A stretch of 46,559 nucleotides of DNA, taken from the UHGV virus genome UHGV-0172001; one strand, given 5' to 3'. Numbering within the stretch: the stretch's first letter is position 1; each line of letters opens with the position of its first letter. A program made the position numbers and the translations under genes. The notes under the pieces are model-generated. The model saw only the letters and a list, made by a program, of their open reading frames with translations. It was not told where the DNA came from and searched no databases. This document shows positions 1 to 46,559 of this stretch, in pieces. The DNA comes from a virus.

Positions 1-349
1 ATAGCGGTCATAAAACCGCCGCGAAGCAGTCGACCGATCATTCGAGTTCCACCTTTTTATTCATAAGGCGGGACACTTTCAGGATTTTGAATTTATTCAA
101 TTTTTTCCTTTCTCCAAAATCTCTCCAAAACTTTTCCCCAAAACAGGACCACGCATTTTACAGCATTTTTATACATGGGTGAGCTTACTAGGACAGAAAA
201 GTATTCCAGTTTGTTTACCCATATCGCTTTCCGAATGAGATTTTTGATGTGATTTCTTCGTGTTGAAAAACCACATAATGTGGTATTAGAATTAGCTATC
301 AAGATTCACTTTGAATCCGTTTTGAATCCCATTGAACTCAGGAGTGACT

Positions 350-553
350 ATGAAGCGTAAAAGTGTGGCTTTGTTACAAGCCATTGGCTCGGTTATAGCC
401 CTGAGCCCGACGGTCGTTTCAGCAAATGGTATGCCAGCGAATCCAGTTTCCGCTTTGCGTCAGGATGCTGCGGCTATCAGAGGCGATTTCCAAAAAGCAA
501 TGGTATCCGTTAACGTTGAAAAGCTGAACAATGCCAGATCAAAAAGAAAGTGA
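350..553 (+). CDS. Small secreted protein, unknown function
   Basis: ATG at 350 after SD CAGGAGTGA; N-terminus MKRKSVALLQAIGSVIALSPTVVSA looks like a Sec signal peptide. Confidence 0.35.
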   Translation: MKRKSVALLQAIGSVIALSPTVVSANGMPANPVSALRQDAAAIRGDFQKAMVSVNVEKLNNARSKRK

Positions 554-998
554 GAACACCAAACTCACTTGTGAAGAACAAAAGGATAATGAACTGGTTT
601 CTCGAGTAATCGAAAATCCAGAGGTCTTAAACAGGGTTTTGGATAGTCCGCAGGTGCGGGCTATTGTTTGCCAGCATTTTCAGGGGCCTGTTCCGCCACC
701 TTCAATGCTTAAAAAGTATGATCAACTGGTGCCTGGGCTTGCAAATCGACTTGTTGAGTTGACCGAAAAAGAGCAGGCTCATCGCCATAAAACAGTGGCT
801 GATAGCATTGATATTGCCAGAGATGGTCAAACAAAGGCTTTTTGGTTGGCAATATTGATCATCTTAGCTGCCACTGTCTTTGGCGTCATGGGGGAGACAG
901 TTCTTGCCGGAACTCTCGTTTCAATAGATCTTGTTGCATTGGTTACGGCATTTATTGTTGGAAAACATTATTCTAAGCAGGAACCTGATCAAGATTAG
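531..998 (+). CDS. Membrane protein, unknown function (possibly DUF2335-like)
   Basis: 155-aa ORF with C-terminal hydrophobic helices (AFWLAILIILAATVFGV, LAGTLVSIDLVALVTAFIVG); followed by a hairpin terminator. Confidence 0.4.
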   Translation: MPDQKESENTKLTCEEQKDNELVSRVIENPEVLNRVLDSPQVRAIVCQHFQGPVPPPSMLKKYDQLVPGLANRLVELTEKEQAHRHKTVADSIDIARDGQTKAFWLAILIILAATVFGVMGETVLAGTLVSIDLVALVTAFIVGKHYSKQEPDQD

Positions 999-1004
999 TC
1001 TCCG

Positions 1005-1029
1005 AACCCCGGTTGATGCCGGGGTTTTT
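1005..1029. terminator. Rho-independent terminator-like hairpin, probably bidirectional, between the left-end cargo genes and int
   Basis: AACCCCGG-ttgatg-CCGGGGTT followed by a T run. Confidence 0.55.
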
Positions 1030-1074
1030 ACACTAGCAAAGCAATATCAACATTTTTCAGCTGTATTTATTTCG

Positions 1075-2193
1075 TCAAACAACCAATTTAACCCATTCCT
1101 GACCACGAGTATCGTTATAACGATCGGTGGTTGCCTGGACTTTATGTCCCAGTAATGTTTTTGTATCAATACCCTGCGCGCGGTACAGTCGTTCTGACAG
1201 GGAGCGTTGTTCATGAAATGTTGGCGGAGTTTTTCCTGCTGGTGGAGTTATCCCAGCCAGATCCCGTGCTTTGGCAAAGTAGTCGCTCAGGTTGTCTTTA
1301 CTCATCGGCTTTGGTTGTTTCTGGTGCCGACTATGGATTAGATATGGACTTAATATTCTGTCTCGGCACCCATCAATAACTTCTTTTAACGTTATCCCAA
1401 TGGCATCACAGCGTAGTGTAAGCGGTAACGCCAGACGCATTCCGGTTTTTCCCTGGGTGATATGCAAGTGTTCGTTCCACACATCTGAAAAACGCATGTG
1501 GCAAATGTCATCACGGCGCTGACCAGTAACAATCGCAAGAAGCATTGCGTTACGGATAAAGTGTTTTTCAGGCGTTGCGTTGTAAATTTTTTGCCAGTCT
1601 TCCAGGGTGAGCCTGGCTCTAGTTACTTTAGGGATCGGTTTACGGGTAGCCTCCGGAGGATTCCATCCAGGAGGAACTTCCCCTGCATGCTGTGCTTCTT
1701 TATAAATATCAACCCATAATCCACGATTTACTCTCGCTGTGCTGACCATGTCTTTATCCAGCCACTCATCCAGTATTAATGCAAAGTCTCTTACTTCCAG
1801 TTCTTTCAATGGGTAGTTTCCCAGACGGGAAACCAGGTATGCAGCCATTCGGGCTTTTTCTTTGTGAGTTGTAGCTGCAATATCTCCATTTTTCAGTCGC
1901 GTGTCCTGTATTTTCAGATATCGATCAACCCATGCCTTTAATCTGATACCCCGACGTTTTGTTGCTGACGGGCTTTCATCAATTTTGCGCATGAAATATT
2001 CAGCTTCTGCTGCTGCTATTCGCTGATTGGCTGTGGAAGCAATTTTTTCTGCTTTACCTTTATCTGTTCCGAGTCCGTGAAATTTTCCAGTCACAGGGTT
2101 TTTATACTGGTAGTAAACCCTGCCAGTTCTGCGATCAAACTTTTCGTAAAGACCGGCTACGTCAGTGCTGTTTTTTCGTGGCCTCGGTGACAT
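1075..2193 (-). CDS. int: Lambda-family tyrosine integrase
   Basis: 372 aa; C-terminus HEQRSLSERLYRAQGIDTKTLLGHKVQATTDRYNDTRGQEWVKLVV parallels the lambda Int catalytic C-terminus (H-x-x-R ... LLGH ... Y); start overlaps the xis 3' end as in lambda. Confidence 0.95.
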   Translation of the reverse strand: MSPRPRKNSTDVAGLYEKFDRRTGRVYYQYKNPVTGKFHGLGTDKGKAEKIASTANQRIAAAEAEYFMRKIDESPSATKRRGIRLKAWVDRYLKIQDTRLKNGDIAATTHKEKARMAAYLVSRLGNYPLKELEVRDFALILDEWLDKDMVSTARVNRGLWVDIYKEAQHAGEVPPGWNPPEATRKPIPKVTRARLTLEDWQKIYNATPEKHFIRNAMLLAIVTGQRRDDICHMRFSDVWNEHLHITQGKTGMRLALPLTLRCDAIGITLKEVIDGCRDRILSPYLIHSRHQKQPKPMSKDNLSDYFAKARDLAGITPPAGKTPPTFHEQRSLSERLYRAQGIDTKTLLGHKVQATTDRYNDTRGQEWVKLVV

Positions 2194-2431
2194 GAGTTAA
2201 AATCTCCTTCAGTGCATCATCATCGCCAGTATGAATTTCCGGCGCAATTCCCGTTTCACTTGGTCCAACAAATACTGCCCGGCGATCTATCAGCCAACGC
2301 CCACGAATTTTTTGTGGTCTCGGAACGATGTATCCAAGTTTTCCGTATTTCACCAAGGTAGTGTTTGTTATTGGGAGGCTGAACCGTTTAGGTTTCCACT
2401 CGTCGAGCGTTATCAGGTACTGTTCGCTCAT
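2162..2431 (-). CDS. xis: Excisionase (Xis-like)
   Basis: YLITLDEW...KPKRFSLPITNTTLVKYGKLGYIVPRPQKIRGRWLIDRRAVF resembles lambda Xis; sits immediately upstream of and overlapping int; ATG at 2431 with GGAG upstream (GTG at 2440 is an alternative start). Confidence 0.75.
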   Translation of the reverse strand: MSEQYLITLDEWKPKRFSLPITNTTLVKYGKLGYIVPRPQKIRGRWLIDRRAVFVGPSETGIAPEIHTGDDDALKEILTHVTEATKKQH

Positions 2432-2492
2432 GGCTATCACTCCGGAACGCGCCAGTTGCAGAATACCAACGACAACTGGCGACGGTTGAACA

Positions 2493-4949
2493 TTAAAAAT
2501 CAGCCTGACTCGGGATCAGTTTTTGCCAGATAGCTGAAACGTATTTTGCCTGGTAACGGGCGTCATCAAGTGCATTATGGCGCTCACCTTCGAATGGAAT
2601 AGCCGTTCTGGCATCGAAGTCTATGGCTTTCCCCAGCTCAACGATTGTGCGTACATCGCGATCGTTGTAGTAGCTCCACGGGCAGGGGATCCCCTGCCGT
2701 TCGTATGAACGGCGTAAAATCACGTTGTTGAAGTTGGCTTCCTTCCCCCAGATCTGAACAAAAAATTCACCGGAGTTTTCGTCGATAAATTCCCGCAATT
2801 GCAGCAGTGCATCATCTAACGGGATTTCATCGGTCATAATGGCAGATTGCGCTTCGCGTGATTGTTTACACCAGTACTTTATTGCGCCCCGGTCGATGAC
2901 TCCGCCAGCAGTTTCCAGATCGATGGTCTTGCTAAATTCCGGCCCCATATCTCCGGTTTGCGGATCGTAAAATATTGCACCTATTGAGATAATCGGGGCA
3001 TCGGGACTTGTGCCCATAGTTTTAAGGACGATCATCAAGTGGTGCCACACCCTGCTGGTGGATGTGCTTTCATGATGACCGTTCACCTTAACTGAGTGAT
3101 TTGTCGCCTCGCCAGTTTTATTATCGCTATCGTGATGCTGATTGCTGCCAGGGTTCTCCTTGTGTGGATGTTCAGCGTCTTCCATTTCCTTCGGATCATT
3201 TTCCTGAACTTCAACCTGATTCTCTTCATCGAATGTTTCCTGGTATGTTGCGTCGCCCATCACCGCGCCACAATCAGGGCAGTTGCCGCCACCGCTCTGA
3301 CCGCAGGCGGTGCAGACTTTTTCCAGTTCCTGTTGCGCTACTGGCTCGGATTGTTTCGTTTCTGGCTCGTTTTGTTGCGCATTTCGGCTGTTTTGTTCCG
3401 CTTTCTGGTCGTTCTGTTCCGATTCTTGCTGGTTCTGGTTTACAGAATCGCGGGTTTCAATCCCCTTCACCCATTTCGGATCATTCGGGTCGCTAATCCC
3501 TGCAACAAATTCTCCGCGAGAGGCCGCAAGCAACTTATTGGCGTCAGGCTGGCTGATATTGGATGCCTGCATAATTTTGTTTACTTCGTCAGCGGTAACT
3601 TTTACCTGATTAGCCGGATCTATCTGTGCCTGAGTATCCAGCGATTGCGTGTCCTGGCGATGTTCAGTTGTATCCGGCTCCATTGTTTCAGCCGTTGCCT
3701 GTTCATCTGCCATTGCGTCAGACGGTTGTGATTTTTCCTCATTATTTTTTTCTTCTTCTGTTTCGCGTTTAGCAGCCAGTTCGCGGTTAACTTCTTCCAG
3801 GATATCTTTTTCCGGTGTATGTCGTGCAGCAGCGAGAGTTTCCTCGGTAGGGTTCTCGTGATCAGTCTCCGTTAAATAGGCGTTGATATACCCCTGAAGG
3901 CGTCCCGGGTAATGATAAAACTCAGGGTGTGCGCTCCGGATAAGTGCAAAAATAGCGGCGCGGGAGTAATCCAGGATACCCGGGATTGCGCGAAGTGCTG
4001 CGGACCATTCTTTGAACGGACTTTCTTTCTTCCGGACGACTTCTTTTGCGCGACGATAAACGCTGCCCGGAATTTCATAAATATTAAAATCCATCGGAAG
4101 TGTGGCCGCTGCTATCTCCACATCCAGCGTATCGAAGGTGTGTACTAAATTCGGATTGCGATCGGTTTTGTTCCCTCCACCGGCATTAGCACCGGAAGCC
4201 GTGCGGGTGATGCGTGAAACACGATTTCCTCTCATCCACTCTTTTGTCAGCAGACCGCGATCGGTGTAGTCAGCGTCCAGATATGCTTCGAAAAAAGCAG
4301 TCATTAGCCCCAGGCCTGAATTGCCAGGATTAGGGAAAACTTTGTCAGTATCACGCACCAGTTTGTGGAGATCGCGAATTTCCAGTGGATCGAGCAGACT
4401 GGTTTTATGCGAAATAGCGAGGGCAGTAACAGCCGGTAGTTCTTCAGCCCGTGCAATGTGTAATGCCTGGAGTTCGTCGCGTGAAACGTGCGTTACCGGT
4501 TTTTCGCTGCCGCGTTGAGCAAGCCAGCGAATGGGCAGTTCCTGACCGGAAACCGGCAGGAGCATGTTCTCCTCAATCTCAGCCATGTCTTCGCCGTTGA
4601 CGTTGGTATTGTCAGTGCTGGCTGGTTTATCCTGAACAGAGGGCGAGGGCGCGATAAGTACCATTGTGATACCATCTTCCCCGCCTTTTTCGTATCGGTT
4701 GCAGAATTTGGTATCAAACACGCCTTCCGGAGGAAGGTCATTCACAACGGGTAAATGGACGCGAACAGGTTTTTTAAAATCCTCTTCGTCAAATCCAGCA
4801 TCGTCCATTGCGACAACACCGCGTGATATTGCAACCGATAATTTTTTTGCTGTGCGCCAGTAAAAACCGCCTTTAATCCCAAGGCGTTTTCTGACTTTGT
4901 CATTTTTTGCTTCGTAATATAGTGCAATTTCTTCTTTATCAGCGCTCAT
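2493..4949 (-). CDS. Large prophage exonuclease: N-terminal region resembling Rac RecE (exodeoxyribonuclease VIII) non-catalytic part, acidic low-complexity centre with a CxxC...CxxC knuckle, C-terminal DnaQ-like DEDDh 3'-5' exonuclease domain
   Basis: 818 aa; C-terminal motifs [10 protein letters not shown] (Exo I, DxE) and [13 protein letters not shown] (Exo III, H-x4-D); [16 protein letters not shown] zinc-ribbon-like; position between xis and the immunity region. Confidence 0.7.
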
Positions 4950-5026
4950 TGATAAACCTCGTAACTATTTTTAGTGTGAGCAAATCCCTGCCATTTCTGA
5001 CATATAAAAATGAAATCGGATATTAA

Positions 5027-5230
5027 TTACGGTGCTGTTTTAAGTCCTGCCGGGACTTCGTTATTATCCATGCGAATAACTTTATCGACCGGATAACAGT
5101 TACCGGGAATTTTCTGTTCATCTGCGGCAGCCATGCATTCTTCCATTGAGTCACGTATATCAACAATAAGATCAAGTGGTTCGCCTGTATTAAGAAAAAC
5201 TGTCAGAACGAGTGCGTATGCTGTATTCAT
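5027..5230 (-). CDS. Hypothetical early-left-operon protein
   Basis: 67-aa ORF from an internal ATG with AGGA upstream; 4-nt overlap with the upstream ORF suggests translational coupling. Confidence 0.4.
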   Translation of the reverse strand: MNTAYALVLTVFLNTGEPLDLIVDIRDSMEECMAAADEQKIPGNCYPVDKVIRMDNNEVPAGLKTAP

Positions 5231-5415
5231 TGCCAGTATCCTTTTTGCATCAGACGTAAACGGGCCAGCATTGAAACAATGCATATTTGATTTAATAACT
5301 CCCGTTCGTGTTTTCTCTTATTAATGGCATCTTCAGTAAATGCAGGGTTACTGATACTGACACCAATTTCAAAACAACCTTCAGACGTATTAACGTTTGG
5401 TAATAACGTTTCCAT
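5227..5415 (-). CDS. Hypothetical early-left-operon protein
   Basis: 62-aa ORF, ATGA overlap with the downstream ORF. Confidence 0.4.
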   Translation of the reverse strand: METLLPNVNTSEGCFEIGVSISNPAFTEDAINKRKHERELLNQICIVSMLARLRLMQKGYWQ

Positions 5416-5984
5416 TATCGCGTCCTCAACAATGAATTTTGTGATGCGGTGCCTGGTGCCTCCAGGTGACGTTAACCAGTTAACAATTAACGCCGGATAC
5501 AGGGAAACCCATAAACACCCGATACGGGGGAACTAATCGCTTTTTAACTGTTCCGCGTGCGCTGAGCCGCATTCACCGCATCACAAAATTCACTTTAAAA
5601 AGGGCGGACATCAGCCAGCAATGAAACTGATGCCGCCAAAAGGTAATCAACATGGGTTGTTGCAGCGGGGTTGTCACTTAAGCGTATGGTCAGCCTGACA
5701 ACCTGGTGCATTTTCTGGAGCAATGGAGGAAACCCCAGCCATACTTACCGCCGCGCCATTTCGCGGATTGCCACAACCGGAAGCGCACAATCGAAGAAAT
5801 CTAACGACAAGCCCTCTAAGGAAAAGACACCTCCGCCGTGCGCTTTCGCGTTATGCCCTGAGTTTTCAGGGATATATCCTTTCAGTAAACTGCCAGTGCC
5901 GGATTCTTATCCGTGTCCGGCGCACGACAACACGCTGTCACGTGTGGTCTCCATTCTCAACCAGTAACCTCAATGGAGGATAAA

Positions 5985-6194
5985 ATGCCAAACAAGCCAA
6001 TACATCCGCTTATTGAAAAACAGATTGAATGCCTGGTTAATCAACTCAGGCAATCAGGGTTATTAAAAACTCATTCAGAGCTAGGACTCACAGAATCGGC
6101 ATTCGACGATAAATTAAATAATGCGCTTTATAATGGCATCATTGATTACAATCGTGGTGCTGGTCGTCGTGGCCCTGCTGGTACAGCTTTGTAA
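5985..6194 (+). CDS. Hypothetical small protein, convergent and abutting the 6195-6833 gene
   Basis: ATG at 5985 preceded by GGAGGA; stop TAA at 6192-6194 directly abuts the stop of the minus-strand gene (TAATTA). Confidence 0.35.
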   Translation: MPNKPIHPLIEKQIECLVNQLRQSGLLKTHSELGLTESAFDDKLNNALYNGIIDYNRGAGRRGPAGTAL

Positions 6195-6833
6195 TTACCA
6201 GTTAATCCATAGCGGATAGTGTTCAGCATAAATATAGCTATACACATCCAGGTTGTATTTGCGGTCTGTCCTTAGCAGGTCGCAAATACACGCCGCAGCT
6301 TCCAGGGCGGAAGCTTTGTTGCTGAATAACCATGTAGCAACATTCCAGCGATTATCTTTATCCCACTCTTTTGCGAGAGCTGACACCACGAAGGAGCCGT
6401 TGGTGTTGCCATCAAATACTTCCGTTTCCAGATTTTTAAGTAATGCCTGGTGAATTTTTGCCAGGTATTCAGTCGGAATTTCGCCACGGATTCGGATAAG
6501 GTTGTCATAAACAAACATGTTTCCCGCATATGGCGATTTTTCTTCCTTGTTTTTTAAACCAGCATCATGAGCAAACTGATCAATTTCTTCTTCCGTTGGT
6601 TTCGTATTGATGTTTTGCGCTGTCGTTTCTGCAATTTTCTTTGCCGAATTCTCTTTGTAGTCATTGTTCGGGAACGAGTAAGAATACAGACCGACAAAAG
6701 AATTGCGGACATTATTTGATAAATTTCTGATGAACACTTTATCTACTAATATCATTGGGTTCTGCGCCAGTTGCGAGCGAATCACATCAGCGGCCATTTC
6801 CTGTATTGATATTGGTAAATCTTCAAATTCCAT
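6195..6833 (-). CDS. Hypothetical cargo protein in the rex-equivalent position downstream of the repressor; no recognisable domain
   Basis: 212-aa ORF (MEFEDLPISIQEM...); ATG at 6833 with GAGG upstream; locally AT-rich; same strand as the repressor. Confidence 0.5.
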   Translation of the reverse strand: MEFEDLPISIQEMAADVIRSQLAQNPMILVDKVFIRNLSNNVRNSFVGLYSYSFPNNDYKENSAKKIAETTAQNINTKPTEEEIDQFAHDAGLKNKEEKSPYAGNMFVYDNLIRIRGEIPTEYLAKIHQALLKNLETEVFDGNTNGSFVVSALAKEWDKDNRWNVATWLFSNKASALEAAACICDLLRTDRKYNLDVYSYIYAEHYPLWINW

Positions 6834-6844
6834 CGTCAACCTCA

Positions 6845-6997
6845 TCAGTCAGTGTTTCTGGCCAACCAGCGACGCGCGCCAGATTCGGTTTTAAACGTTT
6901 TGCTTTTGGTATACGTCATAGCGGTGAACGTGCCGTCCTGGTTTGGAAACACGCCGTACACCAGAGACTCGTTGTTGTCAAGATAGATAGTATCCAT
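6845..6997 (-). CDS. Small hypothetical protein downstream of the repressor (YdaF/YdaG-like position)
   Basis: 50-aa ORF from ATG 6997 with GAGG 7 nt upstream. Confidence 0.4.
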   Translation of the reverse strand: MDTIYLDNNESLVYGVFPNQDGTFTAMTYTKSKTFKTESGARRWLARNTD

Positions 6998-7193
6998 GCT
7001 GACCTCATTTCCCCTTAACGCCGGGGTAGCGGAACTAAGACCTGTCGCACCGTTGTGCTTTGATGGTTGAATGATACTATTCAAAGTAGATAAGTCAACA
7101 CAAAAAGTAGAATTTATTGTATCGTTTTCTATATAAAGTTGTTTTTTAAGGCAAAAAAAACCGGCAATGCCGGGTTTGTTAATGGATAAAAAA

Positions 7194-7679
7194 TCACTCG
7201 GAAGGAGGGGGGCAGGCGTATTCCTTGTAGAAATCGTAAAGCTTCTTGAGTCTCATCTCAAAAGCTAGGAGCATGTTCTTGGCTTCAACGGGGGGGAACT
7301 CTCGATACGTTCGTATCAGTCGTTTTTCATCCTCACTCAACTCGGCGAACTCACCACTACAGCTGGTGTCGGATTCTTGTGTTGTAAATGCTCCCCCTGT
7401 CGGTTCACTTCCTTTTTCCACCAGTTGACCATATTCCAGCCATGCGGGCTCGACCCCCAGGAACTCCGCTATTCGCTCAAGTTTTTCGTCTCGCGGTTTA
7501 GCGGTGCCCAGGGTATAGCGCCGCGCCATTTCGTATGTAACACCCGTGGACAGGCTTAAATCCCTGATGGATACATTTTTTTTGTCCATCTCAGACTTAA
7601 GCCTTGTCGCGAATGCGTGATGTTTATGTGTGCTTTCTATCATATGTGGAAGGTTAAAGCAGTTACCGTGTTTCGTCAT
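7194..7679 (-). CDS. Prophage repressor, XRE-family HTH (CI/RacR-like), no LexA-type peptidase domain
   Basis: HTH segment KKNVSIRDLSLSTGVTYEMARRYTLGTAKP; divergent from a cro-like gene; start uncertain (ATG 7679 or 7643, no strong SD). Confidence 0.8.
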   Translation of the reverse strand: MTKHGNCFNLPHMIESTHKHHAFATRLKSEMDKKNVSIRDLSLSTGVTYEMARRYTLGTAKPRDEKLERIAEFLGVEPAWLEYGQLVEKGSEPTGGAFTTQESDTSCSGEFAELSEDEKRLIRTYREFPPVEAKNMLLAFEMRLKKLYDFYKEYACPPPSE

Positions 7680-7694
7680 TTCTATTTTGTGTAG

Positions 7695-7722
7695 TTGCAA
7701 TTTCTACTTTTCGTAGTATTAT
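7695..7722 (+). promoter_or_regulatory. Candidate rightward early promoter (PR-like) with overlapping operator-like palindromes
   Basis: TTGCAA (7695-7700), 16-bp spacer, TATTAT (7717-7722); GTAG-N9-CTAC and CTAC-N5-GTAG palindromes at 7691-7716; about 28 bp upstream of the YdaS-like ATG. Confidence 0.5.
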
Positions 7723-7749
7723 GGCGTCATTCTTGAAACGAGGTTAACG

Positions 7750-8034
7750 ATGAGTACGACGCATAAAAACATCACAGAAAAGGCGGTTACGGCAATTGGA
7801 TCCCCTACAGCTGTAAGCCGCATGTTTGGTTTTAGATCGCCTCAATCCATCTTCAACTGGATTATCCGAAACAGGGTACCCGGCGAAAGGGTTATCAGGC
7901 TTTGTGAATTGGGGGGGTGGGTTGTTACACCGCATGATCTCCGTCCCGATCTGCATCCCACTCCGATTAGCGGGATTCCAGAAGATGTTATCAGATCCAA
8001 AAAAATAGGGTTGATTCATGAAAATCAAGCATGA
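7750..8034 (+). CDS. YdaS-like Cro-type HTH protein
   Basis: VTPHDLRPDLHPTP matches the Rac YdaS motif VTPHELRPDIYPNP; first gene of the rightward operon. Confidence 0.8.
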   Translation: MSTTHKNITEKAVTAIGSPTAVSRMFGFRSPQSIFNWIIRNRVPGERVIRLCELGGWVVTPHDLRPDLHPTPISGIPEDVIRSKKIGLIHENQA

Positions 8035-8443
8035 ACACATCCGCATGGCGATGAATACCTGGGCGCATCCGGACGGTGAAAAAGTTCCGGCAGCTGAAAT
8101 AACCCGGGCTTATTTTGAGCTGGGTATGACGTTCCCGGAATTATATGACGACAGCCATCCGGAAGCCCTGGCTCGCAATACCCAGAAAATTTTCCGCTGG
8201 GTAGAGAAAGACACTCCTGATGCGGTTAAAAAAATTCAGGCGTTGTTACCAGCGATCGAAAAAGCAATGCCGCCTCTGCTGGTGGCCCGAATGCGCAGCC
8301 ACAGTTCAGCCTGGTTTCGAGAGCTGGTGGAGACGCGGGAACGGCTGGTGAGAGATGCTGATGATTTTGTCGCAGTGGCGATCGCTGGTTTCAACCAGAT
8401 GAATCGTGGTGGTCCGGCGGGAAATGCTGTGGTGATGCACTAA
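8018..8443 (+). CDS. YdaT-like protein
   Basis: N-terminus MKIKHEHI identical to E. coli YdaT; follows the YdaS-like gene with overlap. Confidence 0.75.
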   Translation: MKIKHEHIRMAMNTWAHPDGEKVPAAEITRAYFELGMTFPELYDDSHPEALARNTQKIFRWVEKDTPDAVKKIQALLPAIEKAMPPLLVARMRSHSSAWFRELVETRERLVRDADDFVAVAIAGFNQMNRGGPAGNAVVMH

Positions 8444-8466
8444 AAGCACGGTGTTCGGAGTTTTTT

Positions 8467-9414
8467 ATGAGCAGCAAGCTTCATGGTCTTGTCTGGGAAG
8501 GGTGTGCCTTCACCGGCATGATCTTATCCCGGGTGGCAGTAATGGCTCGCCTTGCAGACTACAGCAATGACGAAGGTGTGTCATGGCCTGCAGTGGAGAC
8601 TATTCGTCGTCAGATTGGGGCAAAGAGTGAATCAACGGTTAAAGCGGCGATAGCGGAACTGGAAAAGAACGGCTGGCTGACGAAGGAGGAACGTAAGGTC
8701 GGTGGGCGTAATGAAAGCAATATCTACCGTCTTAATGTGGAAAAACTCGAAGCAGCAGCAGCGGCGGCGCGTGAGGCATATAAACCGAAAAGAAAAATTA
8801 ACCCGGTAAAAAATGACCCGTCAAATATTGACCCCTCAACGGTTGACCCGTCAAATTTTGATGGATCAACCGTTGATAAAAAACAGCCGGTTAGGGGGGC
8901 GATGGTTGGCCCCGATCCGTCAGTATTAAAACCTGATCCGTCAGATAAAAGATCTTCTTGTCCGGAAGCTTCGCAACCGGACCTGCAGGCGGCTGAACAG
9001 GATTTTTTAACCCGACACCCTGACGCGGTTGTGTTCAGTGCGAAAAAACGCCAGTGGGGCAACCAGGAGGATTTAGCGTGTGCGCAGTGGATCTGGGGAC
9101 GAATCGTGAGTCTTTACGAACAGGCTGCCAGCGATGATGGTGAGATCACGCGACCGAAAGAACCCAACTGGACTGCATGGGCCAATGACGTGCGCACAAT
9201 GCGGATGCTTGATGGCAGAACTCACAGACAAATTTGCGAAATGTTTGGTCGGGTACAGCGGGATCCATTCTGGGTAAAAAACGTCATGAGCCCGTCAAAG
9301 CTTCGCGAAAAATGGGACGAACTGGTCATCCGCCTGGGGCGTTCGCCTGTACAGCGTTGTGTGAATCACATTTCTGAACCGGACACCGAAATTCCGCCGG
9401 GCTTCAGGGGGTAA
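8467..9414 (+). CDS. Putative replication initiator (O-like) with internal iterons
   Basis: N-terminal winged-helix-like region; central repetitive linker DPSNIDPSTVDPSNFDGSTVD encoded by the iteron DNA; position after the cro/cII-equivalent genes. Confidence 0.55.
   Translation: MSSKLHGLVWEGCAFTGMILSRVAVMARLADYSNDEGVSWPAVETIRRQIGAKSESTVKAAIAELEKNGWLTKEERKVGGRNESNIYRLNVEKLEAAAAAAREAYKPKRKINPVKNDPSNIDPSTVDPSNFDGSTVDKKQPVRGAMVGPDPSVLKPDPSDKRSSCPEASQPDLQAAEQDFLTRHPDAVVFSAKKRQWGNQEDLACAQWIWGRIVSLYEQAASDDGEITRPKEPNWTAWANDVRTMRMLDGRTHRQICEMFGRVQRDPFWVKNVMSPSKLREKWDELVIRLGRSPVQRCVNHISEPDTEIPPGFRG
8814..8944. repeat. Iteron array (candidate replication origin) inside the initiator gene
   Basis: Repeated 11-13-bp units TGACCCGTCAAAT / TTGACCCCTCAAC / TTGACCCGTCAAAT / TGATGGATCAACC, plus two GATCCGTCAG copies. 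Confidence 0.6.
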
Positions 9415-9454
9415 GTGTTAATTTCTGGTCATGAGGTAATTTTCAGGAGGGCTT

Positions 9455-9874
9455 GTGGCAAAAGTATTTACACAAGAAGAGCGGGAAAAAATTAAGGGGC
9501 TGGTTGTTGAACTTGTACGCCAGAGCGGGCGCGAGACGTTACGACAACTGGAAGCTAAGACAGGTGCGACAAGATATTTAATAAGCGTTCTTGCCAGAGA
9601 GCTGGTTGCCAGTGGCGATGTATACAACTCTGGTTACGGGTTATTCCCGTCTGAACAGGCGCGTAAGGACTGGCAAAACGCCCGCAAAAAACTCTCGAGG
9701 GCAAAGCTGAAGAAAACATCTGTGGTTGATCCGGACCTTATCTGGTCGTTACCAGACGGAGAAATACGCCGCTACGACAGGCGTCAGAACATAATCTGTC
9801 GCGAGTGCCGGAGAAGTGAAGTTATGCAGCGAGTTTTGATGTTTTACAGGGGTAATAACGGAGCAACGATATGA
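9455..9874 (+). CDS. Hypothetical protein
   Basis: 139-aa ORF, GTG start at 9455 after CAGGAGG. Confidence 0.5.
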   Translation: MAKVFTQEEREKIKGLVVELVRQSGRETLRQLEAKTGATRYLISVLARELVASGDVYNSGYGLFPSEQARKDWQNARKKLSRAKLKKTSVVDPDLIWSLPDGEIRRYDRRQNIICRECRRSEVMQRVLMFYRGNNGATI

Positions 9875-10170
9875 GGGTTTATATCGCAGGGCCGATGACC
9901 GGGTATAAAAATTTCAACCGTGAGGCATTTCACGAGGCGGAAGAGAAGCTGAAACAGAAAGGGTGCACGGTGTTGAATCCGGCAGTGCTTCCTGGTGGGC
10001 TGACACAGGCGCAGTACATGGATATTTGTACGGCGATGCTCCGCTGTGTGGATACGATTTACATGCTGAAAGGCTGGCATCGGTCGGCAGACGCTAAGGC
10101 AGAACTGGCGCTGGCGGCGAAACTGGGGCATGAGGTTGTATTTCAGGAGGCAACCAGTGAGCGAGATTAA
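9871..10170 (+). CDS. Nucleoside 2-deoxyribosyltransferase-like (DUF4406-type) protein
   Basis: MRVYIAGPMTG N-terminus typical of this family; ATGA coupling with the upstream gene. Confidence 0.55.
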   Translation: MRVYIAGPMTGYKNFNREAFHEAEEKLKQKGCTVLNPAVLPGGLTQAQYMDICTAMLRCVDTIYMLKGWHRSADAKAELALAAKLGHEVVFQEATSERD

Positions 10171-10744
10171 CTATCAGGCACTGCGTGAGGCGGCAGAAGC
10201 AATAAAAATAGCAGCCACACCACAAAAATTGCTGGCATTTCGTATGAAGGTCACACCTCAGGTTGTGCTGGCACTGCTGGATGAACGGGAAAGAAACCAG
10301 CAATACATAAAACGCCGCGATCAGGAGAACGAGGAAATTGCGCTAACGGTAGGGAAGCTGCGTGTTGAGCTTGAAGCAGAAAAATCAAAACTCAACGAGC
10401 AGCGTGAGTATTACGAGGGAGTAATCGCGGATGGAAGTAAGCGCATAGCAGAACTGGAAGCACGGGAAATAAAACCAGCCAAAGGCGAAGTTCTTGTCGT
10501 TGTATCTGGTTTTACTGGTTGCGGGAAAAGCGCCATTGCCGGGGAAATAGAAATTGCGATGAAAGCTATTGGTGTGCCGGTTCTATGGACTAATGGCGAT
10601 GCGGAAAAGCGCATGACAGGAGCTGACTGGCTGACAGCGATTGAGATGTACAAACCAACTGTGTGCATCGTGGAAGTTAATGTGCCACGCGCCGCTGGCA
10701 TTCGCATCAAAGGAGAGGAGCATGCAAATAAAACCAGAAGATGA
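10157..10744 (+). CDS. Hypothetical protein: coiled-coil N-terminus, C-terminal Walker-A-like motif
   Basis: GTG at 10157 after CAGGAGG; heptad-rich KLRVELEAEKSKLNEQREYYEG; SGFTGCGKSA resembles a P-loop. Confidence 0.5.
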   Translation: MSEINYQALREAAEAIKIAATPQKLLAFRMKVTPQVVLALLDERERNQQYIKRRDQENEEIALTVGKLRVELEAEKSKLNEQREYYEGVIADGSKRIAELEAREIKPAKGEVLVVVSGFTGCGKSAIAGEIEIAMKAIGVPVLWTNGDAEKRMTGADWLTAIEMYKPTVCIVEVNVPRAAGIRIKGEEHANKTRR

Positions 10745-11078
10745 GTTAAGTAATATTGTTTTATTTCCGGTAAAGGAGGATGACCCACGTGATCAGGTTA
10801 ATTTTCTTTATGAGCCATCGGAAAGACCATACTGCCATCACGCTTCTGTCCGGGTTGACGAAAAAGAGCGTCAGGTCCGCTGTAAAATCTGCGGTGCAGT
10901 TGTGGAGCCGTTTGACTGGATGCTCTCAGTGGCGAAAAGAGAAACCAGACTGGCAGATGATGTAAGGCTATTGCGCCAGGAGGAACAGGAAAGGCGGAAA
11001 AATATAGAAAAGTTAATTCAGATTGAGCGTAACGCGAAAGCGCGGATACGCAGGGCGACAAAATCCAGAACTGAATAA
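10722..11078 (+). CDS. Hypothetical protein with CxxC pair
   Basis: ATG 10722 after AAAGGAGAGGAG; CHHASVRV...CKICG. Confidence 0.45.
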   Translation: MQIKPEDELSNIVLFPVKEDDPRDQVNFLYEPSERPYCHHASVRVDEKERQVRCKICGAVVEPFDWMLSVAKRETRLADDVRLLRQEEQERRKNIEKLIQIERNAKARIRRATKSRTE

Positions 11079-11171
11079 ATTTAGCGCTGTAAATACAATT
11101 TAATCCTTAACCGGAGGGATTCCTGCACCCTCAGAACATCAGGAGGCCGCCCGAAAGGGCGGTAATGAAAA

Positions 11172-11579
11172 ATGGCTGAATTAACCAAAGAGCAATTAAT
11201 CGAAGAGGCCAAATTAAAAATAGCGATTACGAAATGTCACCCCCATTCAGGGATGGCACGGATAGAGGGTGAGTTATTCAAAATTGCACTGGCATCGCTG
11301 GAATCAGAGCCGGTGGCGTCATGCATTATTGAAGATGGGGGCATGTGTGTTGATGGATTCGGTGAGTATGTAGGTCACTCACTGCCTGATGGAAGCCACG
11401 ACCTTTACACCGCCCCGCCAGCGCCGGTAGTGCCTGAAGGGCTTGTTAAAGCGGTACGCTTTTATGAACAGGTAAAGTGTGAGAATCCGCCAGCTGAAAC
11501 CGGAGCATGGAAAGACGCTGTTGACTGGGTGCTCAAAGAGGCTTGCCAGGCTGTAAACATTGGCAACAAAGGAGAGTGA
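11172..11579 (+). CDS. Hypothetical protein
   Basis: 135-aa ORF. Confidence 0.5.
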   Translation: MAELTKEQLIEEAKLKIAITKCHPHSGMARIEGELFKIALASLESEPVASCIIEDGGMCVDGFGEYVGHSLPDGSHDLYTAPPAPVVPEGLVKAVRFYEQVKCENPPAETGAWKDAVDWVLKEACQAVNIGNKGE

Positions 11580-11580
11580 T

Positions 11581-11799
11581 GTGTCTACATTATTCAGAAA
11601 AGAATATCCGCGAAAAAGTAGAGCGACAGAATTTTTGTTTCTCATTCTGTTTATCGTGTTGATGACACCGATATCCCCGCTAATTTTTGTCTGGGCAATC
11701 GGGAAAATAATTGAGCCAGTTATTGAATTATATAACGACGTGGTATGGGCGTCGTTCAATACACTGCACAATAAAATTAATCCATATAAGGAAAACTGA
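11581..11799 (+). CDS. Small membrane protein
   Basis: GTG 11581 after AAAGGAGAG; hydrophobic stretch FLFLILFIVLMTPISPLIFVWAIG. Confidence 0.4.
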   Translation: MSTLFRKEYPRKSRATEFLFLILFIVLMTPISPLIFVWAIGKIIEPVIELYNDVVWASFNTLHNKINPYKEN

Positions 11800-11800
11800 A

Positions 11801-12166
11801 ATGGCACTGACGAAAAAACAACGTGCAGAGCTGCGCATGAAGTTCGGCGGTCGCTGTGCTTATTGTGGCTGCGAACTTGGCGAAAAGTGGCATGTAGACC
11901 ATGTAAAACCGGTCATTCGTTTTGCTGGAAATATGCTTCACCAGGAACGTGACGATATATCCAACATGGTTCCGGCATGCCACCCATGCAATCTGCATAA
12001 GCATTGCAGTAGCCTGGAAGATTATCGGCGAATTATCAGTGATGGTCGTCGTGAATTCCTTGCGTCCGGGAAAGGCAAGGCGCTGGTTCGTATGGGATTG
12101 GTTGAAATGAAATCTGACCCGGTTGTGTTCTGGTTTGAAAAATATCAAGAAGGGGCTACCGCATGA
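11801..12166 (+). CDS. HNH endonuclease
   Basis: CAYCGC...HVDHVKP...N...CHPCNLHK: HNH motif with two CxxC pairs. Confidence 0.85.
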   Translation: MALTKKQRAELRMKFGGRCAYCGCELGEKWHVDHVKPVIRFAGNMLHQERDDISNMVPACHPCNLHKHCSSLEDYRRIISDGRREFLASGKGKALVRMGLVEMKSDPVVFWFEKYQEGATA

Positions 12167-12549
12167 CCACTTTTACCAATAGCAAACTAACAGACGAATA
12201 CGTTTCAAATGCAACGTTGATTCGGCTCATTCTGTGGGCTGACCAGCACAATAGCCATTATGTTGTAGCGGCTCTGCGCGAGCTACAGGAGCGCCGCAAG
12301 GCTGATAGTGTGCCTGTAGAAATCAACGACGACATGGCTTACGCATTTCACCATGCGCTTTCTGACTCATCGCTTGGCTCTGATGAAATCGAAGAAATTA
12401 AAACCGGGTTGCGCGCAGCCTTTGCCAATGTTGCCGTCCAGCCTGCGCTGATAGTGCCGGCTGAAATCGAGCCAGACGATAGCAATACGTTTGATTATGT
12501 TGATGGCTGGAACGCCTGCCGCGCCGCCATGCTTAAGGGAGATAAATAA
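12163..12549 (+). CDS. Hypothetical protein
   Basis: 128-aa ORF, ATGA overlap with HNH. Confidence 0.5.
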   Translation: MTTFTNSKLTDEYVSNATLIRLILWADQHNSHYVVAALRELQERRKADSVPVEINDDMAYAFHHALSDSSLGSDEIEEIKTGLRAAFANVAVQPALIVPAEIEPDDSNTFDYVDGWNACRAAMLKGDK

Positions 12550-13112
12550 TGATTAATCGAACCAAACTGGAACACATTCTCGAATATGCCAGGCAGCAGA
12601 AATGTATTGGGCAACTTTGTAAAATTCCACCAGGAGATATGGTTGAAATCGTGGAAATGGCCATGCGTAAGGCTGGCAACTCTCCGGTAACTCCGGCTCG
12701 CCTGCCTGGTGGTTTCACCATTGAGGATGCGAAGGAGTTACATGAAGACCTGGTTCGCAGCCACATAAGCCAGGCTTTAAGTGGTGAAAAGATGAAAAAG
12801 AACGATCGCGATACTGATTTGCGCTGGATTCATGGCGTTATAGTACAGGCAGCGTGGTTTGTGAAAGCTTCACTGGATGCGTTGCCTGAACCGCTGCGGG
12901 AGGAGAAGGGAGGAAGTGCCAACTGTACTGCCAGTCATGGTACAACCGACAATCCACCAGTACCAGGCAAACAGACTGACGAATTAACCATGCTGGTTAA
13001 GCAATTGGTCAGTCAACTGAAGAAAGTGAAGCCGGACTGTAAATTGCCGGATAAGGCGATGGACTACCTGAAACGGAACGAACTGATAAGTGCGGAGGAT
13101 GTTTTGCGATGA
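12549..13112 (+). CDS. Hypothetical protein
   Basis: 187-aa ORF. Confidence 0.5.
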   Translation: MINRTKLEHILEYARQQKCIGQLCKIPPGDMVEIVEMAMRKAGNSPVTPARLPGGFTIEDAKELHEDLVRSHISQALSGEKMKKNDRDTDLRWIHGVIVQAAWFVKASLDALPEPLREEKGGSANCTASHGTTDNPPVPGKQTDELTMLVKQLVSQLKKVKPDCKLPDKAMDYLKRNELISAEDVLR

Positions 13113-13192
13113 CCTGGCCTGAAGCATTCACAACGGTAGGAATTGCGATGGCGGTGGCGCTGATGGTGTATTCGATTTGCCGCTGGGGATAA
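13109..13192 (+). CDS. Possible 27-aa hydrophobic micro-protein
   Basis: ATGA overlap with the upstream gene; MTWPEAFTTVGIAMAVALMVYSICRWG; followed by a terminator. Confidence 0.25.
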   Translation: MTWPEAFTTVGIAMAVALMVYSICRWG

Positions 13193-13200
13193 CAAACAAA

Positions 13201-13228
13201 AACCCCGGATTGATGGTCCGGGGTTTTT
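13201..13228 (+). terminator. Rho-independent terminator
   Basis: AACCCCGG-attgatggt-CCGGGGTT plus T run; near-copy of the hairpin at 1005-1029. Confidence 0.7.
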
Positions 13229-13509
13229 GAAGGAAACAAAACAGAAACAACAATTGCCGTTACCTGTTGTTACCATGGCAAGTAAACGTATCTCAGGCGA
13301 GCGCATTGCGCCGTTCTGACGCAGATAAATTAGCCTGGATAGATGGTGCTGGCAATAAAAAATAGCGTTTTCTTATCGGTGTCGGTAAGATTGCTGCGGG
13401 TGCTTGAGGCTGTCTGCCTCGGGCATGCCACTGTAAGGCAGACAGAGAAAAGCCCCAGTTAACATTACGCGTCTTGCAGGACGCTTAACATTAATCTGAG
13501 GCCCAATCT

Positions 13510-13716
13510 ATGCCACACAAACATAGGTTAGCCTCTTACGGACCGAAAGGTCAAGGAGAAGCAGGCTATGAAGCAGCAAAAGGCGATGTTAATCGCCCTG
13601 ATCGTCATCTGTTTAACCGTCATAGTGACGGCACTGGTAACGAGGAAAGACCTCTGCGAGGTACGAATCCGAACCGGCCAGACGGAGGTTGCTGTCTTCG
13701 TAGACTACGAATCTGA
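13510..13716 (+). CDS. mok-like overlapping reading frame of the hok locus
   Basis: 68-aa ORF overlapping nearly all of hok in another frame, as in hok/mok/sok loci. Confidence 0.45.
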   Translation: MPHKHRLASYGPKGQGEAGYEAAKGDVNRPDRHLFNRHSDGTGNEERPLRGTNPNRPDGGCCLRRLRI

Positions 13717-13723
13717 GAAGTAA
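13568..13723 (+). CDS. Hok/Gef-family type I toxin (HokD/RelF-like)
   Basis: MKQQKAMLIALIVICLTVIVTALVTRKDLCEVRIRTGQTEVAVF is near-identical to HokD as recalled; 51 aa; structured leader with a 10-bp stem at about 13395-13430. Confidence 0.9.
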   Translation: MKQQKAMLIALIVICLTVIVTALVTRKDLCEVRIRTGQTEVAVFVDYESEK

Positions 13724-13792
13724 GAGTGACCAGGCGGGAGAGTAATCTCCCGCCACCTCTGATGTGTCGGCATCCTCAACGCACCCGCACTT

Positions 13793-13814
13793 AACCCGCT
13801 TCGGCGGGTTTTTT
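13793..13814 (+). terminator. Rho-independent terminator after hok
   Basis: AACCCGCTTCGGCGGG plus T6; identical 22-nt element recurs at 14633-14656. Confidence 0.75.
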
Positions 13815-13934
13815 CACGTACTGTGGTTGTGAATACGATTGGTATTAGGCTATGCTAACAACATTAGCCTGACTAATTTTGTATTGACTTGATTTTTTGT
13901 TAAAGAACAGGACGGAGAAGTAAGGGTACACCCA

Positions 13935-14114
13935 ATGAGCTACGCACTAAAAAAACACCCGCGATTGAGTATTCCCCCTCGCGATAAAAGCGTTGTGGCA
14001 GCTCCGCGCCCGGCTATTGATGAAAATTGCACACATCGTGAGCAGGTGAAAAATGCTTTCGATTTCGGTTTTTCTCGTTACGAGAAGGCAATGGAAGAAC
14101 TTTCAAAAGTGTAA
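13935..14114 (+). CDS. Small protein upstream of the Doc-like gene; candidate cognate antitoxin, not Phd-like
   Basis: 59-aa ORF ending 19 bp before the Doc-like start; palindrome AGGCT-N-AGCCT at about 13845-13871 upstream. Confidence 0.4.
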   Translation: MSYALKKHPRLSIPPRDKSVVAAPRPAIDENCTHREQVKNAFDFGFSRYEKAMEELSKV

Positions 14115-14132
14115 TAATGGGTATTGTGCTCT

Positions 14133-14618
14133 ATGGCTGAGATTGTTGAAGGAGTGCACTATCTTTCGGTTGATGATCTTACTGAAATCAATCGCCTTTT
14201 AATTGAGCTTCAAACACCAGATGAACCTGTAGGTGTGCTGAGTGTTGATAATTTAAGTTCTTCTCAGGCCCGTCCCAGCATGGTTCGATGGTATGAACAG
14301 ACTAATGACATGTTTGTACTGGCATCGGTATTGATTGAAAGTCTGATTCAGAATCATCCGTTTGCTAATGCGAACAAACGAACAGCTATGATGGCTGGTT
14401 ACGTCTTCTTGTTGTTGAATGGCTATGAGTTAACAGCACCAGGCGATGAAATCGTTGAAATGGCAGAGGGACTGGCCTGCAAAACCTATACTCGAGAAGA
14501 TCTCGAGAACTGGTTGTGTTATTGGTCTCGCGCGTATGACAGCCGGGAATTATGTAAAACAGGCGCAACTATTGTTTTGTATGAAACTATCAAGCTTAAA
14601 ATAGAACAGCAAAACTAA
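14133..14618 (+). CDS. Fic/Doc-family (death-on-curing-like) protein
   Basis: HPFANANKRTAMMAG matches the Doc/Fic motif HxFx(D/N)(A/G)NKR. Confidence 0.8.
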   Translation: MAEIVEGVHYLSVDDLTEINRLLIELQTPDEPVGVLSVDNLSSSQARPSMVRWYEQTNDMFVLASVLIESLIQNHPFANANKRTAMMAGYVFLLLNGYELTAPGDEIVEMAEGLACKTYTREDLENWLCYWSRAYDSRELCKTGATIVLYETIKLKIEQQN

Positions 14619-14632
14619 AGGTGCTTCCAATG

Positions 14633-14656
14633 AAAACCCGCTTCGGCGGGTTTTTT
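14633..14656 (+). terminator. Rho-independent terminator after the Doc-like gene
   Basis: AAACCCGCTTCGGCGGG plus T6. Confidence 0.75.
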
Positions 14657-14846
14657 GTTGTTTATTTTCGGTGAGTATGATGCATCTGGTTGTACTGATG
14701 TGATTGGCTGATTCTGTTATTCAGGTGGCTTATTGCTGTTGATTGGCATGTCTTCGCGGCTAGAATCGAGGCTCTTGAGTAGCGCGCAGGGAGAAGAGGG
14801 ATGGACCCCTTAAGGGGAGGTGTTTAAAGTTCACGGGATTTTGGTT

Positions 14847-15014
14847 ATGAACGATAAGGAATTAATTGCTGCGCTTTCTGTACCTGGTAATTATGAAGTA
14901 ATTGTTCTTGAGAATGGTGAATTTATCGTAATGCCATTGCCATCCGATGTTATTCTGATCACCAAAGAATCGCATGCGGATTCGGTCAGTCACTTCAGCA
15001 TTAAGAAAGACTAG
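14847..15014 (+). CDS. Hypothetical small protein
   Basis: ORF only; start uncertain (GTG 14820 or ATG 14847). Confidence 0.3.
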   Translation: MNDKELIAALSVPGNYEVIVLENGEFIVMPLPSDVILITKESHADSVSHFSIKKD

Positions 15015-15080
15015 ATTATAATGCCGTAGTCAAAGCCAGCCTGAACAACTGGCGTCTGTCGCACCATTACGAGGACAGTA

Positions 15081-15359
15081 GTGGTGCATTACAAGAAAAT
15101 TAACAATTCTGATAATTCAGCCGTCTTTGCCAGCAGGCACGGGCGGCGCTCTCACGCATTCAAATATGACTGGTACCAGCATGACCCCTGCACTGAAGAA
15201 CAGGCCGAATGGCTGATTCAGAACTACCGCAGGCGTGGGTACGAGTTTCAGAAAGACCTCAGTCCTGACTTCCGACACTGGATAATTTCTGTCAGGCTCC
15301 CTTATTCCGAACGCCCACCGTGTCCGTCCCGCACATTCCAGCAACGCATCTGGAGGTAA
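15081..15359 (+). CDS. Hypothetical protein
   Basis: GTG 15081 with GAGGA 5 nt upstream. Confidence 0.45.
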   Translation: MVHYKKINNSDNSAVFASRHGRRSHAFKYDWYQHDPCTEEQAEWLIQNYRRRGYEFQKDLSPDFRHWIISVRLPYSERPPCPSRTFQQRIWR

Positions 15360-15360
15360 C

Positions 15361-16410
15361 GTGCGGGTATTGCTTCGACCTGTTCCGGTACCGGAACTTG
15401 GGCTGGTGGTGCTAAAACCGGGCCGTGAATCCATGCGGGTATTTCATAATCCTCGAGTACTGGTGGAGCCGGAACCGAAAAGCATGTGCAGTCTGCCGTC
15501 CGGAGTTGTTCCTGCCGTTCGCCAGCCGCTGGCGGAAGATAAATCATTGCTGCCATTTTTCAGCGACGAACGGGTGATTCGTGCTGCCGGCGGCGCTGGT
15601 GCACTGTCTGACTGGCTCCTGCGTCATGTTAAATCCTGCCAGTGGCCTCATGGTGACTACCATCACAGTGAAACCGTCATACATCGTTACGGTACCGGCG
15701 CGATGGTGTTGTGCTGGCACTGCGACAACCAGCTGCGGGACCAGACCTCAGAATCACTTGAGCAACTTGCTCAACAAAACCTGACAGCATGGATGATTGA
15801 CGTCATCCGTCACGCAATAAGCGGTGCGCAGGAGCGTGAATTATCGCTGGCTGAATTATCCTGGTGGGCTGTCTGCAATCAGGTGGCGGACGCACTACCG
15901 GAGGTAGTATTACGTCGTTCTCTGGGGTTACGTGCGGAAAAAATTCGCTCGGTGTACCGCGAAAGCGACATCATACCGGGAGAGCAGACAGCCACCAGCA
16001 TACTGAAGCAGCGCACAAAAAATATTGCGCTACCACCTCACGCCCACCAGCAACAGAACCCACCACAGGAAAAGACGGTGGTAAGCATTGCCGTTGATCC
16101 AGATTCTCCGGAATCTTTCATGAAGCGCCCTAAACGTCGCCGCTGGGTTAACGAGAAATACACGCGCTGGGTAAAGATGCAGCCGTGTGCGTGTTGTGGT
16201 AAGCCAGCCGACGATCCCCATCACCTGATTGGTCACGGTCAGGGAGGGATGGGAACAAAGGCCCACGATATTTTTACGCTACCGCTGTGCCGGGAGCATC
16301 ACAACGAACTTCATGCTGATCCGCTGGCATTTGAAGAAAAGCATGGTTCCCAGATTGATTTAATTTTTCGTTTTCTTGATCACGCCTTTGCAACCGGTGT
16401 GCTCGGGTAA
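15361..16410 (+). CDS. DUF968-type prophage protein with C-terminal HNH-like Cys/His cluster
   Basis: CACCGKPADDPHHLIGHGQGGMGTKAHDIFTLPLCREHHNELH; start uncertain (GTG 15361 or ATG 15433). Confidence 0.65.
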   Translation: MRVLLRPVPVPELGLVVLKPGRESMRVFHNPRVLVEPEPKSMCSLPSGVVPAVRQPLAEDKSLLPFFSDERVIRAAGGAGALSDWLLRHVKSCQWPHGDYHHSETVIHRYGTGAMVLCWHCDNQLRDQTSESLEQLAQQNLTAWMIDVIRHAISGAQERELSLAELSWWAVCNQVADALPEVVLRRSLGLRAEKIRSVYRESDIIPGEQTATSILKQRTKNIALPPHAHQQQNPPQEKTVVSIAVDPDSPESFMKRPKRRRWVNEKYTRWVKMQPCACCGKPADDPHHLIGHGQGGMGTKAHDIFTLPLCREHHNELHADPLAFEEKHGSQIDLIFRFLDHAFATGVLG

Positions 16411-16422
16411 AAGAGGTTACTG

Positions 16423-16797
16423 ATGCGTATAGAGTTTGTTTTGCCTTATCCGCCGACGGTGAACACCTACTGGCGTCGTCGTGGCAGCACATATTTTGTA
16501 TCAAAAGCCGGTGAGCGTTATCGCCGTGATGTGGCGCTTATTGTTCGCCAGCAGCGGCTGAAATCAAACCTGTCCGGAAGGCTGGCAATAAAAATTACTG
16601 CAGAGCCACCAGATAAGCGCCGTCGTGACCTGGACAATATTCTGAAAGCACCACTGGATGCGCTGACGCATGCGGGACTGCTTATCGATGACGAGCAGTT
16701 TGATGAAATTAATATTGTGCGCGGTCAGGTCGTTCCTGGTGGTCGGTTGGGCGTGAAGATTTACGAAATAATGCATGACGGGCAGGTCAAAAAATGA
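16423..16797 (+). CDS. rusA: Holliday junction resolvase RusA
   Basis: PDKRRRDLDNILKAPLDALTHAGLLIDDEQ parallels E. coli RusA [30 protein letters not shown]. Confidence 0.9.
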   Translation: MRIEFVLPYPPTVNTYWRRRGSTYFVSKAGERYRRDVALIVRQQRLKSNLSGRLAIKITAEPPDKRRRDLDNILKAPLDALTHAGLLIDDEQFDEINIVRGQVVPGGRLGVKIYEIMHDGQVKK

Positions 16798-17615
16798 AGC
16801 TGGAAGATTTACCGAAATACTATTCCCCGAAATCGCCAGGCCTGACTGATGCATCCGCCTCGACATCAAAAGATGCACTGAGTATCACTGATGTGATGGC
16901 TGCACAGGGCATGACACAGAACCGGGCTGAGATGGGATTTTCTGCGTTCCTGGGGAAAATGGGCATTAGTATGAACGACAGGGCGCGGGCAACAGAATTA
17001 CTGGCAGATTATGCATTAAGTCAGTGCGATCGCGTGGCGGCGTTAAGAAAACTTCCGGCAGAAATAAAACCGGCAGTGATGCGCATTATGGCTTCGTATG
17101 CTTTTGAGGATTATGCCCGCAGCGCAGCGAGTAAAAAGCAGTGCCCTTGTTGCCATGGGGAAAAATTTATTGAAAGCGAAGTTTTTACAAACAAGGTTCA
17201 GTATCCGGATGGTAAGCCGCCAGTATGGGCAAAGTGTACAAAAGGCGTGTATCCGTCTTACTGGGAAGAATGGAAAAAAATCCGGGAGGTGGTGAAAGTT
17301 TCCTGTCCTGAATGTAAAGGGAAGGGGGAGATCTCCACTGCCTGTAAAGACTGCCGTGGGCGTGGTGTTGCCATTCATCGTGAAGAGTCAGAAAAACGGG
17401 GTATGCCTGTTATCAGGGACTGCCGGCGTTGTGGCGGTCGTGGCCATGAAAGATTACCGTCAACGGAGGCATTTAATGCCATATGCAAAGTGACGAGTGC
17501 TATCACGCTTGATACATGGAAAAAATCAGTGAAACGCTTTTACGATACGTTGGTGGTTCGGTTTGACATTGAAGAGGCATGGGCAGAGCGGCAGTTAAAG
17601 AGGGTAACGCGATAG
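16794..17615 (+). CDS. Late-gene antiterminator Q (phage 82/933W-type)
   Basis: SPKSP, TDVMAAQGM, ASYAFEDYARSAA, multiple CxxC zinc knuckles, RFYDTLVV; followed by a promoter-like element and terminator. Confidence 0.85.
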   Translation: MKLEDLPKYYSPKSPGLTDASASTSKDALSITDVMAAQGMTQNRAEMGFSAFLGKMGISMNDRARATELLADYALSQCDRVAALRKLPAEIKPAVMRIMASYAFEDYARSAASKKQCPCCHGEKFIESEVFTNKVQYPDGKPPVWAKCTKGVYPSYWEEWKKIREVVKVSCPECKGKGEISTACKDCRGRGVAIHREESEKRGMPVIRDCRRCGGRGHERLPSTEAFNAICKVTSAITLDTWKKSVKRFYDTLVVRFDIEEAWAERQLKRVTR

Positions 17616-17620
17616 TGTTG

Positions 17621-17648
17621 TTGATTTTTCCCGAATCTGTGGTAAATT
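17621..17648 (+). promoter_or_regulatory. Candidate late promoter PR' (Q-modified)
   Basis: TTGATT (17621-17626), 16-bp spacer, TGgTAAATT extended -10 (17640-17648); immediately downstream of Q. Confidence 0.4.
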
Positions 17649-17696
17649 CGCCATAACGATGGGCTTTTTGTGCCTGACGTTAGCGTGATTTCTACA

Positions 17697-17720
17697 GCCC
17701 GCCAGCGAGCGGGTTTTTTG
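17697..17720 (+). terminator. tR'-like terminator downstream of the late promoter
   Basis: CCCGCCAGCGAGCGGG plus T6. Confidence 0.7.
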
Positions 17721-17880
17721 TTGTGATAGATAACAACTCCAGGTGGCATTCATTAGTGAATATTAGTTAATGTGTGCTGCCATGCGTTAAAAGATGTCAA
17801 TTCGTTATTGACCGATATCAAATTATGGAAAGATGAATATCATTACTATTGAAAATTCGTTGTTTCAATAGGTGATATTT

Positions 17881-18597
17881 ATGCATAAACTAATTAAGCT
17901 GTTTTCATTTTTTATTGCACTATCGATATCTCAGTGTTATGCCACTAGTAATGAATTCATAAGCGCCAGTAACAGTAGGGCATTTTCATTTTTTTTGCCT
18001 ACAGGGCAAGCAATGGCTATCCAGTATCTTGATGGACTTAAAAGATATTCAGCGAGCGAGATTATAGACGACTTCAATAATAATGAATTGAGAGCGAAGA
18101 AAAAGTATAAAGATGTATTCATCATAAACTCAACAGCGCGGGCGATTAAGCAAGACCTTGATGATAGGTTTTTTGTTCTGCTAAGGGATGGTAATAGTGG
18201 ATTTGAATCGTTTTATGCTTACTATGATAAGAAATCAGAAGGTGACTTAGAGTTTCTTAACGAAGGTGATAATGTGGAGTTTATTTGCTCCAATGTTAAA
18301 AACATCATTATGCCAAGAGCGGAATGTTTTTCTATCGCTTTAAATCTTGAATCTCAAAATATTCAGGGAAATCCTATAAGATTTTTTGATAATGCTTATA
18401 AGTTGCAAAACACTTATAAGGCTACAAAAATAACATTTATACTTTATTCTCTTCTGAAGGATAAAATTGAAAAGGACTGCGAAGAATCTATTGAAGCATG
18501 CAACCTAGCTGCCAGGAAGTTTACGGATAATGGCGCATTACTTGACTCCATGCTTGAACCTTATGCGGATATGTTAAGTAAAATCGGTAACAATTAA
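17881..18597 (+). CDS. AT-rich secreted protein of unknown function (moron)
   Basis: Signal-peptide-like MHKLIKLFSFFIALSISQCYA; markedly AT-rich coding sequence; own hairpin plus T run at 18610-18640; located between Q and lysis. Confidence 0.6.
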   Translation: MHKLIKLFSFFIALSISQCYATSNEFISASNSRAFSFFLPTGQAMAIQYLDGLKRYSASEIIDDFNNNELRAKKKYKDVFIINSTARAIKQDLDDRFFVLLRDGNSGFESFYAYYDKKSEGDLEFLNEGDNVEFICSNVKNIIMPRAECFSIALNLESQNIQGNPIRFFDNAYKLQNTYKATKITFILYSLLKDKIEKDCEESIEACNLAARKFTDNGALLDSMLEPYADMLSKIGNN

Positions 18598-18609
18598 CAA
18601 GGTTACATT

Positions 18610-18640
18610 CCAGCCATCCTGCCAGGGCTGCTTTTTTTTA
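18610..18640 (+). terminator. Terminator-like hairpin after the moron
   Basis: CAGCC-N10-GGCTG followed by T8. Confidence 0.5.
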
Positions 18641-18720
18641 CCTCATTTACATCTATTGCTTGCTGGCTTTTTCGACAAGAGTTATTGGTATGTCACGTTA
18701 ACCAGAAAAGGGAAAAAGAC

Positions 18721-18918
18721 ATGCTAAAACAGCAGGATATGACCGAAACCGCCAGAGTGGTGTTTAATGAGTTAAGCGTCAGCGAACCGGCGACCGTCGG
18801 GGAGATTGCACAGAATACTTACCTTTCACGCGAACGCTGCCAGTTAATACTGACCCAGCTTGTTATGGCGGGTCTGGCAGATTATCAGTTCGGTTGTTAC
18901 AGACGCCTTCCGCAGTGA
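18721..18918 (+). CDS. Hypothetical small protein
   Basis: ORF; start uncertain. Confidence 0.35.
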   Translation: MLKQQDMTETARVVFNELSVSEPATVGEIAQNTYLSRERCQLILTQLVMAGLADYQFGCYRRLPQ

Positions 18919-19068
18919 AGGCTTTTTAATTTGTGGTAATGGGCGGCTGGTGGGTGTTAGCGGCACCTGCCAGCCATCTGCTCATGCGTTGGGGTCACAA
19001 GCAAACCTCAGGCCCATCTGCTTTGCGCAAAAGCAGAATGAGCCTATCAGAGAAGTGCTTATTGATCT

Positions 19069-20115
19069 ATGGCTAATACTGTAAAAATATCCAGTTGTGA
19101 GTTAATCAACGCTGATTGCCTGGAATTTATCCAGACCTTACCGGAAAACTCTGTCGATCTGATAGTCACAGACCCGCCATACTTTAAAGTGAAGCCCGAA
19201 GGCTGGGATAACCAGTGGAAGGGTGACGATGATTATCTGAAATGGCTGGACCAGTGTCTGGCGCAATTCTGGCGGGTATTAAAGCCTGCCGGAAGTCTTT
19301 ACCTGTTCTGTGGTCATCGCCTGGCATCTGATATCGAAATCATGATGCGTGAACGCTTTAATGTGCTGAACCACATTATCTGGGCGAAGCCGTCCGGGCG
19401 CTGGAACGGGTGCAACAAGGAAAGCCTGCGGGCGTATTTTCCGGCAACAGAACGCATTCTGTTTGCTGAACATTATCAGGGGCCATACCAGCCCAAAAAT
19501 GACGGCTATGCGGCAAAGGGGCGCGAGCTAAAACAGCACGTCATGGCCCCGCTGATTTCTTACTTTCGTGATGCGCGTGAATTACTGGGAATAACGTCAA
19601 AACAGATAGCGGAAGCCACCGGAAAGAAAAACATGGCTTCGCACTGGTTTGGCACCAGTCAGTGGCAGTTGCCGAACGAAGGCGATTATCTGAAATTACA
19701 GGCGTTGTTTGCGCGTGTTGCAGCAGAAAAACATCAGCGCGGTGAACTGGAAAAGCCACACCACCAGCTGGTCAGCACATACAGTGAACTGAACCGGCAA
19801 TATGCCAGTCTGCTGGAGGAGTACAAATCCCTGCGGCGTTATTTTTCCGTATCGGCTGCCGTTCCGTATACGGATGTCTGGACGCACAAGCCTGTGCAGT
19901 ATTACCCCGGCAAACATCCCTGTGAGAAACCGGCGGATATGTTGCGTCAGATAATTACCGCCAGCAGCCATCCGGGAGATTTGGTCGCTGATTTTTTTAT
20001 GGGGTCGGGGTCAACAATAAAAGCAGCATTATCGCTGGGAAGGCGTGCAATAGGTGTGGAACTGGAAGAAGAGAGATTTAACCAGACTGTAATTGAAATA
20101 AAAAATAATCGTTAA
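19069..20115 (+). CDS. DNA N6-adenine/N4-cytosine methyltransferase, beta class, orphan
   Basis: Motif IV DPPY near the N-terminus (LIVTDPPYF) and motif I FxGxG near the C-terminus (DFFMGSGST); no adjacent restriction gene. Confidence 0.9.
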   Translation: MANTVKISSCELINADCLEFIQTLPENSVDLIVTDPPYFKVKPEGWDNQWKGDDDYLKWLDQCLAQFWRVLKPAGSLYLFCGHRLASDIEIMMRERFNVLNHIIWAKPSGRWNGCNKESLRAYFPATERILFAEHYQGPYQPKNDGYAAKGRELKQHVMAPLISYFRDARELLGITSKQIAEATGKKNMASHWFGTSQWQLPNEGDYLKLQALFARVAAEKHQRGELEKPHHQLVSTYSELNRQYASLLEEYKSLRRYFSVSAAVPYTDVWTHKPVQYYPGKHPCEKPADMLRQIITASSHPGDLVADFFMGSGSTIKAALSLGRRAIGVELEEERFNQTVIEIKNNR

Positions 20116-20284
20116 ATGTGTGTATCATCATTTCTGCATTTTATGAATAATAGAAATTTATACATATATTTACGAATATTGACACGGTTTTTAATTGAAA
20201 AAGTATCTGTCCTCATTAATATTCTTTTTCGGTTCCGAGGGGGATGTAAAGCGCGGTCATTTTTATTTTTCCTGAGGAACCAAT

Positions 20285-20360
<76 letters not shown>

Positions 20361-20363
20361 TAT

Positions 20364-20439
<76 letters not shown>

Positions 20440-20801
20440 CATTTGAAATAAGCCTTATTGTATTGCAGCACTGGCGTATTTTTTATTACGTGGGAGCAGG
20501 TTGTTTTGAAAAAGCATTCTGTTCTCTGGCTATGATTTGAGGCCAGGTTAGCCTCAGTGCTGATTTTTCTGCGACAGCAGAATGGTGCATTGCTGGTGGA
20601 GATTTTGTATTTCCTGGCAGGGTCGGTGATGCATCATTCTGGTGTTGTAAATAACACCACCGGGGTGTTCCTCAGAGCGAGGGTGGTTAAAAGAGTCGGT
20701 TTAACGGGAAATCACAGTATTCATACAGGACGGAATACTTCGGGAGGCACCCGACACCTCGGTTTTATTACAATTAAGAATGTATTTCTTGCATTGACCA
20801 A

Positions 20802-20827
20802 CCGCCGTATCCGGCGGTTTTTTTTAT
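20802..20827 (+). terminator. Rho-independent terminator
   Basis: CCGCCG-tat-CCGGCGG plus T10. Confidence 0.7.
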
Positions 20828-20957
20828 TCAGAATCTCGTTTCTTTATGGTTCGCTGCGGCGGGCCTTTTTTATATCTGCGTTTCACTCAACGTGTATTGA
20901 ATCTGAATACATCACATAAAAGACATCGGTGGATGCCTTCGACGGGGTGTTTTATTA

Positions 20958-20981
20958 CGGGCCGCTGGCGGCCCTTTTTTA
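20958..20981 (+). terminator. Rho-independent terminator just upstream of the lysis genes
   Basis: GGGCCGC-tg-GCGGCCC plus T6. Confidence 0.7.
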
Positions 20982-20999
20982 TTTACAGGAGAAAAAAGT

Positions 21000-21392
21000 A
21001 TGTCTGAACCCTTGTCCGGTTCCGGCACGGCTGCGGCGCTCGGTGGGGCGACGGTATTCGGGCTGTTTACCGGAACGGATTTCGGGATTGTGTTTGGTGC
21101 GTTCGCCGGGGCGTTATTTGTGGCAACGATGCCGCAGGCGCTTTCAGCCTGGCGTGTGGCGGCGCATTTTCTGGTGTCGTTCATTATCGGCGTGCTGGGC
21201 GCAGAGGTTCTGGCATCCTGGCTGGTAAAGCATACAGGGTTTGACGGTGCACCTGTTGACGCACTGTGTGCAGTACTGGTGTCAGTGGTGTCGGTGAAGA
21301 TTCTGTCATTCATCCACCAGCAGGATATTGCATCACTGGTGTCCGGCCTGTTCTCCCGTCTGCGTGGCGGAGGAGGCGGCAATGTTAAGTAA
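21000..21392 (+). CDS. Putative holin (multi-TM lysis protein)
   Basis: Three to four hydrophobic helices, charged C-terminus; first gene of the lysis cluster after SD CAGGAGAAAAAAG. Confidence 0.5.
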   Translation: MSEPLSGSGTAAALGGATVFGLFTGTDFGIVFGAFAGALFVATMPQALSAWRVAAHFLVSFIIGVLGAEVLASWLVKHTGFDGAPVDALCAVLVSVVSVKILSFIHQQDIASLVSGLFSRLRGGGGGNVK

Positions 21393-21657
21393 CCTTCCCG
21401 GATTACTGAATGTGGCGTTATGCACGGTTATCGTGCTGACGCTCTTTTTTTATCGTCGCCGTGATTCCAGACATAAACCGCTGATGTCATGGCTGGCCTG
21501 GCTGCTGATGCTGCTGTATGCCTTTGCGCCCCTCAGCTATCTGTGTGGTCGCCCGTTAGCAACGGGCTGGCTGGAAGTGTTTTTTAACCTGCTGTTCTGC
21601 GTGCTGGTGATACGCGCACGCGGGAACGTCACAAAAATCTTTCCATTGTTGAGGTGA
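21382..21657 (+). CDS. Second small membrane protein of the lysis cassette (holin/antiholin-like)
   Basis: ATG 21382 after GGAGGAGGCGGC; two to three TM helices; overlaps the holin 3' end. Confidence 0.45.
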   Translation: MLSNLPGLLNVALCTVIVLTLFFYRRRDSRHKPLMSWLAWLLMLLYAFAPLSYLCGRPLATGWLEVFFNLLFCVLVIRARGNVTKIFPLLR

Positions 21658-21659
21658 AT

Positions 21660-22037
21660 ATGTCGGGTAAATTCAGATTTAGTCGTCGCAGCGAAAAGAA
21701 TCTGGAGGGCGTTAAACCACAGCTGGTTGCTGTCGTTCGCCGTGCGCTGGAGCTGACGGAGGTTGATTTCGGTATTACGGAAGGCCTGCGCAGTAAGTAT
21801 CGCCAGAAACAGCTGGTCGCGGAAGGGAAAAGCCAGACCATGAACAGCCGCCACCTGACCGGTGATGCGGTGGATGTTGTGGCCTACATTGGCAGCCAGG
21901 TGTCATGGGACTGGCCTCTGTACGAGAAAATCGCGCAGGCATTTAAGCAGGCTGCTGCAGAGCTGGGGACTGCCATCGAATGGGGCGGGGACTGGAAAAC
22001 ACTGAAAGACGGGCCTCACTTTCAGTTGAAACGCTGA
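21660..22037 (+). CDS. Endolysin, peptidase M15 family (L-alanyl-D-glutamate peptidase type)
   Basis: About 125 aa; VRRALELTEVDFGITEGLRS...SRHLTGDAVDV...GGDW pattern of small VanY/M15 phage endolysins (His/Asp zinc ligands). Confidence 0.75.
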   Translation: MSGKFRFSRRSEKNLEGVKPQLVAVVRRALELTEVDFGITEGLRSKYRQKQLVAEGKSQTMNSRHLTGDAVDVVAYIGSQVSWDWPLYEKIAQAFKQAAAELGTAIEWGGDWKTLKDGPHFQLKR

Positions 22038-22051
22038 TAACCAGGTGTGTT

Positions 22052-22249
22052 ATGAGCAGAAAACACTGGACGCACAGAATGCCGCGAACGGCGGCGAAAT
22101 GGGTACTGGTAGAGATACTGGTGCCTTTTTTATTGGTGGGATGCGTCAGCCTGGATAAAGCGCGTCAGCTTTTCGATACAGCCTCTCAGGTCTGTGAAAT
22201 TGTCGACGCTGTTAGATGCTGCGTTAAAATAAATGATCATTATCAATGA
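22052..22249 (+). CDS. Small lipoprotein, possible o-spanin-like lysis accessory
   Basis: Lipobox L-V-G-C after a hydrophobic leader (ILVPFLLVGC); immediately after the endolysin. Confidence 0.4.
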   Translation: MSRKHWTHRMPRTAAKWVLVEILVPFLLVGCVSLDKARQLFDTASQVCEIVDAVRCCVKINDHYQ

Positions 22250-22307
22250 GTTAGATTGTGCCCGGTGATAATTTCTCCATGCGTACGCAACAATTGGAGA
22301 AATACGT

Positions 22308-22514
22308 ATGAAGTACTATGTTCACACTCTTGAAGATGCTCAGAACGATCACGAAGTTCATACAGAAACTTGTTTTCGACTTCCTGACGCAAACAATCGT
22401 AAGGAGCTGGGTGAGTTTAACTCATGCGAGCCAGCTGTGAGGGCTGCAAAAAATCTGGGCTACACAAGAGCAAATGGGTGTTACTGGTGCTGTAGAGATT
22501 GCCATACATCCTGA
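22308..22514 (+). CDS. Hypothetical Cys-rich small protein
   Basis: ATG 22308 with GGAG upstream; CYWCCRDCH. Confidence 0.4.
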   Translation: MKYYVHTLEDAQNDHEVHTETCFRLPDANNRKELGEFNSCEPAVRAAKNLGYTRANGCYWCCRDCHTS

Positions 22515-22593
22515 CAGAAGATGTGAACTTAATGGTAAAGGTCGCTTCGGCGGCCTTTTTTATTGCTCAAAAAACGAAAGAACGGAGGTACGT

Positions 22594-22875
22594 ATGTACG
22601 CACTGAAAAAAATTACGGTAACTGAAGATGGTCGCCAGGTTGAGGAAGTGCATGTCCTTGGGGATATGTATCGCCTGGAGTTCTATCCGCGTGACACTCA
22701 TCTTGCTGCAAAAATTGAGTATTGCCGGGACGGGAATACTCCATGTATTCCGGTAGAAAAAGAGGATGAGGTTTACATTACCACACTGACCGGAGACACG
22801 GTGCGTTGTATCTGTCGCGGTGACAGTAAAGCCCGGGATGAAATAGCCAGATGTCGCACTCATACCAGTAAATAA
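22594..22875 (+). CDS. Hypothetical protein
   Basis: ATG 22594 after GGAGG. Confidence 0.4.
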   Translation: MYALKKITVTEDGRQVEEVHVLGDMYRLEFYPRDTHLAAKIEYCRDGNTPCIPVEKEDEVYITTLTGDTVRCICRGDSKARDEIARCRTHTSK

Positions 22876-23138
22876 AAAGTAAAGTCCCGGCTGCGCCAAT
22901 TATTTGATGCAGCTCCTCAGGCCTGTCCGCTGATTGATGGCATCCGGCAGTGTCTGCAGAACTGATCGCCTGTAAGAGCAGAATATTTCGCTGAAAAATG
23001 AAGGATGCGCCAGCGTCCGGAAAGCATGAAATTCTGCTGTGTGTGTCAATTTGTCTTATACATTCTGAATCTTGCCGAATCAGGATGAACTTTGAACAAC
23101 AGCCCGGGCGGCAAGGGGCATTTTTATCCGGAGGGGAT

Positions 23139-23363
23139 ATGAAGAGATTACTGGTAACCGTAAAGCCCTTTAACGGAACGATTCCATTCAGGGTTTTGCA
23201 GCGTGGACGTGTTCTGGTTAAGGATATCTTCAGTGGTAAATGCACGGAGTGTTATTCCCGGACATATGAAGTGGATGCCACGGATGAAGAAATTTCTGTT
23301 GAATGTGATCTGAACGCAAATATGGCGGGGATTGTAACGGCCACGTTGTTGCCTATTTCATGA
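23139..23363 (+). CDS. Hypothetical protein
   Basis: ATG 23139 after GGAGGGG. Confidence 0.4.
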   Translation: MKRLLVTVKPFNGTIPFRVLQRGRVLVKDIFSGKCTECYSRTYEVDATDEEISVECDLNANMAGIVTATLLPIS

Positions 23364-23403
23364 ATGACATAGAATGTCTCTGGGTACCCAAAAGGAGAAC
23401 ACT

Positions 23404-23619
23404 ATGTTTGTAGAAAATAACCTGAAGGCTGATCCTGATAATCAGGGATGGGTTCTGGGTTGGGCTGTAGTACGTGACAAACCCTGGCATCTGGTCGGCA
23501 TTTATGCAACGGAGGATGGCGCAAAGTCTAAACGCTCTGAATTGAATGGGGAGTATGAAGTTCGTTATGGTTCCCATCGTTTAGGTAGTGATGATTTTAT
23601 GTCTGTCGGACTTAGCTAA
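23404..23619 (+). CDS. Hypothetical protein
   Basis: ATG 23404 after AAAGGAG; followed by terminator 23641-23667. Confidence 0.4.
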   Translation: MFVENNLKADPDNQGWVLGWAVVRDKPWHLVGIYATEDGAKSKRSELNGEYEVRYGSHRLGSDDFMSVGLS

Positions 23620-23640
23620 CTGGCTGTGATGCCTGTTTGT

Positions 23641-23667
23641 AGCCCCGCAAATGCGGGGCTTTTTTAT
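23641..23667 (+). terminator. Rho-independent terminator
   Basis: AGCCCCGC-aaat-GCGGGGCT plus T6. Confidence 0.75.
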
Positions 23668-23675
23668 ATCTGGAG

Positions 23676-23978
23676 ATGATGATGGAAAAAACAGAAAACA
23701 AACCGGTTGTAATTGGTGCCGCTGCTGTTCCGTTTAAGTTTGAACTGTCACAACTGGTGGAAGTATGCATCAGTGATGAATGGGGTGAGGTTAAAGCTCG
23801 CGCTCAGTATGCGGGTGGCGAAAATCAGTACTTACTCCACTACAAAGCAGCTGATGGTCGCGCCACGACGGAGTGGTTTGGTGAGTCAATGCTGGAAGCA
23901 ACAGAAGATGATCGTCATCCTGGTTGTCCGGTATTTGCCGGTATGGAATTACCGAAAGGCGCGGTAGTTACTGAGTAA
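23676..23978 (+). CDS. Hypothetical protein
   Basis: 100-aa ORF; followed by a 14-bp perfect stem-loop at 23983-24021. Confidence 0.45.
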   Translation: MMMEKTENKPVVIGAAAVPFKFELSQLVEVCISDEWGEVKARAQYAGGENQYLLHYKAADGRATTEWFGESMLEATEDDRHPGCPVFAGMELPKGAVVTE

Positions 23979-24342
23979 CAGGCATTACAGCAGCCCTTCA
24001 CTCTAAGGGGCTGCTGTAATGTGAGAAATAAAAAACCGGCAGGGGAAATCCATTGAAGATTTGCCGGTGGCAAAAGAGGGCCATGTTTTTAACCTTAGTC
24101 GCAGAGTTACGGAGTGCAACTACGAATGCTGCCGGTATATGGCTGAATGGCGTTTCAATGATGTACGTCATCTTATCTGTAAATGTTAATGATAAACGCT
24201 CCCATTTGTGCGGGTCCTTTCCGGAATCTGAAACACCGAGGGTACGCGTACGCGCAAAAACGCGCTATTTATGAAAATTTTCAGGGAAAAAGCAGATCCG
24301 TTCTTCTTCTGGCTAACCTGTTGTTTAATATAATTTTCTTGA

Positions 24343-24410
24343 AAAAAAGAAAGGATCTGGCAGCGGTAATTTTTCGCTGAAAAAAGCATTTTGAGATCCT
24401 TTCTTCTTTT
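24343..24410. repeat. Inverted repeat immediately upstream of the terminase small subunit (candidate cos / terminase-recognition region)
   Basis: AAGAAAGGATCT (24347-24358) and AGATCCTTTCTT (24394-24405), perfect 12-bp arms, 35-bp spacer. Confidence 0.4.
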
Positions 24411-24427
24411 TGTGGGGGATATGTGAC

Positions 24428-24976
24428 GTGAAGGTTAACAAAAAGAAACTGGCGGAGATTTTTGAGTGCGATGTCAGAACAATCACTGGCTGGCAAAGTC
24501 AGGGGCTGAGAATTTTGTCGGGGGGAGGCAAAGGTATCGAGGCCATGTTCAATACTGCAGAAGCCATTGAGTGGTATGCGCAGCGGGAAAAAGATATCGA
24601 AAACGAAAAGCTCCGCAAGGAACTGGAAGATTTGCGTTCGGCTGCAGAATCAGATTTACAACCCGGCACCATTGACTATGAACGCTACCGGCTCACAAAA
24701 GCACAGGCTGACGCACAGGAGCTGAAAAATGCCCGCGAAGAAGGGCTGGTGCTGGAAACGGAATTGTTTACCTTCATTCTGCAACGTGTGGCTCAGGAGA
24801 TTTCGGGAATACTTGTACGTGTGCCGCTGACATTACAGCGTAAATATCCGGATATTTCACCGTCACACCTTGATGTGGTGAAAACTGAAATCGCAAAAGC
24901 CTCCAATGTTGCAGCTAAAGCCGGTGAAAACGTGGGCAGGTGGATTGATGATTTCAGACGCACAGAAGGCAGCTAA
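24428..24976 (+). CDS. Terminase small subunit (lambda Nu1-like)
   Basis: [12 protein letters not shown]...GGGKG...[29 protein letters not shown] parallels lambda Nu1; GTG 24428 preferred (TTG 24410 opens the ORF). Confidence 0.9.
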
Positions 24977-26864
24977 TGCAGCCGGTGCGATAACCACAGG
25001 GCTTTTATCTCTCAATATTCCGGTACCACTGACGACAGTTCAGTGGGCTGATCGACATTATTATCTGCCGAAAGAATCTTCATATACCCCCGGGCAATGG
25101 GAAACACTGCCGTTTCAGGTCGCCATTATGAACAGCATGGGAAATGACCGGATCCGCACTGTTAATCTGATTAAATCGGCGCGCGTTGGCTACACCAAAA
25201 TGCTGTTGGGGGTGGAGGCTTATTTTATTGAGCATAAATCCCGTAACAGTCTGCTTTTTCAGCCAACAGATTCTGCTGCAGAAGATTTCATGAAATCTCA
25301 TGTTGAGCCAACGATAAGGGATGTCCCTGCATTGCTGGAGCTGGCTCCATGGTTCGGAAGAAAGCACCGCGATAATACACTCACCCTGAAGCGTTTTTCC
25401 TCCGGCGTGGGTTTCTGGTGCCTGGGCGGTGCCGCGGCTAAAAACTACCGTGAAAAATCTGTGGATGTGGTCTGCTATGACGAACTCTCCTCGTTTGAAC
25501 CGGATGTGGAAAAAGAAGGTTCGCCGACGTTGCTTGGCGATAAACGTATCGAAGGCTCTGTATGGCCTAAATCCATACGCGGTTCAACGCCAAAAATTAA
25601 AGGCTTCTGCCAGATTGAGAAAGCCGCGAATGAATCTGCGCATTTCATGCGGTTTTATGTTCCTTGCCCTCATTGCGGGGAGACCCAGTATCTGAAGTTT
25701 GGCGATGATGCGACGCCGTTTGGCCTGAAATGGGAGAAGGGTAAACCGGAAACGGTGTATTACCTGTGTGAACACAATGGCTGTGTGATCCGCCAGTCAG
25801 AACTTGACCAGAGCGACGGACGCTGGATTTGTGACAATACCGGGATGTGGACGCAAGACGGCCTGACATTTTACAGCGCCAGTGATGAGGAGATACCGCC
25901 ACCGCGCTCAATCACGTACCACGTGTGGACGGCGTACAGTCCGTTCACCACCTGGGTACAGATTGTTTATGACTGGCTGGATGCGCTGAAGGATCCGAAC
26001 GGCGTCAAGACGTTTATTAACACCACGCTCGGAGAACCCTATGAAGAGGCCGTGGCAGAAAAGCTGAGTTTCGAGTTATTGCTGGAAAAGGTCTGTCACT
26101 ATGGCGCGCAGGTTCCCCTGCGGGTGGTTTACCTGACTGCCGGGATCGACTCCCAGAAAGATCGCTATGAAATTTATGTCTGGGGCTGGGCTCCCGGCGA
26201 AGAAGCCTTTCTGATTGACAAGCAAATTATCATGGGGCGACCGGAAGACGAGGACACCCTTAAACGTGTTGATGCGGTGATCAGGAAAAAATACCGCCAT
26301 GCTGACGGTACTGAAATTTCCATTTCCCGCGTCTGCTGGGATACCGGTGGTATCGACCAGGACATTGTGTATCAGCGTTCCAGAAAGCACGGCACTTTTT
26401 TTGTGCTTCCCATTAAAGGAGCATCGGTGTACGGCAAGCCGGTGATCACCATGCCCAAAAAGCGCAACCAGCGTGGGGTGTTTTTGTGTGAGGTGGGCTC
26501 TGATACCGTCAAGGAAATGCTGTACGCCCGTTTTGCCCTGCCGGTGGTCTCTGCCAGTGAAGCCGCCCCGTATACCTTCCGTTTTCCGGATAACCCGGAC
26601 ATTTTTTCGGAAGAAGAGGCGCGTCAGATCGTGGCGGAAGAACTGGTGGAGAAGGTGGTTAATGGCAGAGTGAAACTGCTGTGGGATAAAAAAGGGCGAC
26701 GCAACGAAGCCCTCGACTGCCTGGTATATGCCTATGCTGCCCTGCGTATTTCAGTTCAGCGATGGCAGCTGGACCTTGAGGCGCTGGCCCGGGCACGAAG
26801 AGATGAGCAGGATGAGGATGATATGAGTCTGGAAGAAATCGCGGCTGCACTGAGTGGAGGATAA
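24948..26864 (+). CDS. Terminase large subunit (lambda gpA-like)
   Basis: [80 protein letters not shown]: extensive collinear similarity to lambda A. Confidence 0.95.
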
Positions 26865-26867
26865 GTG

Positions 26868-27077
26868 ATGATTTATACACATGAGATGCTTTGCGAAGCA
26901 CGTCGGGCGCTGCATGAACTGATGATCGGGCGTGCTGTGGCTTCTGTCAGTAAGAACGGACGGCAGGTACAGTATTCGCGGGCGACGATTAATGAATTAC
27001 GGCGATATATTGAGGAAATTGAAAGTGCGCTTGGAATGTCAGGTCGTCGCCGTGGCCCTGTAGGAGTACGACTGTGA
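26868..27077 (+). CDS. Head-tail joining protein (lambda gpW-like)
   Basis: ARRALHELMIGRAVASVSKNGRQV...RRRGP matches lambda W. Confidence 0.85.
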   Translation: MIYTHEMLCEARRALHELMIGRAVASVSKNGRQVQYSRATINELRRYIEEIESALGMSGRRRGPVGVRL

Positions 27078-28645
27078 GCGGGGGACTGGTGGATCTTCAT
27101 GGGCAACCTCTGCGGCATAGCATGGGATATTCCGGTGGTGGTACCGGATTTGGCGGGCAACTGGCTGAATGGCTGCCTGCACCGGAAAGTGCTGATGTGG
27201 CACTCTTACCTTCCATTCAGCTGGGTAACGCCCGTGCGGATGATCTGGTCCGTAACAACGGTATTGCCGCAAATGCTGTGGAAATTCATAAAGACCATAT
27301 CGTCGGGCACATGTTTCGCCTGAGTTACCGACCCAACTGGCGCTGGCTGGGGATGTCGGAAGCTGATTCGCATGCCTTTATTGAAGATGTTGAGGCGGCG
27401 TGGATGGAATATTGCGATCCGGTGTTTGGTTCGATGGATGTGGAAGGGCGTCGCTCGTTTACCGAATTTATTCGTGAAGGGGTGGGGGTCCATACTTTTA
27501 ACGGTGAAATTTTTGTCCAGCCAGTATGGGATACGGAATCCACGTCATTATTCAGAACAAAATTCAAGACCATCAGTCCGAAGCGCGTCAGCACGCCCGG
27601 TTATGGCATCGGCGATCGTTTTATGCGTGCCGGAGTGGAAATCAACCGTCACGGAAAGGCGATGGCTTATCATGTTCAGGACGATGACTGGCCTGGCTAC
27701 GGTGTCAGCAACTGGACACGGATTGCGGCGACGCTGCCCTCCGGGCGACCGGGAATGATCCATGTGTTTCAGCCGCAGGAGGACGGACAGACGCGCGGGG
27801 CCAACCAGTTTTATTCCGTGATGGAGCGCCTCAAGATGCTCGACACACTACAGGCCACGCAACTGCAGTCGGCGGTGGTGCGGGCGATGTATGCCGCGAC
27901 GATTGAATCCACACTGGATTCGGAAAAAGCATTTGAATATATCGCCGGTGTGGGTGATGGCGGAAAAAATCCCCTGAACACCATCATGAAAGGCTATGCG
28001 CGCTATTACGCCACCAATACGGTAAAGATGGGTGGGGTTCGTATTCCGCATCTTTATCCGGGGGATTCACTGAATCTGCAGACAGCACAGAATGCGGATA
28101 ATGGTTTCTCTGAACTGGAAAAGGCGCTGTTACGTTACATTGCTGCCGGACTGGGCGTGTCCTATGAGCAGCTTTCCCGTGATTATTCACAGGTCAGTTA
28201 TTCCAGTGCCAGGGCATCCGCCAATGAGTCGTGGCGGTATTTTATGGGGAAACGAAAATTTGTGGCCAGCCGACTGGCGTCACAGATGTTTGCCTGCTGG
28301 CTGGAGGAAGCCCTTATTCGCGGTGTGATCCGCCCACCGAAATCCCGTTTCTCATTCTGGGAGGCCCGTTCCGGGTGGTGTCGTGCCGAGTGGATTGGTG
28401 CCGGTCGCATGGCGATTGATGGCCTTAAGGAGGTGCAGGAGGCGGTGATGCGTATTGAAGGTGGCCTGAGCACGTACGAGAAGGAGCTGGCCCTGATGGG
28501 CGATGACTATCAGGAGATTTTCCGCCAGCAACTGCGTGAAAGCCAGGAGCGACAGGCGGCTGGTCTTCCCCGCCCCATCTGGATAAAGGATACGTTTCAG
28601 CAGCAGATCCGACAGACAACGGGAGAAAAAGTCGATGCGTCGTAA
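27074..28645 (+). CDS. Portal protein (lambda gpB-like)
   Basis: GNARADDLVRNNG, LQTAQNADNGFS, LLRYIAAGLGVSYEQLSRDY, GRMAIDGLKEVQEAVM: near-collinear with lambda B. Confidence 0.95.
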   Translation: MSGGLVDLHGQPLRHSMGYSGGGTGFGGQLAEWLPAPESADVALLPSIQLGNARADDLVRNNGIAANAVEIHKDHIVGHMFRLSYRPNWRWLGMSEADSHAFIEDVEAAWMEYCDPVFGSMDVEGRRSFTEFIREGVGVHTFNGEIFVQPVWDTESTSLFRTKFKTISPKRVSTPGYGIGDRFMRAGVEINRHGKAMAYHVQDDDWPGYGVSNWTRIAATLPSGRPGMIHVFQPQEDGQTRGANQFYSVMERLKMLDTLQATQLQSAVVRAMYAATIESTLDSEKAFEYIAGVGDGGKNPLNTIMKGYARYYATNTVKMGGVRIPHLYPGDSLNLQTAQNADNGFSELEKALLRYIAAGLGVSYEQLSRDYSQVSYSSARASANESWRYFMGKRKFVASRLASQMFACWLEEALIRGVIRPPKSRFSFWEARSGWCRAEWIGAGRMAIDGLKEVQEAVMRIEGGLSTYEKELALMGDDYQEIFRQQLRESQERQAAGLPRPIWIKDTFQQQIRQTTGEKVDAS

Positions 28646-30251
28646 TTTATCGCATATTGCCGCCATGGCATTTAATGAACCGCTTTTACTGGAGCCCGCT
28701 TATGCGCGGGTTTTCTTTTGCGCGCTGGGTAAAGAGATGGGGGCCGGCAGCCTTGCCGTTCCTCAGCAGGCTGTTCAGCTTGATGCTGATGGTATGCAAC
28801 TGGCTGTGACTGACTATATGGCGGGCGGTCAGCGCCCGGCAAAGAGTTACCAGGTGAAGAATGGCATCGCCATTCTGCCGGTGAGCGGCACGCTGGTGCA
28901 TAAACTGGGTACCCTGCGCCCTTACTCCGGCATGACAGGCTATGACGGCCTGACTGCCCGTCTTCAGATGGCGGTGAATGATCCGGATGTGCGCGGCATT
29001 TTGCTGGATATCGACAGCCCGGGCGGTCAGGCTGCCGGGGCGTTTGACTGTGCTGACATGATTTACCGCCTGCGGGAACAGAAGCCCGTGTGGGCGCTGT
29101 GTAATGATATGGCCTGTTCAGCCGCCATGTTGCTGGCGGCAGCCTGTACGCGTCGGCTGGTCACGCAGACGGCAAAAATTGGTTCGATTGGTGTGATGAT
29201 GGCGCACACCAGTTACGAGAAACAACTGGCACAGGAAGGGGTGGATATCACGCTGATTTACTCCGGGCAGCACAAGGTTGACGGCAACAGTATTCAGGCA
29301 TTGCCGGCAGGTGTGCGTGCAGATTTTCAGCGCCGTATTGATGAGGCCCGCCGGATGTTTGTCGACAAGGTGGCGCTTTATACGGGGCTGAGTTCAGAGG
29401 CGGTGATGAATACCGAGGCTGCCGTTTATGACGGTCAGGCAGGCATTGATGCAGGCCTGGCTGATCAACTGATTAATGCTGCAGATGCCGTTGAAGTGAT
29501 GGTTTCTGCACTGAATGACTCTGTTACGAAGGAGAATGCAATGACTGTTAAAAATCTCACCGTTGCTGAAGCGGTGGCCCAGGAAAATCAGCGCGTGATG
29601 GGGATCCTGAATTGTCAGGAGGCGAAAGGGCGCGAGCAACTGGCGCAAATGCTGGCAGAACAACCGGGAATGTCGGTTGAGCAGGCGAAAACGTTGCTGG
29701 CAGCTGCGCCGGTTGCCGGTACTGACAGCACGGGGGGGCAGATTATGGCGCTGCCGGAAGCAAAGGGGCGTGAGCAACTGGCACAGATGCTGGCAGGTCA
29801 ACCGGGAATGACGGTGGAGCAGGCGAAAGCGTTTCTGGCAGCAGCCCCTGCTGCCAGTGCTGCAGGCACAGGCGATAAGATTATGGCGTTGCCGGAAGCT
29901 AAAGGGCGTGAACAACTCGCGCAGGCGCTGGCTGAACAGCCGGGAATGACCGTTGACCAGGCAAAAACGTTACTGGCAGCGGCACCGGTTGCCTGTTCTG
30001 CAAGTGTCGGCGAGCAGATTATGGCGCTGCCGGAGGCGAAAGGGCGCGAGCAACTTGCACAGGCACTGGCAGAACAACCGGGAATGACAGTGGCGCAGGC
30101 AAAAACGTTGCTGGCAGCCGCGCCGACGGCATCGCAGCCGTCACAGGAAACACTTTTTGATCGCTTTATGGCACAGCATGCTGCCAGTGCGGTTTCCGGT
30201 GGTGGAGCTGCCGGGCACGGAGAAGAAGATCTGCTGATGAGTATGCCGTAA
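28635..30251 (+). CDS. Head maturation protease / scaffold (lambda gpC with Nu3-equivalent region), with an expanded repeat domain
   Basis: HIAAMAFNEPLLLEPAYARVFFCAL, PYSGMTGYDGL, GVMMAHTSY match lambda C; C-terminal part contains four 46-aa tandem repeats. Confidence 0.9.
   Translation: MRRNLSHIAAMAFNEPLLLEPAYARVFFCALGKEMGAGSLAVPQQAVQLDADGMQLAVTDYMAGGQRPAKSYQVKNGIAILPVSGTLVHKLGTLRPYSGMTGYDGLTARLQMAVNDPDVRGILLDIDSPGGQAAGAFDCADMIYRLREQKPVWALCNDMACSAAMLLAAACTRRLVTQTAKIGSIGVMMAHTSYEKQLAQEGVDITLIYSGQHKVDGNSIQALPAGVRADFQRRIDEARRMFVDKVALYTGLSSEAVMNTEAAVYDGQAGIDAGLADQLINAADAVEVMVSALNDSVTKENAMTVKNLTVAEAVAQENQRVMGILNCQEAKGREQLAQMLAEQPGMSVEQAKTLLAAAPVAGTDSTGGQIMALPEAKGREQLAQMLAGQPGMTVEQAKAFLAAAPAASAAGTGDKIMALPEAKGREQLAQALAEQPGMTVDQAKTLLAAAPVACSASVGEQIMALPEAKGREQLAQALAEQPGMTVAQAKTLLAAAPTASQPSQETLFDRFMAQHAASAVSGGGAAGHGEEDLLMSMP
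29607..30160 (+). repeat. Four tandem 138-bp in-frame repeats within the protease/scaffold gene
   Basis: Units starting near 29607, 29745, 29883 and 30021, each encoding ALPEAKGREQLAQxLAEQPGMTVxQAKxLLAAAP... Confidence 0.85.
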
Positions 30252-30288
30252 GCGTTATCCGTGATTCAGATAAATCAGGAGACTGAAA

Positions 30289-30624
30289 ATGATTAAAACA
30301 ACCACAGAAAAGCGCGCGGATGTGCATATTTTTGCCGGAAGCGATCCGGCGCATACCGCAACAGCCACCAGTGGTATCAGTGCTGCCACGCCCGCACTGA
30401 CGCCGCTGATGCTGGATGACGCCACCGGCAAACTGGTGGCATGGGATGGTCAGAAAGCAGGAACGGCAGTGGGCGTGCTGGCTCTGGCGCTTGCCGGAAC
30501 AGAACCCACGCTGACGTACTACAAAAGCGGTACATTTGCCACTGAGTCGCTGGTCTGGCCTGATTCTGTGGATGCGGTGAAAAAAGCCAACGCATTTGTG
30601 GGAAGTGCCATCAGCCACGCCTGA
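30289..30624 (+). CDS. Head decoration protein (lambda gpD-like)
   Basis: [29 protein letters not shown] match lambda D. Confidence 0.9.
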
Positions 30625-30693
30625 TGGTGAAGTGATTGACTGAAAAAACGGGTCGCGATGCGGCCCGTTTGTGTTTCTGAAGGAAAATAAATT

Positions 30694-31722
30694 ATGGGGT
30701 TATTTACCACGCGTCAGTTACTCGGGTACACCGAGCAGAAAGTGAAATTTCGTGCGCTGTTTCTGGAGCTGTTCTTTCGTCGCACGATCACTTTCCATAC
30801 TCAGGAAGTCATGCTGGATAAAATTACCGGCAAAACACCGGTTGCGGCGTATGTGTCTCCGGTGGTGTCAGGCAAAGTGCTGCGCAGCCGTGGTGGTGAA
30901 ACCCGCGTGTTACGTCCCGGTTATGTAAAACCAAAACACCGCTTTGATTATCAGCAGGCAGTGGAACGTCTTCCGGGGGAAGATCCGGCCCGTCTTAATG
31001 ACCCGGCCTACCGCCGCCTGCGTATTCTGACTGACAACCTGAAGCAGGAAGAGCAGGCGATTGTACAGGTGGAAGAAATGCAGGCGGTCAGTGCCGTTCT
31101 GCAGGGTAAGTACACCATGAGCGGGGAACAGTTTGAGACGGTGGAAGTGGATTTTGGGCGCTCTGCCACCAATAACATTACGCAGGCTGGCGGCAACAGA
31201 TGGTCACAGCAGAATGCTGACACCTTTGATCCAACGCACGATCTGGATGCGTACTGTGATTTTGCCTCCGGGACCATCAATATCGCGATTATGGATGGCA
31301 CAGTCTGGCGTATGCTGAATGGCTTTAAGCTTTTCCGTGAAAAACTGGATACCCGTCGTGGTTCAAAATCGGAACTGGAAACCGCGCTGAAAGACCTGGG
31401 CTCCGTAGTCTCTTTTAAGGGTTATTACGGTGATCTGGCTATTGTGGTGGCGAAAACCGCTTACGTCGATGAAAACGGGGATGAACAGCGTTATCTGCCG
31501 GAAGGCACACTGATTCTGGGGAACACTCAGGCGGAAGGCGTCCGTTGCTATGGGGCCATTCAGGATAACCAGGCGCTGAGTGAAGGGATCACCTCTGCAA
31601 TTCGTTATCCAAAACACTGGCTGGAGGTGGGTGATCCTGGTTGCGAATATACCATGACGCAGTCTGCGCCGTTGATGGTGTTGCCGGATCCTGACGCGTT
31701 TGTGGTGGTTCAGGTGAAATAA
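30694..31722 (+). CDS. Major capsid protein (lambda gpE-like)
   Basis: YVSPVVSGKVLRSRGG, PGYVKPKH, DPAYRR, VEEMQAVSAVLQGKYTM, KLDTRRGSKSELETA, MTQSAPLMVL match lambda E. Confidence 0.95.
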   Translation: MGLFTTRQLLGYTEQKVKFRALFLELFFRRTITFHTQEVMLDKITGKTPVAAYVSPVVSGKVLRSRGGETRVLRPGYVKPKHRFDYQQAVERLPGEDPARLNDPAYRRLRILTDNLKQEEQAIVQVEEMQAVSAVLQGKYTMSGEQFETVEVDFGRSATNNITQAGGNRWSQQNADTFDPTHDLDAYCDFASGTINIAIMDGTVWRMLNGFKLFREKLDTRRGSKSELETALKDLGSVVSFKGYYGDLAIVVAKTAYVDENGDEQRYLPEGTLILGNTQAEGVRCYGAIQDNQALSEGITSAIRYPKHWLEVGDPGCEYTMTQSAPLMVLPDPDAFVVVQVK

Positions 31723-31727
31723 GGCGG

Positions 31728-31750
31728 GGCGGGATATTCCCGCCTTTTTC
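31728..31750 (+). terminator. Terminator/attenuator after the major capsid gene
   Basis: GGCGGG-atatt-CCCGCC plus T5. Confidence 0.6.
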
Positions 31751-31772
31751 TTTAGCGCACGGGAGAGATGTG

Positions 31773-32138
31773 ATGACAAAAGAGCAGATGACTGAACGTT
31801 TGCAGGAACTGGCAGTGATTCTGGGGCGTGAAGCAGATATTTCAGGTTCAAAGGCCGATCTTGAGCAGCGCCTGGCGGAATGGGAAGAGGAGGCCGCCGG
31901 ATTCGATGGGGAGGATACCGGGGCGGAAGAGGTGGACAACGATGCATCCGGCGACGGGATGCATTCTGAGCGGGGACTCGTCCGGGTGCGCATGCTGAAA
32001 ACAGCGCATATGCCAGCCTGTGATGCTGTGACGGGAAAAATGTTGATGTTCGCCCGGGCCTCCAGTGTTGTGCTGGTTAATGAAGCCGCAGTTCCTGCAT
32101 TGCTGGCGGACGGTCTGGCAGAAAAAATTCGGGAGTAA
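31773..32138 (+). CDS. DNA packaging / head completion protein (lambda FI position)
   Basis: Acidic protein after the capsid gene in the FI position; N-terminus MTKEQMTERLQEL resembles lambda FI. Confidence 0.55.
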   Translation: MTKEQMTERLQELAVILGREADISGSKADLEQRLAEWEEEAAGFDGEDTGAEEVDNDASGDGMHSERGLVRVRMLKTAHMPACDAVTGKMLMFARASSVVLVNEAAVPALLADGLAEKIRE

Positions 32139-32542
32139 TGATGTTTGATAATCTGTTCGATCAGGCCATGAGTGATGCGGATAACATCATCCTGGATACG
32201 ATGGGGACGGAAATCAGCATATATCCGGGCGGCACGGAAAGAAAAATCCGTGCCGTTTTTGATGCCCCGGCAGATAACACCGGGATGAACACTGGCAGTG
32301 GCGAAATTCGTGATACTGCGCCCGTGTTATTTACCCGGAGCACATGGGCCGCCGGTCTGAAAAAATATGACAGGGTCATGATCCACGGCGAACCCTACCA
32401 GGTGGTCGATCCCGGCTGGGATGAGTCGGGTACTGCGGGTCATGGTGTGATTACCATTACTCTTGCGCGGGGAGAACCCGGAAGAAGTACACCTGCTGCC
32501 CCTGTCCGACCGAGTAAACGTTATGGCAGTCAGAGAGCATGA
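32138..32542 (+). CDS. Head-tail connector (lambda FII-like)
   Basis: FDNLFD N-terminal motif shared with lambda FII; position after FI. Confidence 0.7.
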   Translation: MMFDNLFDQAMSDADNIILDTMGTEISIYPGGTERKIRAVFDAPADNTGMNTGSGEIRDTAPVLFTRSTWAAGLKKYDRVMIHGEPYQVVDPGWDESGTAGHGVITITLARGEPGRSTPAAPVRPSKRYGSQRA

Positions 32543-33245
32543 GCGAAGCAGTGCCCGGCAGCGACGGCTGGCACGAAACCTCGTCGTCGATATTGACGAG
32601 GATGAGGTGCTGAAAATTATCGCGAAACTGGGTGGTTCAAAAAGCCAGATCCGTAAAGCCTGGGGTGTGGCGCTAAAAAGAGCCGCGTCCGCACTGCGGA
32701 TGAAGGCCATGGCAGAGTTTAAAAAACAGGTTGCGCCACGCAGCCAGAAAATGATCAAAAACCGTGTCTTGAATGCTTTTATCATTCGTCGAAATGGCGA
32801 TGAGTTTGATGAGGCGAAGGTATGGTTTGGCCTGAACGCCATCAAAGTCCGTGATTTGCGCGGACGTATTACCGGTGGAAGGCGTGGCGAACGCCATCAG
32901 TTGCGCGATGAACGGGGGCGTTTTGCACCGGCCACACGCCGAAGACAGGCGAGGGAGATTCGTTTTAAACCTGCCGGGGAGGCAATACCGGTCACTACCT
33001 GGTCAGGTGAAGAGGCTTTCATTAATGAATTTGAGTCTGAAAACCGGAGCGGATGCATTTCACGACGTAAGACGGTACTGGTCCGGCAGGCATCCGGACG
33101 ACGAAGGGTACGCGAAGCAGAAATTGATATTTATGAAGCCATGCTGAACCGTATAGAGGATTTTGTTTTCCCGGATGCGGAAGCGCTGATCCTGAAAAAT
33201 TTTGAGCATGAACTGAAATTCCGGGTATTTAAGGGGCTGGAGTGA
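32523..33245 (+). CDS. Putative head-tail joining / tail completion protein
   Basis: Basic 240-aa ORF between FII and the baseplate genes; start uncertain (ATG 32523; TTG 32463 opens the ORF). Confidence 0.4.
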   Translation: MAVREHERSSARQRRLARNLVVDIDEDEVLKIIAKLGGSKSQIRKAWGVALKRAASALRMKAMAEFKKQVAPRSQKMIKNRVLNAFIIRRNGDEFDEAKVWFGLNAIKVRDLRGRITGGRRGERHQLRDERGRFAPATRRRQAREIRFKPAGEAIPVTTWSGEEAFINEFESENRSGCISRRKTVLVRQASGRRRVREAEIDIYEAMLNRIEDFVFPDAEALILKNFEHELKFRVFKGLE

Positions 33246-33808
33246 TGGAACCATTGATGATGGGAACCTGGCATCAGGCAGTGATTGACAGTCTGAAACA
33301 AATTCCCTGGGTGGAAGATGCCGATGACTACCCGGAAAAAGTGACGCAACTGGTGACGCCTGCCGTGTTTGTGGATGTGCCTGGCTGGGACAAGGCACAG
33401 TTTGCCGACGGGCAAACGCGGGTCACACTGAAATGCGATCTGTTTGTGGTGACTGATCGGGCCGGAAAGACGGAAAACGTGCCAAAACCGCAGATATTTG
33501 CCCGCTGTCTGGCAATGGATTTATCTGACTGGATTGATGGAGCCACGTTCGGGCTGGATAACGTTGACCCGGCGGTTTTTATCGATGCTGAGGTGGATAC
33601 CTTCGACCGACTGCTGGACGACTACATCGTTTTCCGTGTCTCTTTTGAACAGGACATTCCGGTCGGCGAAGATCCGTTTGCAGTTCCGGCAGGTGCGCCG
33701 TTACAGGAAGTCTGGCTGGGTAAAGTACCGGAAACCGGTAAAAAGCATGTGCAGGATTATCGTCTTATCTGGAAAGCGGAGGGCACCGGCGATGAGTCTG
33801 GCGGATGA
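33242..33808 (+). CDS. Putative tail terminator / completion protein (gpU-like position)
   Basis: 188-aa ORF, ATGA coupling with the upstream gene; precedes baseplate gpV. Confidence 0.4.
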   Translation: MMEPLMMGTWHQAVIDSLKQIPWVEDADDYPEKVTQLVTPAVFVDVPGWDKAQFADGQTRVTLKCDLFVVTDRAGKTENVPKPQIFARCLAMDLSDWIDGATFGLDNVDPAVFIDAEVDTFDRLLDDYIVFRVSFEQDIPVGEDPFAVPAGAPLQEVWLGKVPETGKKHVQDYRLIWKAEGTGDESGG

Positions 33809-34415
33809 AGTGGCAGAGTTACGCCGCAGGGTGGCGGACATGGTCCGTCGCGGCGTGGTGGAAGAGGTGATCCCGGGTAGCCCGGTGATGGTCCGGGTGG
33901 ATATCGGAGATGTGCTTTCGCCGCCGTTGCCCTGGATTCAGGTGCAGTCCGGGCGTTACATGCAGGTCAGTAATTACCCGGCACCCGGAGATGCGGTCAC
34001 GGTGATATCGGAGGCAGGTGATCTGCGTAATGGTCGGGTGTATCCGGGGGCCAACATTGACGCGATTCCGGTACCGGCGGGCAGTGAACACGAGCATGTT
34101 ATTTTGTTTGATACCGGAACGGAGATCCGTTACGACCGCCAGGCTAATGCCCTGTCCATCACGCTGGTTGAAGGCGGCAGCTATAAAATCACCGGCAGGG
34201 GAACGCTTGACGGTCCGGTGGAAATCACGGATACCCTGACTGTGCAGGGAAAAACGAAGATTAATGCCGATACGCAGGTTCTGGGCAATATCGGTGCCTC
34301 ACAGGAGATCACCGACAAAACCGGTAGCATGAGTAAAATTCGCAAAATTTATAATACTCATGATCACCCTGGCGACAGCGGGGGAACCACCCGTAAACCT
34401 AACCAGGAAATGTGA
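33792..34415 (+). CDS. Baseplate assembly protein V (P2 gpV-like spike)
   Basis: C-terminal NTHDHPGDSGGTT matches P2 V HTHKHPGDSGGTT; ATG 33792 after GGAGGG. Confidence 0.85.
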   Translation: MSLADEVAELRRRVADMVRRGVVEEVIPGSPVMVRVDIGDVLSPPLPWIQVQSGRYMQVSNYPAPGDAVTVISEAGDLRNGRVYPGANIDAIPVPAGSEHEHVILFDTGTEIRYDRQANALSITLVEGGSYKITGRGTLDGPVEITDTLTVQGKTKINADTQVLGNIGASQEITDKTGSMSKIRKIYNTHDHPGDSGGTTRKPNQEM

Positions 34416-34416
34416 A

Positions 34417-34437
34417 CGCCGCACCGGCGTTTTTTTT
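34417..34437 (+). terminator. Intra-operon terminator/attenuator between gpV and gpW
   Basis: CGCCG-cac-CGGCG plus T8. Confidence 0.55.
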
Positions 34438-34449
34438 CGGAAAAATTTC

Positions 34450-34806
34450 ATGATTGGTATTGATTCCGCCACTGGCAGATATCTGCACGGTAACGAACAT
34501 CTGCGTCAGTCCGTCACCGATATTTTATCAACACCGGTCGGCAGCCGGGTACTTCTCAGGGAATACGGCAGTAGGTTGTTCAGTCTGCTTGATAACCCGC
34601 AGGATGATTTTACGCGGGTGAGGATTGTCCGTGAAACGGCAACCGCCCTTGAACGCTGGGAACCCCGCCTGACCCTCCGGCGGGTGGAGGTGACGTGGAC
34701 AGGAGAAGGAAGCGCCTGGCTGACGCTTGTCGGGGTGAACAACGAAACACAGGAAACGATTCGACTCGAGGAGATAAAAATTGGCAGCATCTCAGGCAAT
34801 CATTGA
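34450..34806 (+). CDS. Baseplate protein W (P2 gpW / gp25-like)
   Basis: 118 aa; MIGIDSATGRYLHGNEHLRQSVTDILSTPVGSRVLLREYGSRL is typical of the GPW/gp25 family. Confidence 0.85.
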   Translation: MIGIDSATGRYLHGNEHLRQSVTDILSTPVGSRVLLREYGSRLFSLLDNPQDDFTRVRIVRETATALERWEPRLTLRRVEVTWTGEGSAWLTLVGVNNETQETIRLEEIKIGSISGNH

Positions 34807-35695
34807 TCTGTCCGCGATACCTGTACCGGATGCGGTGGAGGTGCCGGACACCGCTGTACTGATCACTCAGATAGTGGCGAAATACCAGGAACTGGACACG
34901 TTGTTTTCGGCCCTGGTGGAATCCGATCCGGCGTATAAATGGGCAGAGGCACTGGCTTTTCGGGTGGCGCTGATGCGCCAGCAGGTCAATGATGCTGTCC
35001 GGGCTGTACTGCTTGCCAGTGCCCGCAGGAACGATCTGGATCAGATTGGTGCGAATTTTCAGGTGCAACGTCTGGTGATTACCCCGGCAGATGACAGCAC
35101 TATTCCGCCCACGCCTGCGGTGTATGAAGATGATGACGCTTTTCGCGAACGTATTCAGTTGTCATGGGCACGACTCAGCACCGCAGGCGCGAGAAACGCA
35201 TACCACTATTTTGCACAGAGTGCCGATCCTGATGTGCTGGATGTGAAAGCCTACGGACCGGAAACGCATTCACAGGAAGGGCGTGTTTTTCTTTATGTGT
35301 TAGCGCGTACAGGAAATGGTACGGCATCACAACCTCTGCTGGATAAGGTGGCGGCGTCAGTCAATGATGATGAAATTCGACCCCTGACGGATTTTGTCAG
35401 CGTCCGTGCGGCAGAAATTATTCCCTACGATGTGGTGGCGGATATCCATATTCCCTACGGGCTGGATGGTGAACTGGTGATGAAAAATGCCCGCCAGGCG
35501 CTGCAGACCTACACTGACAGTGTGCACCGGATTGGCTCTGTGGCGTCCTGCTCAGGTATGGACGGAGCCCTGCATCAGACGGGGGTGATTACGGTGGCAC
35601 TGAAATCGCCGGCCAGTGATATTGTTCCGGCGATGGGGCAGGCTCCATGGTGTCGCTCAGTCACACTGAACAAGGTGGAGACAACCGATGAATGA
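34781..35695 (+). CDS. Baseplate assembly protein J (P2 gpJ-like)
   Basis: IIDLSAIPVPD N-terminus and LVITPADDSTIPPTPAV match P2 J; TTG start at 34781 with GAGGAG 7 nt upstream. Confidence 0.85.
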   Translation: MAASQAIIDLSAIPVPDAVEVPDTAVLITQIVAKYQELDTLFSALVESDPAYKWAEALAFRVALMRQQVNDAVRAVLLASARRNDLDQIGANFQVQRLVITPADDSTIPPTPAVYEDDDAFRERIQLSWARLSTAGARNAYHYFAQSADPDVLDVKAYGPETHSQEGRVFLYVLARTGNGTASQPLLDKVAASVNDDEIRPLTDFVSVRAAEIIPYDVVADIHIPYGLDGELVMKNARQALQTYTDSVHRIGSVASCSGMDGALHQTGVITVALKSPASDIVPAMGQAPWCRSVTLNKVETTDE

Positions 35696-38096
35696 CAAAA
35701 TCAGAAGCATACTACCGGTCAGCGCCAGCCGGGCAGAGCGGGTGGTGGACAGTACCGCCGGTGATATGCTGGCGGAAATCGCGGTCTGTCTGATCCGGTA
35801 TGTCAAAAATCCCGATTTATGTCCTGCTGAATTGCTGCCATGGCTGGCCTGGGAAATGTCGGTGGATACCTGGAACGAACACTGGACAGAGGCGGAAAAA
35901 AGGGCGGCAATAAAGCGTGCTGCCTATATCCATCGTCACAGGGGAACAAAAGCCGCACTGAATGAATCCCTGGCAGACAGTCCGTTCCGGTCGCAGATTG
36001 TGGAGTGGTATGAGCAGACACCACCGGGGGAGCCCTATACCTTCCGGCTGAATGTGGAGCAGAAGGACCTGCCGGTTCTGATGAACGACCACCAGGATTT
36101 GAAGCATGCCGTATTACGGGCAAAAAATCTGCGCAGCTGGTTCAGTGTTCATATTTACGGAAGTAGTCGCGGAAATGGCTTTGGTTATGGTTATGTCACT
36201 GCGACGGAAAAACTGAAAAACAGGATACTGCCGTCAGAAATACAGCTGATACCAGATAATCTGCGACTGCTCCCCGGAGAAGAGGTGTCTGTAAAGGTGA
36301 CGGTGCTTCCCCGGATTGCAGATGATCGTTCGTTTACGGTACAGCCCGAAGATGAAGGCGTGGCGGCAATCAGTATCTCTGGCGATATTATTACTCTGAC
36401 AGGGAAGCGGTTTGGTCACACCACTGTAATTGTTTCAACGGTGAATGGTGTGATTGCCAGACTGCCCGTAAATGTTGTGTCTGTTGTTCAGGTTATTGTT
36501 CGTGCTGATAATGTCAGCAGACCTCTGTTTTTTATAGACGCTCAGGATAATGACTTCACCATTGATTATGGTGATGGAGTGGACTGCAGGGATTATGTCA
36601 TTGAAGCAGGTATGGTTAAAACCACCCGGGAATTACCCGTCGGGGAAGAAATTACGCTGACGATTAAAGGTGCTGAGAGTGTGACATTCTACTCATCATC
36701 AGCATTAAACAGACCCAACCCATTACTGGAGATTATCAGGGTCAGTGGCACCAGAAGATATATGTCGCAGTTTGCAAATTTGCAGAATACATTACGAAAA
36801 ATTCATGCTGGTGCTTTTGATAATTTGCCTCGTGCGCTTTCATTCTCGGGGGCGTTTCGGGGATGTTCAGCATTAACTGAATTACCTGAAAACCTTTTTG
36901 CACAATGTGCAGAGGTATCTTCATGGAATGAGGCATTTTACGGATGTACTGGTCTGACAGATATTCCGGTTTTATTTGCACCTGAATCAAATGCGCGCAC
37001 GCTTTCAAAGTTGTTCTACGGTTGTTCGAAAATAGTCCGGGTTCCGGAAGCGTTGTTTGCAGGTATGGATGACGCCTGGACTTTTGAGTCAGCATTTTAC
37101 GGATGCAGCAAGATGGTTAATGCTCCGGCCATTCCCGCACGCAGTCTTCAGAGCCTTTACATGACTTTTTCCGGTTGTAGTGAGCTGGCTGAGCTTCCTG
37201 TGATATGGGGGAAAGAAAACGAAAGCCATGCGTTATCGATTAATTTGTCTTACGCATTTTACGATTGCCGGTCTCTGACTGTTATTCCTGAAAACTGGCT
37301 GGATGTTATCCGGCATCGGATGGCGCATGTCAGAGGGATATTTAATAGGTGTTCCAGCATACGCAGTGTCCCCTCACGATTATTTGCCGGAGCAAATAAT
37401 CTACGCACTGCTGACAATGCGTTTGATGGCTGCCGCGGTATTACCTGTATCGGAGAGGGGGTGTTTGAGGGATGCCGGAGTCTGAGCGAAATAAACTATG
37501 CGTTCCATTACTGCAGTGCGCTTGAGACAATCGGCAACAGGGTTTTTGCGGATTGTGTGTCTCTGAGATCAATGGCATCTACGTTTGCCAACAGCAGTAT
37601 TGTCAATGCCGGAGAAGAACTTTTCGCTGGTTGTACATCCCTGACATTAATGGAGTCCGTTTTTGTAAACTGCCGGAAACTGGTTATGTTGCCGGACAGT
37701 ACGTTCAGAGGGTGCACTTCGCTGAAAAGCGTACCTTATCTTTTTTCTGGTTGCAGTGCATTAACGAGGATCCAGGAGGCATTATTTTCCGACTGCTCAC
37801 TTACCGGAGGAGGTGGTATGTTCCGGTGGTGTTCGTCGCTGACACAAATTCCATCTGGATTAATTAATCATCGGGACAGCAATGCGGGTATAGCTGAAAT
37901 GTTCCGGGAATGCACATCACTGGCAATGGATATTAATGAAATATTTCCTCATGCCTTCACTGAAAGGCGCAATCTGTCGTATGTGTTTTATCGTTGCAGT
38001 AATGTGACGGGGAGTAAGTCAGAATTTCTGGCGAAATTCCCGGAACCGATATCTGTTGCTTATGCATTTGATTATTGTCCGCTACTTACAGACTGA
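35688..38096 (+). CDS. Baseplate protein I (P2 gpI-like N-terminal ~175 aa) fused to an Ig-like segment and about 20 BspA-type leucine-rich repeats; putative receptor-binding baseplate protein
   Basis: N-terminus NPDLCPAELLPWLAWEMSVDTWNEHWTEAEKRAAIKRAAYIHRHRGT parallels P2 gpI; Ig-like segment about aa 210-290; from about aa 380, about 20 repeats of the 23-aa unit aFxGCxxLxxIPxxxF. Confidence 0.8.
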   Translation: MNDKIRSILPVSASRAERVVDSTAGDMLAEIAVCLIRYVKNPDLCPAELLPWLAWEMSVDTWNEHWTEAEKRAAIKRAAYIHRHRGTKAALNESLADSPFRSQIVEWYEQTPPGEPYTFRLNVEQKDLPVLMNDHQDLKHAVLRAKNLRSWFSVHIYGSSRGNGFGYGYVTATEKLKNRILPSEIQLIPDNLRLLPGEEVSVKVTVLPRIADDRSFTVQPEDEGVAAISISGDIITLTGKRFGHTTVIVSTVNGVIARLPVNVVSVVQVIVRADNVSRPLFFIDAQDNDFTIDYGDGVDCRDYVIEAGMVKTTRELPVGEEITLTIKGAESVTFYSSSALNRPNPLLEIIRVSGTRRYMSQFANLQNTLRKIHAGAFDNLPRALSFSGAFRGCSALTELPENLFAQCAEVSSWNEAFYGCTGLTDIPVLFAPESNARTLSKLFYGCSKIVRVPEALFAGMDDAWTFESAFYGCSKMVNAPAIPARSLQSLYMTFSGCSELAELPVIWGKENESHALSINLSYAFYDCRSLTVIPENWLDVIRHRMAHVRGIFNRCSSIRSVPSRLFAGANNLRTADNAFDGCRGITCIGEGVFEGCRSLSEINYAFHYCSALETIGNRVFADCVSLRSMASTFANSSIVNAGEELFAGCTSLTLMESVFVNCRKLVMLPDSTFRGCTSLKSVPYLFSGCSALTRIQEALFSDCSLTGGGGMFRWCSSLTQIPSGLINHRDSNAGIAEMFRECTSLAMDINEIFPHAFTERRNLSYVFYRCSNVTGSKSEFLAKFPEPISVAYAFDYCPLLTD

Positions 38097-38108
38097 TAAG
38101 GAGAGCTT

Positions 38109-39539
38109 ATGCCATCAGGGCTGACGTTAACAAAAAAAGGGGCTGCCGAAATAGAGTCTGCTTATCAGGCTGGACAGGTAGTGACGATCACTCATGTACT
38201 GACAGGAGATGGCGGCGGGCAGACGTTACCGTCAACGCCGGATGAAATGGCAGCAATGTCGGCATTGCTGGGGCAATTTGGTCAGGAGCCATTTTCAGAA
38301 GGTAAGGTTGATGAGGGATTTATTAGTGGTGACATTGTTATTGACTGTAAAAAATACCCAGGAAAGACACTGCGTGAACTGGGGATTGTAAGCAGCAGCG
38401 GTACGCTGATAGCGTACGGGCGTTATCCGGATACGTACTTACCGGCACAGACAGATTCTGTCATCAAAGAGGTTATCCTGACACTGGTACTGGGGCTGAC
38501 GCATGCGCAGAACGTGACGCTGGAGCTTGACCCGTCCAGGGTGATTATCACGCAGGAGGCAGGAGATAAACGCTATCTGCGTATCAGAGAGAATCTTGCC
38601 GATGTGGAAGATAAAGATGAAGCGGTTGATAACCTCGGGTTAAAACCGACGGTGGACAAGGCAAAAAATGCCGTCCAGCGCGACGGCGATACCATGACCG
38701 GCGAGCTGAAAATCCGTGGTGTTAATGCGCTGCGAATTTTCAACGAAGCCTTTGGTCTGATTTTTCGTCGTTCGGAAGAGTGCCTGCACCTTATTCCTAC
38801 CAGTGAAGGTCAGGGCGAGAATGGTGATATTGGTCCACTTCGCCCGTTCACTATTAATCTGCGGACGGGTGAAATATCTATGTCGCATAAAGTGTCTGTT
38901 GGCGGTGGTTCGCAGGTCAATGGTGCACTGGGTATCGGCGTTCAGAACGCGCTGGGCGGAAACTCAATTGCTTTCGGGGATAACGATACAGGTATAAAAC
39001 AAAACGGTGACGGTATTCTGGATGTTTATGCGAATGGTCAGCATGTATTTCGTTTTCAGAATGGTGTTGCCATGGCGTTAAAAAATATTCAGGCCGGGAA
39101 TGCCAGAATATTCACATTATCCAGTTCCAACAGCTCCACGAAAAATGCAGGGTTTAATTTATGGGGTAATTCATCCCGACCTGTAGTTGCAGAGCTTGGT
39201 GATGATTCCGGCTGGCATTTTTACAGCCAGAGAAATACCGATGGCAGTATCACATTCGCTGTAAACGGACAGATGATCCCATCAAACTATGGAAATTTCG
39301 ATGCCCGTTATCAGCAGCGAAATGGCGGCGTGCAGGATGTGCGTTATGGTTCCGAAATGTTTTATAACCCGGGAGGTAACCAGGTGTCCTGGACATTTCG
39401 CTCACCTTCAGGCCACGGATTATCCGGTATTAATGTGCAGGAAACCGGAAGCAATTCGGCAGATAACATCGGCGGCGTATATTACCGACCTCTTCAGAAA
39501 CTGATTAATGGCACCTGGTATAACGTGGCGAGTGTTTAA
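38109..39539 (+). CDS. Tail fiber protein (gpH-like)
   Basis: N-terminus KKGAAEIESAYQAGQVVTITHVLTGDGGGQ resembles the conserved N-terminal domain of P2-type tail fibers; Gly/Asn-rich C-terminal region. Confidence 0.8.
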   Translation: MPSGLTLTKKGAAEIESAYQAGQVVTITHVLTGDGGGQTLPSTPDEMAAMSALLGQFGQEPFSEGKVDEGFISGDIVIDCKKYPGKTLRELGIVSSSGTLIAYGRYPDTYLPAQTDSVIKEVILTLVLGLTHAQNVTLELDPSRVIITQEAGDKRYLRIRENLADVEDKDEAVDNLGLKPTVDKAKNAVQRDGDTMTGELKIRGVNALRIFNEAFGLIFRRSEECLHLIPTSEGQGENGDIGPLRPFTINLRTGEISMSHKVSVGGGSQVNGALGIGVQNALGGNSIAFGDNDTGIKQNGDGILDVYANGQHVFRFQNGVAMALKNIQAGNARIFTLSSSNSSTKNAGFNLWGNSSRPVVAELGDDSGWHFYSQRNTDGSITFAVNGQMIPSNYGNFDARYQQRNGGVQDVRYGSEMFYNPGGNQVSWTFRSPSGHGLSGINVQETGSNSADNIGGVYYRPLQKLINGTWYNVASV

Positions 39540-39541
39540 CA

Positions 39542-40084
39542 ATGTTGCATTTAAAAAATATTACTGCGGGTAATCCGAAAACCGCAGAACAATACCAGAT
39601 GACAAAAAAATATGATGTTACCTGGCTTTTTTCGGAAGACGACAAAAACTGGTATGAAGAACTGAAGAATTTCGCCAGCGACACAATAAAAATAGCTTAC
39701 ACCGGAGATGGTCGCGTGGTATGGGTCGGTAAGGATGTGACAGGCATTGAACCCCGCAACACCAGTGTTATTGAGGTTCCGGACATTACCGCTAACCGTC
39801 GTATCACCGCGCCGGGCTACTGGTTTTACCGCGACGATAAATTTGTCTTCGACTACAAACTTAAAGCAGAAGATGAGCGCGATGCTCTTCTGGCTCAGGT
39901 CAGCATCATAACCAGCGAATGGGAAAAAGACCTGCTGCTGGGATTAATCAGTGACGAAGACAGGGAGAAGCTGAAAGCGTACCGCATTTACGCGAAATCG
40001 CTGCAGGCGATGGATTTCAGCGCTATTACGGATAAGACCACTTACAACAATATTAGCTGGCCTGAGCAGCCACAAAATACCTGA
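39542..40084 (+). CDS. Tail fiber assembly protein (Tfa / gpG-like)
   Basis: Immediately downstream of the fiber gene; C-terminal ISWPEQP motif typical of Tfa proteins. Confidence 0.8.
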   Translation: MLHLKNITAGNPKTAEQYQMTKKYDVTWLFSEDDKNWYEELKNFASDTIKIAYTGDGRVVWVGKDVTGIEPRNTSVIEVPDITANRRITAPGYWFYRDDKFVFDYKLKAEDERDALLAQVSIITSEWEKDLLLGLISDEDREKLKAYRIYAKSLQAMDFSAITDKTTYNNISWPEQPQNT

Positions 40085-40102
40085 AAAAGAAGTTAATCAT
40101 CT

Positions 40103-40127
40103 GACCGCCTGAGGGCGGTTTTTTTAT
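40103..40127 (+). terminator. Terminator/attenuator before the sheath gene
   Basis: CCGCC-tgag-GGCGG plus T9. Confidence 0.6.
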
Positions 40128-40138
40128 GGGAGAAATGT

Positions 40139-41614
40139 ATGTCCGGATTACATGGTGTTGAAACCATTGAACTGACGACAGGCACGGTTGCCGTGCAGAC
40201 CATCTCCACGGCAGTGATTGGCCTGGTGGGGACAGCGCCGGACGCCTCTGGTGGTGTGTGCGCTTCCGGCACAGCCGGCTCCTGGCTGCTGGGAACGGCG
40301 CTGGATTTCACGGCGAAACAGGAAGGCCGGGCCGGCAATAAGATTTCGGTGGTTGCCGTCGCGGCCACAGAACAAAGCGCGCAGACCACGGCCTCACTGG
40401 AAGGTACAACCCTGACGATAAAGCTGGGGACGGATGAACACAGCCAGGTTAACGCCACGGTGGACCGTGTAACTGAAGTGGTGAATGCACTGGGTGATTC
40501 ACCTGTGACGGCGGCGGTCAGTACCCTGAATGCAGGGAGCGCTGAAAATAATGTGGTGTCGCCATTCAGCCTGACGTTATCCGGCGGGGAAGATGAGGCG
40601 TTCCCGGTTAATACACCAGTTGTGGTGGCAGGAGCCATTACTCAGGCAGGAAAACTGGGGGCCGCCGGAACACTGTATCCGGCCCTGCGAGATATTTTTG
40701 ATCAGACCGGTGCACTGGTGATTGTGGTACGTGCGGAAAGCAAACCGAAAGCGAAAGAGGCTGAACAACGCGCGGCGGTGATTAAGGCCATGGAAGCGCT
40801 GACAGAGAGTAAAGGTGTGACGGGCTATCAGCCGCGCATTCTCATTGCCACGGGTTACAGTGAGGATGATGGTGTGGCAAAGGCGCTGGAAACGTATGCC
40901 GCGAAGCTGCGGGCTGTGGCCTATATCGACTCTCCCTCAATGGCAACGCCGCAGGATGTGGTTCAGCGGCGCGCATCCTTTGGCGGGCGCGTGGAACTGA
41001 TGCGCCCACGCGTGTCAGTAACGGATGACAGCGGGCAGATGGTATTTCGTCCGTATTCGGCGCGCGCTGCCGGGCTGCGTGCCCGTATTGATTACGAAAA
41101 AGGGTGGTGGTGGTCCAAATCAAACCAGGACGTGATGAATATCACCGGTCTGGAGCAGGTGGATACGTTTATTCTCGGGGAGCAGAACTGCACGGCAAAC
41201 CTGCTGAACATGGAAAATATCTCCACCATTATTCGTCACGACGGCTTTAAGCACTGGGGGAACCGTCTGTGTTCATCCCACAGTCAGTGGCGCTTTGAGC
41301 CGGTACGCCGTACTGCAGATGTGATTGAGGACAGTATTCAGGAGGCCATGCTGCCTTATGTCGATCGCCCGCTGGATCGTGATGTGGCGGACGACATTCT
41401 TGGCAGTATTAATGCCTATATGCGTCAGCTTAAAAATCTGGGCGCGATCCACGGTGGCAGAGCCTGGCTGAATGATGAACTGAACACAGCAGAAACCCTG
41501 GCTGCCGGGCAGTTGTATATCGATTATGACTTTGGACCGAAGTCACCACTGGAACGCCTGACACTGCGGGCGATGATTAACAATAAACTGGCGCTGGAGG
41601 AGCTGACGGTATGA
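40139..41614 (+). CDS. Contractile tail sheath protein (P2 FI-like)
   Basis: 491 aa; position and length match a tail sheath; followed by tube and frameshifted chaperone genes. Confidence 0.85.
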   Translation: MSGLHGVETIELTTGTVAVQTISTAVIGLVGTAPDASGGVCASGTAGSWLLGTALDFTAKQEGRAGNKISVVAVAATEQSAQTTASLEGTTLTIKLGTDEHSQVNATVDRVTEVVNALGDSPVTAAVSTLNAGSAENNVVSPFSLTLSGGEDEAFPVNTPVVVAGAITQAGKLGAAGTLYPALRDIFDQTGALVIVVRAESKPKAKEAEQRAAVIKAMEALTESKGVTGYQPRILIATGYSEDDGVAKALETYAAKLRAVAYIDSPSMATPQDVVQRRASFGGRVELMRPRVSVTDDSGQMVFRPYSARAAGLRARIDYEKGWWWSKSNQDVMNITGLEQVDTFILGEQNCTANLLNMENISTIIRHDGFKHWGNRLCSSHSQWRFEPVRRTADVIEDSIQEAMLPYVDRPLDRDVADDILGSINAYMRQLKNLGAIHGGRAWLNDELNTAETLAAGQLYIDYDFGPKSPLERLTLRAMINNKLALEELTV

Positions 41615-42129
41615 TTACGGGTGAAAAAAAACTGTTGCGCGCGTGGGCGTTATTTCTTCCTGGCGGGATCCGTCTTCAGGGGGCGCATGAGTACACGCCG
41701 CCAGCCATTAATATCACGACAGTGGATATCAAAACCGGTGCAATGGATGCACCGGTGGCAGTGGATGACGGCATGGAAGCGCTGACCTGCTCATTTAAGA
41801 TTTATGGCTACGATGTTGCCATGCTGACCCTGCTGGGATTACAGGCCGGGCTTTATTCGCCGGAGATCGTTGTCCGCCAGGCTTACCGGGTGGGGAATGC
41901 GACCAGCGGACAGGTGGAAACACTGCAGGGGATGATCACCAGTATCACGCCGGATGCGCGCCCGGCAACGTCACAGGCGGAGGCTTCGGTGACGGTGGAG
42001 ATGTCGCTGAGTTATTACCGTCAGGCTGTAGATGGTCTGGAAACCATCTGCATTATTCCGGAGGAATTTGTTCGTCGTATTAACGGCGTTAATGTTCTGT
42101 CGGATCTGAAAAAAATCATCCGGGTTTAA
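41611..42129 (+). CDS. Tail tube protein (P2 FII-like)
   Basis: 172 aa; ATGA overlap with the sheath gene. Confidence 0.8.
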   Translation: MITGEKKLLRAWALFLPGGIRLQGAHEYTPPAINITTVDIKTGAMDAPVAVDDGMEALTCSFKIYGYDVAMLTLLGLQAGLYSPEIVVRQAYRVGNATSGQVETLQGMITSITPDARPATSQAEASVTVEMSLSYYRQAVDGLETICIIPEEFVRRINGVNVLSDLKKIIRV

Positions 42130-42150
42130 TCCGGGTATCCGGTTATTCAG

Positions 42151-42178
42151 GCGGCTCAGGCCGCCTTTTCTTTTTTTA
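42151..42178 (+). terminator. Terminator/attenuator between the tube and chaperone genes
   Basis: GGCGGC-tcag-GCCGCC plus T run. Confidence 0.6.
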
Positions 42179-42190
42179 AAGGAGATGCTT

Positions 42191-42493
42191 ATGTCGGAAA
42201 AAAACAGTGTGCCTGCCAGCAGCGTGGAAATTGTGTTATCCGTGCCGTATGTCACCGCATCAGGACAGACGATCACGCACGTCACCATGCGTGCGCCCAC
42301 TGTCCGCGATCGTCTGTTGCATCGCCGGAGTACCAAACCGGAAGCAGAGGCTGATCTGGATATGATTGCCGGTCTGTGTGGGATGGACGCGGCAGACATG
42401 ATGAACATGGAAGCGTGTGATTACCTGGCCCTGGAGCGTCAGTTTAATGTTTTTTTGCTGCCGCCGGTCCGGCGGAAGAAGAAAGTATCCTGA
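42191..42493 (+). CDS. Tail assembly chaperone gpE; a -1 frameshift product E+E' would extend to 42630
   Basis: ATG 42191 after AAAGGAG; slippery heptamer T_TTT_TTG in frame; the -1 frame stays open to TAA at 42628-42630. Confidence 0.7.
   Translation: MSEKNSVPASSVEIVLSVPYVTASGQTITHVTMRAPTVRDRLLHRRSTKPEAEADLDMIAGLCGMDAADMMNMEACDYLALERQFNVFLLPPVRRKKKVS
42451..42457 (+). other. Programmed -1 ribosomal frameshift site (slippery heptamer T TTT TTG)
   Basis: Zero-frame codons GTT TTT TTG; same heptamer class as P2 E/E' and analogous to lambda G/GT. Confidence 0.7.
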
Positions 42494-42610
42494 CAGCGAT
42501 ACGGCGTGCCGGTGCCTGGTTCGGGTGGTCTCCCGGAGATGTGATGGCGCTGCCGTATACGGATTTTGTGTCAATGATGCTGGCGGAGTCGGAAGAGAGG
42601 AAGCGACGTT

Positions 42611-44263
42611 ATGGCAACGGTTGGCGATAACCTTAAAGCGAATATCAGGATCGGCGGCACGATAGATCCGTCGTGGAAAAAATCGGTAGATGGACTTAAG
42701 CACGGATTATCAGGAGCAACGCAGGAAGTGGCTCGCCTGACACGCCAGCAGGATGTACTGAAACGAAAAATTCAGGCTGGCGTACTGGCTGGACAGGATA
42801 TTACTGAACTGCGAAAGCAGTATGAAAAGCTGGGCAAAAAAATTCATGATGCCGCCGGAGAGCAGGACAAATTTAACCGTAAGCTGGCTCGTGCTGAACG
42901 TCTGGAACGCTGGAAAGGGCGGGCCGGGACGGTCCTTAAAACCGGTTTTGGGCTTTCTGTTGGTTCGGGGTTGACGCTGGCAGCGGGCACTACCGCTGTG
43001 CTTAACCGGAATACGGAAACGGCAGAGCGGGCAGGGATAGCCCGCAGTTACGGGGTGGATTATGAAACCTATGCGGCATGGGATTCACTTGCCCGGCTGA
43101 TGGGGCTGAACGGTGAAAACATCGGTGATCTGTTTGAGGAGTACCGGAACAAGGTTTTTGACGATGATAATGGTGCCACGGATAAAGGGGCCATTCAGGA
43201 GGTGTTTGGTGCGCTGGGGCTGAAAGCCGGGGTGATGGCCGGAAAAAGCAACCAGGAGCAGGTCGAGTTTTTATTTGATCGCTTACTGCAGGTAGAGAAT
43301 GAACAGGTGGCTGCCGGGATGGCAGATGCGCTGTTTGGTGGTGAGGCCAATAAAATTCTGACCTGGATGCGTCTGTCAGGAAAAACTTACCGGGAGCTTA
43401 TCAGTGAGCAGAAACGCTATAACCTGGTGACAAAGGCAGGGGCAGATGGCGCAGTTCAGGGGCATATGGCGCTGTCAAATCTCAGTAATGTTCTGAGTTC
43501 GTCCATTGATGAAATCAGCGGGCAACTGGGTAAGGAGCTGGCACCACATATTCAACAGGTGACGGATGACCTTGCGGCCTGGTTTAAGTATGGTGGACTG
43601 GAAAAAATCCGGGCATTTATCCGTGATGATGCCCTGCCGGCGCTGATCGACATGGCAGCATGGATGTGGAAATTCGGAAAAGTTCTGGCTGGAATCACAC
43701 AAAAAGCCATTGAGTGGGGGTTAGCGGATGATCCACGAGAGGACCGGCGAGAGGTGCTGGAATATCTGGCAAAAATGGGGTCGCCGGAGCTGGCGAGAGC
43801 GGTGGCGCAGAAAAACGGTCAGGGTGAATGGTTTGATGAACTTATCAGGCAAAATCCGGACCTGACGAAACAGGTTGTACAGGCCTATAAAGACACCCGC
43901 GGTTATTTCCCCTGGAATCATGACGATAAAAAGTTTGATGCATTTCTCGACCCTTTGCTGGGACCGAAGGAAGAACCTGATTTTAAGGCGATAAAAGAGA
44001 AATCCCGCACCTACATTGACGGACTTCCTGCGGCAGGTCAGGGACAGGAAAATCCTGATCGCCTTTCAGCCCTCCAGTATACACCCGGCAGTATCAGCCA
44101 GGTGGAAGTAAAACCCACATATCAGATACGGGCCGAATTTAACATCACCCAGAAATCTGGCGAGGATGCCGGACAACTGGCAGACAGGGTGACGAAAAAT
44201 CTGGGGGATATTAATTTTGGCCAGCGTTCCCGTATGACTGATGGTTATGAATCCTGGGGGTGA
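42611..44263 (+). CDS. Tail tape measure protein
   Basis: 550-aa largely helical protein directly after the frameshifted chaperone genes. Confidence 0.75.
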   Translation: MATVGDNLKANIRIGGTIDPSWKKSVDGLKHGLSGATQEVARLTRQQDVLKRKIQAGVLAGQDITELRKQYEKLGKKIHDAAGEQDKFNRKLARAERLERWKGRAGTVLKTGFGLSVGSGLTLAAGTTAVLNRNTETAERAGIARSYGVDYETYAAWDSLARLMGLNGENIGDLFEEYRNKVFDDDNGATDKGAIQEVFGALGLKAGVMAGKSNQEQVEFLFDRLLQVENEQVAAGMADALFGGEANKILTWMRLSGKTYRELISEQKRYNLVTKAGADGAVQGHMALSNLSNVLSSSIDEISGQLGKELAPHIQQVTDDLAAWFKYGGLEKIRAFIRDDALPALIDMAAWMWKFGKVLAGITQKAIEWGLADDPREDRREVLEYLAKMGSPELARAVAQKNGQGEWFDELIRQNPDLTKQVVQAYKDTRGYFPWNHDDKKFDAFLDPLLGPKEEPDFKAIKEKSRTYIDGLPAAGQGQENPDRLSALQYTPGSISQVEVKPTYQIRAEFNITQKSGEDAGQLADRVTKNLGDINFGQRSRMTDGYESWG

Positions 44264-44265
44264 AG

Positions 44266-44754
44266 ATGGTGGATTTACTGGGCTGGGGCGTAAACCGGCT
44301 TGAGCGCGAAGCATGGGACGCAGTGGGCTCATTAACGGAGGTGGCTTCCCGCGTCATGCTGTCGTTTGGTGAGTTTGAATTCAGTATCGATACGGCAGCG
44401 TATAACGCCATGAAGCGCACCATGGAATGGCGGTGGGATGAACAGCAGCTTATCGGAAAAAACGACCTGCTGCAGTATACCGGCAAAGGAGCCAGAGCAA
44501 TAACCCTTGAAGGTATGGTGCATGCAGGATTTCGTGACGGTGTGGGAATGGATGCCCTTGATACACTGGTTCAGATGGTGGATGACAATCCGGCTCCCCA
44601 CCTTCTGGTTTCAAGCACAGGTGATGTGATGGGGTATTTTGTTGCAACCTCCTATTCAGATAACACCACGTCCTTTCTTCCCGGCGGTGCGCCGAAGAAC
44701 AAAACGTTCACACTGGAGCTGAAATACTATGGCGAAAAACTGGCGGACCACTGA
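44266..44754 (+). CDS. Tail protein gpU-like
   Basis: Position between tape measure and X/D as in P2; ATG 44266 after GGGGG (GTG 44260 is an alternative). Confidence 0.7.
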   Translation: MVDLLGWGVNRLEREAWDAVGSLTEVASRVMLSFGEFEFSIDTAAYNAMKRTMEWRWDEQQLIGKNDLLQYTGKGARAITLEGMVHAGFRDGVGMDALDTLVQMVDDNPAPHLLVSSTGDVMGYFVATSYSDNTTSFLPGGAPKNKTFTLELKYYGEKLADH

Positions 44755-44947
44755 CGGCGATATGCTGGATGATATCTGTCAGAGACACTATGGCAGCGCC
44801 GGACTTAACCAGTCACTGGCGGCGGTACTGGAAGCCAATCCCGGACTGGCTGACCTTGGTCCGGTCTATCCGGCGGGAGTGGAAATCGTGTTGCCGGACT
44901 GGACATATGAACCGGAGCAAAAGGAGGCGTTTCAGTTATGGGACTGA
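44729..44947 (+). CDS. Tail protein X (P2 gpX-like, LysM-like)
   Basis: GDMLDDICQRHYG...VLEANPGLADLGPVYPAGVEIVLPD parallels P2 X. Confidence 0.8.
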   Translation: MAKNWRTTDGDMLDDICQRHYGSAGLNQSLAAVLEANPGLADLGPVYPAGVEIVLPDWTYEPEQKEAFQLWD

Positions 44948-46038
44948 ATGAGTATCAGCCGGATTTCAGCCTGACAGCAGAGGGGGAGGATATCACGAAG
45001 GCCATAAAGCGGGGGCTGGCTGAACTGCGTTATACCGATAATGGTGCTGCCACAAAGCGGTCCGATGAACTGATGATAACCCTGTTCAGTGAGACGATGG
45101 CGCTGCCGCCAAAAGGCGCGGTATTAACGCTGGGGCTGGGATTCAACGGAAACCTGGTAAATAAAGGCAGTTTTACCGTCTGTCAGGTGGCAAGTGGTGG
45201 TCCTCCCCGCCGAATCACCATTTATGCCACAGCCGCCCCCATGAATGCGTCAAAACATGGCGCAGACGTGACTGCACTGAAAACCCGTGCGTTCAGCGAT
45301 GTTACGCTGGGTGACCTGGTGAAAACGATCGCCACTGAAAATAATCTGGTGGCGCGGGTCTCACCGGCGCTGGCAAAAATTCGTATCCCGTGGGTGATGC
45401 AGTCATCTGAATCGGATGCGTCCCTGCTGTCCCGGCTTGCAGGTATGTATGGTGCCACCAGTAAACCGACGAACGGTTACTGGTTATTTCTGGAGTATGG
45501 CGCATCACAGAGCGCGGGTGGCAGGGATGCGCCTGTAATGACCATCACGCCGGGCATGGTGTCAGACTGGGATTACCGGGAGGGGGAGCGGCAGGGAGCA
45601 TCCGGAGGCGGAAAAGGAACAACAAAAAAAGGGAAAGTGGGTGTCAGATATTTTGACTCTCGCGACGGGAGAACGCGTGAATTTAAAGTGGATGTGGAGT
45701 CCACAGACAAGCGACATCCATTCACTCAGCCGGATCAGGATACAGCAAAACACTGCGCAGACTCTAAGGTTAAACGTGTGCAGAAAGCCGGACGCCAGAT
45801 GACGATAACGCTGCCCTGCAGGCCCGCATTGTTGAAAGCTGGGGCGGAAATGCGTTTTATCACGCAGGGATTTGGGGTACGGGAAGATCATAACTGGCAG
45901 GCTGAGTCGGTGGAGTTTTCACTGGCACCGGGGCAGGGATTTACGCTGAATCTGTCGCTGGCCACCGATATCTCCGCGAAAGGGAAAGCATCAGGGAAGA
46001 AGAAAGCGGATAAAAAAGGCGTGAATTATTACGGGTAA
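44938..46038 (+). CDS. Late control protein D (P2 gpD-like baseplate hub)
   Basis: 366 aa, terminal gene of the P2-type tail operon. Confidence 0.85.
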   Translation: MGLNEYQPDFSLTAEGEDITKAIKRGLAELRYTDNGAATKRSDELMITLFSETMALPPKGAVLTLGLGFNGNLVNKGSFTVCQVASGGPPRRITIYATAAPMNASKHGADVTALKTRAFSDVTLGDLVKTIATENNLVARVSPALAKIRIPWVMQSSESDASLLSRLAGMYGATSKPTNGYWLFLEYGASQSAGGRDAPVMTITPGMVSDWDYREGERQGASGGGKGTTKKGKVGVRYFDSRDGRTREFKVDVESTDKRHPFTQPDQDTAKHCADSKVKRVQKAGRQMTITLPCRPALLKAGAEMRFITQGFGVREDHNWQAESVEFSLAPGQGFTLNLSLATDISAKGKASGKKKADKKGVNYYG

Positions 46039-46559
46039 AAAAAAGCGCGCTTCGCCAATCCGGGGCGAAGCACGTCTGAATGACACCTGAAAATTTCCCG
46101 TCCGTTAAGTGTCCGTCCCGAGAGAAGTGGGGAACCATAACACCCTGTCGGGACGCAGAAAGAAACAACACAACTTGCAGGGATATTTTCTTGATAAAGT
46201 ATGAATGAGCAAGTGATTGTTTGTGCTGGCGGGGATTTTAGGAATTTTTCTTTAACAAATGATAACCCCGACTGTTTTAGCAGACGGGGTTTTTAAGTGG
46301 AGAGCTATAAAAGAGCCTTAGTGAGAAAGTGATAGTAAGGATTAAAAGTGCTCGAAACTATTCTCCAAAACAAGATTGCAATAGACTGATATCAATGGAA
46401 TTACCTGCATTGTTACACCAATCCTTAAACCCCCTCAAAATTGATTCTATTGCATTGAATATAAAGGATTAATCATCTAATTCGCTCACCTTCTTATTCA
46501 GCAGACGAGAAGCGCGCCAGTAAACCAGCAACATCAGGCCCATTACGATAGTCAGCGTA

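Follow-up and report, generated by a model that had tools for sequence, protein, structure and literature searches.

How does a phage open the outer membrane of its Gram-negative host when its lysis cassette ends in a lone small lipoprotein instead of a spanin pair? To our knowledge, the disruptin is the only worked-out alternative to spanins. In the survey of Kongari et al. (2018, BMC Bioinformatics 19:326, PMC6139136), no spanin could be identified in about 13 % of the phages of Gram-negative hosts, and 31 genomes encoded a lipoprotein but no linked i-spanin. The question is raised in concrete form by the virus genome UHGV-0172001, the whole of which (46,559 nt) is referred to here as the window. 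Its positions 21000-22249 comprise four tightly packed plus-strand late-operon genes of a phiP27-like lambdoid prophage, encoding in this order a Phage_holin_8 protein, a Phage_holin_3_7 protein, an M15 endopeptidase, and a lipoprotein, hereafter LP. In the reading that we favor, to which we give roughly even credence, LP is a third-step lysis component that acts on the outer membrane without a phage-encoded inner-membrane partner, and the four genes are a complete cassette.

A four-gene cassette in a Q-dependent late operon

The arrangement departs from the S-R-Rz/Rz1 order of lambda, as the initial annotation had recognized, in that two holin-family membrane proteins and an M15 endolysin are followed by a single lipoprotein, with neighboring genes overlapping or at most 14 nt apart (Table 1). 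All four genes called in that annotation hold their positions on the plus strand, and each is supported beyond chance, be it by Pfam and PHROG matches or, for LP, by pN/pS. The late operon containing the cassette is driven by a Q-type antiterminator, and the three terminator-like hairpins in front of the first holin gene form the layout that one would expect where a late promoter is followed by Q-dependent late genes; in HK639, four terminators are annotated at the corresponding position. Between the endolysin gene and the LP gene of the window, no promoter-like or terminator-like site was found.

Table 1. Features of the lysis cassette and its late-operon setting (window coordinates).
Feature	Coordinates	Strand	Basis or remarks
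Q-type late antiterminator	16794..17615	+	PF03589 Antiterm, E=1.7e-49
Three strong terminator-like hairpins just 5' of first holin gene	20800..20974	+	20800-20819, 20848-20865, 20959-20974
Holin-family membrane protein, 130 aa, 3-4 hydrophobic segments	21000..21392	+	PF16931 Phage_holin_8, E=1.2e-22; phrog_198 holin, 8e-43; hydropathy
Second holin-family membrane protein, 91 aa, 3 hydrophobic segments	21382..21657	+	PF05449 Phage_holin_3_7, E=6e-22; phrog_217 holin, 1.5e-38; hydropathy
Soluble endolysin, 125 aa, M15C L-alanyl-D-glutamate endopeptidase	21660..22037	+	PF13539 Peptidase_M15_4, E=1.5e-12; phrog_465 endolysin, 5.6e-75
Lipoprotein LP, 65 aa, phrog_7528 member	22052..22249	+	Start 14 nt past endolysin stop, AGGTG upstream
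LP signal peptide, residues 1-30	22052..22141	+	Long conserved basic n-region (MSRKHWTHRMPRTAAKW), then hydrophobic core
LP lipobox L28-V29-G30-C31	22133..22144	+	G30 and C31 invariant in the family
Mature LP, 35 residues including lipidated Cys	22142..22246	+	Predicted helical and amphipathic, two more conserved Cys

The first two genes, which overlap by 11 nt, had been described as encoding two consecutive small multi-TM proteins, and both hydropathy and the Pfam matches bear this out, with scores of 80.7 bits for Phage_holin_8 and 77.9 bits for Phage_holin_3_7 against gathering cut-offs of 26.4 and 25.4, respectively. Each protein has at least three hydrophobic segments, in keeping with holin membership, and, judged by hydropathy, neither has a sizeable periplasmic domain. 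The larger of the two has been studied genetically: its deletion abolished antibiotic-induced release of Stx2e, which was restored by a plasmid copy (PMC12571312). The cloning primer of that study corresponds to window positions 21000-21019.

The third gene, originally proposed to encode an M15-family peptidase endolysin of about 125 aa, was assigned to the same family by its PF13539 and phrog_465 matches and by its solved relatives. These include 8q2g (5e-43), and the best of them are the L-Ala-D-Glu endopeptidases ChiX (5opz, 8e-43) and T5 Lys (2mxz, 1.5e-23). The translation furthermore contains the motifs SRHLTGDAVD and GPHFQ, which we take, from T5 Lys, to be the zinc-ligand His/Asp/His motifs; profile match and motifs together place the enzyme with the M15C endopeptidases of the T5 Lys/ChiX type. 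It has neither a signal nor a SAR segment and, lacking any export signal, would need the holin holes to reach the murein.

The lipoprotein LP

The fourth gene product had been introduced as a 66-aa lipoprotein with lipobox LVGC; the lipobox is indeed present, whereas the length has to be corrected by one residue (Table 1). Past the lipidated cysteine, mature LP comprises 34 residues in the window allele and 29 in the common allele, contains no proline, and has a net charge of -1 in both alleles and a muH of about 0.5. The charge is about -1 in the E. coli subfamily and varies from -4 to +3 across the family. Invariant residues of the family alignment are F26, G30, C31, L34, A44, C48, and C57, and the two further cysteines among them, C48 and C57, are invariant in the main alignment and conserved in the second subfamily. 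As predicted periplasmic cysteines, they would be available for putative intermolecular disulfide bonds. An AF2 model of moderate confidence (pLDDT 70) consists of one long and rather featureless helix spanning residues 12-63, on which L34, A37, F41, A44, C48, and V51 form an a/d pattern.

According to the +2 rule of Lol sorting in E. coli, retention in the inner membrane depends on a +2 residue such as Asp. LP has Val at this position, so that sorting to the outer membrane is expected; it thus combines a lipobox cysteine with the absence of an inner-membrane retention residue at +2, as is typical of an o-spanin-type lipoprotein. In the window allele, residue 21, which belongs to the hydrophobic core of the signal peptide, is Glu instead of the Ala found in nearly all relatives. 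On account of E21 at position -10, this allele does not conform to the PROSITE PS51257 core pattern, whereas the common family allele does, and the A21E allele may be poorly processed. A Tat signal in the basic n-region was dismissed by eye, as a twin arginine is missing from the E. coli subfamily.

LP is a real gene under purifying selection: pN/pS is 0.18 in its own frame as compared to 1.2-2.3 in the other two frames, the variable columns are distributed over the three codon positions as 19/13/40, and pN/pS amounts to 0.13 in the mature part and 0.19 in the n-region of the signal peptide. Damaged copies do occur, one being frameshifted (L002) and another carrying C31G (L080). The match to phrog_7528 (E=5e-34 over residues 1-58; function unknown in PHROG), together with the conserved lipobox and cysteines, identifies LP as a member of the phiP27 lipoprotein family. 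The family is small and restricted to Enterobacteriaceae (119 clusters of homologues, 60-65 residues in length), and an HMM search of 1.8 billion representatives returned only 24 clusters, all of them LP family. Hundreds of prophages, among them converting phages for Stx2e and Stx2k, have a member of the family fixed in the spanin slot; 369 complete E. coli genomes contain the holin pair, and 352 contain an LP-like sequence. Outside its own family, LP did not resemble any family of spanins, colicin lysis proteins, or entericidins in sequence. No Pfam family matched at E<=0.1, no NCBIfam or PADLOC match was obtained, a PDB profile search gave only spurious Cys-rich matches, and hhalign comparisons with Lpp and two o-spanins matched in the signal peptide and lipobox only. 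The gene is often left unannotated in RefSeq and GenBank records, and in the literature that was searched the lipoprotein is described nowhere apart from the tables of Kongari et al.

A conserved place behind the endolysin

In each of about 95 related loci, the LP gene follows that of the endolysin, mostly at a distance of no more than 15 nt. Among 87 loci that were gathered by similarity to LP, and which for this reason cannot show how often LP is absent, this was the case in all 82 that included an endolysin; the gap was at most 15 nt in 39 of the 54 M15-type loci. LP follows the endolysin both where the PF16931 and PF05449 holin pair is combined with an M15 or GH108 enzyme and where a holin of the lambda S family (PF05106) is combined with an M15, GH108, or CHAP-domain endolysin. 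Its place immediately after the endolysin is hence retained in at least six cassettes of differing composition, with two holin systems and three endolysin types. In all cassettes with a lambda-S-type holin or a divergent holin pair (L006, L093-L097, and L099), the two genes are separated by at most 10 nt or overlap. One and the same LP subfamily occurs with unrelated holins and endolysins, and the packaging modules downstream vary among the LP loci (at least three terminase types), as do the morphogenesis modules. Part of this synteny could reflect tight physical linkage.

In five phages that are more distantly related but share the holin pair (HK639, Klebsiella phi12.2, mEp390, Salmonella 118970_sal3, and Klebsiella Seifer), the endolysin is directly followed by an i-/o-spanin pair or an Rz-like gene. 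The cassettes of HK639, mEp390, and the Klebsiella phages share the holin pair and gene order with the window, but encode a 209-aa lysozyme-type endolysin (in Seifer a 181-aa lysozyme-like enzyme) and, in place of the solitary LP of the window, a canonical spanin pair of the overlapped or separated kind. The Rac-SA53 and SerU-LTIIb cassettes have the same holins with neither LP nor spanins.

The surroundings of LP also invite a different interpretation, namely that it is an accessory "moron" lipoprotein that is expressed with the late operon but has no role in lysis and serves in superinfection exclusion, receptor masking, or lysogenic conversion. Models for such functions are T5 Llp and phi80 Cor, which mask receptors on debris, and lambda Bor, which acts in lysogenic conversion; small prophage lipoproteins commonly have roles of this kind. 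The interval between the lysis genes and the terminase is indeed a hot spot for variable small genes, with C68, Y93, TM60, TM44, Bor, and toxin genes present in some loci and missing from others, and LP itself is absent or broken in some prophages and therefore dispensable for keeping the prophage. However, the adjoining C68 gene has its own promoter and its own terminator, whereas LP has neither, and LP stays fixed behind the endolysin across both holin systems and all three endolysin types while the downstream modules change. In addition, spanins fill the same slot in the relatives, the exclusion lipoproteins Cor and Llp are linked instead to tail or receptor-binding genes, and LP has no PADLOC match. 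On balance, we regard a moron function as unlikely.

Search for an inner-membrane partner

The initial annotation had seen no obvious Rz, and neither did we: six-frame scans for hydrophobic segments and lipoboxes were run over 20900-24500 and over the whole 46.5-kb window, and revealed neither an ORF in which an N-terminal membrane segment leads into a periplasmic domain nor a further credible ORF with a lipobox. In tblastn searches of the whole window, the spanins of the relatives, TM60, TM44, Bor, and the i-spanin of Kongari et al. gave no match at E<0.1. A T4-style separated i-spanin elsewhere in the prophage was considered as well, and nothing credible was found in the whole window. Likewise, none of the 87 loci contained an i-spanin-like ORF or a second plus-strand lipoprotein, and no cognate i-spanin gene, whether embedded, overlapping, or adjoining, was identified in the window or in these loci. 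Only one phage, GER2, was found with both Rz/Rz1 and an LP sequence, and its LP is a pseudogene that contains an in-frame TAG as well as a frameshift.

Three explanations had been offered at the outset for the lipoprotein, none of which fits well. An o-spanin with an embedded or overlapping i-spanin is excluded, as no alternative frame around 21600-23000 contains a membrane segment and the alternative frames of the LP gene have a pN/pS >1. A unimolecular-spanin variant is at odds with the missing C-terminal membrane segment and with a mature part of only 34 residues. A protein unrelated to lysis, finally, is unlikely in view of the retention of LP behind the endolysin through at least six shuffled cassettes and in the spanin slot of the relatives.

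A partner has nevertheless been assigned to one member of the family. Kongari et al. (2018, PMC6139136) list the phiP27 homologue (NC_003356, 20706-20861) as a singleton "separated o-spanin" with a 30-residue periplasmic part that is 83 % helical, and with 62 residues, including a doubtful i-spanin, the phiP27 system is the shortest of all in their table. This o-spanin and LP belong to the same family (85 % identity, phrog_7528), and the cassettes, which stem from the same phage type, are 94 % identical in DNA sequence. Unlike the window, phiP27 carries an insert of about 490 bp with a reverse-strand gene between endolysin and LP, which is present in 2 of the 87 loci and absent from the window and the other 85. 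The published "i-spanin" is a 64-aa TTG ORF on this insert that has no PHROG match and runs antisense to a 90-aa ORF matching phrog_36812 (5e-20); judging from these sequence features, it is probably not a gene. As the insert is missing from the window and from 85 of the 87 loci, the two-component assignment is not transferable to them, and it is probably wrong for phiP27 too, so that our analysis offers a correction of the published i-spanin assignment.

Alternatively, LP may be a genuine o-spanin with a non-canonical partner, such as a holin-family protein, TM60, a host inner-membrane protein, or uncleaved pro-LP. The outer-membrane lipoprotein signal, small size, periplasmic cysteines, and place behind the endolysin would all suit such a role, as does the classification of the phiP27 homologue by Kongari et al. 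(2018). TM60 attracts attention because in about 35 loci its gene precedes LP by 1-5 nt; however, it is missing from the window and from most M15-type loci, and its charge distribution predicts a cytoplasmic N-terminus and hence no periplasmic domain. A specific holin partner is difficult to reconcile with the occurrence of the same LP subfamily alongside unrelated holin systems, and both holin-family proteins lack a sizeable periplasmic domain. In the pro-LP version, the basic signal peptide would anchor the protein in the inner membrane, where it would pair with mature LP via the heptad helix and the cysteines; the unusually long n-region, which is conserved at the protein level (pN/pS 0.19), and the a/d pattern of the helix are consistent with this, but an intact periplasm is too wide to be bridged by two helices of about 30 residues. 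Taking these points together, we judge an o-spanin with an odd partner to be improbable.

Proposed role of LP

LP as a third-step component without an inner-membrane subunit can be accommodated in the following scheme. The four cassette genes would be transcribed from the Q-dependent late operon of the phiP27-like prophage, and the holin-family proteins would permeabilize the inner membrane, as suggested by family homology and, for one of them, by published genetics. After synthesis alongside the endolysin, LP would receive its lipid at C31 and be sorted to the outer membrane, in the inner leaflet of which it would display an amphipathic, cysteine-containing helix of ~30 residues. Having no phage-encoded inner-membrane partner and being far too short for the periplasm, LP cannot act as a classical spanin. 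Most likely, it would act from the outer-membrane side after murein loss, and candidate routes are direct perturbation of the outer membrane, contact with the ballooning inner membrane, or recruitment of a host factor. We know of no precedent for a tethered helix of 30-35 residues as outer-membrane disruptor.

Two further explanations fare worse than those discussed above. LP could be a lysis regulator that, for example, sets the timing or protects the envelope until the holin triggers, and it is linked to lysis genes, among which extra small factors of the holin step do exist (e. g., Lcc6 of Shewanella LambdaSo). Yet an outer-membrane lipoprotein would be badly placed to control an inner-membrane holin, one LP subfamily serves unrelated holins and endolysins, and the cassette would then have no outer-membrane component, all of which makes a regulatory role very improbable. 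That LP is a functionless, decaying remnant of an ancestral Rz1 after loss of Rz is scarcely credible, since its place in the spanin slot and the broken copies are outweighed by strong purifying selection, a lipobox and cysteines that are invariant across genera, a resemblance to the o-spanins of the relatives at the lipobox only, and its retention through many recombination events.

An LP that acts on the outer membrane by itself would bear on how spanin-less phages breach this barrier, and the family provides a clean test case in E. coli. LP cassettes moreover adjoin Shiga-toxin and LT-II genes, and their mode of lysis thus also bears on toxin release.

Comparison with known outer-membrane lysis systems

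With o-spanins of the lambda Rz/Rz1 type, LP shares the outer-membrane lipoprotein signal, the small mature part, the periplasmic cysteines, and a gene located behind that of the endolysin. It differs from two-component spanins in having no i-spanin gene, in a periplasmic length that is far too short to give a combined span bridging both membranes, and in the lack of sequence similarity. Pfam includes Rz1 and Rz models, and LP matched neither the Rz1/Rz-type families of Pfam nor the spanin families of PHROG. While lambda Rz1 is proline-rich and unstructured, mature LP is predicted to be helical and is free of proline. The unimolecular spanin T1 gp11 resembles LP as a single gene of the lysis cassette with an N-terminal lipoprotein signal; however, the signal peptide is the only hydrophobic segment of LP, its C-terminus is polar, and its mature part is a predicted helix of 30-35 residues, in contrast to the long, mostly beta periplasmic domain of the T1 gp11 type.

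Colicin lysis proteins and entericidin B are tiny lipoproteins, about 28-35 residues long when mature, which need no dedicated inner-membrane partner to damage the envelope. LP is similar to them in size and in its partnerless state, a likeness that is a functional analogy only; it differs from the colicin lysis proteins in having no match to Pfam Lysis_col and in being part of a phage late operon, not of a colicin operon. A spanin-independent outer-membrane step has been described for a coliphage, in which the disruptin gp28 of phage phiKT, a short, cationic, amphipathic helical peptide, is responsible (Holt et al., bioRxiv 10.1101/515445). LP has the short amphipathic helix (muH about 0.5) in common with gp28, but is set apart from the disruptins by its predicted lipid anchor, which gp28 lacks, and by a net charge of about -1, whereas gp28 is cationic. 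It is conceivable, albeit doubtful at present, that LP represents a third class of phage outer-membrane lysis factor beside spanins and cationic disruptins. Such a class might, tentatively, be made up of a lipid-anchored amphipathic helix of ~30 residues with a conserved Cys pair and no phage-encoded inner-membrane subunit, usable with any holin/endolysin combination; in a variant of this idea, LP would be a "one-gene two-component spanin" whose uncleaved pro-form stays in the inner membrane and pairs with mature LP in the outer membrane.

Gene content and setting of the lysis cassette

Four closely spaced genes on the + strand make up the cassette at 21000-22249 (see table), and the non-canonical four-gene arrangement proposed in the initial annotation is confirmed by coordinates and profile matches. 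The lipoprotein placed at its end (LP; lipobox L-V-G-C31) also stands, although with 65 rather than the claimed 66 aa. The closest solved structures to the endolysin are L-Ala-D-Glu endopeptidases (ChiX, 8e-43; T5 Lys, 1.5e-23), and since a signal or SAR segment is absent, the enzyme depends on the holins. In a 2025 study, deletion of exactly this 130-aa holin gene abolished antibiotic-induced Stx2e release, which was regained with a plasmid copy (PMC12571312); the cloning primer used there corresponds to window positions 21000-21019. Between the endolysin gene and LP, the window shows neither a promoter-like nor a terminator-like site, while the next gene, C68, has both. C68 occupies other positions in relatives or is missing, and behaves like an independent moron.

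The cassette belongs to a lambdoid prophage that has the Stx2e phage phiP27 as a close relative (94% identity, with 76% of the region 20900-22600 covered) and, unlike it, has no stx genes in the window. Upstream, RusA is followed by the Q antiterminator, a low-GC secreted-protein gene that looks like a moron, a DNA methylase, two tRNAs and three terminator-like hairpins. At the place of these tRNAs, phiP27 carries tRNAs and then stx2e, and other relatives carry LT-II or pertussis-like toxin genes; here, toxin genes are absent.

Features of the cassette, its surroundings and the early region
Feature	Position	Strand	Match or remark
Complete hok/sok toxin-antitoxin module	13398-13723		early region; sok RNA, Rfam RF01794, 109 bits; Hok ORF, 51 aa, PF01848, 4e-23
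Q antiterminator	16794-17615		PF03589, 2e-49
Low-GC island gene, 241 aa with signal peptide	17872-18597		between Q and methylase; GC 0.30-0.36 vs ~0.5 in flanks; weak tRNA_anti-like/OB match only
tRNA-Thr(TGT), tRNA-Gly(TCC)	20285-20438		between methylase and late terminators
Three strong terminator-like hairpins	20800-20974		directly 5' of cassette
Phage_holin_8 protein, 130 aa	21000-21392	+	PF16931, 1.2e-22
Phage_holin_3_7 protein, 91 aa	21382-21657	+	PF05449, 6e-22
Endolysin, 125 aa	21660-22037	+	Peptidase_M15_4; phrog_465 endolysin, 6e-75
LP, 65 aa	22052-22249	+	no Pfam family; phrog_7528 'unknown function', 5e-34
Promoter-like site of C68	22203-22230		inside LP 3' end
C68, 68-aa Cys-rich ORF	22308-22514		next after LP; phrog_4298
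Strong terminator of C68	22537-22558		

The lipoprotein family

LP (MSRKHWTHRMPRTAAKWVLVEILVPFLLVG followed by CVSLDKARQLFDTASQVCEIVDAVRCCVKINDHYQ) has homologues in 119 protein clusters; E. coli accounts for almost all of these and Salmonella and Cronobacter for some, and all are unnamed or labelled merely 'lipoprotein'. The gene is frequently unannotated in E. coli RefSeq/GenBank records ('none' under match), as it is in Actinobacillus phage vB_Apl-pPE4, whose cassette is ~90% identical to the E. coli one and whose host assignment is odd. Judged by its sequence, LP is a real gene: over 53 distinct DNA alleles, pN/pS is 0.18 overall, 0.19 in the long basic n-region and 0.13 in the mature part, and 19 diverse members, when aligned, share F26, G30, C31, L34, A44, C48 and C57 without exception. 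In E. coli, lipoprotein sorting depends on the +2 residue, and since this is Val in LP and never Asp in any family member, the mature protein should be destined for the outer membrane. Mature LP comprises 29-42 residues across the family, with three cysteines and a net charge of -4 to +3; it is strongly amphipathic (muH ~0.5) and nearly free of proline (of ten members scored, one has a single Pro), and the AlphaFold2 model of LP is one helix (pLDDT 70).

Codon 21 of the window gene (22112-22114), which falls within the hydrophobic signal-peptide core, is GAG (Glu), in place of GCG/GCA (Ala) in nearly all relatives. The common allele passes the PROSITE lipoprotein core pattern, whereas the Glu21 allele, shared with the near-identical locus L007, fails, and export or lipidation might be impaired in this prophage.

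Position across related loci

Reference proteins were mapped onto about 86-87 LP loci drawn from species genomes (3), IMG/VR (80) and annotated records. Wherever a locus extends far enough upstream, holin-holin-endolysin precede LP, which starts 14-15 nt past the endolysin stop in 39 of the 54 M15-type loci (window counted). The 28 GH108-type loci carry a GH108 lysozyme in place of the M15 gene and still keep LP downstream, in 27 cases with 334-1067 bp of small genes inserted (TM60, TM44, C68, Y93 or reverse-strand Bor). A second LP subfamily (LVGCVSLEKARNWFGVAADVCDTVKKIKDRCNDRK), recovered by full profile search, occurs in independent gene contexts, namely with a lambda-S-family holin (PF05106) plus an M15, GH108 or CHAP-domain endolysin, or with a divergent Phage_holin_8/Phage_holin_3_7 pair plus M15; in each, LP is at most 10 nt from the endolysin stop or overlaps it. 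The place of LP is constant over two holin systems and three endolysin types, and the packaging modules downstream vary (at least three terminase types). That the same subfamily accompanies unrelated holins and endolysins argues against a specific partner among these and for a separate lysis step. LP is likely a true component of the lysis cassette.

TM60, a tail-anchored membrane protein of 57-60 aa (phrog_1115), lies 1-5 nt upstream of LP in ~35 loci (L003 3502-3836; L092 2326-2499), commonly accompanied by the 44-aa membrane protein TM44 (phrog_4906); both are missing from the window. A Bor/Iss-like lipoprotein gene is found between the GH108 endolysin and TM60-LP in locus L068 (3481-3822, minus strand), the classical bor position relative to the lambda lysis cassette, and in seven other loci. 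Among complete E. coli genomes, 369 contain the holin pair and 352 an LP-like sequence, counts that stem from separate searches, the latter taking in some remnants.

The slot that LP fills, directly 3' of the endolysin, holds spanin genes in phages whose holin pair is a more remote version of this one: a 91-aa i-spanin with an overlapping 75-aa o-spanin in HK639, i-/o-spanin pairs in Klebsiella phages ST13-OXA48phi12.2 and Seifer, an Rz-like gene in Salmonella 118970_sal3, and in mEp390 two small genes annotated hypothetical but laid out like the HK639 pair. Such genes occur in none of the 87 LP loci, and LP resembles the o-spanins of these relatives in nothing but the lipobox. The only phage combining canonical S-R-Rz/Rz1 with an LP-like sequence is Stx phage GER2, whose copy (L091 2488-2680, unannotated) is a pseudogene, broken by an in-frame TAG plus a frameshift, downstream of S-R-Rz/Rz1; 35 E. 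coli records matching LP at only 60-80% identity may represent the same remnant.

LP is dispensable for prophage maintenance, since two prophages with toxin genes, Rac-SA53 and SerU-LTIIb, carry LT-II genes behind the endolysin but no LP or spanin, and since LP is broken in the otherwise intact cassettes of L002 (3329-3525, frameshifted) and L080 (C31G, lipidated Cys lost); in another such cassette, L083, the lipobox reads LLGGC. The main rival explanation, that LP is an accessory lipoprotein without a lysis role, appears unlikely.

Search for an inner-membrane partner

All six frames were scanned from every ATG, GTG and TTG start for hydrophobic segments and lipoboxes. Within 20900-24500, nothing beyond the two holins and LP qualifies as a credible membrane protein; across the whole 46.5-kb window, LP is the sole credible lipobox ORF, and no ORF in a plausible place combines an N-terminal membrane segment with a periplasmic domain. 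Searching the window by tblastn with spanins of related cassettes, TM60, TM44, Bor and the phiP27 'i-spanin' gave nothing better than E=0.1, and the claimed absence of an Rz-like partner is thus upheld. Partnerless and too short, LP cannot be a classical spanin. The next rival, in which it is a genuine o-spanin working with a non-canonical partner, is quite unlikely. The embedded or overlapping i-spanin considered in the initial annotation is excluded: 20900-24500 holds no candidate, and pN/pS values of 1.2 and 2.3 in the two alternative frames of the LP gene, with variation mainly at third codon positions, leave no room for a hidden second gene. A second option given there, a unimolecular-spanin variant, is ruled out by the missing C-terminal membrane segment.

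phiP27 was classed as a 'separated' two-component spanin with both subunits family singletons and a combined periplasmic length of 62 residues, the shortest of all 528 two-component systems surveyed (Kongari et al. 2018, PMC6139136). By coordinates, the o-spanin of that survey (20706-20861, 51 aa) is an LP homologue, and the family is in this sense already known, its phiP27 member having been catalogued in 2018. The corresponding i-spanin (NC_003356 20348-20542; 5288-5482 of our phiP27 locus L001) is a 64-aa ORF with a TTG start and no PHROG match, antisense to a 90-aa ORF matching phrog_36812 (5e-20) and carried on a ~490-bp insert between endolysin and LP that occurs in 2/87 LP-containing loci and not in the window. 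On these grounds the two-component assignment is probably wrong and the 'i-spanin', from its sequence context, probably a false call. The same survey left unsettled 31 genomes with a lipoprotein but without a linked i-spanin (Kongari et al. 2018, PMC6139136).

Proposed role and comparison with known systems

Homology shows that the holins make the inner membrane permeable and that the M15 peptidase cuts murein. LP, presumably translated together with them, would be lipidated and moved to the outer membrane's inner leaflet, where it may perform or enable the outer-membrane step; that it performs this step with no phage-encoded inner-membrane partner is the leading explanation, at about even odds. 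Conceivably, the tethered amphipathic helix perturbs the outer membrane directly after murein removal, or LP touches the swelling inner membrane. It might also activate a host factor, by analogy with colicin release proteins, which activate OmpLA. Alternatively, an uncleaved inner-membrane pro-form could pair with the mature form, an option to which the long conserved n-region and a heptad a/d pattern (L34, A37, F41, A44, C48, V51) point.

New about LP are its lack of a partner, its being locked to the endolysin through shuffled cassettes and its alternation with canonical spanins. Compared with known systems, it is unrelated in sequence to colicin lysis proteins, entericidins and disruptin and lacks the defining feature of unimolecular spanins. 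In position and anchoring it comes closest to o-spanins, but it is without two traits that define that class, an i-spanin and the reach to span the periplasm.

Follow-up and report, generated by a model that had tools for sequence, protein, structure and literature searches.

Two inverted repeats stand out upstream of the terminase genes in the 46,559-nt virus genome UHGV-0172001 (the whole stretch analysed here, hereafter the window), raising the question of whether either of them marks the site at which this DNA is recognised and cut for packaging. A first-pass annotation of the sequence had treated both, a perfect 14-bp stem-loop and a 12-bp inverted repeat, as candidates for the packaging recognition site or for RNA processing. 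It is very probable that positions 24212-24408 form the cos site of a lambdoid prophage, belonging to the Gifsy-1 class and lying next to a Nu1-type terS, and that the hairpin at 23983-24021 is a separate element.

The genes on either side define the setting. Upstream and on the same strand are genes for RusA, a Q antiterminator, two holins and an M15 endolysin, and the downstream genes match the Pfam families Nu1, gpA, gpW and lambda portal; the region is therefore within a lambdoid prophage's late operon. The small terminase subunit, TerS (24428-24976, + strand, GTG start), belongs to the Nu1 family (Pfam Phage_Nu1, 8e-85) and has an N-terminal winged helix-turn-helix DNA-binding domain that matches solved lambda-type structures (PDB 1J9I and 6HN7). 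The large subunit, TerL (24906-26864, + strand, with the start placed at ~24948 by gene callers), carries both ATPase and nuclease domains (Pfam GpA_ATPase and GpA_nuclease). Two further features of this part of the genome were recorded. A canonical intrinsic terminator (AGCCCCGCAAATGCGGGGCTTTTTT, 23641-23667) lies inside the late operon, between the ORF at 23374-23619 and an ORF of the phrog_1935 family; in an Rfam scan of 23000-25000 (E ≤ 1), all the weak matches were driven by 23641-23660, and the terminator explains these matches to small RNAs (GcvB, OmrA-B and others), each of which is below the gathering score. In addition, tRNA-Thr(TGT) and tRNA-Gly(TCC) genes are found at 20285-20438, between the DNA methylase and holin genes, and the same pair occupies the same place in a prophage of E. 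coli KO11FL (L003).

The 12-bp inverted repeat is as first described, with arms AAGAAAGGATCT (24347-24358) and AGATCCTTTCTT (24394-24405), ending ~20 bp ahead of the TerS start codon (GTG, 24428), and the pairing can be extended to 17 nt with 94% complementarity (24342-24358 / 24394-24410). It also exceeds chance. The motif AGATCCKTTCTT, with at most one mismatch, has exactly three matches in the 46.5-kb window, at 24294 (+), 24347 (-) and 24394 (+), where 0.33 would be expected; three matches were not attained in any of 100 shuffles. The third copy of the repeat, at 24294-24305 on the + strand, corresponds to R3. Because the subsites align with the cos regions of phage 21 and lambda, the inverted repeat is identified, by its sequence, as R2 (inverted) and R1 of a lambda-type cosB, in the R3-R2-R1 layout of those two phages; comparison with the cos regions of related phages, which had been suggested as a check, shows the same layout in lambda, 21 and Gifsy-1. 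The predicted TerS binding repeats are R3 at 24294-24308 (+ strand, AGATCCGTTCTTCTT), R2 at 24344-24358 (- strand, reading AGATCCTTTCTTTTT on that strand and forming the left arm of the inverted repeat) and R1 at 24394-24408 (+ strand, AGATCCTTTCTTCTT, the right arm). Between R3 and R2 lies a candidate I1-like IHF site at 24314-24326 on the - strand (TAACCTGTTGTTT on the + strand, AAACAACAGGTTA on the - strand). AAACAACAGGTTA matches 8 of the 9 specified IHF consensus positions and has the same cos coordinates and strand as I1 of phage 21; across the window there are 34 matches to this consensus versus 45 expected, such that a consensus match alone is not above chance.

The repeats are widely kept among relatives. 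Searching IMG/VR for the I2 block together with R3 gave 78 loci; among 74 complete cos regions, R copies at +54 (+), +109/110 (-) and +153-155 (+) are retained in 70. Within the lineage of the window, diversity is 0.014 in R3, 0.007 in R2 and 0.0 in R1, versus 0.028 overall.

The remaining subsites were located by joining the right and left ends of lambda and of phage 21 and aligning each with the window. No gaps interrupt the alignment between lambda bp 13 and bp 69, and this gap-free register of the right flank and R3 sets lambda bp 1 at window position 24241. The predicted order of subsites, immediately upstream of terS, is cosQ, cosN, I2 block, R3, I1, R2 and R1, with 197 bp from cosQ to R1. 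cosQ (24212-24218, + strand) is the heptamer GGGTCCT, identical to the cosQ annotated in phage 21, and precedes the predicted cosN by 22 nt, versus 23 nt in lambda and 21. The I2-region block (24263-24282, + strand, CGCTATTTATGAAAATTTTC) is a cosN-proximal conserved block of 20 bp that is identical to lambda bp 23-42; I2 is conserved among lambda, 21 and N15 (PMC4669245). Within R3, CCGTTCTTCTTC lines up without gaps with lambda bp 58-69. Counted from the predicted cosN, the window has R3 at 54-68, the candidate I1 at 74-86, inverted R2 at 104-118, R1 at 154-168 and the terS start at 188, and the record for phage 21 gives cosN at 1-12, R3 at 50-65, I1 at 74-86, R2 at 107-122, R1 at 150-166 and the terS start at 189. 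The window has these parts of a lambda-type cos: three R repeats, with R2 inverted, within ~120 bp of terS, together with cosQ, the cosN-R3 distance and the TerS/TerL genes. The first-pass annotation had likened the position of the inverted repeat to that of cosB/cosN in lambda and proposed it as a packaging site. This holds for cosB, since the repeat is R2/R1, but not for cosN, which lies ~150 bp further upstream, at ~24241-24252; R3, cosN and cosQ had been missed.

cosN is predicted at 24241-24252 (+ strand), which would give the cohesive end GGTACGCGTACG as a 12-nt 5' overhang, with nicks at 24240/24241 (top strand) and 24252/24253 (bottom strand) as placed by the register and dyad symmetry. 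Its core, GTACGCGTAC, forms a perfect palindrome of 10 bp whose centre, 24246/24247, coincides with the position of the dyad in lambda, and a nick ~47 +/- 2 bp from R3 is the distance rule described for such sites (PMC9026076). The register was chosen because it alone fits two independent features, the distance to R3 and the centre of the palindrome, and could be off by 1-2 nt. Two other registers, one based on cosQ (24242-24253) and one with CG on both flanks (24239-24250), disagree with these two features taken together. The cohesive end matches that of lambda at 6 of 12 positions, which, like the 22-nt cosQ-cosN spacer, is a non-canonical trait of the site. According to PMC4669245 and PMC9303873 (citing Vahanian et al. 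2017), a canonical cosN has GGGC at bp 1-4, flanking CG dinucleotides on both sides and a conserved left half; judged by that description, the window departs from the canonical form in having GGTA at bp 1-4 and AG as its left flank, and retains the CG of the right flank.

From this anatomy, homology and conservation, we infer protein binding and nicking by analogy with lambda. In lambda-type systems, TerS binds R3, R2 and R1, an IHF-induced bend at I1 lets a TerS dimer dock on R3 and R2, TerL nicks cosN at a fixed distance from R3, and cosQ is needed for termination, all within a cos of ~200 bp (PMC4669245, PMC9026076). In the window, IHF would similarly bend the DNA at I1 and the winged-helix domains of a TerS dimer would dock on R3 and R2, with R1 in an accessory role. 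Docking of TerS would anchor TerL, which would introduce nicks staggered by 12 bp at cosN, ~47 bp from R3, leaving 5'-GGTACGCGTACG ends, and cosQ would serve in packaging termination. Such a reading would locate the ends of the genome and indicate which packaging specificity this prophage has, and the predicted 12-nt ends could be of use in annotation, in end mapping and in predicting which phages and satellites are able to cross-package.

The R sequence, CAGATCCKTTCTT, and the recognition helix of TerS indicate that this cos is of the Gifsy-1 specificity class and not of the lambda or 21 class. Judged by sequence, the R repeats conform to CAGATCC(G/T)TTCTT and the helix to DVRT(I/V)T(G/A)WQ(S/N)QG. 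The helix of Gifsy-1 (DVRTVTAWQSQG) is nearly the same as that of the window, and the corresponding helices are SIRTIQNWQEQG in lambda and DPRTIERWQSQG in phage 21. As R sequence and recognition helix match by class, the binding site and its reading head change together, as would be the case for a functional pair. The Salmonella phage Gifsy-1 also shares the R sequence itself (CAGATCCGTTCTTCTT, inverted AAAGAAAGGATCTG), the three-copy layout of its cosB (R3-I1-R2-R1) and the TTATGAAAATTTTCAG block. It differs in its cosN (GGGCGGCAGCGT) and its 23-nt cosQ-cosN spacer, compared with GGTACGCGTACG and 22 nt in the window, and its TerS is 78% identical overall, the C-terminal part of the window's TerS instead resembling that of phage 21. 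Comparison with L006 and L008 shows TerS to be a mosaic in which the N-terminal recognition helix is of Gifsy-1 type and the rest, the TerL-binding C terminus included, is almost the same as gp1 of phage 21. Overall, gp1 is 87% identical to the TerS of the window, and phage 21 has the same cosQ heptamer and an I1 at the coordinates of the candidate I1 in the window. However, phage 21 is unlike the window in having TCGTGTCGGTACTT-type R sites (TCGTGTCGG and so on), its own recognition helix and the canonical cosN GGGCGGCGACCT. The lambda cos (cosQ, cosN, I2, R3, I1, R2, R1) has the same architecture, orientation and spacing, and has the CCGTTCTTCTTC of R3 in common with the window, whereas its R core is CGTTTCC rather than CAGATCC (cos bp 54-56 differ) and its TerS is only 52% identical.

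Two other explanations of these sequences were weighed against a cos site in use. The R2/R1 repeat could act as RNA, as a 5'-UTR hairpin, attenuator or RNase site controlling terS, given that its arms would be able to pair in the late transcript and that it ends ~20 nt before the start codon. However, the + strand folds no better than shuffled sequences (z = -1.07), the loop is 35 nt long and the terminator scan made no call on the repeat. A third copy stands in direct orientation at the position of R3 in lambda, the layout and spacing agree with the annotated cosB of phage 21, and the sequence of the repeat varies in step with the recognition helix of TerS among lambda, 21 and Gifsy-1, making a role at the RNA level very improbable. 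The second explanation, that the cos is the relic of a defective prophage and out of use, would suit the unusual cosN core and the presence of the window inside a chromosome-sized contig (L103, 243 kb). We regard this as unlikely, given that all subsites are intact, the TerS, TerL, gpW and portal ORFs are full-length, the R sites and the right flank are strongly conserved across many genomes, and the identical TerS protein occurs in 224 blocks of the contig collection.

The unusual cosN core can be viewed alongside its relatives. The lineage of the window was represented by 24 sequences, consisting of IMG/VR and metagenome loci, two annotated relatives and the window itself, and among them at least nine cosN cores occur (GGTCTGGGGACG, GGTACGCGTACG, GGACGGCAGACG, GGGCTGGGGACG, GGTCATGGGACG, GGTACGTGTACG, GGTCGGTAGACG, GGTCATAGCACG and GGTAGCCATACG). 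The nine 12-mers share the form GG.......ACG, with a cosQ-cosN spacer of 22 nt (loci other than the window: L004, L009, L025, L034, L037, L039, L057, L061, L062, L064, L071, L079, L080, L084, L087-L095 and L098-L107). Pairwise diversity at cosN bp 3-9 is 0.42, the highest of any 7-nt stretch in 1445 aligned bases, compared with 0.031 at third-codon positions of terS and 0.003 in the right flank (bp 13-49). Positions 4 and 9 change together, being either C..G or A..T, which fits a twofold-symmetric mode of recognition. The terminase is close to invariant over the same lineage: TerS is at least 97% identical to that of the window in 16 members from the IMG/VR stage, and TerL is at least 96% identical in the 13 of these 16 with enough downstream sequence. 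The eight metagenome loci were compared as DNA, and six align gap-free to the window with 96-100% identity over -45..+1400. Even loci with an identical TerS protein carry two different cosN cores. A scan for the cosN right flank gave no matches in GTDB genome contigs and only eight in metagenomes.

Whether these patterns mean that the cohesive-end sequence evolves unusually fast in this terminase lineage, and so breaks the left-half conservation of cosN reported in the literature cited above, is rather doubtful, and we raise the idea only tentatively. Were it true, what TerL reads might be limited to a short outer half-site that is symmetric (G-N-G-T-M, bp 4 and 9 varying in concert), and the central bases of cosN might be mutational hot spots, being single-stranded in virions. 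Alternatively, these bases could be under diversifying selection, for example through incompatibility of ends between co-resident prophages or escape from satellites that bear cos. A non-canonical and hypervariable cosN served by a nearly invariant terminase could inform how TerL chooses its nick site, and this is the one item here of wider interest.

The hairpin at 23983-24021 is a different matter. Its arms, CATTACAGCAGCCC (23983-23996) and GGGCTGCTGTAATG (24008-24021), form a perfect 14-bp stem (14 nt, 100% complementary) around an 11-nt loop, with no T run following, the tail being TGAGAAATAAAAAA; arms, coordinates and missing T run all agree with the first-pass annotation. No other perfect inverted repeat in the 46.5-kb window reaches 14 nt with a loop of at most 60 nt, and the hairpin is above chance, as dinucleotide shuffles contained a mean of 0.01 such repeats and 1 of 100 shuffles had one. 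Folded as RNA it gives -29.2 kcal/mol (z = -6.2). The absence of a T run means that it does not have the form of an intrinsic (Rho-independent) terminator, a promoter and terminator scan made no call on it, and the Rfam scan of 23000-25000 (E ≤ 1) gave no match over 23983-24021 or over the R2/R1 repeat. A covariation test on 12 hairpin alleles and 16 pairs found no pair altered on both sides, and two positions are unpaired in nine of the 12 alleles. Most copies have GGGCTGCGATAATG as their 3' arm and hence a 2x2 internal loop, the perfect stem being an allele of the window's lineage. The loops differ in sequence and length (9-12 nt) and the arms are constant.

The hairpin starts 4 nt past the stop codon of the phrog_1935 ORF (23676-23978, + strand), a 100-aa accessory ORF of unknown function (PHROGs match, 1.5e-56) that is homologous to L33 of phiP27 as annotated in that phage, and the upstream Q antiterminator, holin and endolysin genes are on the same strand. 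ORFs of 57 and 42 aa lie between the hairpin and cosQ. In the window, cosN is 258 bp downstream of the hairpin, but across relatives with the same cos type this distance ranges from 112 to 1377 bp. Of 5426 complete E. coli genomes, 358 carry the hairpin, in as many as 7 copies each, and it is also present in phiP27, cdtI, phi458 and Salmonella Fels-1. It precedes not only Nu1 modules but also an HNH gene with an HK97-type cos/terminase in phiP27, DUF1441-type and ParB plus TerS modules and the Fels-1 terminase, and is absent from the cos regions of lambda, 21 and Gifsy-1. Homology with phiP27 stops at 24021 and other prophage matches begin at 23972-23982, so that the breaks fall exactly at the edges of the hairpin. 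In L039, two copies bracket a cassette, and a T run follows the stem in one related context only (L034/L084).

The variable distance to cosN and the occurrence of the hairpin ahead of other types of packaging module argue that it is neither a packaging signal nor part of cos. It is probably an mRNA 3' stem-loop and a recombination joint, going by its position. Because no pair in the 12 alleles changes on both sides, most alleles have unpaired positions, and T run and Rfam match are both absent, a selected RNA structure is no more than a suggestion, and it is the position of the hairpin that points to an RNA function. As a conserved stem-loop following phrog_1935 accessory genes in the Q-dependent late transcript, the hairpin would close the phrog_1935 cassette on its 3' side and be traversed by Q-modified polymerase, and may protect or process mRNA as a 3'-end barrier or processing stem, while also offering a short stretch of homology for the exchange of modules. 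In this it resembles the intergenic stem-loops found at the ends of phage genes, being a stable stem that comes directly behind a stop codon of a long, polycistronic late transcript. Compared with intrinsic terminators or T7-type RNase III sites, it is without a U tract, an Rfam family or covariation. T7 RNase III sites carry an internal loop, as do most hairpin alleles.

The main rival to the mRNA stem-loop reading is that the hairpin acts at the DNA level, either as a patch for homologous exchange or as the operator of a dimeric protein, and has no role in RNA. We judge this less likely but a possibility of some weight, as homology with different prophages starts and stops at the very edges of the hairpin, two copies flank a cassette in L039, the arm sequence including its CA/GA mismatch is kept across E. 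coli and Salmonella Fels-1, and covariation is missing from the 12 alleles; short homologies are also known to drive mosaicism in lambdoid phages (PMC2327257). In contrast, the constant place just past a stop codon on the transcribed strand, and the T run behind the stem in the L034/L084 context, look like a structure at the end of a transcript, and the range of loop lengths (9-12 nt) fits poorly with the fixed half-site spacing of an operator. The hairpin also sits between the lysis and terminase genes, 258 bp from cosN, which would suit an element within the packaging signal, for instance an additional site, ahead of cosQ, for terminase or termination. The hairpin lies outside the ~200-bp cos (24212-24408), a span that, from cosQ to cosB, suffices for cos function in lambda (PMC4669245). 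With its shifting distance from cosN in relatives with the same cos, its presence before HK97/HNH, DUF1441 and ParB/TerS modules and its absence from the cos regions of lambda, 21 and Gifsy-1, a part in packaging is extremely improbable. Proximity to a terminase gene does not by itself make a conspicuous perfect hairpin a packaging signal. The hairpin was also rejected as an integron attC-like or REP-like element, core-site motifs and integrase context being absent.

Related cos modules were also seen in other settings. A complete cos of the Gifsy-1 class (cosQ, canonical cosN GGGCGGCGACCT and R3-I1-R2-R1) without a following terS occurs in L023, L028, L043, L048, L051, L053, L066, L072 and L086. 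In L023, the cos is at 346-560 and is adjoined by genes at 538-6098 on the opposite strand, running toward cos. These genes encode a Nu1-like protein without the N-terminal DNA-binding part (matching only positions 36-162 of the Pfam profile), gpD-like and gpE-like capsid proteins, PerC, SSB and a D5-type primase. By their gene content and cos, loci of the L023 type look like a phage satellite (PICI-like) with a full helper-type cosB, unlike the PICIs described as being without R repeats (PMC9026076).

Exchange at cos is apparent in a comparison with L005, in which positions 3040-3395 are 98.5% identical to window positions 24022-24224, covering ~200 bp upstream of cosQ and cosQ itself. E. coli prophages of the L005 type have a different cosN (GGGCGGGAGCGT) and a DUF1441-type small terminase, with the recombination joint falling within the cosQ-cosN spacer. 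The two halves of cos, that of the right end and that of the left end, therefore move as separate modules. In the interval between hairpin and cosQ, the minus strand at 24026-24067 carries a terminator-like stem, CCGGCA...TGCCGG (24067 to 24036), followed by TTTTTTATTT (24035 to 24026). L005 has a 130-bp insertion at the same AAAAAACCGG repeat, with a 38-aa hydrophobic minus-strand ORF that ends at the second copy of the T run, and 24026-24067 may mark a small minus-strand transcript or a cassette for a toxin-like peptide.

Follow-up and report, generated by a model that had tools for sequence, protein, structure and literature searches.

The late genes of the virus UHGV-0172001 raise the question of how head genes of the lambda type came to be followed by a contractile tail of the P2 type, and which proteins connect the two. 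An earlier note on this DNA had described such a join and had pointed to two proteins of uncertain affinity between the halves as possible connectors. We analysed the whole stretch of 46,559 nt (the window) and found that positions 24428–46038 constitute an intact particle-building block with a lambda-type head and a P2/R-pyocin-type contractile tail. The genes named in the note are all present, tightly packed on the + strand and in the order it gave, which bears out its main claim. Judged by its genes rather than by observed particles, the block is very probably a single late operon, complete and functional, of a temperate lambdoid myovirus. A lambdoid prophage carrying int, xis, exo, Q, RusA, holins and endolysin makes up the left half of the window; a search of the window for attR yielded no candidate. 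The present analysis established the gene identities and their order, conservation of the frameshift site, the family of J2 and its fold, conservation among relatives, purifying selection and the place where the two cassettes meet. For coordinates and assignments see Table 1.

Table 1. Features of the particle-building block and the adjoining cos region (window coordinates).
Feature	Position	Strand	Evidence or content
Particle-building block of UHGV-0172001	24428–46038 of the 46,559-nt window	+	all named genes
Lambda-type cos region	24241–24427	+	alignment with lambda bases 1–205
Nu1, terminase small subunit	24428–24976	+	52% aa to lambda Nu1; phrog_57 E=1.6e-61
A, terminase large subunit	24948–26864	+	65% aa to lambda A over 625 aa; phrog_15
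W, head-tail adaptor	26865–27077	+	48% aa to lambda W; phrog_75 E=5.8e-30
B, portal protein	27074–28645	+	62% aa to lambda B; phrog_21
C, S49 prohead protease	28635–30251	+	55% aa to lambda C over 397 aa; Peptidase_S49 E=1.5e-33
D, head decoration protein	30289–30624	+	54–60% aa to lambda D; phrog_49
E, major capsid protein	30694–31722	+	59% aa to lambda E
FI, DNA-packaging chaperone	31770–32138	+	Pfam Packaging_FI PF14000 E=2.8e-14; phrog_92 E=1.7e-33
FII, head-completion (Hc1) protein	32138–32542	+	33% aa to lambda FII; Phage_attach E=1.6e-12; phrog_82
J1, gpZ-family tail-completion (Ne1) protein, 240 aa	32523–33245	+	phrog_27, PHROG of lambda gpZ
J2, tail terminator, R2-pyocin collar (PA0615) family, 188 aa	33242–33808	+	terminator fold; phrog_1072
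V, baseplate spike/assembly protein	33795–34415	+	27% aa to P2 V; phrog_9992
W, gp25-like baseplate wedge/sheath initiator	34450–34806	+	39% aa to P2 W; GPW_gp25 E=2e-15
J, baseplate wedge protein	34781–35695	+	40% aa to P2 J; R2 pyocin Tri1a PA0618 E=2.5e-56
I, baseplate protein, 802 aa	35688–38096	+	Tail_P2_I E=3.3e-36; 37–41% aa to P2 I
H, tail fibre	38109–39539	+	36–48% aa to P2 H; phrog_6859
G, tail-fibre assembly chaperone	39542–40084	+	41% aa to P2 G; phrog_136
Tail sheath, 491 aa	40139–41614	+	35–38% aa to P2 FI; PA0622 E=3.3e-53; Phage_sheath_1/1C
Tail tube	41611–42129	+	Phage_tube E=3e-22; 22% aa to P2 FII
E and E+E' (predicted), tail assembly chaperones	42185–42630	+	phrog_166, position, frameshift site
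T, tape measure protein, 550 aa	42611–44263	+	position; weak tape-measure PHROG matches (5e-9); phrog_3654
U, tail/baseplate protein	44260–44754	+	33% aa to P2 U; R2 pyocin Ripcord PA0626 E=5.2e-15
X, small baseplate hub protein	44729–44947	+	46% aa to P2 X; phrog_46
D, baseplate hub	44938–46038	+	40% aa to P2 D; R2 pyocin chain 6u5h_C E=1.7e-17; phrog_52

From cos through FII the gene order is identical to that of lambda. The cosN-equivalent GGGTACGCGTAC, identified by alignment with lambda bases 1–205, is palindromic and lies upstream of Nu1 at 24241–24252. Between it and Nu1 an I2-like box CGCTATTTATGAAAATTTTC and then an R3-like box TCCGTTCTTCTTC are conserved. The exact lambda cosN 12-mer is absent, and the cohesive-end sequence differs from that of lambda. 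Lambda-like cos sub-sites are thus found directly 5' of Nu1, and cleavage would be predicted at this position. The genes Nu1-A-W-B-C-D-E-FI-FII (24428–32542) are collinear with lambda at 33–65% amino acid identity. Eight of them were assigned by reciprocal tblastn and FI by Pfam and PHROG, a BLAST comparison of FI with lambda FI having given no match. The start of A could be at 24906 or 24948; the PGAP start in one relative corresponds to 24948. In contrast to lambda, the C-terminal, scaffold-like part of C contains 3.7 copies of a 46-aa repeat (tandem repeat 29618–30125) and the C-terminus of FII is 17 aa longer. At the nucleotide level, A to E are ~75–80% identical to phage 21 and lambda-like phages, a similarity that stops at the stop codon of E (31722 in the megablast comparison with phage 21). 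Lambda and phage 21 are therefore the closest among characterised phages, as the note had expected of the head when set against a myovirus head lineage; E shares 59% identity with lambda but 35% with the myovirus Valp1.

The genes V-W-J-I-H-G-sheath-tube-E/E'-T-U-X-D (33795–46038) encode a P2-superfamily contractile tail with 22–48% amino acid identity to P2 (tblastn). Homologues of P2 V, W, J, I, H, G, FI, FII, U, X and D are shared, and so is the order in two blocks, baseplate and fibres followed by sheath to D. P2 E and T gave no BLAST match in the window; their counterparts were assigned by PHROG/Pfam, position and the frameshift. E ends at 42493, and a -1 frameshift at T_TTT_TTG (42451–42457), the same heptamer at the same relative position as in P2, would yield a 148-aa E+E' protein ending at ~42630. 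The shift is predicted from the shifted frame, which has 57 open codons and a collinear, if weak, alignment to P2 E'; this replaces the +1-frame ORF at 42417–42665 that had been taken for E'. The I gene, previously put at ~176 aa, encodes 802 aa. It is extended by an Ig-like domain (weak Big_2) and BspA-type leucine-rich repeats (LRR_5 E=9.5e-18) and is variable among relatives. T comprises 550 aa as opposed to 815 aa in P2 and is 33–42% identical to the equivalent gene in related phages.

The order given in the note is not that of P2 as regards X, which is located between U and D as in the R2 pyocin, whereas in P2 it adjoins the lysis genes. Including the terminator, the tail cassette follows the order of the R2 pyocin cluster (PA0615–PA0628) and not that of P2. 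For this comparison the pyocin proteins were identified by PDB molecule names (6u5b/6u5f/6u5h, 3j9q), and the order was checked at J2, J, sheath and U. Their homologues are PA0615, PA0618, PA0622 and PA0626, with offsets of 0, +3, +7 and +11. These locus-tag offsets are identical to those in the window, which implies the same order terminator-V-W-J-I-H-G-sheath-tube-E-T-U-X-D for the pyocin. The R2-type pyocin of Pseudomonas aeruginosa is a bacteriocin without head, packaging or gpZ/FII/W genes. In UHGV-0172001, by contrast, the tail cassette is part of a complete phage, with the head and neck set and cos adjoining it. Furthermore, compared to the pyocin, the sheath is ~100–145 residues longer at its N-terminus and gpI is very much longer.

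The neck is formed by the end of the head genes together with J1 and J2. Neighbouring genes at the junction share sequence (20 nt for FII/J1, J1 stop/J2 start, 14 nt for J2/V), the likely ATG of J2 at 33245 overlapping the J1 stop codon. Neither J1 nor J2 has a BLAST match in lambda or P2. J1 and gpZ fall into the same PHROG, and their relationship is one of remote homology at this level; a profile comparison of J1 with lambda Z (hhalign) found nothing and the structural model of J1 is poor (pLDDT 59). J2 belongs to the same sequence family as the R2 pyocin collar/terminator (E=2.9e-34) and lies directly upstream of V. This PA0615 collar family comprises 357 clusters at 50% identity. A structural homology check, as the note had proposed, revealed a terminator fold for J2 in a model of moderate confidence (pLDDT 71). 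Sequence similarity of J2 to P2 gpR was not detectable and to lambda gpU was marginal. J1 thus continues the lambda collinearity through Z, and J2 occupies the position of gpU, although the terminator is of the PA0615 family and that of lambda is phrog_37.

The lambda tail proteins Z to J gave no tblastn match in the window at E<=0.01; of these, Z has a counterpart just by family and U just by fold, and the tube, tape-measure and tip genes (V–J) are absent. Likewise, the signature head genes of P2 (Peduoviridae), namely portal Q, terminases P and M, scaffold O, capsid N and completion protein L, gave no tblastn match in the window, nor did R and S, which act in tail completion, and the profiles of J1 and J2 did not match those of P2 S and R (hhalign). 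P2 R and S are assigned to phrog_65 and phrog_26, J2 and J1 to phrog_1072 and phrog_27; gpR (terminator), gpS and gpL (adaptor) are missing from UHGV-0172001. Instead, W (phrog_75), FII (phrog_82), J1 (phrog_27) and J2 (terminator fold) follow the Virfam Type 1 neck order of adaptor, Hc1, Ne1 and Tc1. This neck of W, FII, Z and terminator is common to sipho- and myoviruses, and gpW-type necks occur in one myovirus (PMC4362835). The terminator fold is likewise common to both. The affinity of the two proteins is therefore no longer uncertain, and the special connector compatibility that the note had thought necessary is not needed.

The boundary between the cassettes was located in a relative, L029, whose head cassette is of another type altogether (ClpP-capsid fusion; ~23% identity in terminase and portal) but which has kept the tail together with J1 (91% identical) and J2 (95% identical). 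With breakpoints at 24283 and 32457, the exchanged stretch begins at cos and stops ~85 nt short of the end of FII, and the last 27 residues of FII (from ~32457) are common to both. The module boundary lies inside the 3' end of FII at ~32457 (range ~32457–32523), upstream of J1 and J2, and not spread over 32523–33808 as previously supposed. Both proteins consequently belong to the tail cassette: they are neck proteins, a gpZ-family protein and a terminator, in keeping with the connector role suggested for them, but they travel with the tail and do not sit between the cassettes. The two cassettes, the head from cos to FII and the tail from J1 to D, are units that can be exchanged separately. Among deposited phages, those nearest to the tail cassette, J1 and J2 included, are Hafnia phage yong2 and Citrobacter phage Chris1 (41–63% amino acid identity), where an FII-like protein also directly precedes it. 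Their head is another cassette (ClpP-major-capsid fusion; terminase and portal only ~24% identical) and their tail order, V-sheath...D-W-J-I-H, is unlike that of UHGV-0172001.

The whole block is present in 67 complete E. coli genomes (~90–96% nucleotide identity, at least 80% coverage). No pseudogenes are annotated in the block of one relative inspected. One related copy sits in ydfJ and adjoins a DinI-like gene remnant. Median dN/dS values range from 0.04 to 0.12 for E, FII, J1, J2, V and tube (E 0.04, FII 0.12). In the IMG/VR and GTDB collections, 60 of the 60 loci long enough to judge have J1-J2 flanked by a head of the lambda supergroup on one side and a V...D tail on the other. The full order A-W-B-C-D-E-(FI)-FII, gpZ-family, J2-family, V-W-J-I and contractile tail recurs in the E. 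coli prophage vB_EcoM-705R4 (head 39–63%, tail 31–47% identical) and in Vibrio phage Valp1 (head 35–49%, tail 28–51% identical). In the stretch of Wolbachia phage WO that we examined the order is the same from terminase to tail protein I; the remainder of its tail is known from the literature (PMC3235987). The chimeras WO, Vibrio telomere myoviruses (Valp1/VHML group) and Xylella phages share only 25–50% amino acid identity with UHGV-0172001. PAAR genes are additional in Valp1 and WO, and lifestyle modules differ: Valp1 is a protelomerase plasmid prophage, WO has a eukaryotic association module and the early genes of UHGV-0172001 are of the E. coli lambdoid type. Electron microscopy has shown Valp1 to be a myovirus whose head measures 60 nm and whose contractile tail measures 90 nm (PMC11054321). 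By analogy with such relatives, and from its intact sheath, tube and baseplate genes, UHGV-0172001 would be expected to form contractile-tailed particles, and its prophage may be inducible.

These comparisons bear on the age of the pairing. A recent, unusual recombinant of a lambda-like siphovirus and a P2-like myovirus, with J1 and J2 as novel adaptors evolved for the fit, would account for a head that resembles phage 21 and lambda-like phages in nucleotide sequence as far as the end of E, for a tail without a close nucleotide match in deposited phages, and for the failure of J1 and J2 to match lambda or P2 by BLAST. However, the same order occurs in distant lineages (705R4, Valp1 and, up to tail protein I, WO) where the divergence of head and tail has run in parallel, both proteins belong to large, old families (the gpZ PHROG and the PA0615 collar family), and the IMG/VR and GTDB survey argues against J1/J2 being confined to this E. 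coli lineage and against a single recent join of head and tail. Lambda/P2 chimeras have, moreover, already been described in WO and the Xylella phages XfP1/XfP2 (PMC3235987). We therefore regard a recent origin as very improbable. The pairing of lambda head and P2 tail is an old and widespread lineage, and it is ordinary, since other phages are known to have it and it is frequent in E. coli.

It is also unlikely, to nearly the same degree, that the tail half is a headless R-type tailocin, i.e. a bacteriocin, next to decaying remnants of lambda-type head genes. Phage tails of this kind are a known source of tailocins, and the cassette including the collar is collinear with PA0615–PA0628. Yet head, packaging and neck genes are all intact and under purifying selection, as the dN/dS values of E and FII illustrate, a lambda-type cos site is present, and J1, which serves head-tail completion, has been retained. 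Early, lysis and integration genes of the lambdoid type are present in full in the prophage, and Valp1, with the same layout, makes complete myovirus particles. Least credible of all is a fortuitous juxtaposition of a lambda-like and a P2-like prophage or remnant. Prophages often pile up at integration hot spots of E. coli, and a related copy lies in ydfJ beside the DinI-like remnant, but the halves are not separated by any integrase, att site, regulator or gene for lysis. A search at 32.4–33.8 kb for an att or integrase scar, or for a second head or tail gene set, was negative. The gene overlaps across the junction, its conservation across genera, and the lack of any lambda tail gene or P2 head, R, S or L gene in the window speak against this explanation as well.

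Taking the block as a single late operon, we infer the following assembly pathway from gene content and the comparisons with lambda, P2 and the pyocin. Nu1 and A would cut the DNA at the lambda-type cos and package it into a lambda-type head built from B, C, D and E with the help of FI, and W and FII would close the filled head. The P2/R-pyocin-type tail would be built separately on a V-W-J-I-U-X-D baseplate, its length being set by T with the E/E' chaperones, and tube and sheath would polymerise afterwards. A J2 hexamer would then cap the tail by binding the last tube and sheath layers, and J1, as a gpZ-family protein, would complete it. Finally, FII may dock on the J2 ring and thereby join head and tail, as lambda FII does on gpU. 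Since J2 lacks detectable sequence similarity to gpR and resembles gpU marginally, the case for this contact is built on fold and position only.

A more general reading is that head and tail cassettes are freely interchangeable because the joint between FII and the terminator is generic; we consider this possible but doubtful. If it applied, R-type pyocins would descend from the lambda-head lineage and not from P2-like phages proper, because the terminator family and the gene order are common to both. The conserved C-terminal segment of FII ('TLAxGEPG...') at the crossover in L029 could be a recombination linker, a docking peptide for the J2 ring, or both.

The 24 genes of the particle-building block lie closely spaced or overlapping on the plus strand, and no credible minus-strand gene was found within it. 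The block is that of a lambdoid myovirus combining a lambda-type head and a tail of P2/R-pyocin type, a type of phage that is already known. The earlier note had described a lambda-type head joined to a P2-type contractile tail, which is confirmed by the identities to lambda and P2 and by the gene order. One minus-strand ORF was not taken as a gene, because it sits within the conserved sheath gene.

Positions of the features discussed in the text
Feature	Position	Remark
tRNA-Thr(tgt) and tRNA-Gly(tcc)	20285-20438	4 nt apart
Palindrome GGGTACGCGTAC	24241-24252	cos region
End of nucleotide homology to L029	24283	cos region
Particle-building block	24428-46038	plus strand
Gene C	28635-30251	538 aa (lambda, 439 aa)
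Tandem repeats in C	29618-30125	3.7 copies of 138 nt (46 aa)
Stop codon of E	31722	end of nucleotide similarity to phage 21 and lambda-like phages
Restart of nucleotide homology to L029	32457	about 85 nt short of the end of FII
J1	32523-33245	240 aa
J2	33242-33808	188 aa
Gene I	35688-38096	802 aa (P2 gpI, 176 aa)
Rejected ORF	40093-40638	minus strand
Sheath gene	40139-41614	491 aa (P2, 396 aa; PA0622, 386 aa)
Rejected E' ORF	42417-42665	+1 frame
Heptamer T_TTT_TTG	42451-42457	predicted -1 shift
Segment past gene D	46039-46559	
attR (probable)	near 46250	prophage right end

An alignment with the left end of lambda covers the sequence directly 5' of Nu1 and shows CGCTATTTATGAAAATTTTC and TCCGTTCTTCTTC as conserved boxes. 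The 12-mer of lambda cosN does not occur in its exact form; the cos region was located by alignment instead, with the palindrome in place of the 12-nt cohesive end of lambda. Reciprocal tblastn resulted in amino acid identities to lambda of 52% for Nu1, 65% for A, 48% for W, 62% for B, 55% for C, 54-60% for D, 59% for E and 33% for FII. FI was recognised only via Pfam PF14000 (E=2.8e-14) and phrog_92. The stretch spanning Nu1 to the E stop codon has approximately 75-80% nucleotide identity with phage 21 and lambda-like phages. The lambda tail proteins Z to J gave no BLAST match anywhere in the window. Gene C carries tandem repeats (~80% mutual identity) in the C-terminal scaffold-like part of this S49 prohead protease, which account for its greater length.

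For the tail genes V, W, J, I, H, G, sheath, tube, U, X and D, tblastn gave identities of 22-48% to the P2 counterparts, and the assignments from V to D are backed by Pfam and PHROG matches. X is located between U and D, whereas in P2 it is placed elsewhere. P2 gpR, gpS and gpL as well as every P2 head gene are absent from the window (tblastn). The relative position of the heptamer T_TTT_TTG matches that of the slip site annotated in P2; a -1 shift at this site would add 57 codons and yield a predicted E+E' product of 148 residues, whose alignment with P2 E+E' is collinear but weak. As judged from the sequence, the E/E' device of P2 appears to be conserved in the tail cassette. Another ORF considered for E' was dropped because it is in the wrong frame. 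Searches of the PDB identified the R2-pyocin proteins PA0615, PA0618, PA0622 and PA0626 as homologues of J2, J, the sheath and U. The offsets of these tags (0, +3, +7, +11) equal the gene offsets in the window, so, judging by these four proteins, the cassette running from terminator to D follows the R2-pyocin gene order. At the neck, the tail is better called R-pyocin-type than P2-type.

Two tail proteins are considerably longer than their P2 counterparts. The I homologue comprises a Tail_P2_I domain, a weak Ig-like Big_2 match and BspA-type leucine-rich repeats, in this order. With 44-93% identity, it varies more among close relatives than any other protein, suggesting that the rim of the baseplate bears a second element for receptor binding or host range. 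The P2 and pyocin sheaths align with the sheath of the window only from about residue 100-147 on; the extra N-terminal region is possibly a surface domain.

The two genes following FII, J1 and J2, are "hypothetical proteins" in RefSeq. Neither matched Pfam, and direct searches of the PDB with the two sequences gave nothing meaningful. Both are under purifying selection (dN/dS of 0.09 for J1 and 0.08 for J2; 0.04 for capsid and tube). J2 belongs to phrog_1072, labelled as of unknown function, and its family comprises at least 357 clusters at 50% identity in a search of 1.84 billion representatives. A shallow J2 profile reached PA0615 with only E=0.001. Deepened by 128 further members from that search, the 129-sequence profile matched PA0615 across the whole length with E=2.9e-34; the added members made the match decisive. 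Lambda U gave a marginal match (E 0.0017, probability 15%), and hhalign detected no sequence link between the J2 family and P2 gpR. J2 can now be named a PA0615-family tail terminator, and by profile comparison phrog_1072 is clearly the R2-pyocin collar terminator family. The family is thus an annotation gap, lacking both a Pfam model and a PHROG function label.

The full length of J1 matched phrog_27, labelled "tail completion or Neck1", with E=4.9e-26. This family also takes in lambda gpZ (E=3.2e-69) and the proteins at the same position in Wolbachia phage WO, Vibrio phage Valp1 and vB_EcoM-705R4. A small HMM of J1 relatives gave a collinear alignment to lambda Z (E of about 1e-4, one target), hhalign gave no match of J1 to lambda Z or P2 S, and the J1 profile yielded only spurious matches in the PDB. 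J1 can now be named a gpZ-family tail-completion protein. Correct annotation, with names for both genes, is the main value of the analysis, which reveals neither a new kind of virion nor a new mechanism; the by-products are these names, the identity of phrog_1072 and a precise swap of the head cassette.

The context of J1-J2 was examined at 60 IMG/VR and GTDB loci; a scan of genome contigs returned two loci only. Wherever the contig was long enough, J1-J2 was flanked by a lambda-supergroup head on one side and a V...D tail on the other. For the tail cassette, Citrobacter phage Chris1 and Hafnia phage yong2 are the nearest relatives among deposited phages. J1 and J2 are 41-52% identical to theirs, compared with 41-63% for the tails and ~24% for terminase and portal; by this measure, J1 and J2 track the tail rather than the head. 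In both phages the tail order is permuted, with V followed by sheath...D and only afterwards W-J-I-H, and Chris1 also has a DNA invertase and inverted fibre genes, neither of them present in the window. The related prophage locus L029 (IMGVR_UViG_2917403263_000003, 1-20564) shares 81-100% identity with the window across its tail, J1 and J2. Its head cassette is wholly different, with a ClpP-major-capsid fusion and ~23% identity in terminase and portal. Its FII is about 43% identical overall, and the final 27 residues are exactly shared. Together with the two breakpoints of nucleotide homology, this shared end defines cos-to-FII and J1-to-D as exchangeable units. The earlier interpretation was partly right: the head-tail join stands, but the two supposed junction genes stand at the start of the tail cassette, as the breakpoint within FII shows. 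L029 is a clean, precise natural example of a head-cassette exchange point and could be of use in designing chimeric phages or tailocins.

A recent, unique lambda/P2 recombinant is contradicted by the distribution of the block. It is present in 67 complete E. coli genomes (~90-96% nucleotide identity over at least 80% of its length), annotated without pseudogenes in the one relative inspected. The order A-W-B-C-D-E-FI-FII, gpZ-family gene, J2-family gene, V-W-J-I-fibre, sheath-tube-E-T-U-X-D is identical in vB_EcoM-705R4, a divergent E. coli prophage (head 39-63%, tail 31-47% identical) whose records are computationally identified prophages, and in Valp1 (head 35-49%, tail 28-51%). The WO stretch examined has the same order, running from terminase past the gpZ- and J2-family genes as far as V-W-J-I; its genes from sheath to D have been described in the literature. 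In electron microscopy, Valp1 had a head of 60 nm and a contractile tail of 90 nm (PMC11054321). WO has already been termed a lambda/P2 chimera, with Xylella XfP1/XfP2 cited as further cases (PMC3235987). In Virfam, gpW/FII/gpZ/gpU form the Type 1 neck common to sipho- and myoviruses, with one myovirus having a gpW-type neck (PMC4362835). Literature searches brought up no dedicated description of an E. coli phage of precisely this type.

A tailocin with a dead head is also contradicted, as the head genes are intact and constrained, a cos site is present and the neck genes are retained. Two adjacent prophages are contradicted as well, since genes overlap at the junction, which holds no att, int or regulatory genes, and the complementary halves are absent from the window.

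For the lambdoid myovirus we propose the following assembly, most likely in view of the established lambda and P2/pyocin pathways. Heads would be filled at cos and then closed by W and FII. Tails would grow from the baseplate, with T setting the length. At roughly 0.15-0.17 nm for each residue of the tape measure, as in Valp1 (596 aa, 90 nm) and P2 (815 aa, 135 nm), the 550 aa of T would predict a tail about 83-91 nm long. A J2 hexamer would cap the tail, binding the last tube and sheath layers, and J1 would complete it, whereupon FII could dock on J2. The P2 neck is portal-gpL-gpR according to a recent cryo-EM preprint (10.64898/2026.09.14.750843), which makes it all the clearer that the neck here resembles those of lambda and the pyocin and not that of P2.

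Upstream of the block lies a typical lambdoid prophage adjoining potC. It encodes integrase, excisionase, exonuclease, dicB, repressor-like HTH genes, DUF968, RusA, Q antiterminator, a methyltransferase and two tRNAs, as well as an M15 endolysin and two holins. A search for att direct repeats in the window was negative. Past gene D, the initial 214 nt match the corresponding end of the prophage in E. coli 401651; beyond them the sequence diverges and contains no ORF, and attR is probably located near this point. The genes for tRNA-Thr and tRNA-Gly lie between the methyltransferase gene and the prophage lysis genes.

What the first reader, a model, noticed from the sequence alone, without database searches (positions are those of the whole stretch)
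29607..30160. Four tandem 138-bp in-frame repeats expanding the head protease/scaffold gene
The lambda gpC/Nu3-equivalent ORF is 538 aa versus 439 aa in lambda because its scaffold-region carries four consecutive 46-aa units (ALPEAKGREQLAQ.LAEQPGMTV.QAK.LLAAAP...). Tandem repeats like this are recombinationally unstable and may vary in copy number between isolates, with possible consequences for scaffold length or assembly.
Basis: seen in the sequence. Interest (0 to 1): 0.5.

Follow-up and report, generated by a model that had tools for sequence, protein, structure and literature searches.

The report
Four-copy scaffold module in phage head gene
The head protease/scaffold gene of this E. coli prophage really does carry four in-frame 46-residue repeats, but they are an old, selectively maintained four-copy version of the 'Tri box' triplication already annotated in phage 21, so the finding is real and largely ordinary.

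Summary
Four tandem 138-bp units (29604-30155) lie in frame in the 538-aa lambda gpC-like S49 protease/scaffold ORF (28635-30251). Each unit is a conserved 36-aa core plus a variable linker of about 10 aa.

This is not a new kind of feature. The same module occurs once in lambda, N15 and phi80. It occurs three times in phage 21, where GenBank M81255.1 annotates the copies as Tri1/Tri/Tri3 boxes inside the nested scaffold gene 6. A few E. coli prophages have five copies.

The copies are old and constrained. Core dS between units is 0.5-1.0 and dN/dS is 0.02-0.30. The longest identical in-register run is 9-24 nt. About 97 of 106 complete E. coli genomes that carry this lineage have exactly four copies, so an assembly artefact is excluded and the array is not hypervariable.

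Copy number has still changed on evolutionary timescales. There are two different 5-copy alleles and a chimeric 3-copy allele, and units have been homogenised in some lineages.

A conserved SD+ATG at 29529-29543 supports a nested 236-aa Nu3-like scaffold protein. AlphaFold2 predicts each core as a small helical module joined by disordered linkers.

The most likely function is a multivalent scaffold/targeting domain shared by the scaffold and the protease. That function is inferred, not shown.

The parts
27074..28645 (+). Lambda-family portal protein gene (context; overlaps the start of the protease gene by 11 nt)
   Evidence: Pfam PF05136 Phage_portal_2, E=9.2e-95.
28635..30251 (+). gpC-like head maturation protease/scaffold ORF, 538 aa
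   Evidence: ORF listed. Pfam PF01343 Peptidase_S49, E=1.5e-33. PHROG 53 'head maturation protease', E=3.8e-218. It is 60% identical over its full length to phage 21 gp5.
29070..29504 (+). S49 (SppA-like) peptidase domain, residues 146-290; Ser162 and Lys214 align with lambda gpC Ser166 and Lys218
   Evidence: Pfam match coordinates. Both residues are invariant in a 32-sequence alignment. Motif comparison with lambda and phage 21.
29529..29534 (+). Shine-Dalgarno-like AAGGAG, 6 nt upstream of the internal ATG
   Evidence: Read in the sequence. An SD-like element is kept at the same place in relatives although it encodes different residues there: K-E, Q-E or G-G.
29541..30251 (+). Nested in-frame Nu3/gp6-like scaffold ORF, 236 aa (codon 303 to stop)
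   Evidence: The ATG is in frame (28635+906). It is homologous to the annotated start of phage 21 gene 6 (M81255.1, OL657228.1). Standalone proteins that start at this Met appear in the databases, e.g. P0005, P0009 and P0010. Expression was not tested.
29604..29741 (+). Repeat unit 1 (residues 324-369): core ILNCQEAKGREQLAQMLAEQPGMSVEQAKTLLAAAP plus linker VAGTDSTGGQ
   Evidence: HMM hit E=8e-28. Positional orthologue of phage 21 Tri1, 28 of 36 identical.
29742..29879 (+). Repeat unit 2 (residues 370-415)
29880..30017 (+). Repeat unit 3 (residues 416-461)
30018..30155 (+). Repeat unit 4 (residues 462-507). Its core is 35/36 identical to unit 3, and its 'linker' runs into the unique C-terminal tail.
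30126..30248 (+). Unique C-terminal tail (residues 498-538, ...LFDRFMAQH...EEDLLMSMP), conserved with phage 21 and lambda C-termini
   Evidence: Comparison of C-termini. AF2 predicts a helix at about residues 504-515 and low confidence after it.
30289..30624 (+). gpD-like head decoration protein gene (context)
   Evidence: Pfam PF02924, E=2e-23.
30694..31722 (+). gpE-like major capsid protein gene (context; presumed partner of the scaffold)
   Evidence: Pfam PF03864, E=1.4e-65. It is 83% identical to the phage 21 MCP and 98% to the MCP of the 5-unit STEC005 prophage.

Best explanation
The repeats are a four-copy tandem array of the conserved Nu3-type scaffold module. They lie in the C-terminal scaffold region of a lambda-type nested gene pair.

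Two products are expected. One is the full-length 538-aa S49 protease carrying the scaffold region as a tail. The other is a 236-aa scaffold protein started at the internal SD+ATG at 29541.

Each 36-aa core folds into a small helical module: a short helix followed by a helix-loop-helix. The cores are joined by flexible Ala/Ser/Gly/Thr linkers of about 10 aa, like beads on a string.

By analogy with lambda Nu3/gpC, the array sits inside the procapsid and contacts the major capsid protein and/or other scaffold and portal subunits. It carries the protease in with it and is then degraded. Four copies would make each chain multivalent.

The array arose by duplication of a module that is single in most relatives. 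It changes slowly by unequal crossing-over and gene conversion.

Shown here by computation: gene identity, repeat anatomy, purifying selection on every core, the conserved internal start signal, predicted helical modules, and the copy-number distribution. Inferred and not tested: expression of the nested product, what the module binds, and any effect of copy number on assembly.
For: - **Gene identity and context.** S49 domain, lambda-family portal, gpD, gpE and FI. PHROG scaffold and protease families hit the C-terminal region in four separate stretches.
- **Homology of the module.** An HMM built from the window's units finds one copy in lambda gpC (364-399, E=2.6e-16), N15, phi80 and mEp237. 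It finds three in phage 21, PhiR12_1 and Gifsy-1. The phage 21 hits coincide with the annotated Tri1/Tri/Tri3 boxes inside gene 6.
- **Single copy is the rule.** A profile search of 1.84 billion representative proteins found 405 clusters. Among the 139 newly retrieved of the best 150, 125 have one copy, 11 have two and 3 have three. In long proteins the single unit lies a median of 50 residues from the C-terminus.
- **Selection acts on the protein.** For the cores, dS is 0.5-1.0 and dN/dS is 0.02-0.30. In the linkers pN is about equal to pS.
- **Internal start.** An SD-like element (AAGGAG, CAGGAG or AGGAGG) plus ATG lies 14 codons before the QENQRVMGI motif in the window, phage 21 and Gifsy-1 lineages, although the SD encodes different residues in each.
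- **Structure.** In the AF2 scaffold-only model, units 1, 3 and 4 score about pLDDT 86-94, unit 2 about 65-76, one linker falls below 50, and pTM is 0.31. In the full-length model, units score 70-82 and linkers below 50.
- **Partners known for lambda Nu3.** Nu3-E and Nu3-Nu3 interactions were seen by yeast two-hybrid, and Nu3-C and Nu3-B interactions are listed from the earlier literature (PMC3224144).
- **Evolution by recombination.** P0140's unit 2 is a chimera of EC11-type units 2 and 3. STEC005 and P0111 carry different extra units. P0146, P0151 and P0153 have homogenised units and linkers.
Against: - No experiment or solved structure shows what this module binds. There is no PDB sequence match and no significant Foldseek match. 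No Pfam or NCBIfam family covers it.
- The major capsid protein is 98% identical between the 4-copy and 5-copy prophages, and 83% identical to that of 3-copy phage 21. Copy number is therefore not visibly coupled to the capsid protein and may be nearly neutral.
- From my own recollection of the literature, which I could not access here, lambda Nu3 was reported as largely intrinsically disordered in solution. That sits uneasily with confidently folded modules.
- The AF2 models rest on shallow alignments of 26-32 sequences.
Confidence: 0.75

Rival explanations
1. Assembly artefact: the four copies result from collapsed or duplicated reads and do not exist in the real genome.
For: Tandem repeats do break short-read assemblies. 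Many database homologues are 'partial' S49 peptidases on contigs of 0.4-2 kb that end in the array. At least one chimeric protein exists, P0152, which is fused to a baseplate protein.
Against: The copies differ at 22-33% of bases, largely at synonymous sites. An artefactual duplication would give identical copies. The identical four-unit architecture is found in roughly 97 complete E. coli genomes from many laboratories and in 38 protein clusters of 535-544 aa, including 33 of exactly 538 aa. These clusters come from E. coli, E. marmotae, E. albertii, Citrobacter and Salmonella.
Confidence: 0.01
2. Hypervariable contingency-type repeat: a recent, recombinationally unstable array whose copy number differs freely between isolates and tunes assembly.
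For: Copy number does differ within the lineage, at 3, 4 or 5. There are two independent 5-copy alleles (STEC005 type, and P0111/P0133 with short linkers), one chimeric 3-copy allele (P0140, 196 member sequences), and locally homogenised units that are 93-94% identical at nucleotide level.
Against: In the window the units are only 67-78% identical, with dS of 0.5-1.0. The longest in-register identical runs are 9-24 nt. From general knowledge, this is at or below the roughly 23-27 bp needed for efficient RecA-dependent recombination in E. coli. Relatives from 97% down to 86% identity keep four units. All nine 5-copy complete genomes carry one 100% identical allele, which points to a single event.
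Confidence: 0.1
3. The repeat functions at the DNA or RNA level (protein-binding sites, iterons, a structured RNA or internal translation starts) and the coding periodicity is incidental.
For: The phage 21 genome record OL657228.1 marks two CII-consensus pattern matches on the minus strand in this part of the gene. Each unit contains in-frame ATG codons. One of them, ATT ATG at 29742-29747, is preceded by a G-rich run.
Against: Conservation follows the protein, not the nucleotides. Between cores, 28-35 of 36 residues are identical, but only 55-76% of the matching residues use the same codon, and dN/dS is far below 1. Promoter-like and terminator-like matches in 28400-30800 are no more frequent than in shuffled sequence, and none lies in the array. 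The antisense ORF 29394-29915 is itself a product of the repeat and has no support.
Confidence: 0.03
4. The array is a passive spacer or ruler of low-complexity, largely disordered sequence. Only its length matters, for example the radial reach of the protease or the volume filled inside the procapsid.
For: The sequence is Ala/Gln/Glu-rich and the linkers evolve freely. From my own recollection, lambda Nu3 was reported as intrinsically disordered. Copy number varies without visible change in the capsid protein.
Against: A pure spacer would not keep 28-35 of 36 residues identical across copies at dS near 1. It would also not keep the same motif (EAKGRE...PGMTV..A...LAAAP) from Enterobacterales to Bradyrhizobium phages. 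AF2 gives the cores moderate to high confidence in both models.
Confidence: 0.1

Closest known systems
Phage 21 genes 5/6 with 'Tri1 box / Tri box / Tri3 box' repeats (GenBank M81255.1, 'Bacteriophage 21 head gene operon'; also OL657228.1)
   Same: Same gene (60% identity over the full length; protease domain 74%). Same nested internal start. Same 36-aa module in tandem with a period of about 46-50 aa, in frame, at the same place in the scaffold region. Unit 1 is the positional orthologue of Tri1, with 28 of 36 residues identical.
   Different: The window has four copies instead of three. Its units 2-4 resemble each other (31-35 of 36) far more than they resemble Tri2 or Tri3 (21-23 of 36), so they were re-duplicated or homogenised after the split. 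In phage 21 and Gifsy-1 the three units have diverged independently, and positional orthology is kept for all three. The host phage here has a P2-type contractile tail.
Bacteriophage lambda gpC / gpNu3 nested protease-scaffold genes
   Same: S49 protease with Ser/Lys at equivalent positions. The C-terminal scaffold region is shared with an internally initiated scaffold protein. Gene order is portal, C/Nu3, D, E, FI. The module is present at lambda residues 364-399.
   Different: Lambda has a single module and a longer linker of about 60 aa, rich in Thr, Ser, Ala and Asp, ahead of it. Its annotated internal start lies much further upstream relative to the module.
P22 gp8 scaffolding protein, C-terminal helix-turn-helix coat-binding domain (and the phi29 gp7 HTH)
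   Same: Functional analogy only. A small helix-turn-helix element of a scaffolding protein binds the capsid protein N-arm inside the procapsid (abstracts and text of 10.1101/2022.12.13.520362 and PMC11922011). The predicted shape of each unit here is a helix-loop-helix.
   Different: No sequence or fold match was detected. P22 has one HTH per chain and gains valency by oligomerisation. Here valency would come from tandem copies in one chain. P22 has no fused protease.

Membership tests
Lambda-type gpC/Nu3 head protease-scaffold nested gene | S49 (SppA-like) serine peptidase domain | tested here: met
   Pfam PF01343, E=1.5e-33, 116 bits against a cutoff of 24.9, residues 146-290. PHROG 53, E=3.8e-218.
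Lambda-type gpC/Nu3 head protease-scaffold nested gene | Conserved catalytic Ser and Lys equivalent to those of lambda gpC | tested here: met
   Ser162 and Lys214 are invariant in the 32-sequence alignment and align with lambda Ser166 and Lys218. That these residues are catalytic comes from my knowledge of S49 peptidases and lambda gpC. It was not tested here.
Lambda-type gpC/Nu3 head protease-scaffold nested gene | Position in a lambda-type head operon: portal, then protease/scaffold, decoration protein, major capsid protein and FI | tested here: met
   PF05136, PF02924, PF03864 and PF14000 on the flanking ORFs, in that order.
Lambda-type gpC/Nu3 head protease-scaffold nested gene | C-terminal region homologous to the Nu3 scaffold | tested here: met
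   The unit HMM hits lambda gpC 364-399 at E=2.6e-16. PHROG 8399 'head scaffolding protein' scores E=6.9e-53. The C-terminal tail motif (LFDRFM / LDRLM ... LL..P) is shared.
Lambda-type gpC/Nu3 head protease-scaffold nested gene | Internal in-frame translation start that yields a separate scaffold protein | tested here: inconclusive
   The sequence signal is present and conserved: AAGGAG at 29529-29534 and ATG at 29541, at the same position as the annotated phage 21 gene 6 start. Actual initiation cannot be shown with these tools.
Lambda-type gpC/Nu3 head protease-scaffold nested gene | Scaffold and protease are incorporated into the procapsid and removed by proteolysis | not testable with these tools
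   This needs procapsid biochemistry.
Phage 21-type 'Tri box' tandem array in the scaffold gene | Three or more in-frame tandem copies of the Nu3 module within the nested scaffold ORF | tested here: met
   Four copies at residues 324-359, 370-405, 416-451 and 462-497, all downstream of the internal start. The phage 21 HMM hits coincide with the annotated Tri boxes.
Phage 21-type 'Tri box' tandem array in the scaffold gene | Common descent with the phage 21 array (positional orthology of units) | tested here: inconclusive
   Unit 1 is closest to Tri1 (28 of 36). Units 2-4 are closer to one another than to Tri2 or Tri3. They may be homogenised descendants or later duplications.
P22-type helix-turn-helix coat-binding scaffold domain | Sequence or fold similarity to the P22 gp8 C-terminal HTH | tested here: not met
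   No PDB sequence hit at E<=0.1. The best Foldseek hit against the PDB has E=3. The analogy is functional only.

The most novel reading that the evidence does not exclude
Copy number of the module (1, 2, 3, 4 or 5 in natural phages) sets the valency of the scaffold/protease-targeting domain and measurably tunes procapsid nucleation, fidelity or protease loading. The strong conservation of every copy together with synonymous divergence would then reflect selection both for identical binding modules and against recombinational loss. If so, the lambda / phage 21 / this prophage / STEC005 series, whose capsid proteins are 83-98% identical to the window's among the 3- to 5-copy members (an N15-type one-copy phage, mEp237, is 58%; lambda's own was not measured), would be a ready-made natural titration of scaffold valency.
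Probability: 0.25. Interest if true: 0.5.

Novelty: new member of a known kind. Interest (0 to 1): 0.25.

Why it matters
The finding mainly matters for annotation. The array is real, protein-coding and selectively maintained. It explains why this 'S49 family peptidase' is 538 aa long, and why so many database entries for this gene are truncated at contig ends.

It also documents something the curated family libraries lack. The Nu3 scaffold module is a discrete, widespread unit of about 36 aa, found in 405 clusters at 50% identity. It has no Pfam or NCBIfam model and no solved structure. It is usually single but has been amplified to 2-5 copies in some lineages.

If copy number affects assembly, these phages offer a natural series for studying scaffold valency. 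The lambda scaffold-capsid interface is still not structurally defined.

Tried and rejected
- **Scaffold-only database search.** It returned mostly fragments, because repeat-derived words saturated the candidate list. It was useful only for showing that assemblies break in the array, and for short standalone scaffold sequences.
- **Solved structures and curated families.** No meaningful PDB sequence hit (best E=0.21, YopN). No significant Foldseek hit against the PDB for the scaffold model (best E=3). No NCBIfam or Pfam family for the module. The weak Pfam matches (Bac_DNA_binding, DUF732, Casein and others) are below or at threshold, with no significant individual domain, and I treat them as compositional noise.
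- **Literature.** Searches for the phage 21 Tri boxes or for scaffold tandem repeats found nothing relevant in the held library. One search was rejected as malformed. The lambda gpNu3 biophysics paper (PMC3247018) is not held. The claim that the feature is 'known' therefore rests on the GenBank annotation of M81255.1.
- **DNA-level signals.** The promoter and terminator scan shows nothing in the array.
- **Capsid size.** I considered a link between capsid size and copy number. Capsid proteins are 341-342 aa in the relatives whose gene I read in full, whether one-, three-, four- or five-copy. From the record lengths, 3-copy phages range from 43 to 54 kb. There is no sign of a link, but I did not test this rigorously.
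- **Species-representative genomes.** Among the best 80 loci there was no 4-copy example. Many of these loci are probably lambda DNA contamination.
Full report
**Observation.**
Tandem Repeats Finder reports one array at 29618-30125 with period 138, 3.7 copies, 80% matches and score 590, plus a 276-bp alternative. It lies inside a single uninterrupted ORF, 28635-30251, of 538 aa. In the protein register, the anchor EAKGREQLAQ recurs at residues 329, 375, 421 and 467. This gives four 46-aa units at 29604-29741, 29742-29879, 29880-30017 and 30018-30155. Self-identity at lag 138 is 74%. In 2000 codon shuffles the best lag averaged 37% and never exceeded 43%.

**Anatomy.**
Each unit has a 36-aa core, I[LM][NA][CL][QP]EAKGREQLAQxLAxQPGMxVxQAKxxLAAAP, followed by a variable linker of about 10 aa rich in Ala, Ser, Gly and Thr.

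- Cores share 28-35 of 36 residues, but only 55-76% of the matching residues use the same codon.
- Nei-Gojobori estimates between cores give dS of 0.5-1.0 and dN/dS of 0.02-0.30. In the linkers pN is about equal to pS.
- The longest identical in-register run between any two units is 9-24 nt.

The copies are therefore old. Each core is under strong purifying selection at the protein level, and the linkers are nearly free to vary.

**The gene and its surroundings.**
The ORF has an S49 peptidase domain (PF01343, E=1.5e-33, residues 146-290). It matches PHROG 53 'head maturation protease' at E=3.8e-218.

- Upstream is a lambda-family portal gene. Downstream are gpD-like, gpE-like and FI-like genes.
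- Ser162 and Lys214 are invariant among 32 homologues and align with lambda gpC Ser166 and Lys218.
- The window is collinear with a prophage at ydfJ in E. coli strain 401651. That prophage combines this lambda-type head module with a P2-type contractile tail.

**Internal start.**
AAGGAG at 29529-29534 is followed after 6 nt by an in-frame ATG at 29541 (codon 303). This would give a 236-aa product made of a 21-aa leader, the four units and a 41-aa tail. An SD-like element plus ATG lies at the homologous position, 14 codons before the QENQRVMGI motif, in several relatives:

- close relatives of the window use CAGGAG;
- phage 21 and PhiR12_1 use AGGAGG;
- Gifsy-1 uses AGGAGG.

The hexamer encodes K-E, Q-E or G-G in these different lineages. 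That argues for selection on the nucleotide signal itself. In phage 21 this is the annotated RBS and start of gene 6, the scaffold gene. Whether the start is used here cannot be shown with these tools.

**What the repeat is.**
An HMM built only from the window's four cores gave these counts:

| Phage or prophage | Copies |
|---|---|
| lambda gpC (364-399, E=2.6e-16), N15, phi80, mEp237 | 1 |
| phage 21, PhiR12_1, Gifsy-1 | 3 |
| window, Ec401651, EC11, OkiPb01676 | 4 |
| STEC005 prophage (584 aa) | 5 |

The three phage 21 hits coincide with the repeat_region features 'Tri1 box', 'Tri box' and 'Tri3 box' ('function unknown; putative') in GenBank M81255.1, inside gene 6. Tandem amplification of this Nu3 module is therefore a previously recorded feature of lambdoid head genes. 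The window carries a four-copy form of it.

**How common multi-copy arrays are.**
- A profile of the four units, searched against 1.84 billion representative proteins, found 405 clusters at E<=0.001.
- Among the 139 newly retrieved of the best 150, 125 have one copy, 11 have two and 3 have three. In 56 of the 59 proteins of at least 380 aa, a single unit lies a median of 50 residues from the C-terminus.
- In loci from one genome per species, about 50 have one copy and five have three: E. coli, Shigella, Trabulsiella, E. albertii and Providencia. None of the 80 loci kept had four.
- Standalone scaffold proteins of Bradyrhizobium carry two copies, which looks like an independent duplication.
- Among the 120 closest full-length homologues, 77 have three units (492-516 aa), 38 have four (535-544 aa) and 3 have five. 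The remaining two are an aberrant 610-aa chimera and a 743-aa protein with one unit.

**Stability and change.**
The region occurs in 106 of 5426 complete E. coli genomes. In a 60-row spread from 97% down to 86% identity, every full-length match spans 842-852 bp for the 851-bp query, which means four units. Nine STEC genomes carry one 100% identical five-unit allele. One of them, STEC316, also holds a four-unit prophage. This rules out an assembly artefact and shows that the array is not hypervariable.

The array has nevertheless been remodelled over evolutionary time:

- STEC005 units 2 and 3 are 94% identical at nucleotide level, and three of its linkers are identical.
- P0111 and P0133 have a different extra unit with a 7-aa linker.
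- Unit 2 of the 3-unit P0140 combines the first half of an EC11-type unit 2 with the second half and linker of unit 3. This is the expected product of an unequal crossover.
- P0146, P0151 and P0153 show units and linkers homogenised within a gene.

In phage 21 and Gifsy-1 the three units keep positional orthology (26, 28 and 22 of 36) and differ strongly within each gene (17-22 of 36). In the window only unit 1 keeps orthology with Tri1 (28 of 36). Units 2-4 resemble each other at 31-35 of 36.

**Structure.**
AlphaFold2 was run twice.

- Full-length protein (32-sequence alignment): mean pLDDT 65. The protease core is folded, each unit scores about 70-82, and the linkers fall below 50.
- Scaffold region alone (26 sequences): mean pLDDT 77 and pTM 0.31. 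Units 1, 3 and 4 score about 86-94.

Each unit is predicted as a short helix, a turn at EAKG, a helix (REQLAQxL), a loop (AEQPGMT) and a further helix (VxQAKxLLAA). There is no confident arrangement between units. No solved structure matches by sequence or by fold. Neither Pfam nor NCBIfam has a model for the module.

**Mechanism (inferred).**
By homology with lambda C/Nu3 and phage 21 genes 5/6, the gene should give two products. One is a scaffold protein, and the other is a protease that carries the same scaffold region and is therefore co-assembled into the procapsid. For lambda, Nu3-E and Nu3-Nu3 interactions were seen by yeast two-hybrid, and Nu3-C and Nu3-B interactions are listed from earlier work (PMC3224144).

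The module is the best-conserved part of the scaffold region across all relatives. This makes it the likeliest interaction element. Four copies on flexible linkers would make each chain multivalent. The comparison with the helix-turn-helix coat-binding element of the P22 and phi29 scaffolds is a functional analogy only.

There is evidence against a strict role for copy number. The capsid protein is 98% identical between the four-unit and five-unit prophages and 83% identical to that of three-unit phage 21.

**Verdict.**
The instability argument is overstated for this array, but it is valid for the family over evolutionary time. The feature is another member of a kind already annotated in phage 21, not a new kind of element. 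Interest is low to moderate. Its value lies in annotation, in defining an uncurated scaffold module, and in offering a natural copy-number series for assembly studies.

Noticed in passing
window 24026-46252 (and the whole window): The prophage is a mosaic. It has a lambda-type head module (terminase, portal, S49 protease, gpD, gpE, FI) joined to a P2-type contractile tail (baseplate V/W/J/I, sheath, tube, gpX, gpD-like late control protein). It is collinear at 87-97% identity with a prophage at ydfJ in E. coli 401651.
   Followed up: partly
window 20285-20438: Two adjacent phage-borne tRNA genes: tRNA-Thr(tgt) at 20285-20360 and tRNA-Gly(tcc) at 20364-20438. They lie upstream of the lysis and head genes. 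The related E. coli 401651 prophage has only tRNA-Gly annotated there.
   Followed up: no
window 30646-30670: A strong terminator-like hairpin (11-bp stem, 7 G-C pairs, T-rich tail) lies between the decoration-protein and major-capsid-protein genes. Rho-independent terminators are annotated at the same position in N15 and mEp237. It may be a conserved attenuator that sets the D:E expression ratio.
   Followed up: no
L020, L023-L030, L027, L043-L044, L050-L053, L056-L060 (genome-contig scan): Lambda-type gpC loci with uniform match statistics to the query sit on short or low-coverage contigs. The contigs are assigned to unrelated taxa (Neobacillus, Chromatium, Kitasatospora, Shewanella, Pseudomonas, Oceanobacillus, Leeuwenhoekiella, an Akkermansia MAG, Enterococcus, Veillonella). 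This is almost certainly lambda DNA contamination of those assemblies.
   Followed up: no
P0154 (657 aa, E. coli): A phage 21-type protease/scaffold protein with a 156-aa internal duplication. The duplicated segment covers the end of the protease domain, the internal-start region, Tri1 and Tri2. It is either a larger unequal-crossover product or a misassembly.
   Followed up: no
P0152 (610 aa), and the many 'partial' S49 peptidases: Short-read assemblies frequently break or mis-join inside the array. P0152 stops in unit 3 and continues as a 'baseplate assembly protein V'. Dozens of database clusters are fragments on contigs of 0.4-2 kb.
   Followed up: partly
P0075, P0079, P0081, P0083, P0084, P0087-P0090 (Bradyrhizobium and relatives): Standalone scaffold proteins of about 160-225 aa in alphaproteobacterial prophages carry two copies of the same module. 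This indicates independent amplification outside the Enterobacterales.
   Followed up: no
NZ_CP041431.1 (E. coli STEC316), 2069663-2070514 and 4821316-4822316: One genome holds two related prophages, one with the four-unit allele and one with the five-unit allele. This gives an opportunity for inter-prophage recombination in the array.
   Followed up: no
window 29394-29915, minus strand: A 173-aa antisense ORF spans the array and is itself repetitive. It has no independent support and is most likely a by-product of the GC-rich repeat.
   Followed up: no

Follow-up and report, generated by a model that had tools for sequence, protein, structure and literature searches.

A long form of the baseplate protein gpI carrying Ig-like domains and BspA-type leucine-rich repeats

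Wedge proteins of phage baseplates are known to bear peripheral add-ons, and in phage T4 the single-copy wedge subunit gp7 is able to carry large extra domains. In P2 and in the R-type pyocins the corresponding gene slot, after gpJ and before the fibre, is occupied by gpI and by Tri2 (PDB 6u5b, 6u5k), whose canonical length is ~176-193 aa. Structures of related particles place such a subunit next to the fibre: in Pam3 one gp23 is found "at the periphery" and gives the fibre docking sites (PMC9942802), and in the diffocin it is through its C-terminal region that the single-copy subunit joins the fibre (PMC10996793). This structural literature on fibre-docking wedge subunits (Pam3, diffocin) does not describe a leucine-rich repeat (LRR) solenoid on a single-copy wedge subunit.

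The window analyzed here, i.e. the whole 46,559-nucleotide stretch of viral genome UHGV-0172001, encodes in the same slot an 802-aa protein with clear homology to P2 gpI and pyocin Tri2 over its N-terminal 176 aa, which then runs 626 aa beyond the point where the canonical protein ends. The comparison with Pam3 gp23, diffocin CD1372 and T4 gp7 is one of slot (one copy per heterotriplex, peripheral, at the fibre attachment site), and the likeness to the extra domains of gp7 is an analogy only.

The long gene and its neighbours

The features of the locus are as follows.

34450..34806, + strand, gpW/gp25-like sheath initiator, 118 aa as called in homologous loci (Pfam GPW_gp25, 2e-15)
34781..35695, + strand, gpJ-like baseplate protein, two-copy triplex subunit (Pfam Baseplate_J, 3.8e-23; synteny in homologous loci L001, L002 and L005)
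35688..38096, + strand, long-form gpI, whole gene, 802 aa plus stop (ORF list; phrog_9915, E 1e-249)
35688..36215, + strand, gpI/Tri2 anchor domain, aa 1-176 (Pfam Tail_P2_I, 3e-36; GC3 0.585)
36219..36476, + strand, Big_2-type Ig-like domain, ~aa 178-263
36477..36773, + strand, second beta-sandwich domain, ~aa 264-362, with a conserved D-Y-G-D-G motif
36798..38093, + strand, BspA/PARCEL-type LRR solenoid, aa 371-802 (LRR_5, 9.5e-18; GC3 0.42)
38109..39539, + strand, gpH-like tail fibre, 476 aa (Phage_tail_fib N-domain, 1.8e-17; phrog_6859, 1e-141)
39542..40084, + strand, tail fibre assembly chaperone (Pfam Caudo_TAP, 2e-24; phrog_136, 5e-59)

The range of the sheath initiator was mapped from the gene call at 8763-9119 of L005. 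The gene order is gpW-gpJ-gpI-fibre-chaperone-sheath-tube, and from gpW to the chaperone it is annotated likewise in relatives. By ORF scan the 802-aa gene starts with ATG, and its first 8 nt lie within the 3' end of the gpJ-like gene, an overlap shared by the annotated orthologs. The one uninterrupted frame at 35688-38096 is exactly that described in an earlier note on this DNA, which had also raised the question of a frameshift or assembly artefact.

A collapsed frameshift, an assembly join or a decaying fusion of gpI with a separate downstream gene would fit both the length, which is unusual against the 176-193-aa norm, and the compositional break at the junction. However, 12 independently assembled contigs from ENA, NCBI and Logan assemblies encode the identical 802-aa protein, which is found in NCBI assembly GCA_012253025.1, and orthologs of 775-1049 aa occur without interruption in many species. 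Against the 73% identical ortholog of E. coli M8 the whole-gene dN/dS is 0.175 with a single indel of 1 aa; taken by three segments it is 0.086, 0.21 and 0.175 at dS ~1, and that of the LRR segment, as a segment-wide average, is well below 1. All three segments are under purifying selection, and the junction has neither a conserved slippery site nor a conserved alternative-frame product. The contigs, the long orthologs and the dN/dS values refute an artefact, which is considered vanishingly improbable; the 802-aa gene is real and conserved. Programmed recoding at the aa-176 junction, by which short and long gpI would both be made, was also rejected, there being no canonical heptamer. The A5 runs at the junction stem only from Lys codons, three orthologs show no conservation of the -1 frame products (19, 40 and 7 codons), and the +1 stop owes its conservation to that of the L/M-K codons.

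The fibre and chaperone that the earlier note placed directly downstream are borne out by the Phage_tail_fib N-domain and Caudo_TAP matches. The fibre shares 83% identity with that of the long-gpI prophage of E. coli M8 and 69% with its counterpart in a short-gpI prophage of E. coli C5, N-terminus and tip being conserved in the latter comparison. Since fibre and chaperone are kept, nearly as in the short-gpI relative, the extension or "arm" is an addition and not a replacement, and two distinct distal structures per baseplate, as the note proposed, are a reasonable reading of this retention.

Anchor, Ig-like domains and repeat solenoid

Residues 1-176, at the N-terminus that the earlier note called gpI-like, match P2 gpI, equivalent to pyocin Tri2 (PA0619). 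Profile scores are far above the curated cutoffs for Tail_P2_I (PF09684; 124.7 bits vs 20.6) and TIGR01634 (97.2 bits vs 30.05), PA0619 (6u5b) matches aa 13-128 with E 3.4e-18, and Foldseek matches the model to 6u5b with E 2.9e-5, at an AF2 confidence that is low in this domain (pLDDT 40-80). The gpI family is typically of small single-domain size, ~170-200 aa, as against 802 aa here. The profile searches and structure prediction also bear out the expected succession of Phage_tail_I N-terminus, Ig-like and LRR parts, with two corrections to the latter.

An Ig-like segment is indeed present, but it consists of two beta-sandwich domains rather than one segment. The Big_2 profile (PF02368) gives 17.2 bits for the 802-aa protein, under the cutoff of 22.8, and 29-39 bits for aligned orthologs; the fold is an Ig-like beta-sandwich. 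The remainder had been described as ~20 BspA-type repeats of 23 aa. The BspA type holds, both by profile, LRR_5 (PF13306) scoring 64.8 bits against a curated cutoff of 27.7 and TIGR02167 (PARCEL repeat) 40 bits against 30, and by model, in which pLDDT of the LRR part is mostly above 90 and short strands recur every 13-14 residues from 371 to 801. Sequence matches in the PDB are to 4gt6, 4fs7, 4h09 and TpLRR 6mlx, and Foldseek matches are to 4gt6 and many phage BspA or "26-residue repeat" proteins. The repeat number and length do not hold: BLOSUM autocorrelation over aa 371-802 peaks at 0.23, vs a maximum of -0.53 in 200 shuffles, at a period of 27 aa with secondary peaks at 53 and 13/14, and the 19 strict F-x-x-C-x-x-[LIMV] motifs are spaced by 13/14 or by 24-40 aa, most by 26-30. 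A 23-aa TpLRR register was rejected on the 27-aa period with its 13-14-aa half-steps, and the solenoid comprises ~16 units of ~27 aa (~32 half-units of 13-14 aa). Tandem Repeats Finder detects no DNA-level array inside the gene, and recent DNA-level repeat expansion was rejected on this ground; the only tandem array that it reports in 28-40.5 kb lies within the head protease gene.

Across 32 long homologs hardly any variation is seen at the skeleton positions F, C, L, I/V-P and L/F (0.3-0.9 bits), and the positions between them are hypervariable (2.2-2.7 bits), with a conservation period of 27, a pattern that reads as the signature of a binding scaffold. The hydrophobic skeleton, the variable hydrophilic positions, the period of ~26-27 aa and the internal pseudo-symmetry are shared with the BspA/PARCEL (DUF285, "26-residue repeat") proteins, with which the repeat family (LRR_5, TIGR02167) is held in common. 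Unlike those proteins, which are secreted or membrane-anchored and occur in bacteria and protists, the 802-aa protein is fused to a baseplate subunit; its N-terminus, predicted to be a gpI domain, and the location of its gene within the tail operon set it apart from the exported cell-surface proteins of BspA type. The PARCEL paper (PMC2996958) does not mention phages.

Distribution and the mosaic junction

Most gpI family representatives retrieved by N-domain search are < 300 aa, a survey that is unfit for frequencies because in the representative library short forms seem to be absorbed into clusters of the long form (the 193-aa form is unlisted). Junction-specific DNA searches of complete E. 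coli genomes gave 63 genomes with the short gpI-to-fibre junction and four with the long form. The earlier view that the length is unusual is thus upheld within this E. coli prophage group, but not across Enterobacteriaceae, since among prophages of Klebsiella, Salmonella and E. albertii the long architecture is common, its sole annotation being "phage tail protein I". Two clusters with this architecture hold 1551 and 877 member sequences, at least the larger being from Klebsiella; 14 Klebsiella phage records carry long gpI, and the Ig+LRR module is found also in Peduoviridae Klebsiella phages. Enterobacteriaceae of the gut are the carriers, among them three E. coli isolates from the mouse gut. 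A 99%-identical cluster representative bears the NCBI name "phage tail protein I [Escherichia coli]", and a literature search on gpI-LRR fusions found nothing relevant, a CASP16 match concerning LRRK2 and T5 pb1. The 802-aa protein thus belongs to a widespread and already annotated family that is functionally undescribed in the literature found.

The three-part architecture and synteny are shared by proteins of E. coli M8 (WP_129541818.1, 803 aa, 73% identical), E. coli 401651 (WP_446907434.1, 861 aa) and Klebsiella phage ST16-OXA48phi5.4 (gp35, YP_009882546.1, 1008 aa, 40% identical). The Klebsiella long versions have ~200 aa more, with a small additional ORF and a shorter fibre downstream of them, and the annotated long "phage tail protein I" proteins differ in LRR unit number and surface residues. 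The 193-aa gpI of E. coli C5 is 94% identical over aa 1-176, where the homology stops. Identity to the nearest relatives falls from 90-96% over aa 1-176 to 55-58% and 38-44% in the extension, and GC3 drops at the junction from 0.585 to 0.43. Residue 176 by these comparisons marks a sharp mosaic break, and the extension appears to behave as a cassette typical of host-range modules.

Homologous Big_2+LRR cassettes occur in the same slot, between Baseplate_J and fibre, in two further prophages: P0045, which is E217/Pam3-like with a Phage_Wedge1/DUF2612 anchor, and P0048, an HP1-like K. oxytoca prophage with a divergent anchor. Their cassettes are 38-39% and 28-30% identical to the 802-aa protein, and their N-terminal anchors are unrelated or very divergent (12-15% identity). 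On this evidence from sequence the Ig+LRR module is portable between wedge anchors.

Possible roles of the arm

The explanation that accounts best for these features, and that is considered moderately probable, is that of a long gpI with an acquired Ig-Ig-LRR arm that serves as an auxiliary receptor-binding module for the bacterial surface. The protein would be the single-copy subunit of a P2-type wedge triplex with a horizontally acquired C-terminal cassette, made up of an Ig-like domain of Big_2 type, a further beta-sandwich domain and a ~430-residue BspA/PARCEL-type LRR solenoid. If it is incorporated into the virion as one gpI per wedge, at the fibre-docking periphery, six monomeric Ig-Ig-LRR arms would project outward from the baseplate rim beside the trimeric gpH-like fibres. 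They would most likely act as auxiliary receptor binders or as adhesins for the bacterial surface, and the arm would constitute a second determinant of host range or adsorption on the very subunit that links fibre binding to the baseplate iris. The position, the cassette-like divergence, the variable surface and the portability lend indirect support to a receptor-binding class, and in addition to the tail fibre the arm probably provides a second means of binding the host.

LRR and Ig-like domains are generic binding scaffolds, so that a structural or regulatory role is conceivable, in which the extension mainly forms a peripheral scaffold that positions, retracts or stabilizes the fibres or baseplate without receptor binding, much like the outer domains of gp7 in T4. 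Fibres dock on the single-copy triplex subunit, their shaft could be held by the LRR, and in the homologous T4 wedge protein the large peripheral domains are structural. Such a role is judged unlikely: close relatives, in which the fibre is much the same and the anchor 94% identical, lack the extension, so that assembly does not need it, and the hypervariable surface and faster distal divergence fit a changing external ligand better than a conserved internal partner. Quite unlikely is a role directed to the animal host, i.e. binding of mucus glycoproteins or extracellular matrix that would retain the phage in the mucosal niche of the gut as in "bacteriophage adherence to mucus". Host matrix proteins serve as ligands for BspA-family surface proteins from oral and gut bacteria, and mucin glycans can do so for Ig-like decorations on phages; here Ig-like domains are combined with BspA-type LRR in phages of gut Enterobacteriaceae, the three mouse-gut E. 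coli isolates included; moreover, the fibre is the same in long- and short-gpI phages, so that bacterial recognition may already be covered. Against this, the module lies at the baseplate rim beside the fibre, the host-recognition slot, in several tail lineages, and its divergence pattern parallels that of tail-fibre cassettes.

Beyond the favoured bacterial receptor-binding arm, a broader proposal is that Ig-Ig-LRR arms make up a class of their own: portable, monomeric receptor-binding modules other than fibres, seated on the single-copy triplex subunit, able to recognize protein or glycoprotein ligands like the cellular BspA/PARCEL proteins, possibly of animal-host mucosa, and providing a second, fibre-independent specificity of adsorption or niche retention for gut prophages of E. 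coli, Klebsiella and Salmonella. This is advanced as a speculation with a modest chance of being correct.

As peripheral wedge add-ons have precedents and databases already contain the family, the arm does not represent a new principle. Nevertheless, if it binds receptors, host range in a large group of Enterobacteriaceae prophages would be set by two independent modules and not by the fibre alone, which would bear on host-range prediction from sequence and on phage and tailocin engineering. A natural comparison is offered by relatives that differ only in presence or absence of the arm, their anchors being 94% identical and their fibres almost alike, and the occurrence of the module on three wedge anchors that are unrelated or very divergent suggests a graftable specificity domain.

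The tail gene neighbourhood

The window makes up a nearly complete lambdoid prophage whose lambda-type integrase, Q antiterminator, gpA terminase and lambda-like head are combined with a P2-type contractile tail. The long-form gpI gene, which has the position and length given in the earlier note, overlaps the end of the gpJ-like gene by 8 nt; the fibre gene that starts 12 nt downstream and its chaperone, also as that note had it, precede the sheath and tube genes.

Genes at the baseplate-fibre boundary
35688..38096, plus strand: long-form gpI, ATG start, 802 aa
38109..39539: tail fibre gene
39542..40084: fibre chaperone

A number of other features of the window deserve mention. The mechanical ORF call at 33498-34415 yields a 305-aa product from a TTG start, whereas homologous loci annotate baseplate assembly protein V there as 207 aa, and the true start is therefore probably near 33792. 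An 818-aa ORF (2493-4949, minus strand) adjoining the integrase (1075-2193) encodes a RecE-like Exonuclease VIII domain followed at the C-terminus by an Rv2179c-like 3'-5' exoribonuclease domain. A short distance downstream of an N6/N4 DNA methylase ORF (19069-20115) are two adjacent phage-borne tRNA genes, Thr(TGT) at 20285-20360 and Gly(TCC) at 20364-20438. The C-terminal half of an S49-peptidase head protease/scaffold-like gene (28635-30251) contains 3.7 copies of a 138-bp unit (29618-30125; 80% matches), i.e. about four copies of the 46-aa unit 'ALPEAKGREQLAQxLAEQPGMTVEQAKTLLAAAP...'.

Domains and repeat geometry

The N-terminus of the 802-aa protein matches Pfam Tail_P2_I (aa 9-149, 124.7 bits, cutoff 20.6), TIGR01634 (97 bits) and the solved pyocin R2 triplex protein Tri2/PA0619 (E 3.4e-18). 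For the C-terminal part the matches are LRR_5 (64.8 bits, cutoff 27.7), the TIGR02167 "PARCEL / 26-residue repeat" model (40 bits, cutoff 30), the BspA-type crystal structures 4gt6, 4fs7 and 4h09, and TpLRR. The proposed Tail_P2_I and LRR_5 domains are thus both above cutoff; Big_2 falls below it here (17.2 against 22.8 bits) and passes in aligned orthologs (29-39 bits). The full-length AF2 model (pLDDT 86, above 90 over most of aa 180-802) retrieved 4gt6, 6u5b and 2l04 from the PDB and many phage "BspA family" or "26-residue repeat" proteins from a viral structure library. PHROG 9915 ("unknown function") also matches the protein (E 1e-249).

The repeat unit differs from the roughly 20 copies of 23 aa claimed previously. 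Substitution-score autocorrelation over aa 371-802 peaks at lag 27 (0.23; maximum of 200 shuffles -0.53) with secondary peaks at 53 and 13/14; the 19 strict F-x-x-C-x-x-[LIMV] motifs are spaced by 13/14 or 24-40 residues, mostly 26-30; and the AF2 model has one short strand per 13-14 residues from 371 to 801. The LRR therefore consists of ~16 units of ~27 aa, each made of two pseudo-symmetric half-units, in agreement with the description of PARCEL repeats as "palindromic amphipathic" (PMC2996958), and this period with its 13/14 half-steps rules out the 23-aa register. The gene has no tandem repeat at the DNA level. In 32 long homologs F(-3), C(0), L(+3) and L/F(+10), which form the skeleton, are nearly invariant (0.31-0.86 bits), positions between them reach 2.2-2.7 bits, and the conservation profile is itself periodic at 27 (r = 0.38). 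Such an invariant skeleton with variable intervening positions would be the signature of a binding scaffold, a putative activity read from the alignment.

A real gene with a cassette-like extension

The long ORF is a real gene. An assembly artefact joining two genes is effectively refuted by the identical 802-aa product on 12 contigs of independent assemblies (ENA, NCBI, Logan), and by comparison with the 803-aa ortholog of the E. coli M8 prophage, which is 73% identical at dS ~1 with a single 1-aa indel and dN/dS of 0.086 (aa 1-180), 0.21 (aa 181-370) and 0.175 (aa 371-802). The junction has neither a conserved slippery site nor a conserved alternative-frame product. The head module differs in one prophage among the 12 contigs: L008 (Logan SRR35920869) carries the identical protein and tail genes with a ClpP-protease/capsid fusion and Phage_cement_2, unlike the lambda-like S49/decoration/gpE head of L005-L007 and the window, which is head-tail module mosaicism inside one prophage group.

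The 193-aa gpI of the syntenic E. coli C5 prophage is 94% identical over aa 1-176, where homology ends. The nearest long relatives are 90-96% identical in this anchor, but share only 55-58% identity across the beta-sandwiches and 38-44% across the LRR. GC3 drops at the same point, from 0.585 to 0.43 and 0.42 (0.55-0.60 in flanking conserved tail genes). The extension therefore acts as an exchangeable, compositionally foreign cassette, a pattern resembling that of the host-range segments of tail fibres.

Distribution and role of the arm

Of 5,426 complete E. coli genomes, 74 contain the gpI N-domain at the DNA level; in 63 of the 5,426 a short gpI runs directly into the fibre gene, and only four (three from mice and one from a human, the latter with an 861-aa variant) have a detectable extension homolog. 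Within its own phage group the long form is therefore the less common type, which removes the objection, raised in the earlier note, that this length might be the norm there. Nevertheless the architecture is by no means unique. A protein search shows Tail_P2_I+Big_2+LRR_5 proteins of 775-1049 aa, each one uninterrupted and bearing the name "phage tail protein I", in E. coli, E. albertii, Salmonella, Trabulsiella and Klebsiella. Long-form clusters hold 1551 and 877 members, at least the larger being Klebsiella; one E. coli cluster representative is 99% identical to the window protein, and 14 Klebsiella phage records span 80% or more of its length, e.g. ST16-OXA48phi5.4 gp35 (1008 aa). The protein and its family already have database entries with a generic name, but the architecture appears functionally uncharacterised.

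The Big_2+LRR cassette also occurs on a Phage_Wedge1/DUF2612 anchor in an E217/Pam3-like prophage (P0045) and on another N-terminus in an HP1-like K. oxytoca prophage (P0048), in genes directly after Baseplate_J and before the fibre. Their anchors share 12-15% identity with the window protein, and the cassettes are as close to it as those of Klebsiella gpI-LRR proteins. A 68-74-aa ORF, which could be a dedicated assembly factor, separates the long wedge-LRR gene from the fibre in the Klebsiella (L003, 9003-9215), E217-like (L009, 11448-11672) and HP1-like (L010, 11024-11230) loci and is missing from the window and E. coli versions. Searching 35688-36215 against a representative library found several gpI family members of 528-677 aa, e.g. 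P0053 (546 aa) and P0056 (578 aa), some with Big_2 and others lacking any recognised Pfam domain at the C-terminus; gpI seems to serve quite generally as a base for diverse C-terminal additions.

No description of a gpI-LRR fusion was found in the literature; the PARCEL paper leaves phages unmentioned (PMC2996958), and a 2020 jumbo-phage paper gives PARCEL domains as undescribed in phages to that date (PMC7765460). Apart from the 23-aa repeat register, what the earlier note observed is confirmed; its interpretation holds in part. The window protein combines two known kinds, the wedge protein bearing an extra peripheral domain and the LRR as phage distal module.

Because the downstream fibre is retained, the arm is an addition, not a replacement; the fibre shares 69% identity with its counterpart in short-gpI C5, with N-terminal attachment domain and tip conserved, and 83% with that of long-gpI M8. 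In the solved minimal baseplate of Pam3 the single-copy heterotriplex subunit gp23 lies at the baseplate periphery and supplies fibre docking sites (PMC9942802), and in diffocin the fibre is connected to the C-terminal region of the single-copy subunit and rearrangement of the triplex sets off contraction (PMC10996793). That the arm only has an architectural or fibre-handling role seems unlikely, and adhesion to a non-bacterial ligand, for example mucus, slightly more so. By homology, six copies would each project one monomeric arm from the baseplate rim, ordered outward as Ig, beta-sandwich and LRR, and the arm would most likely have an auxiliary receptor-binding or adhesion function.
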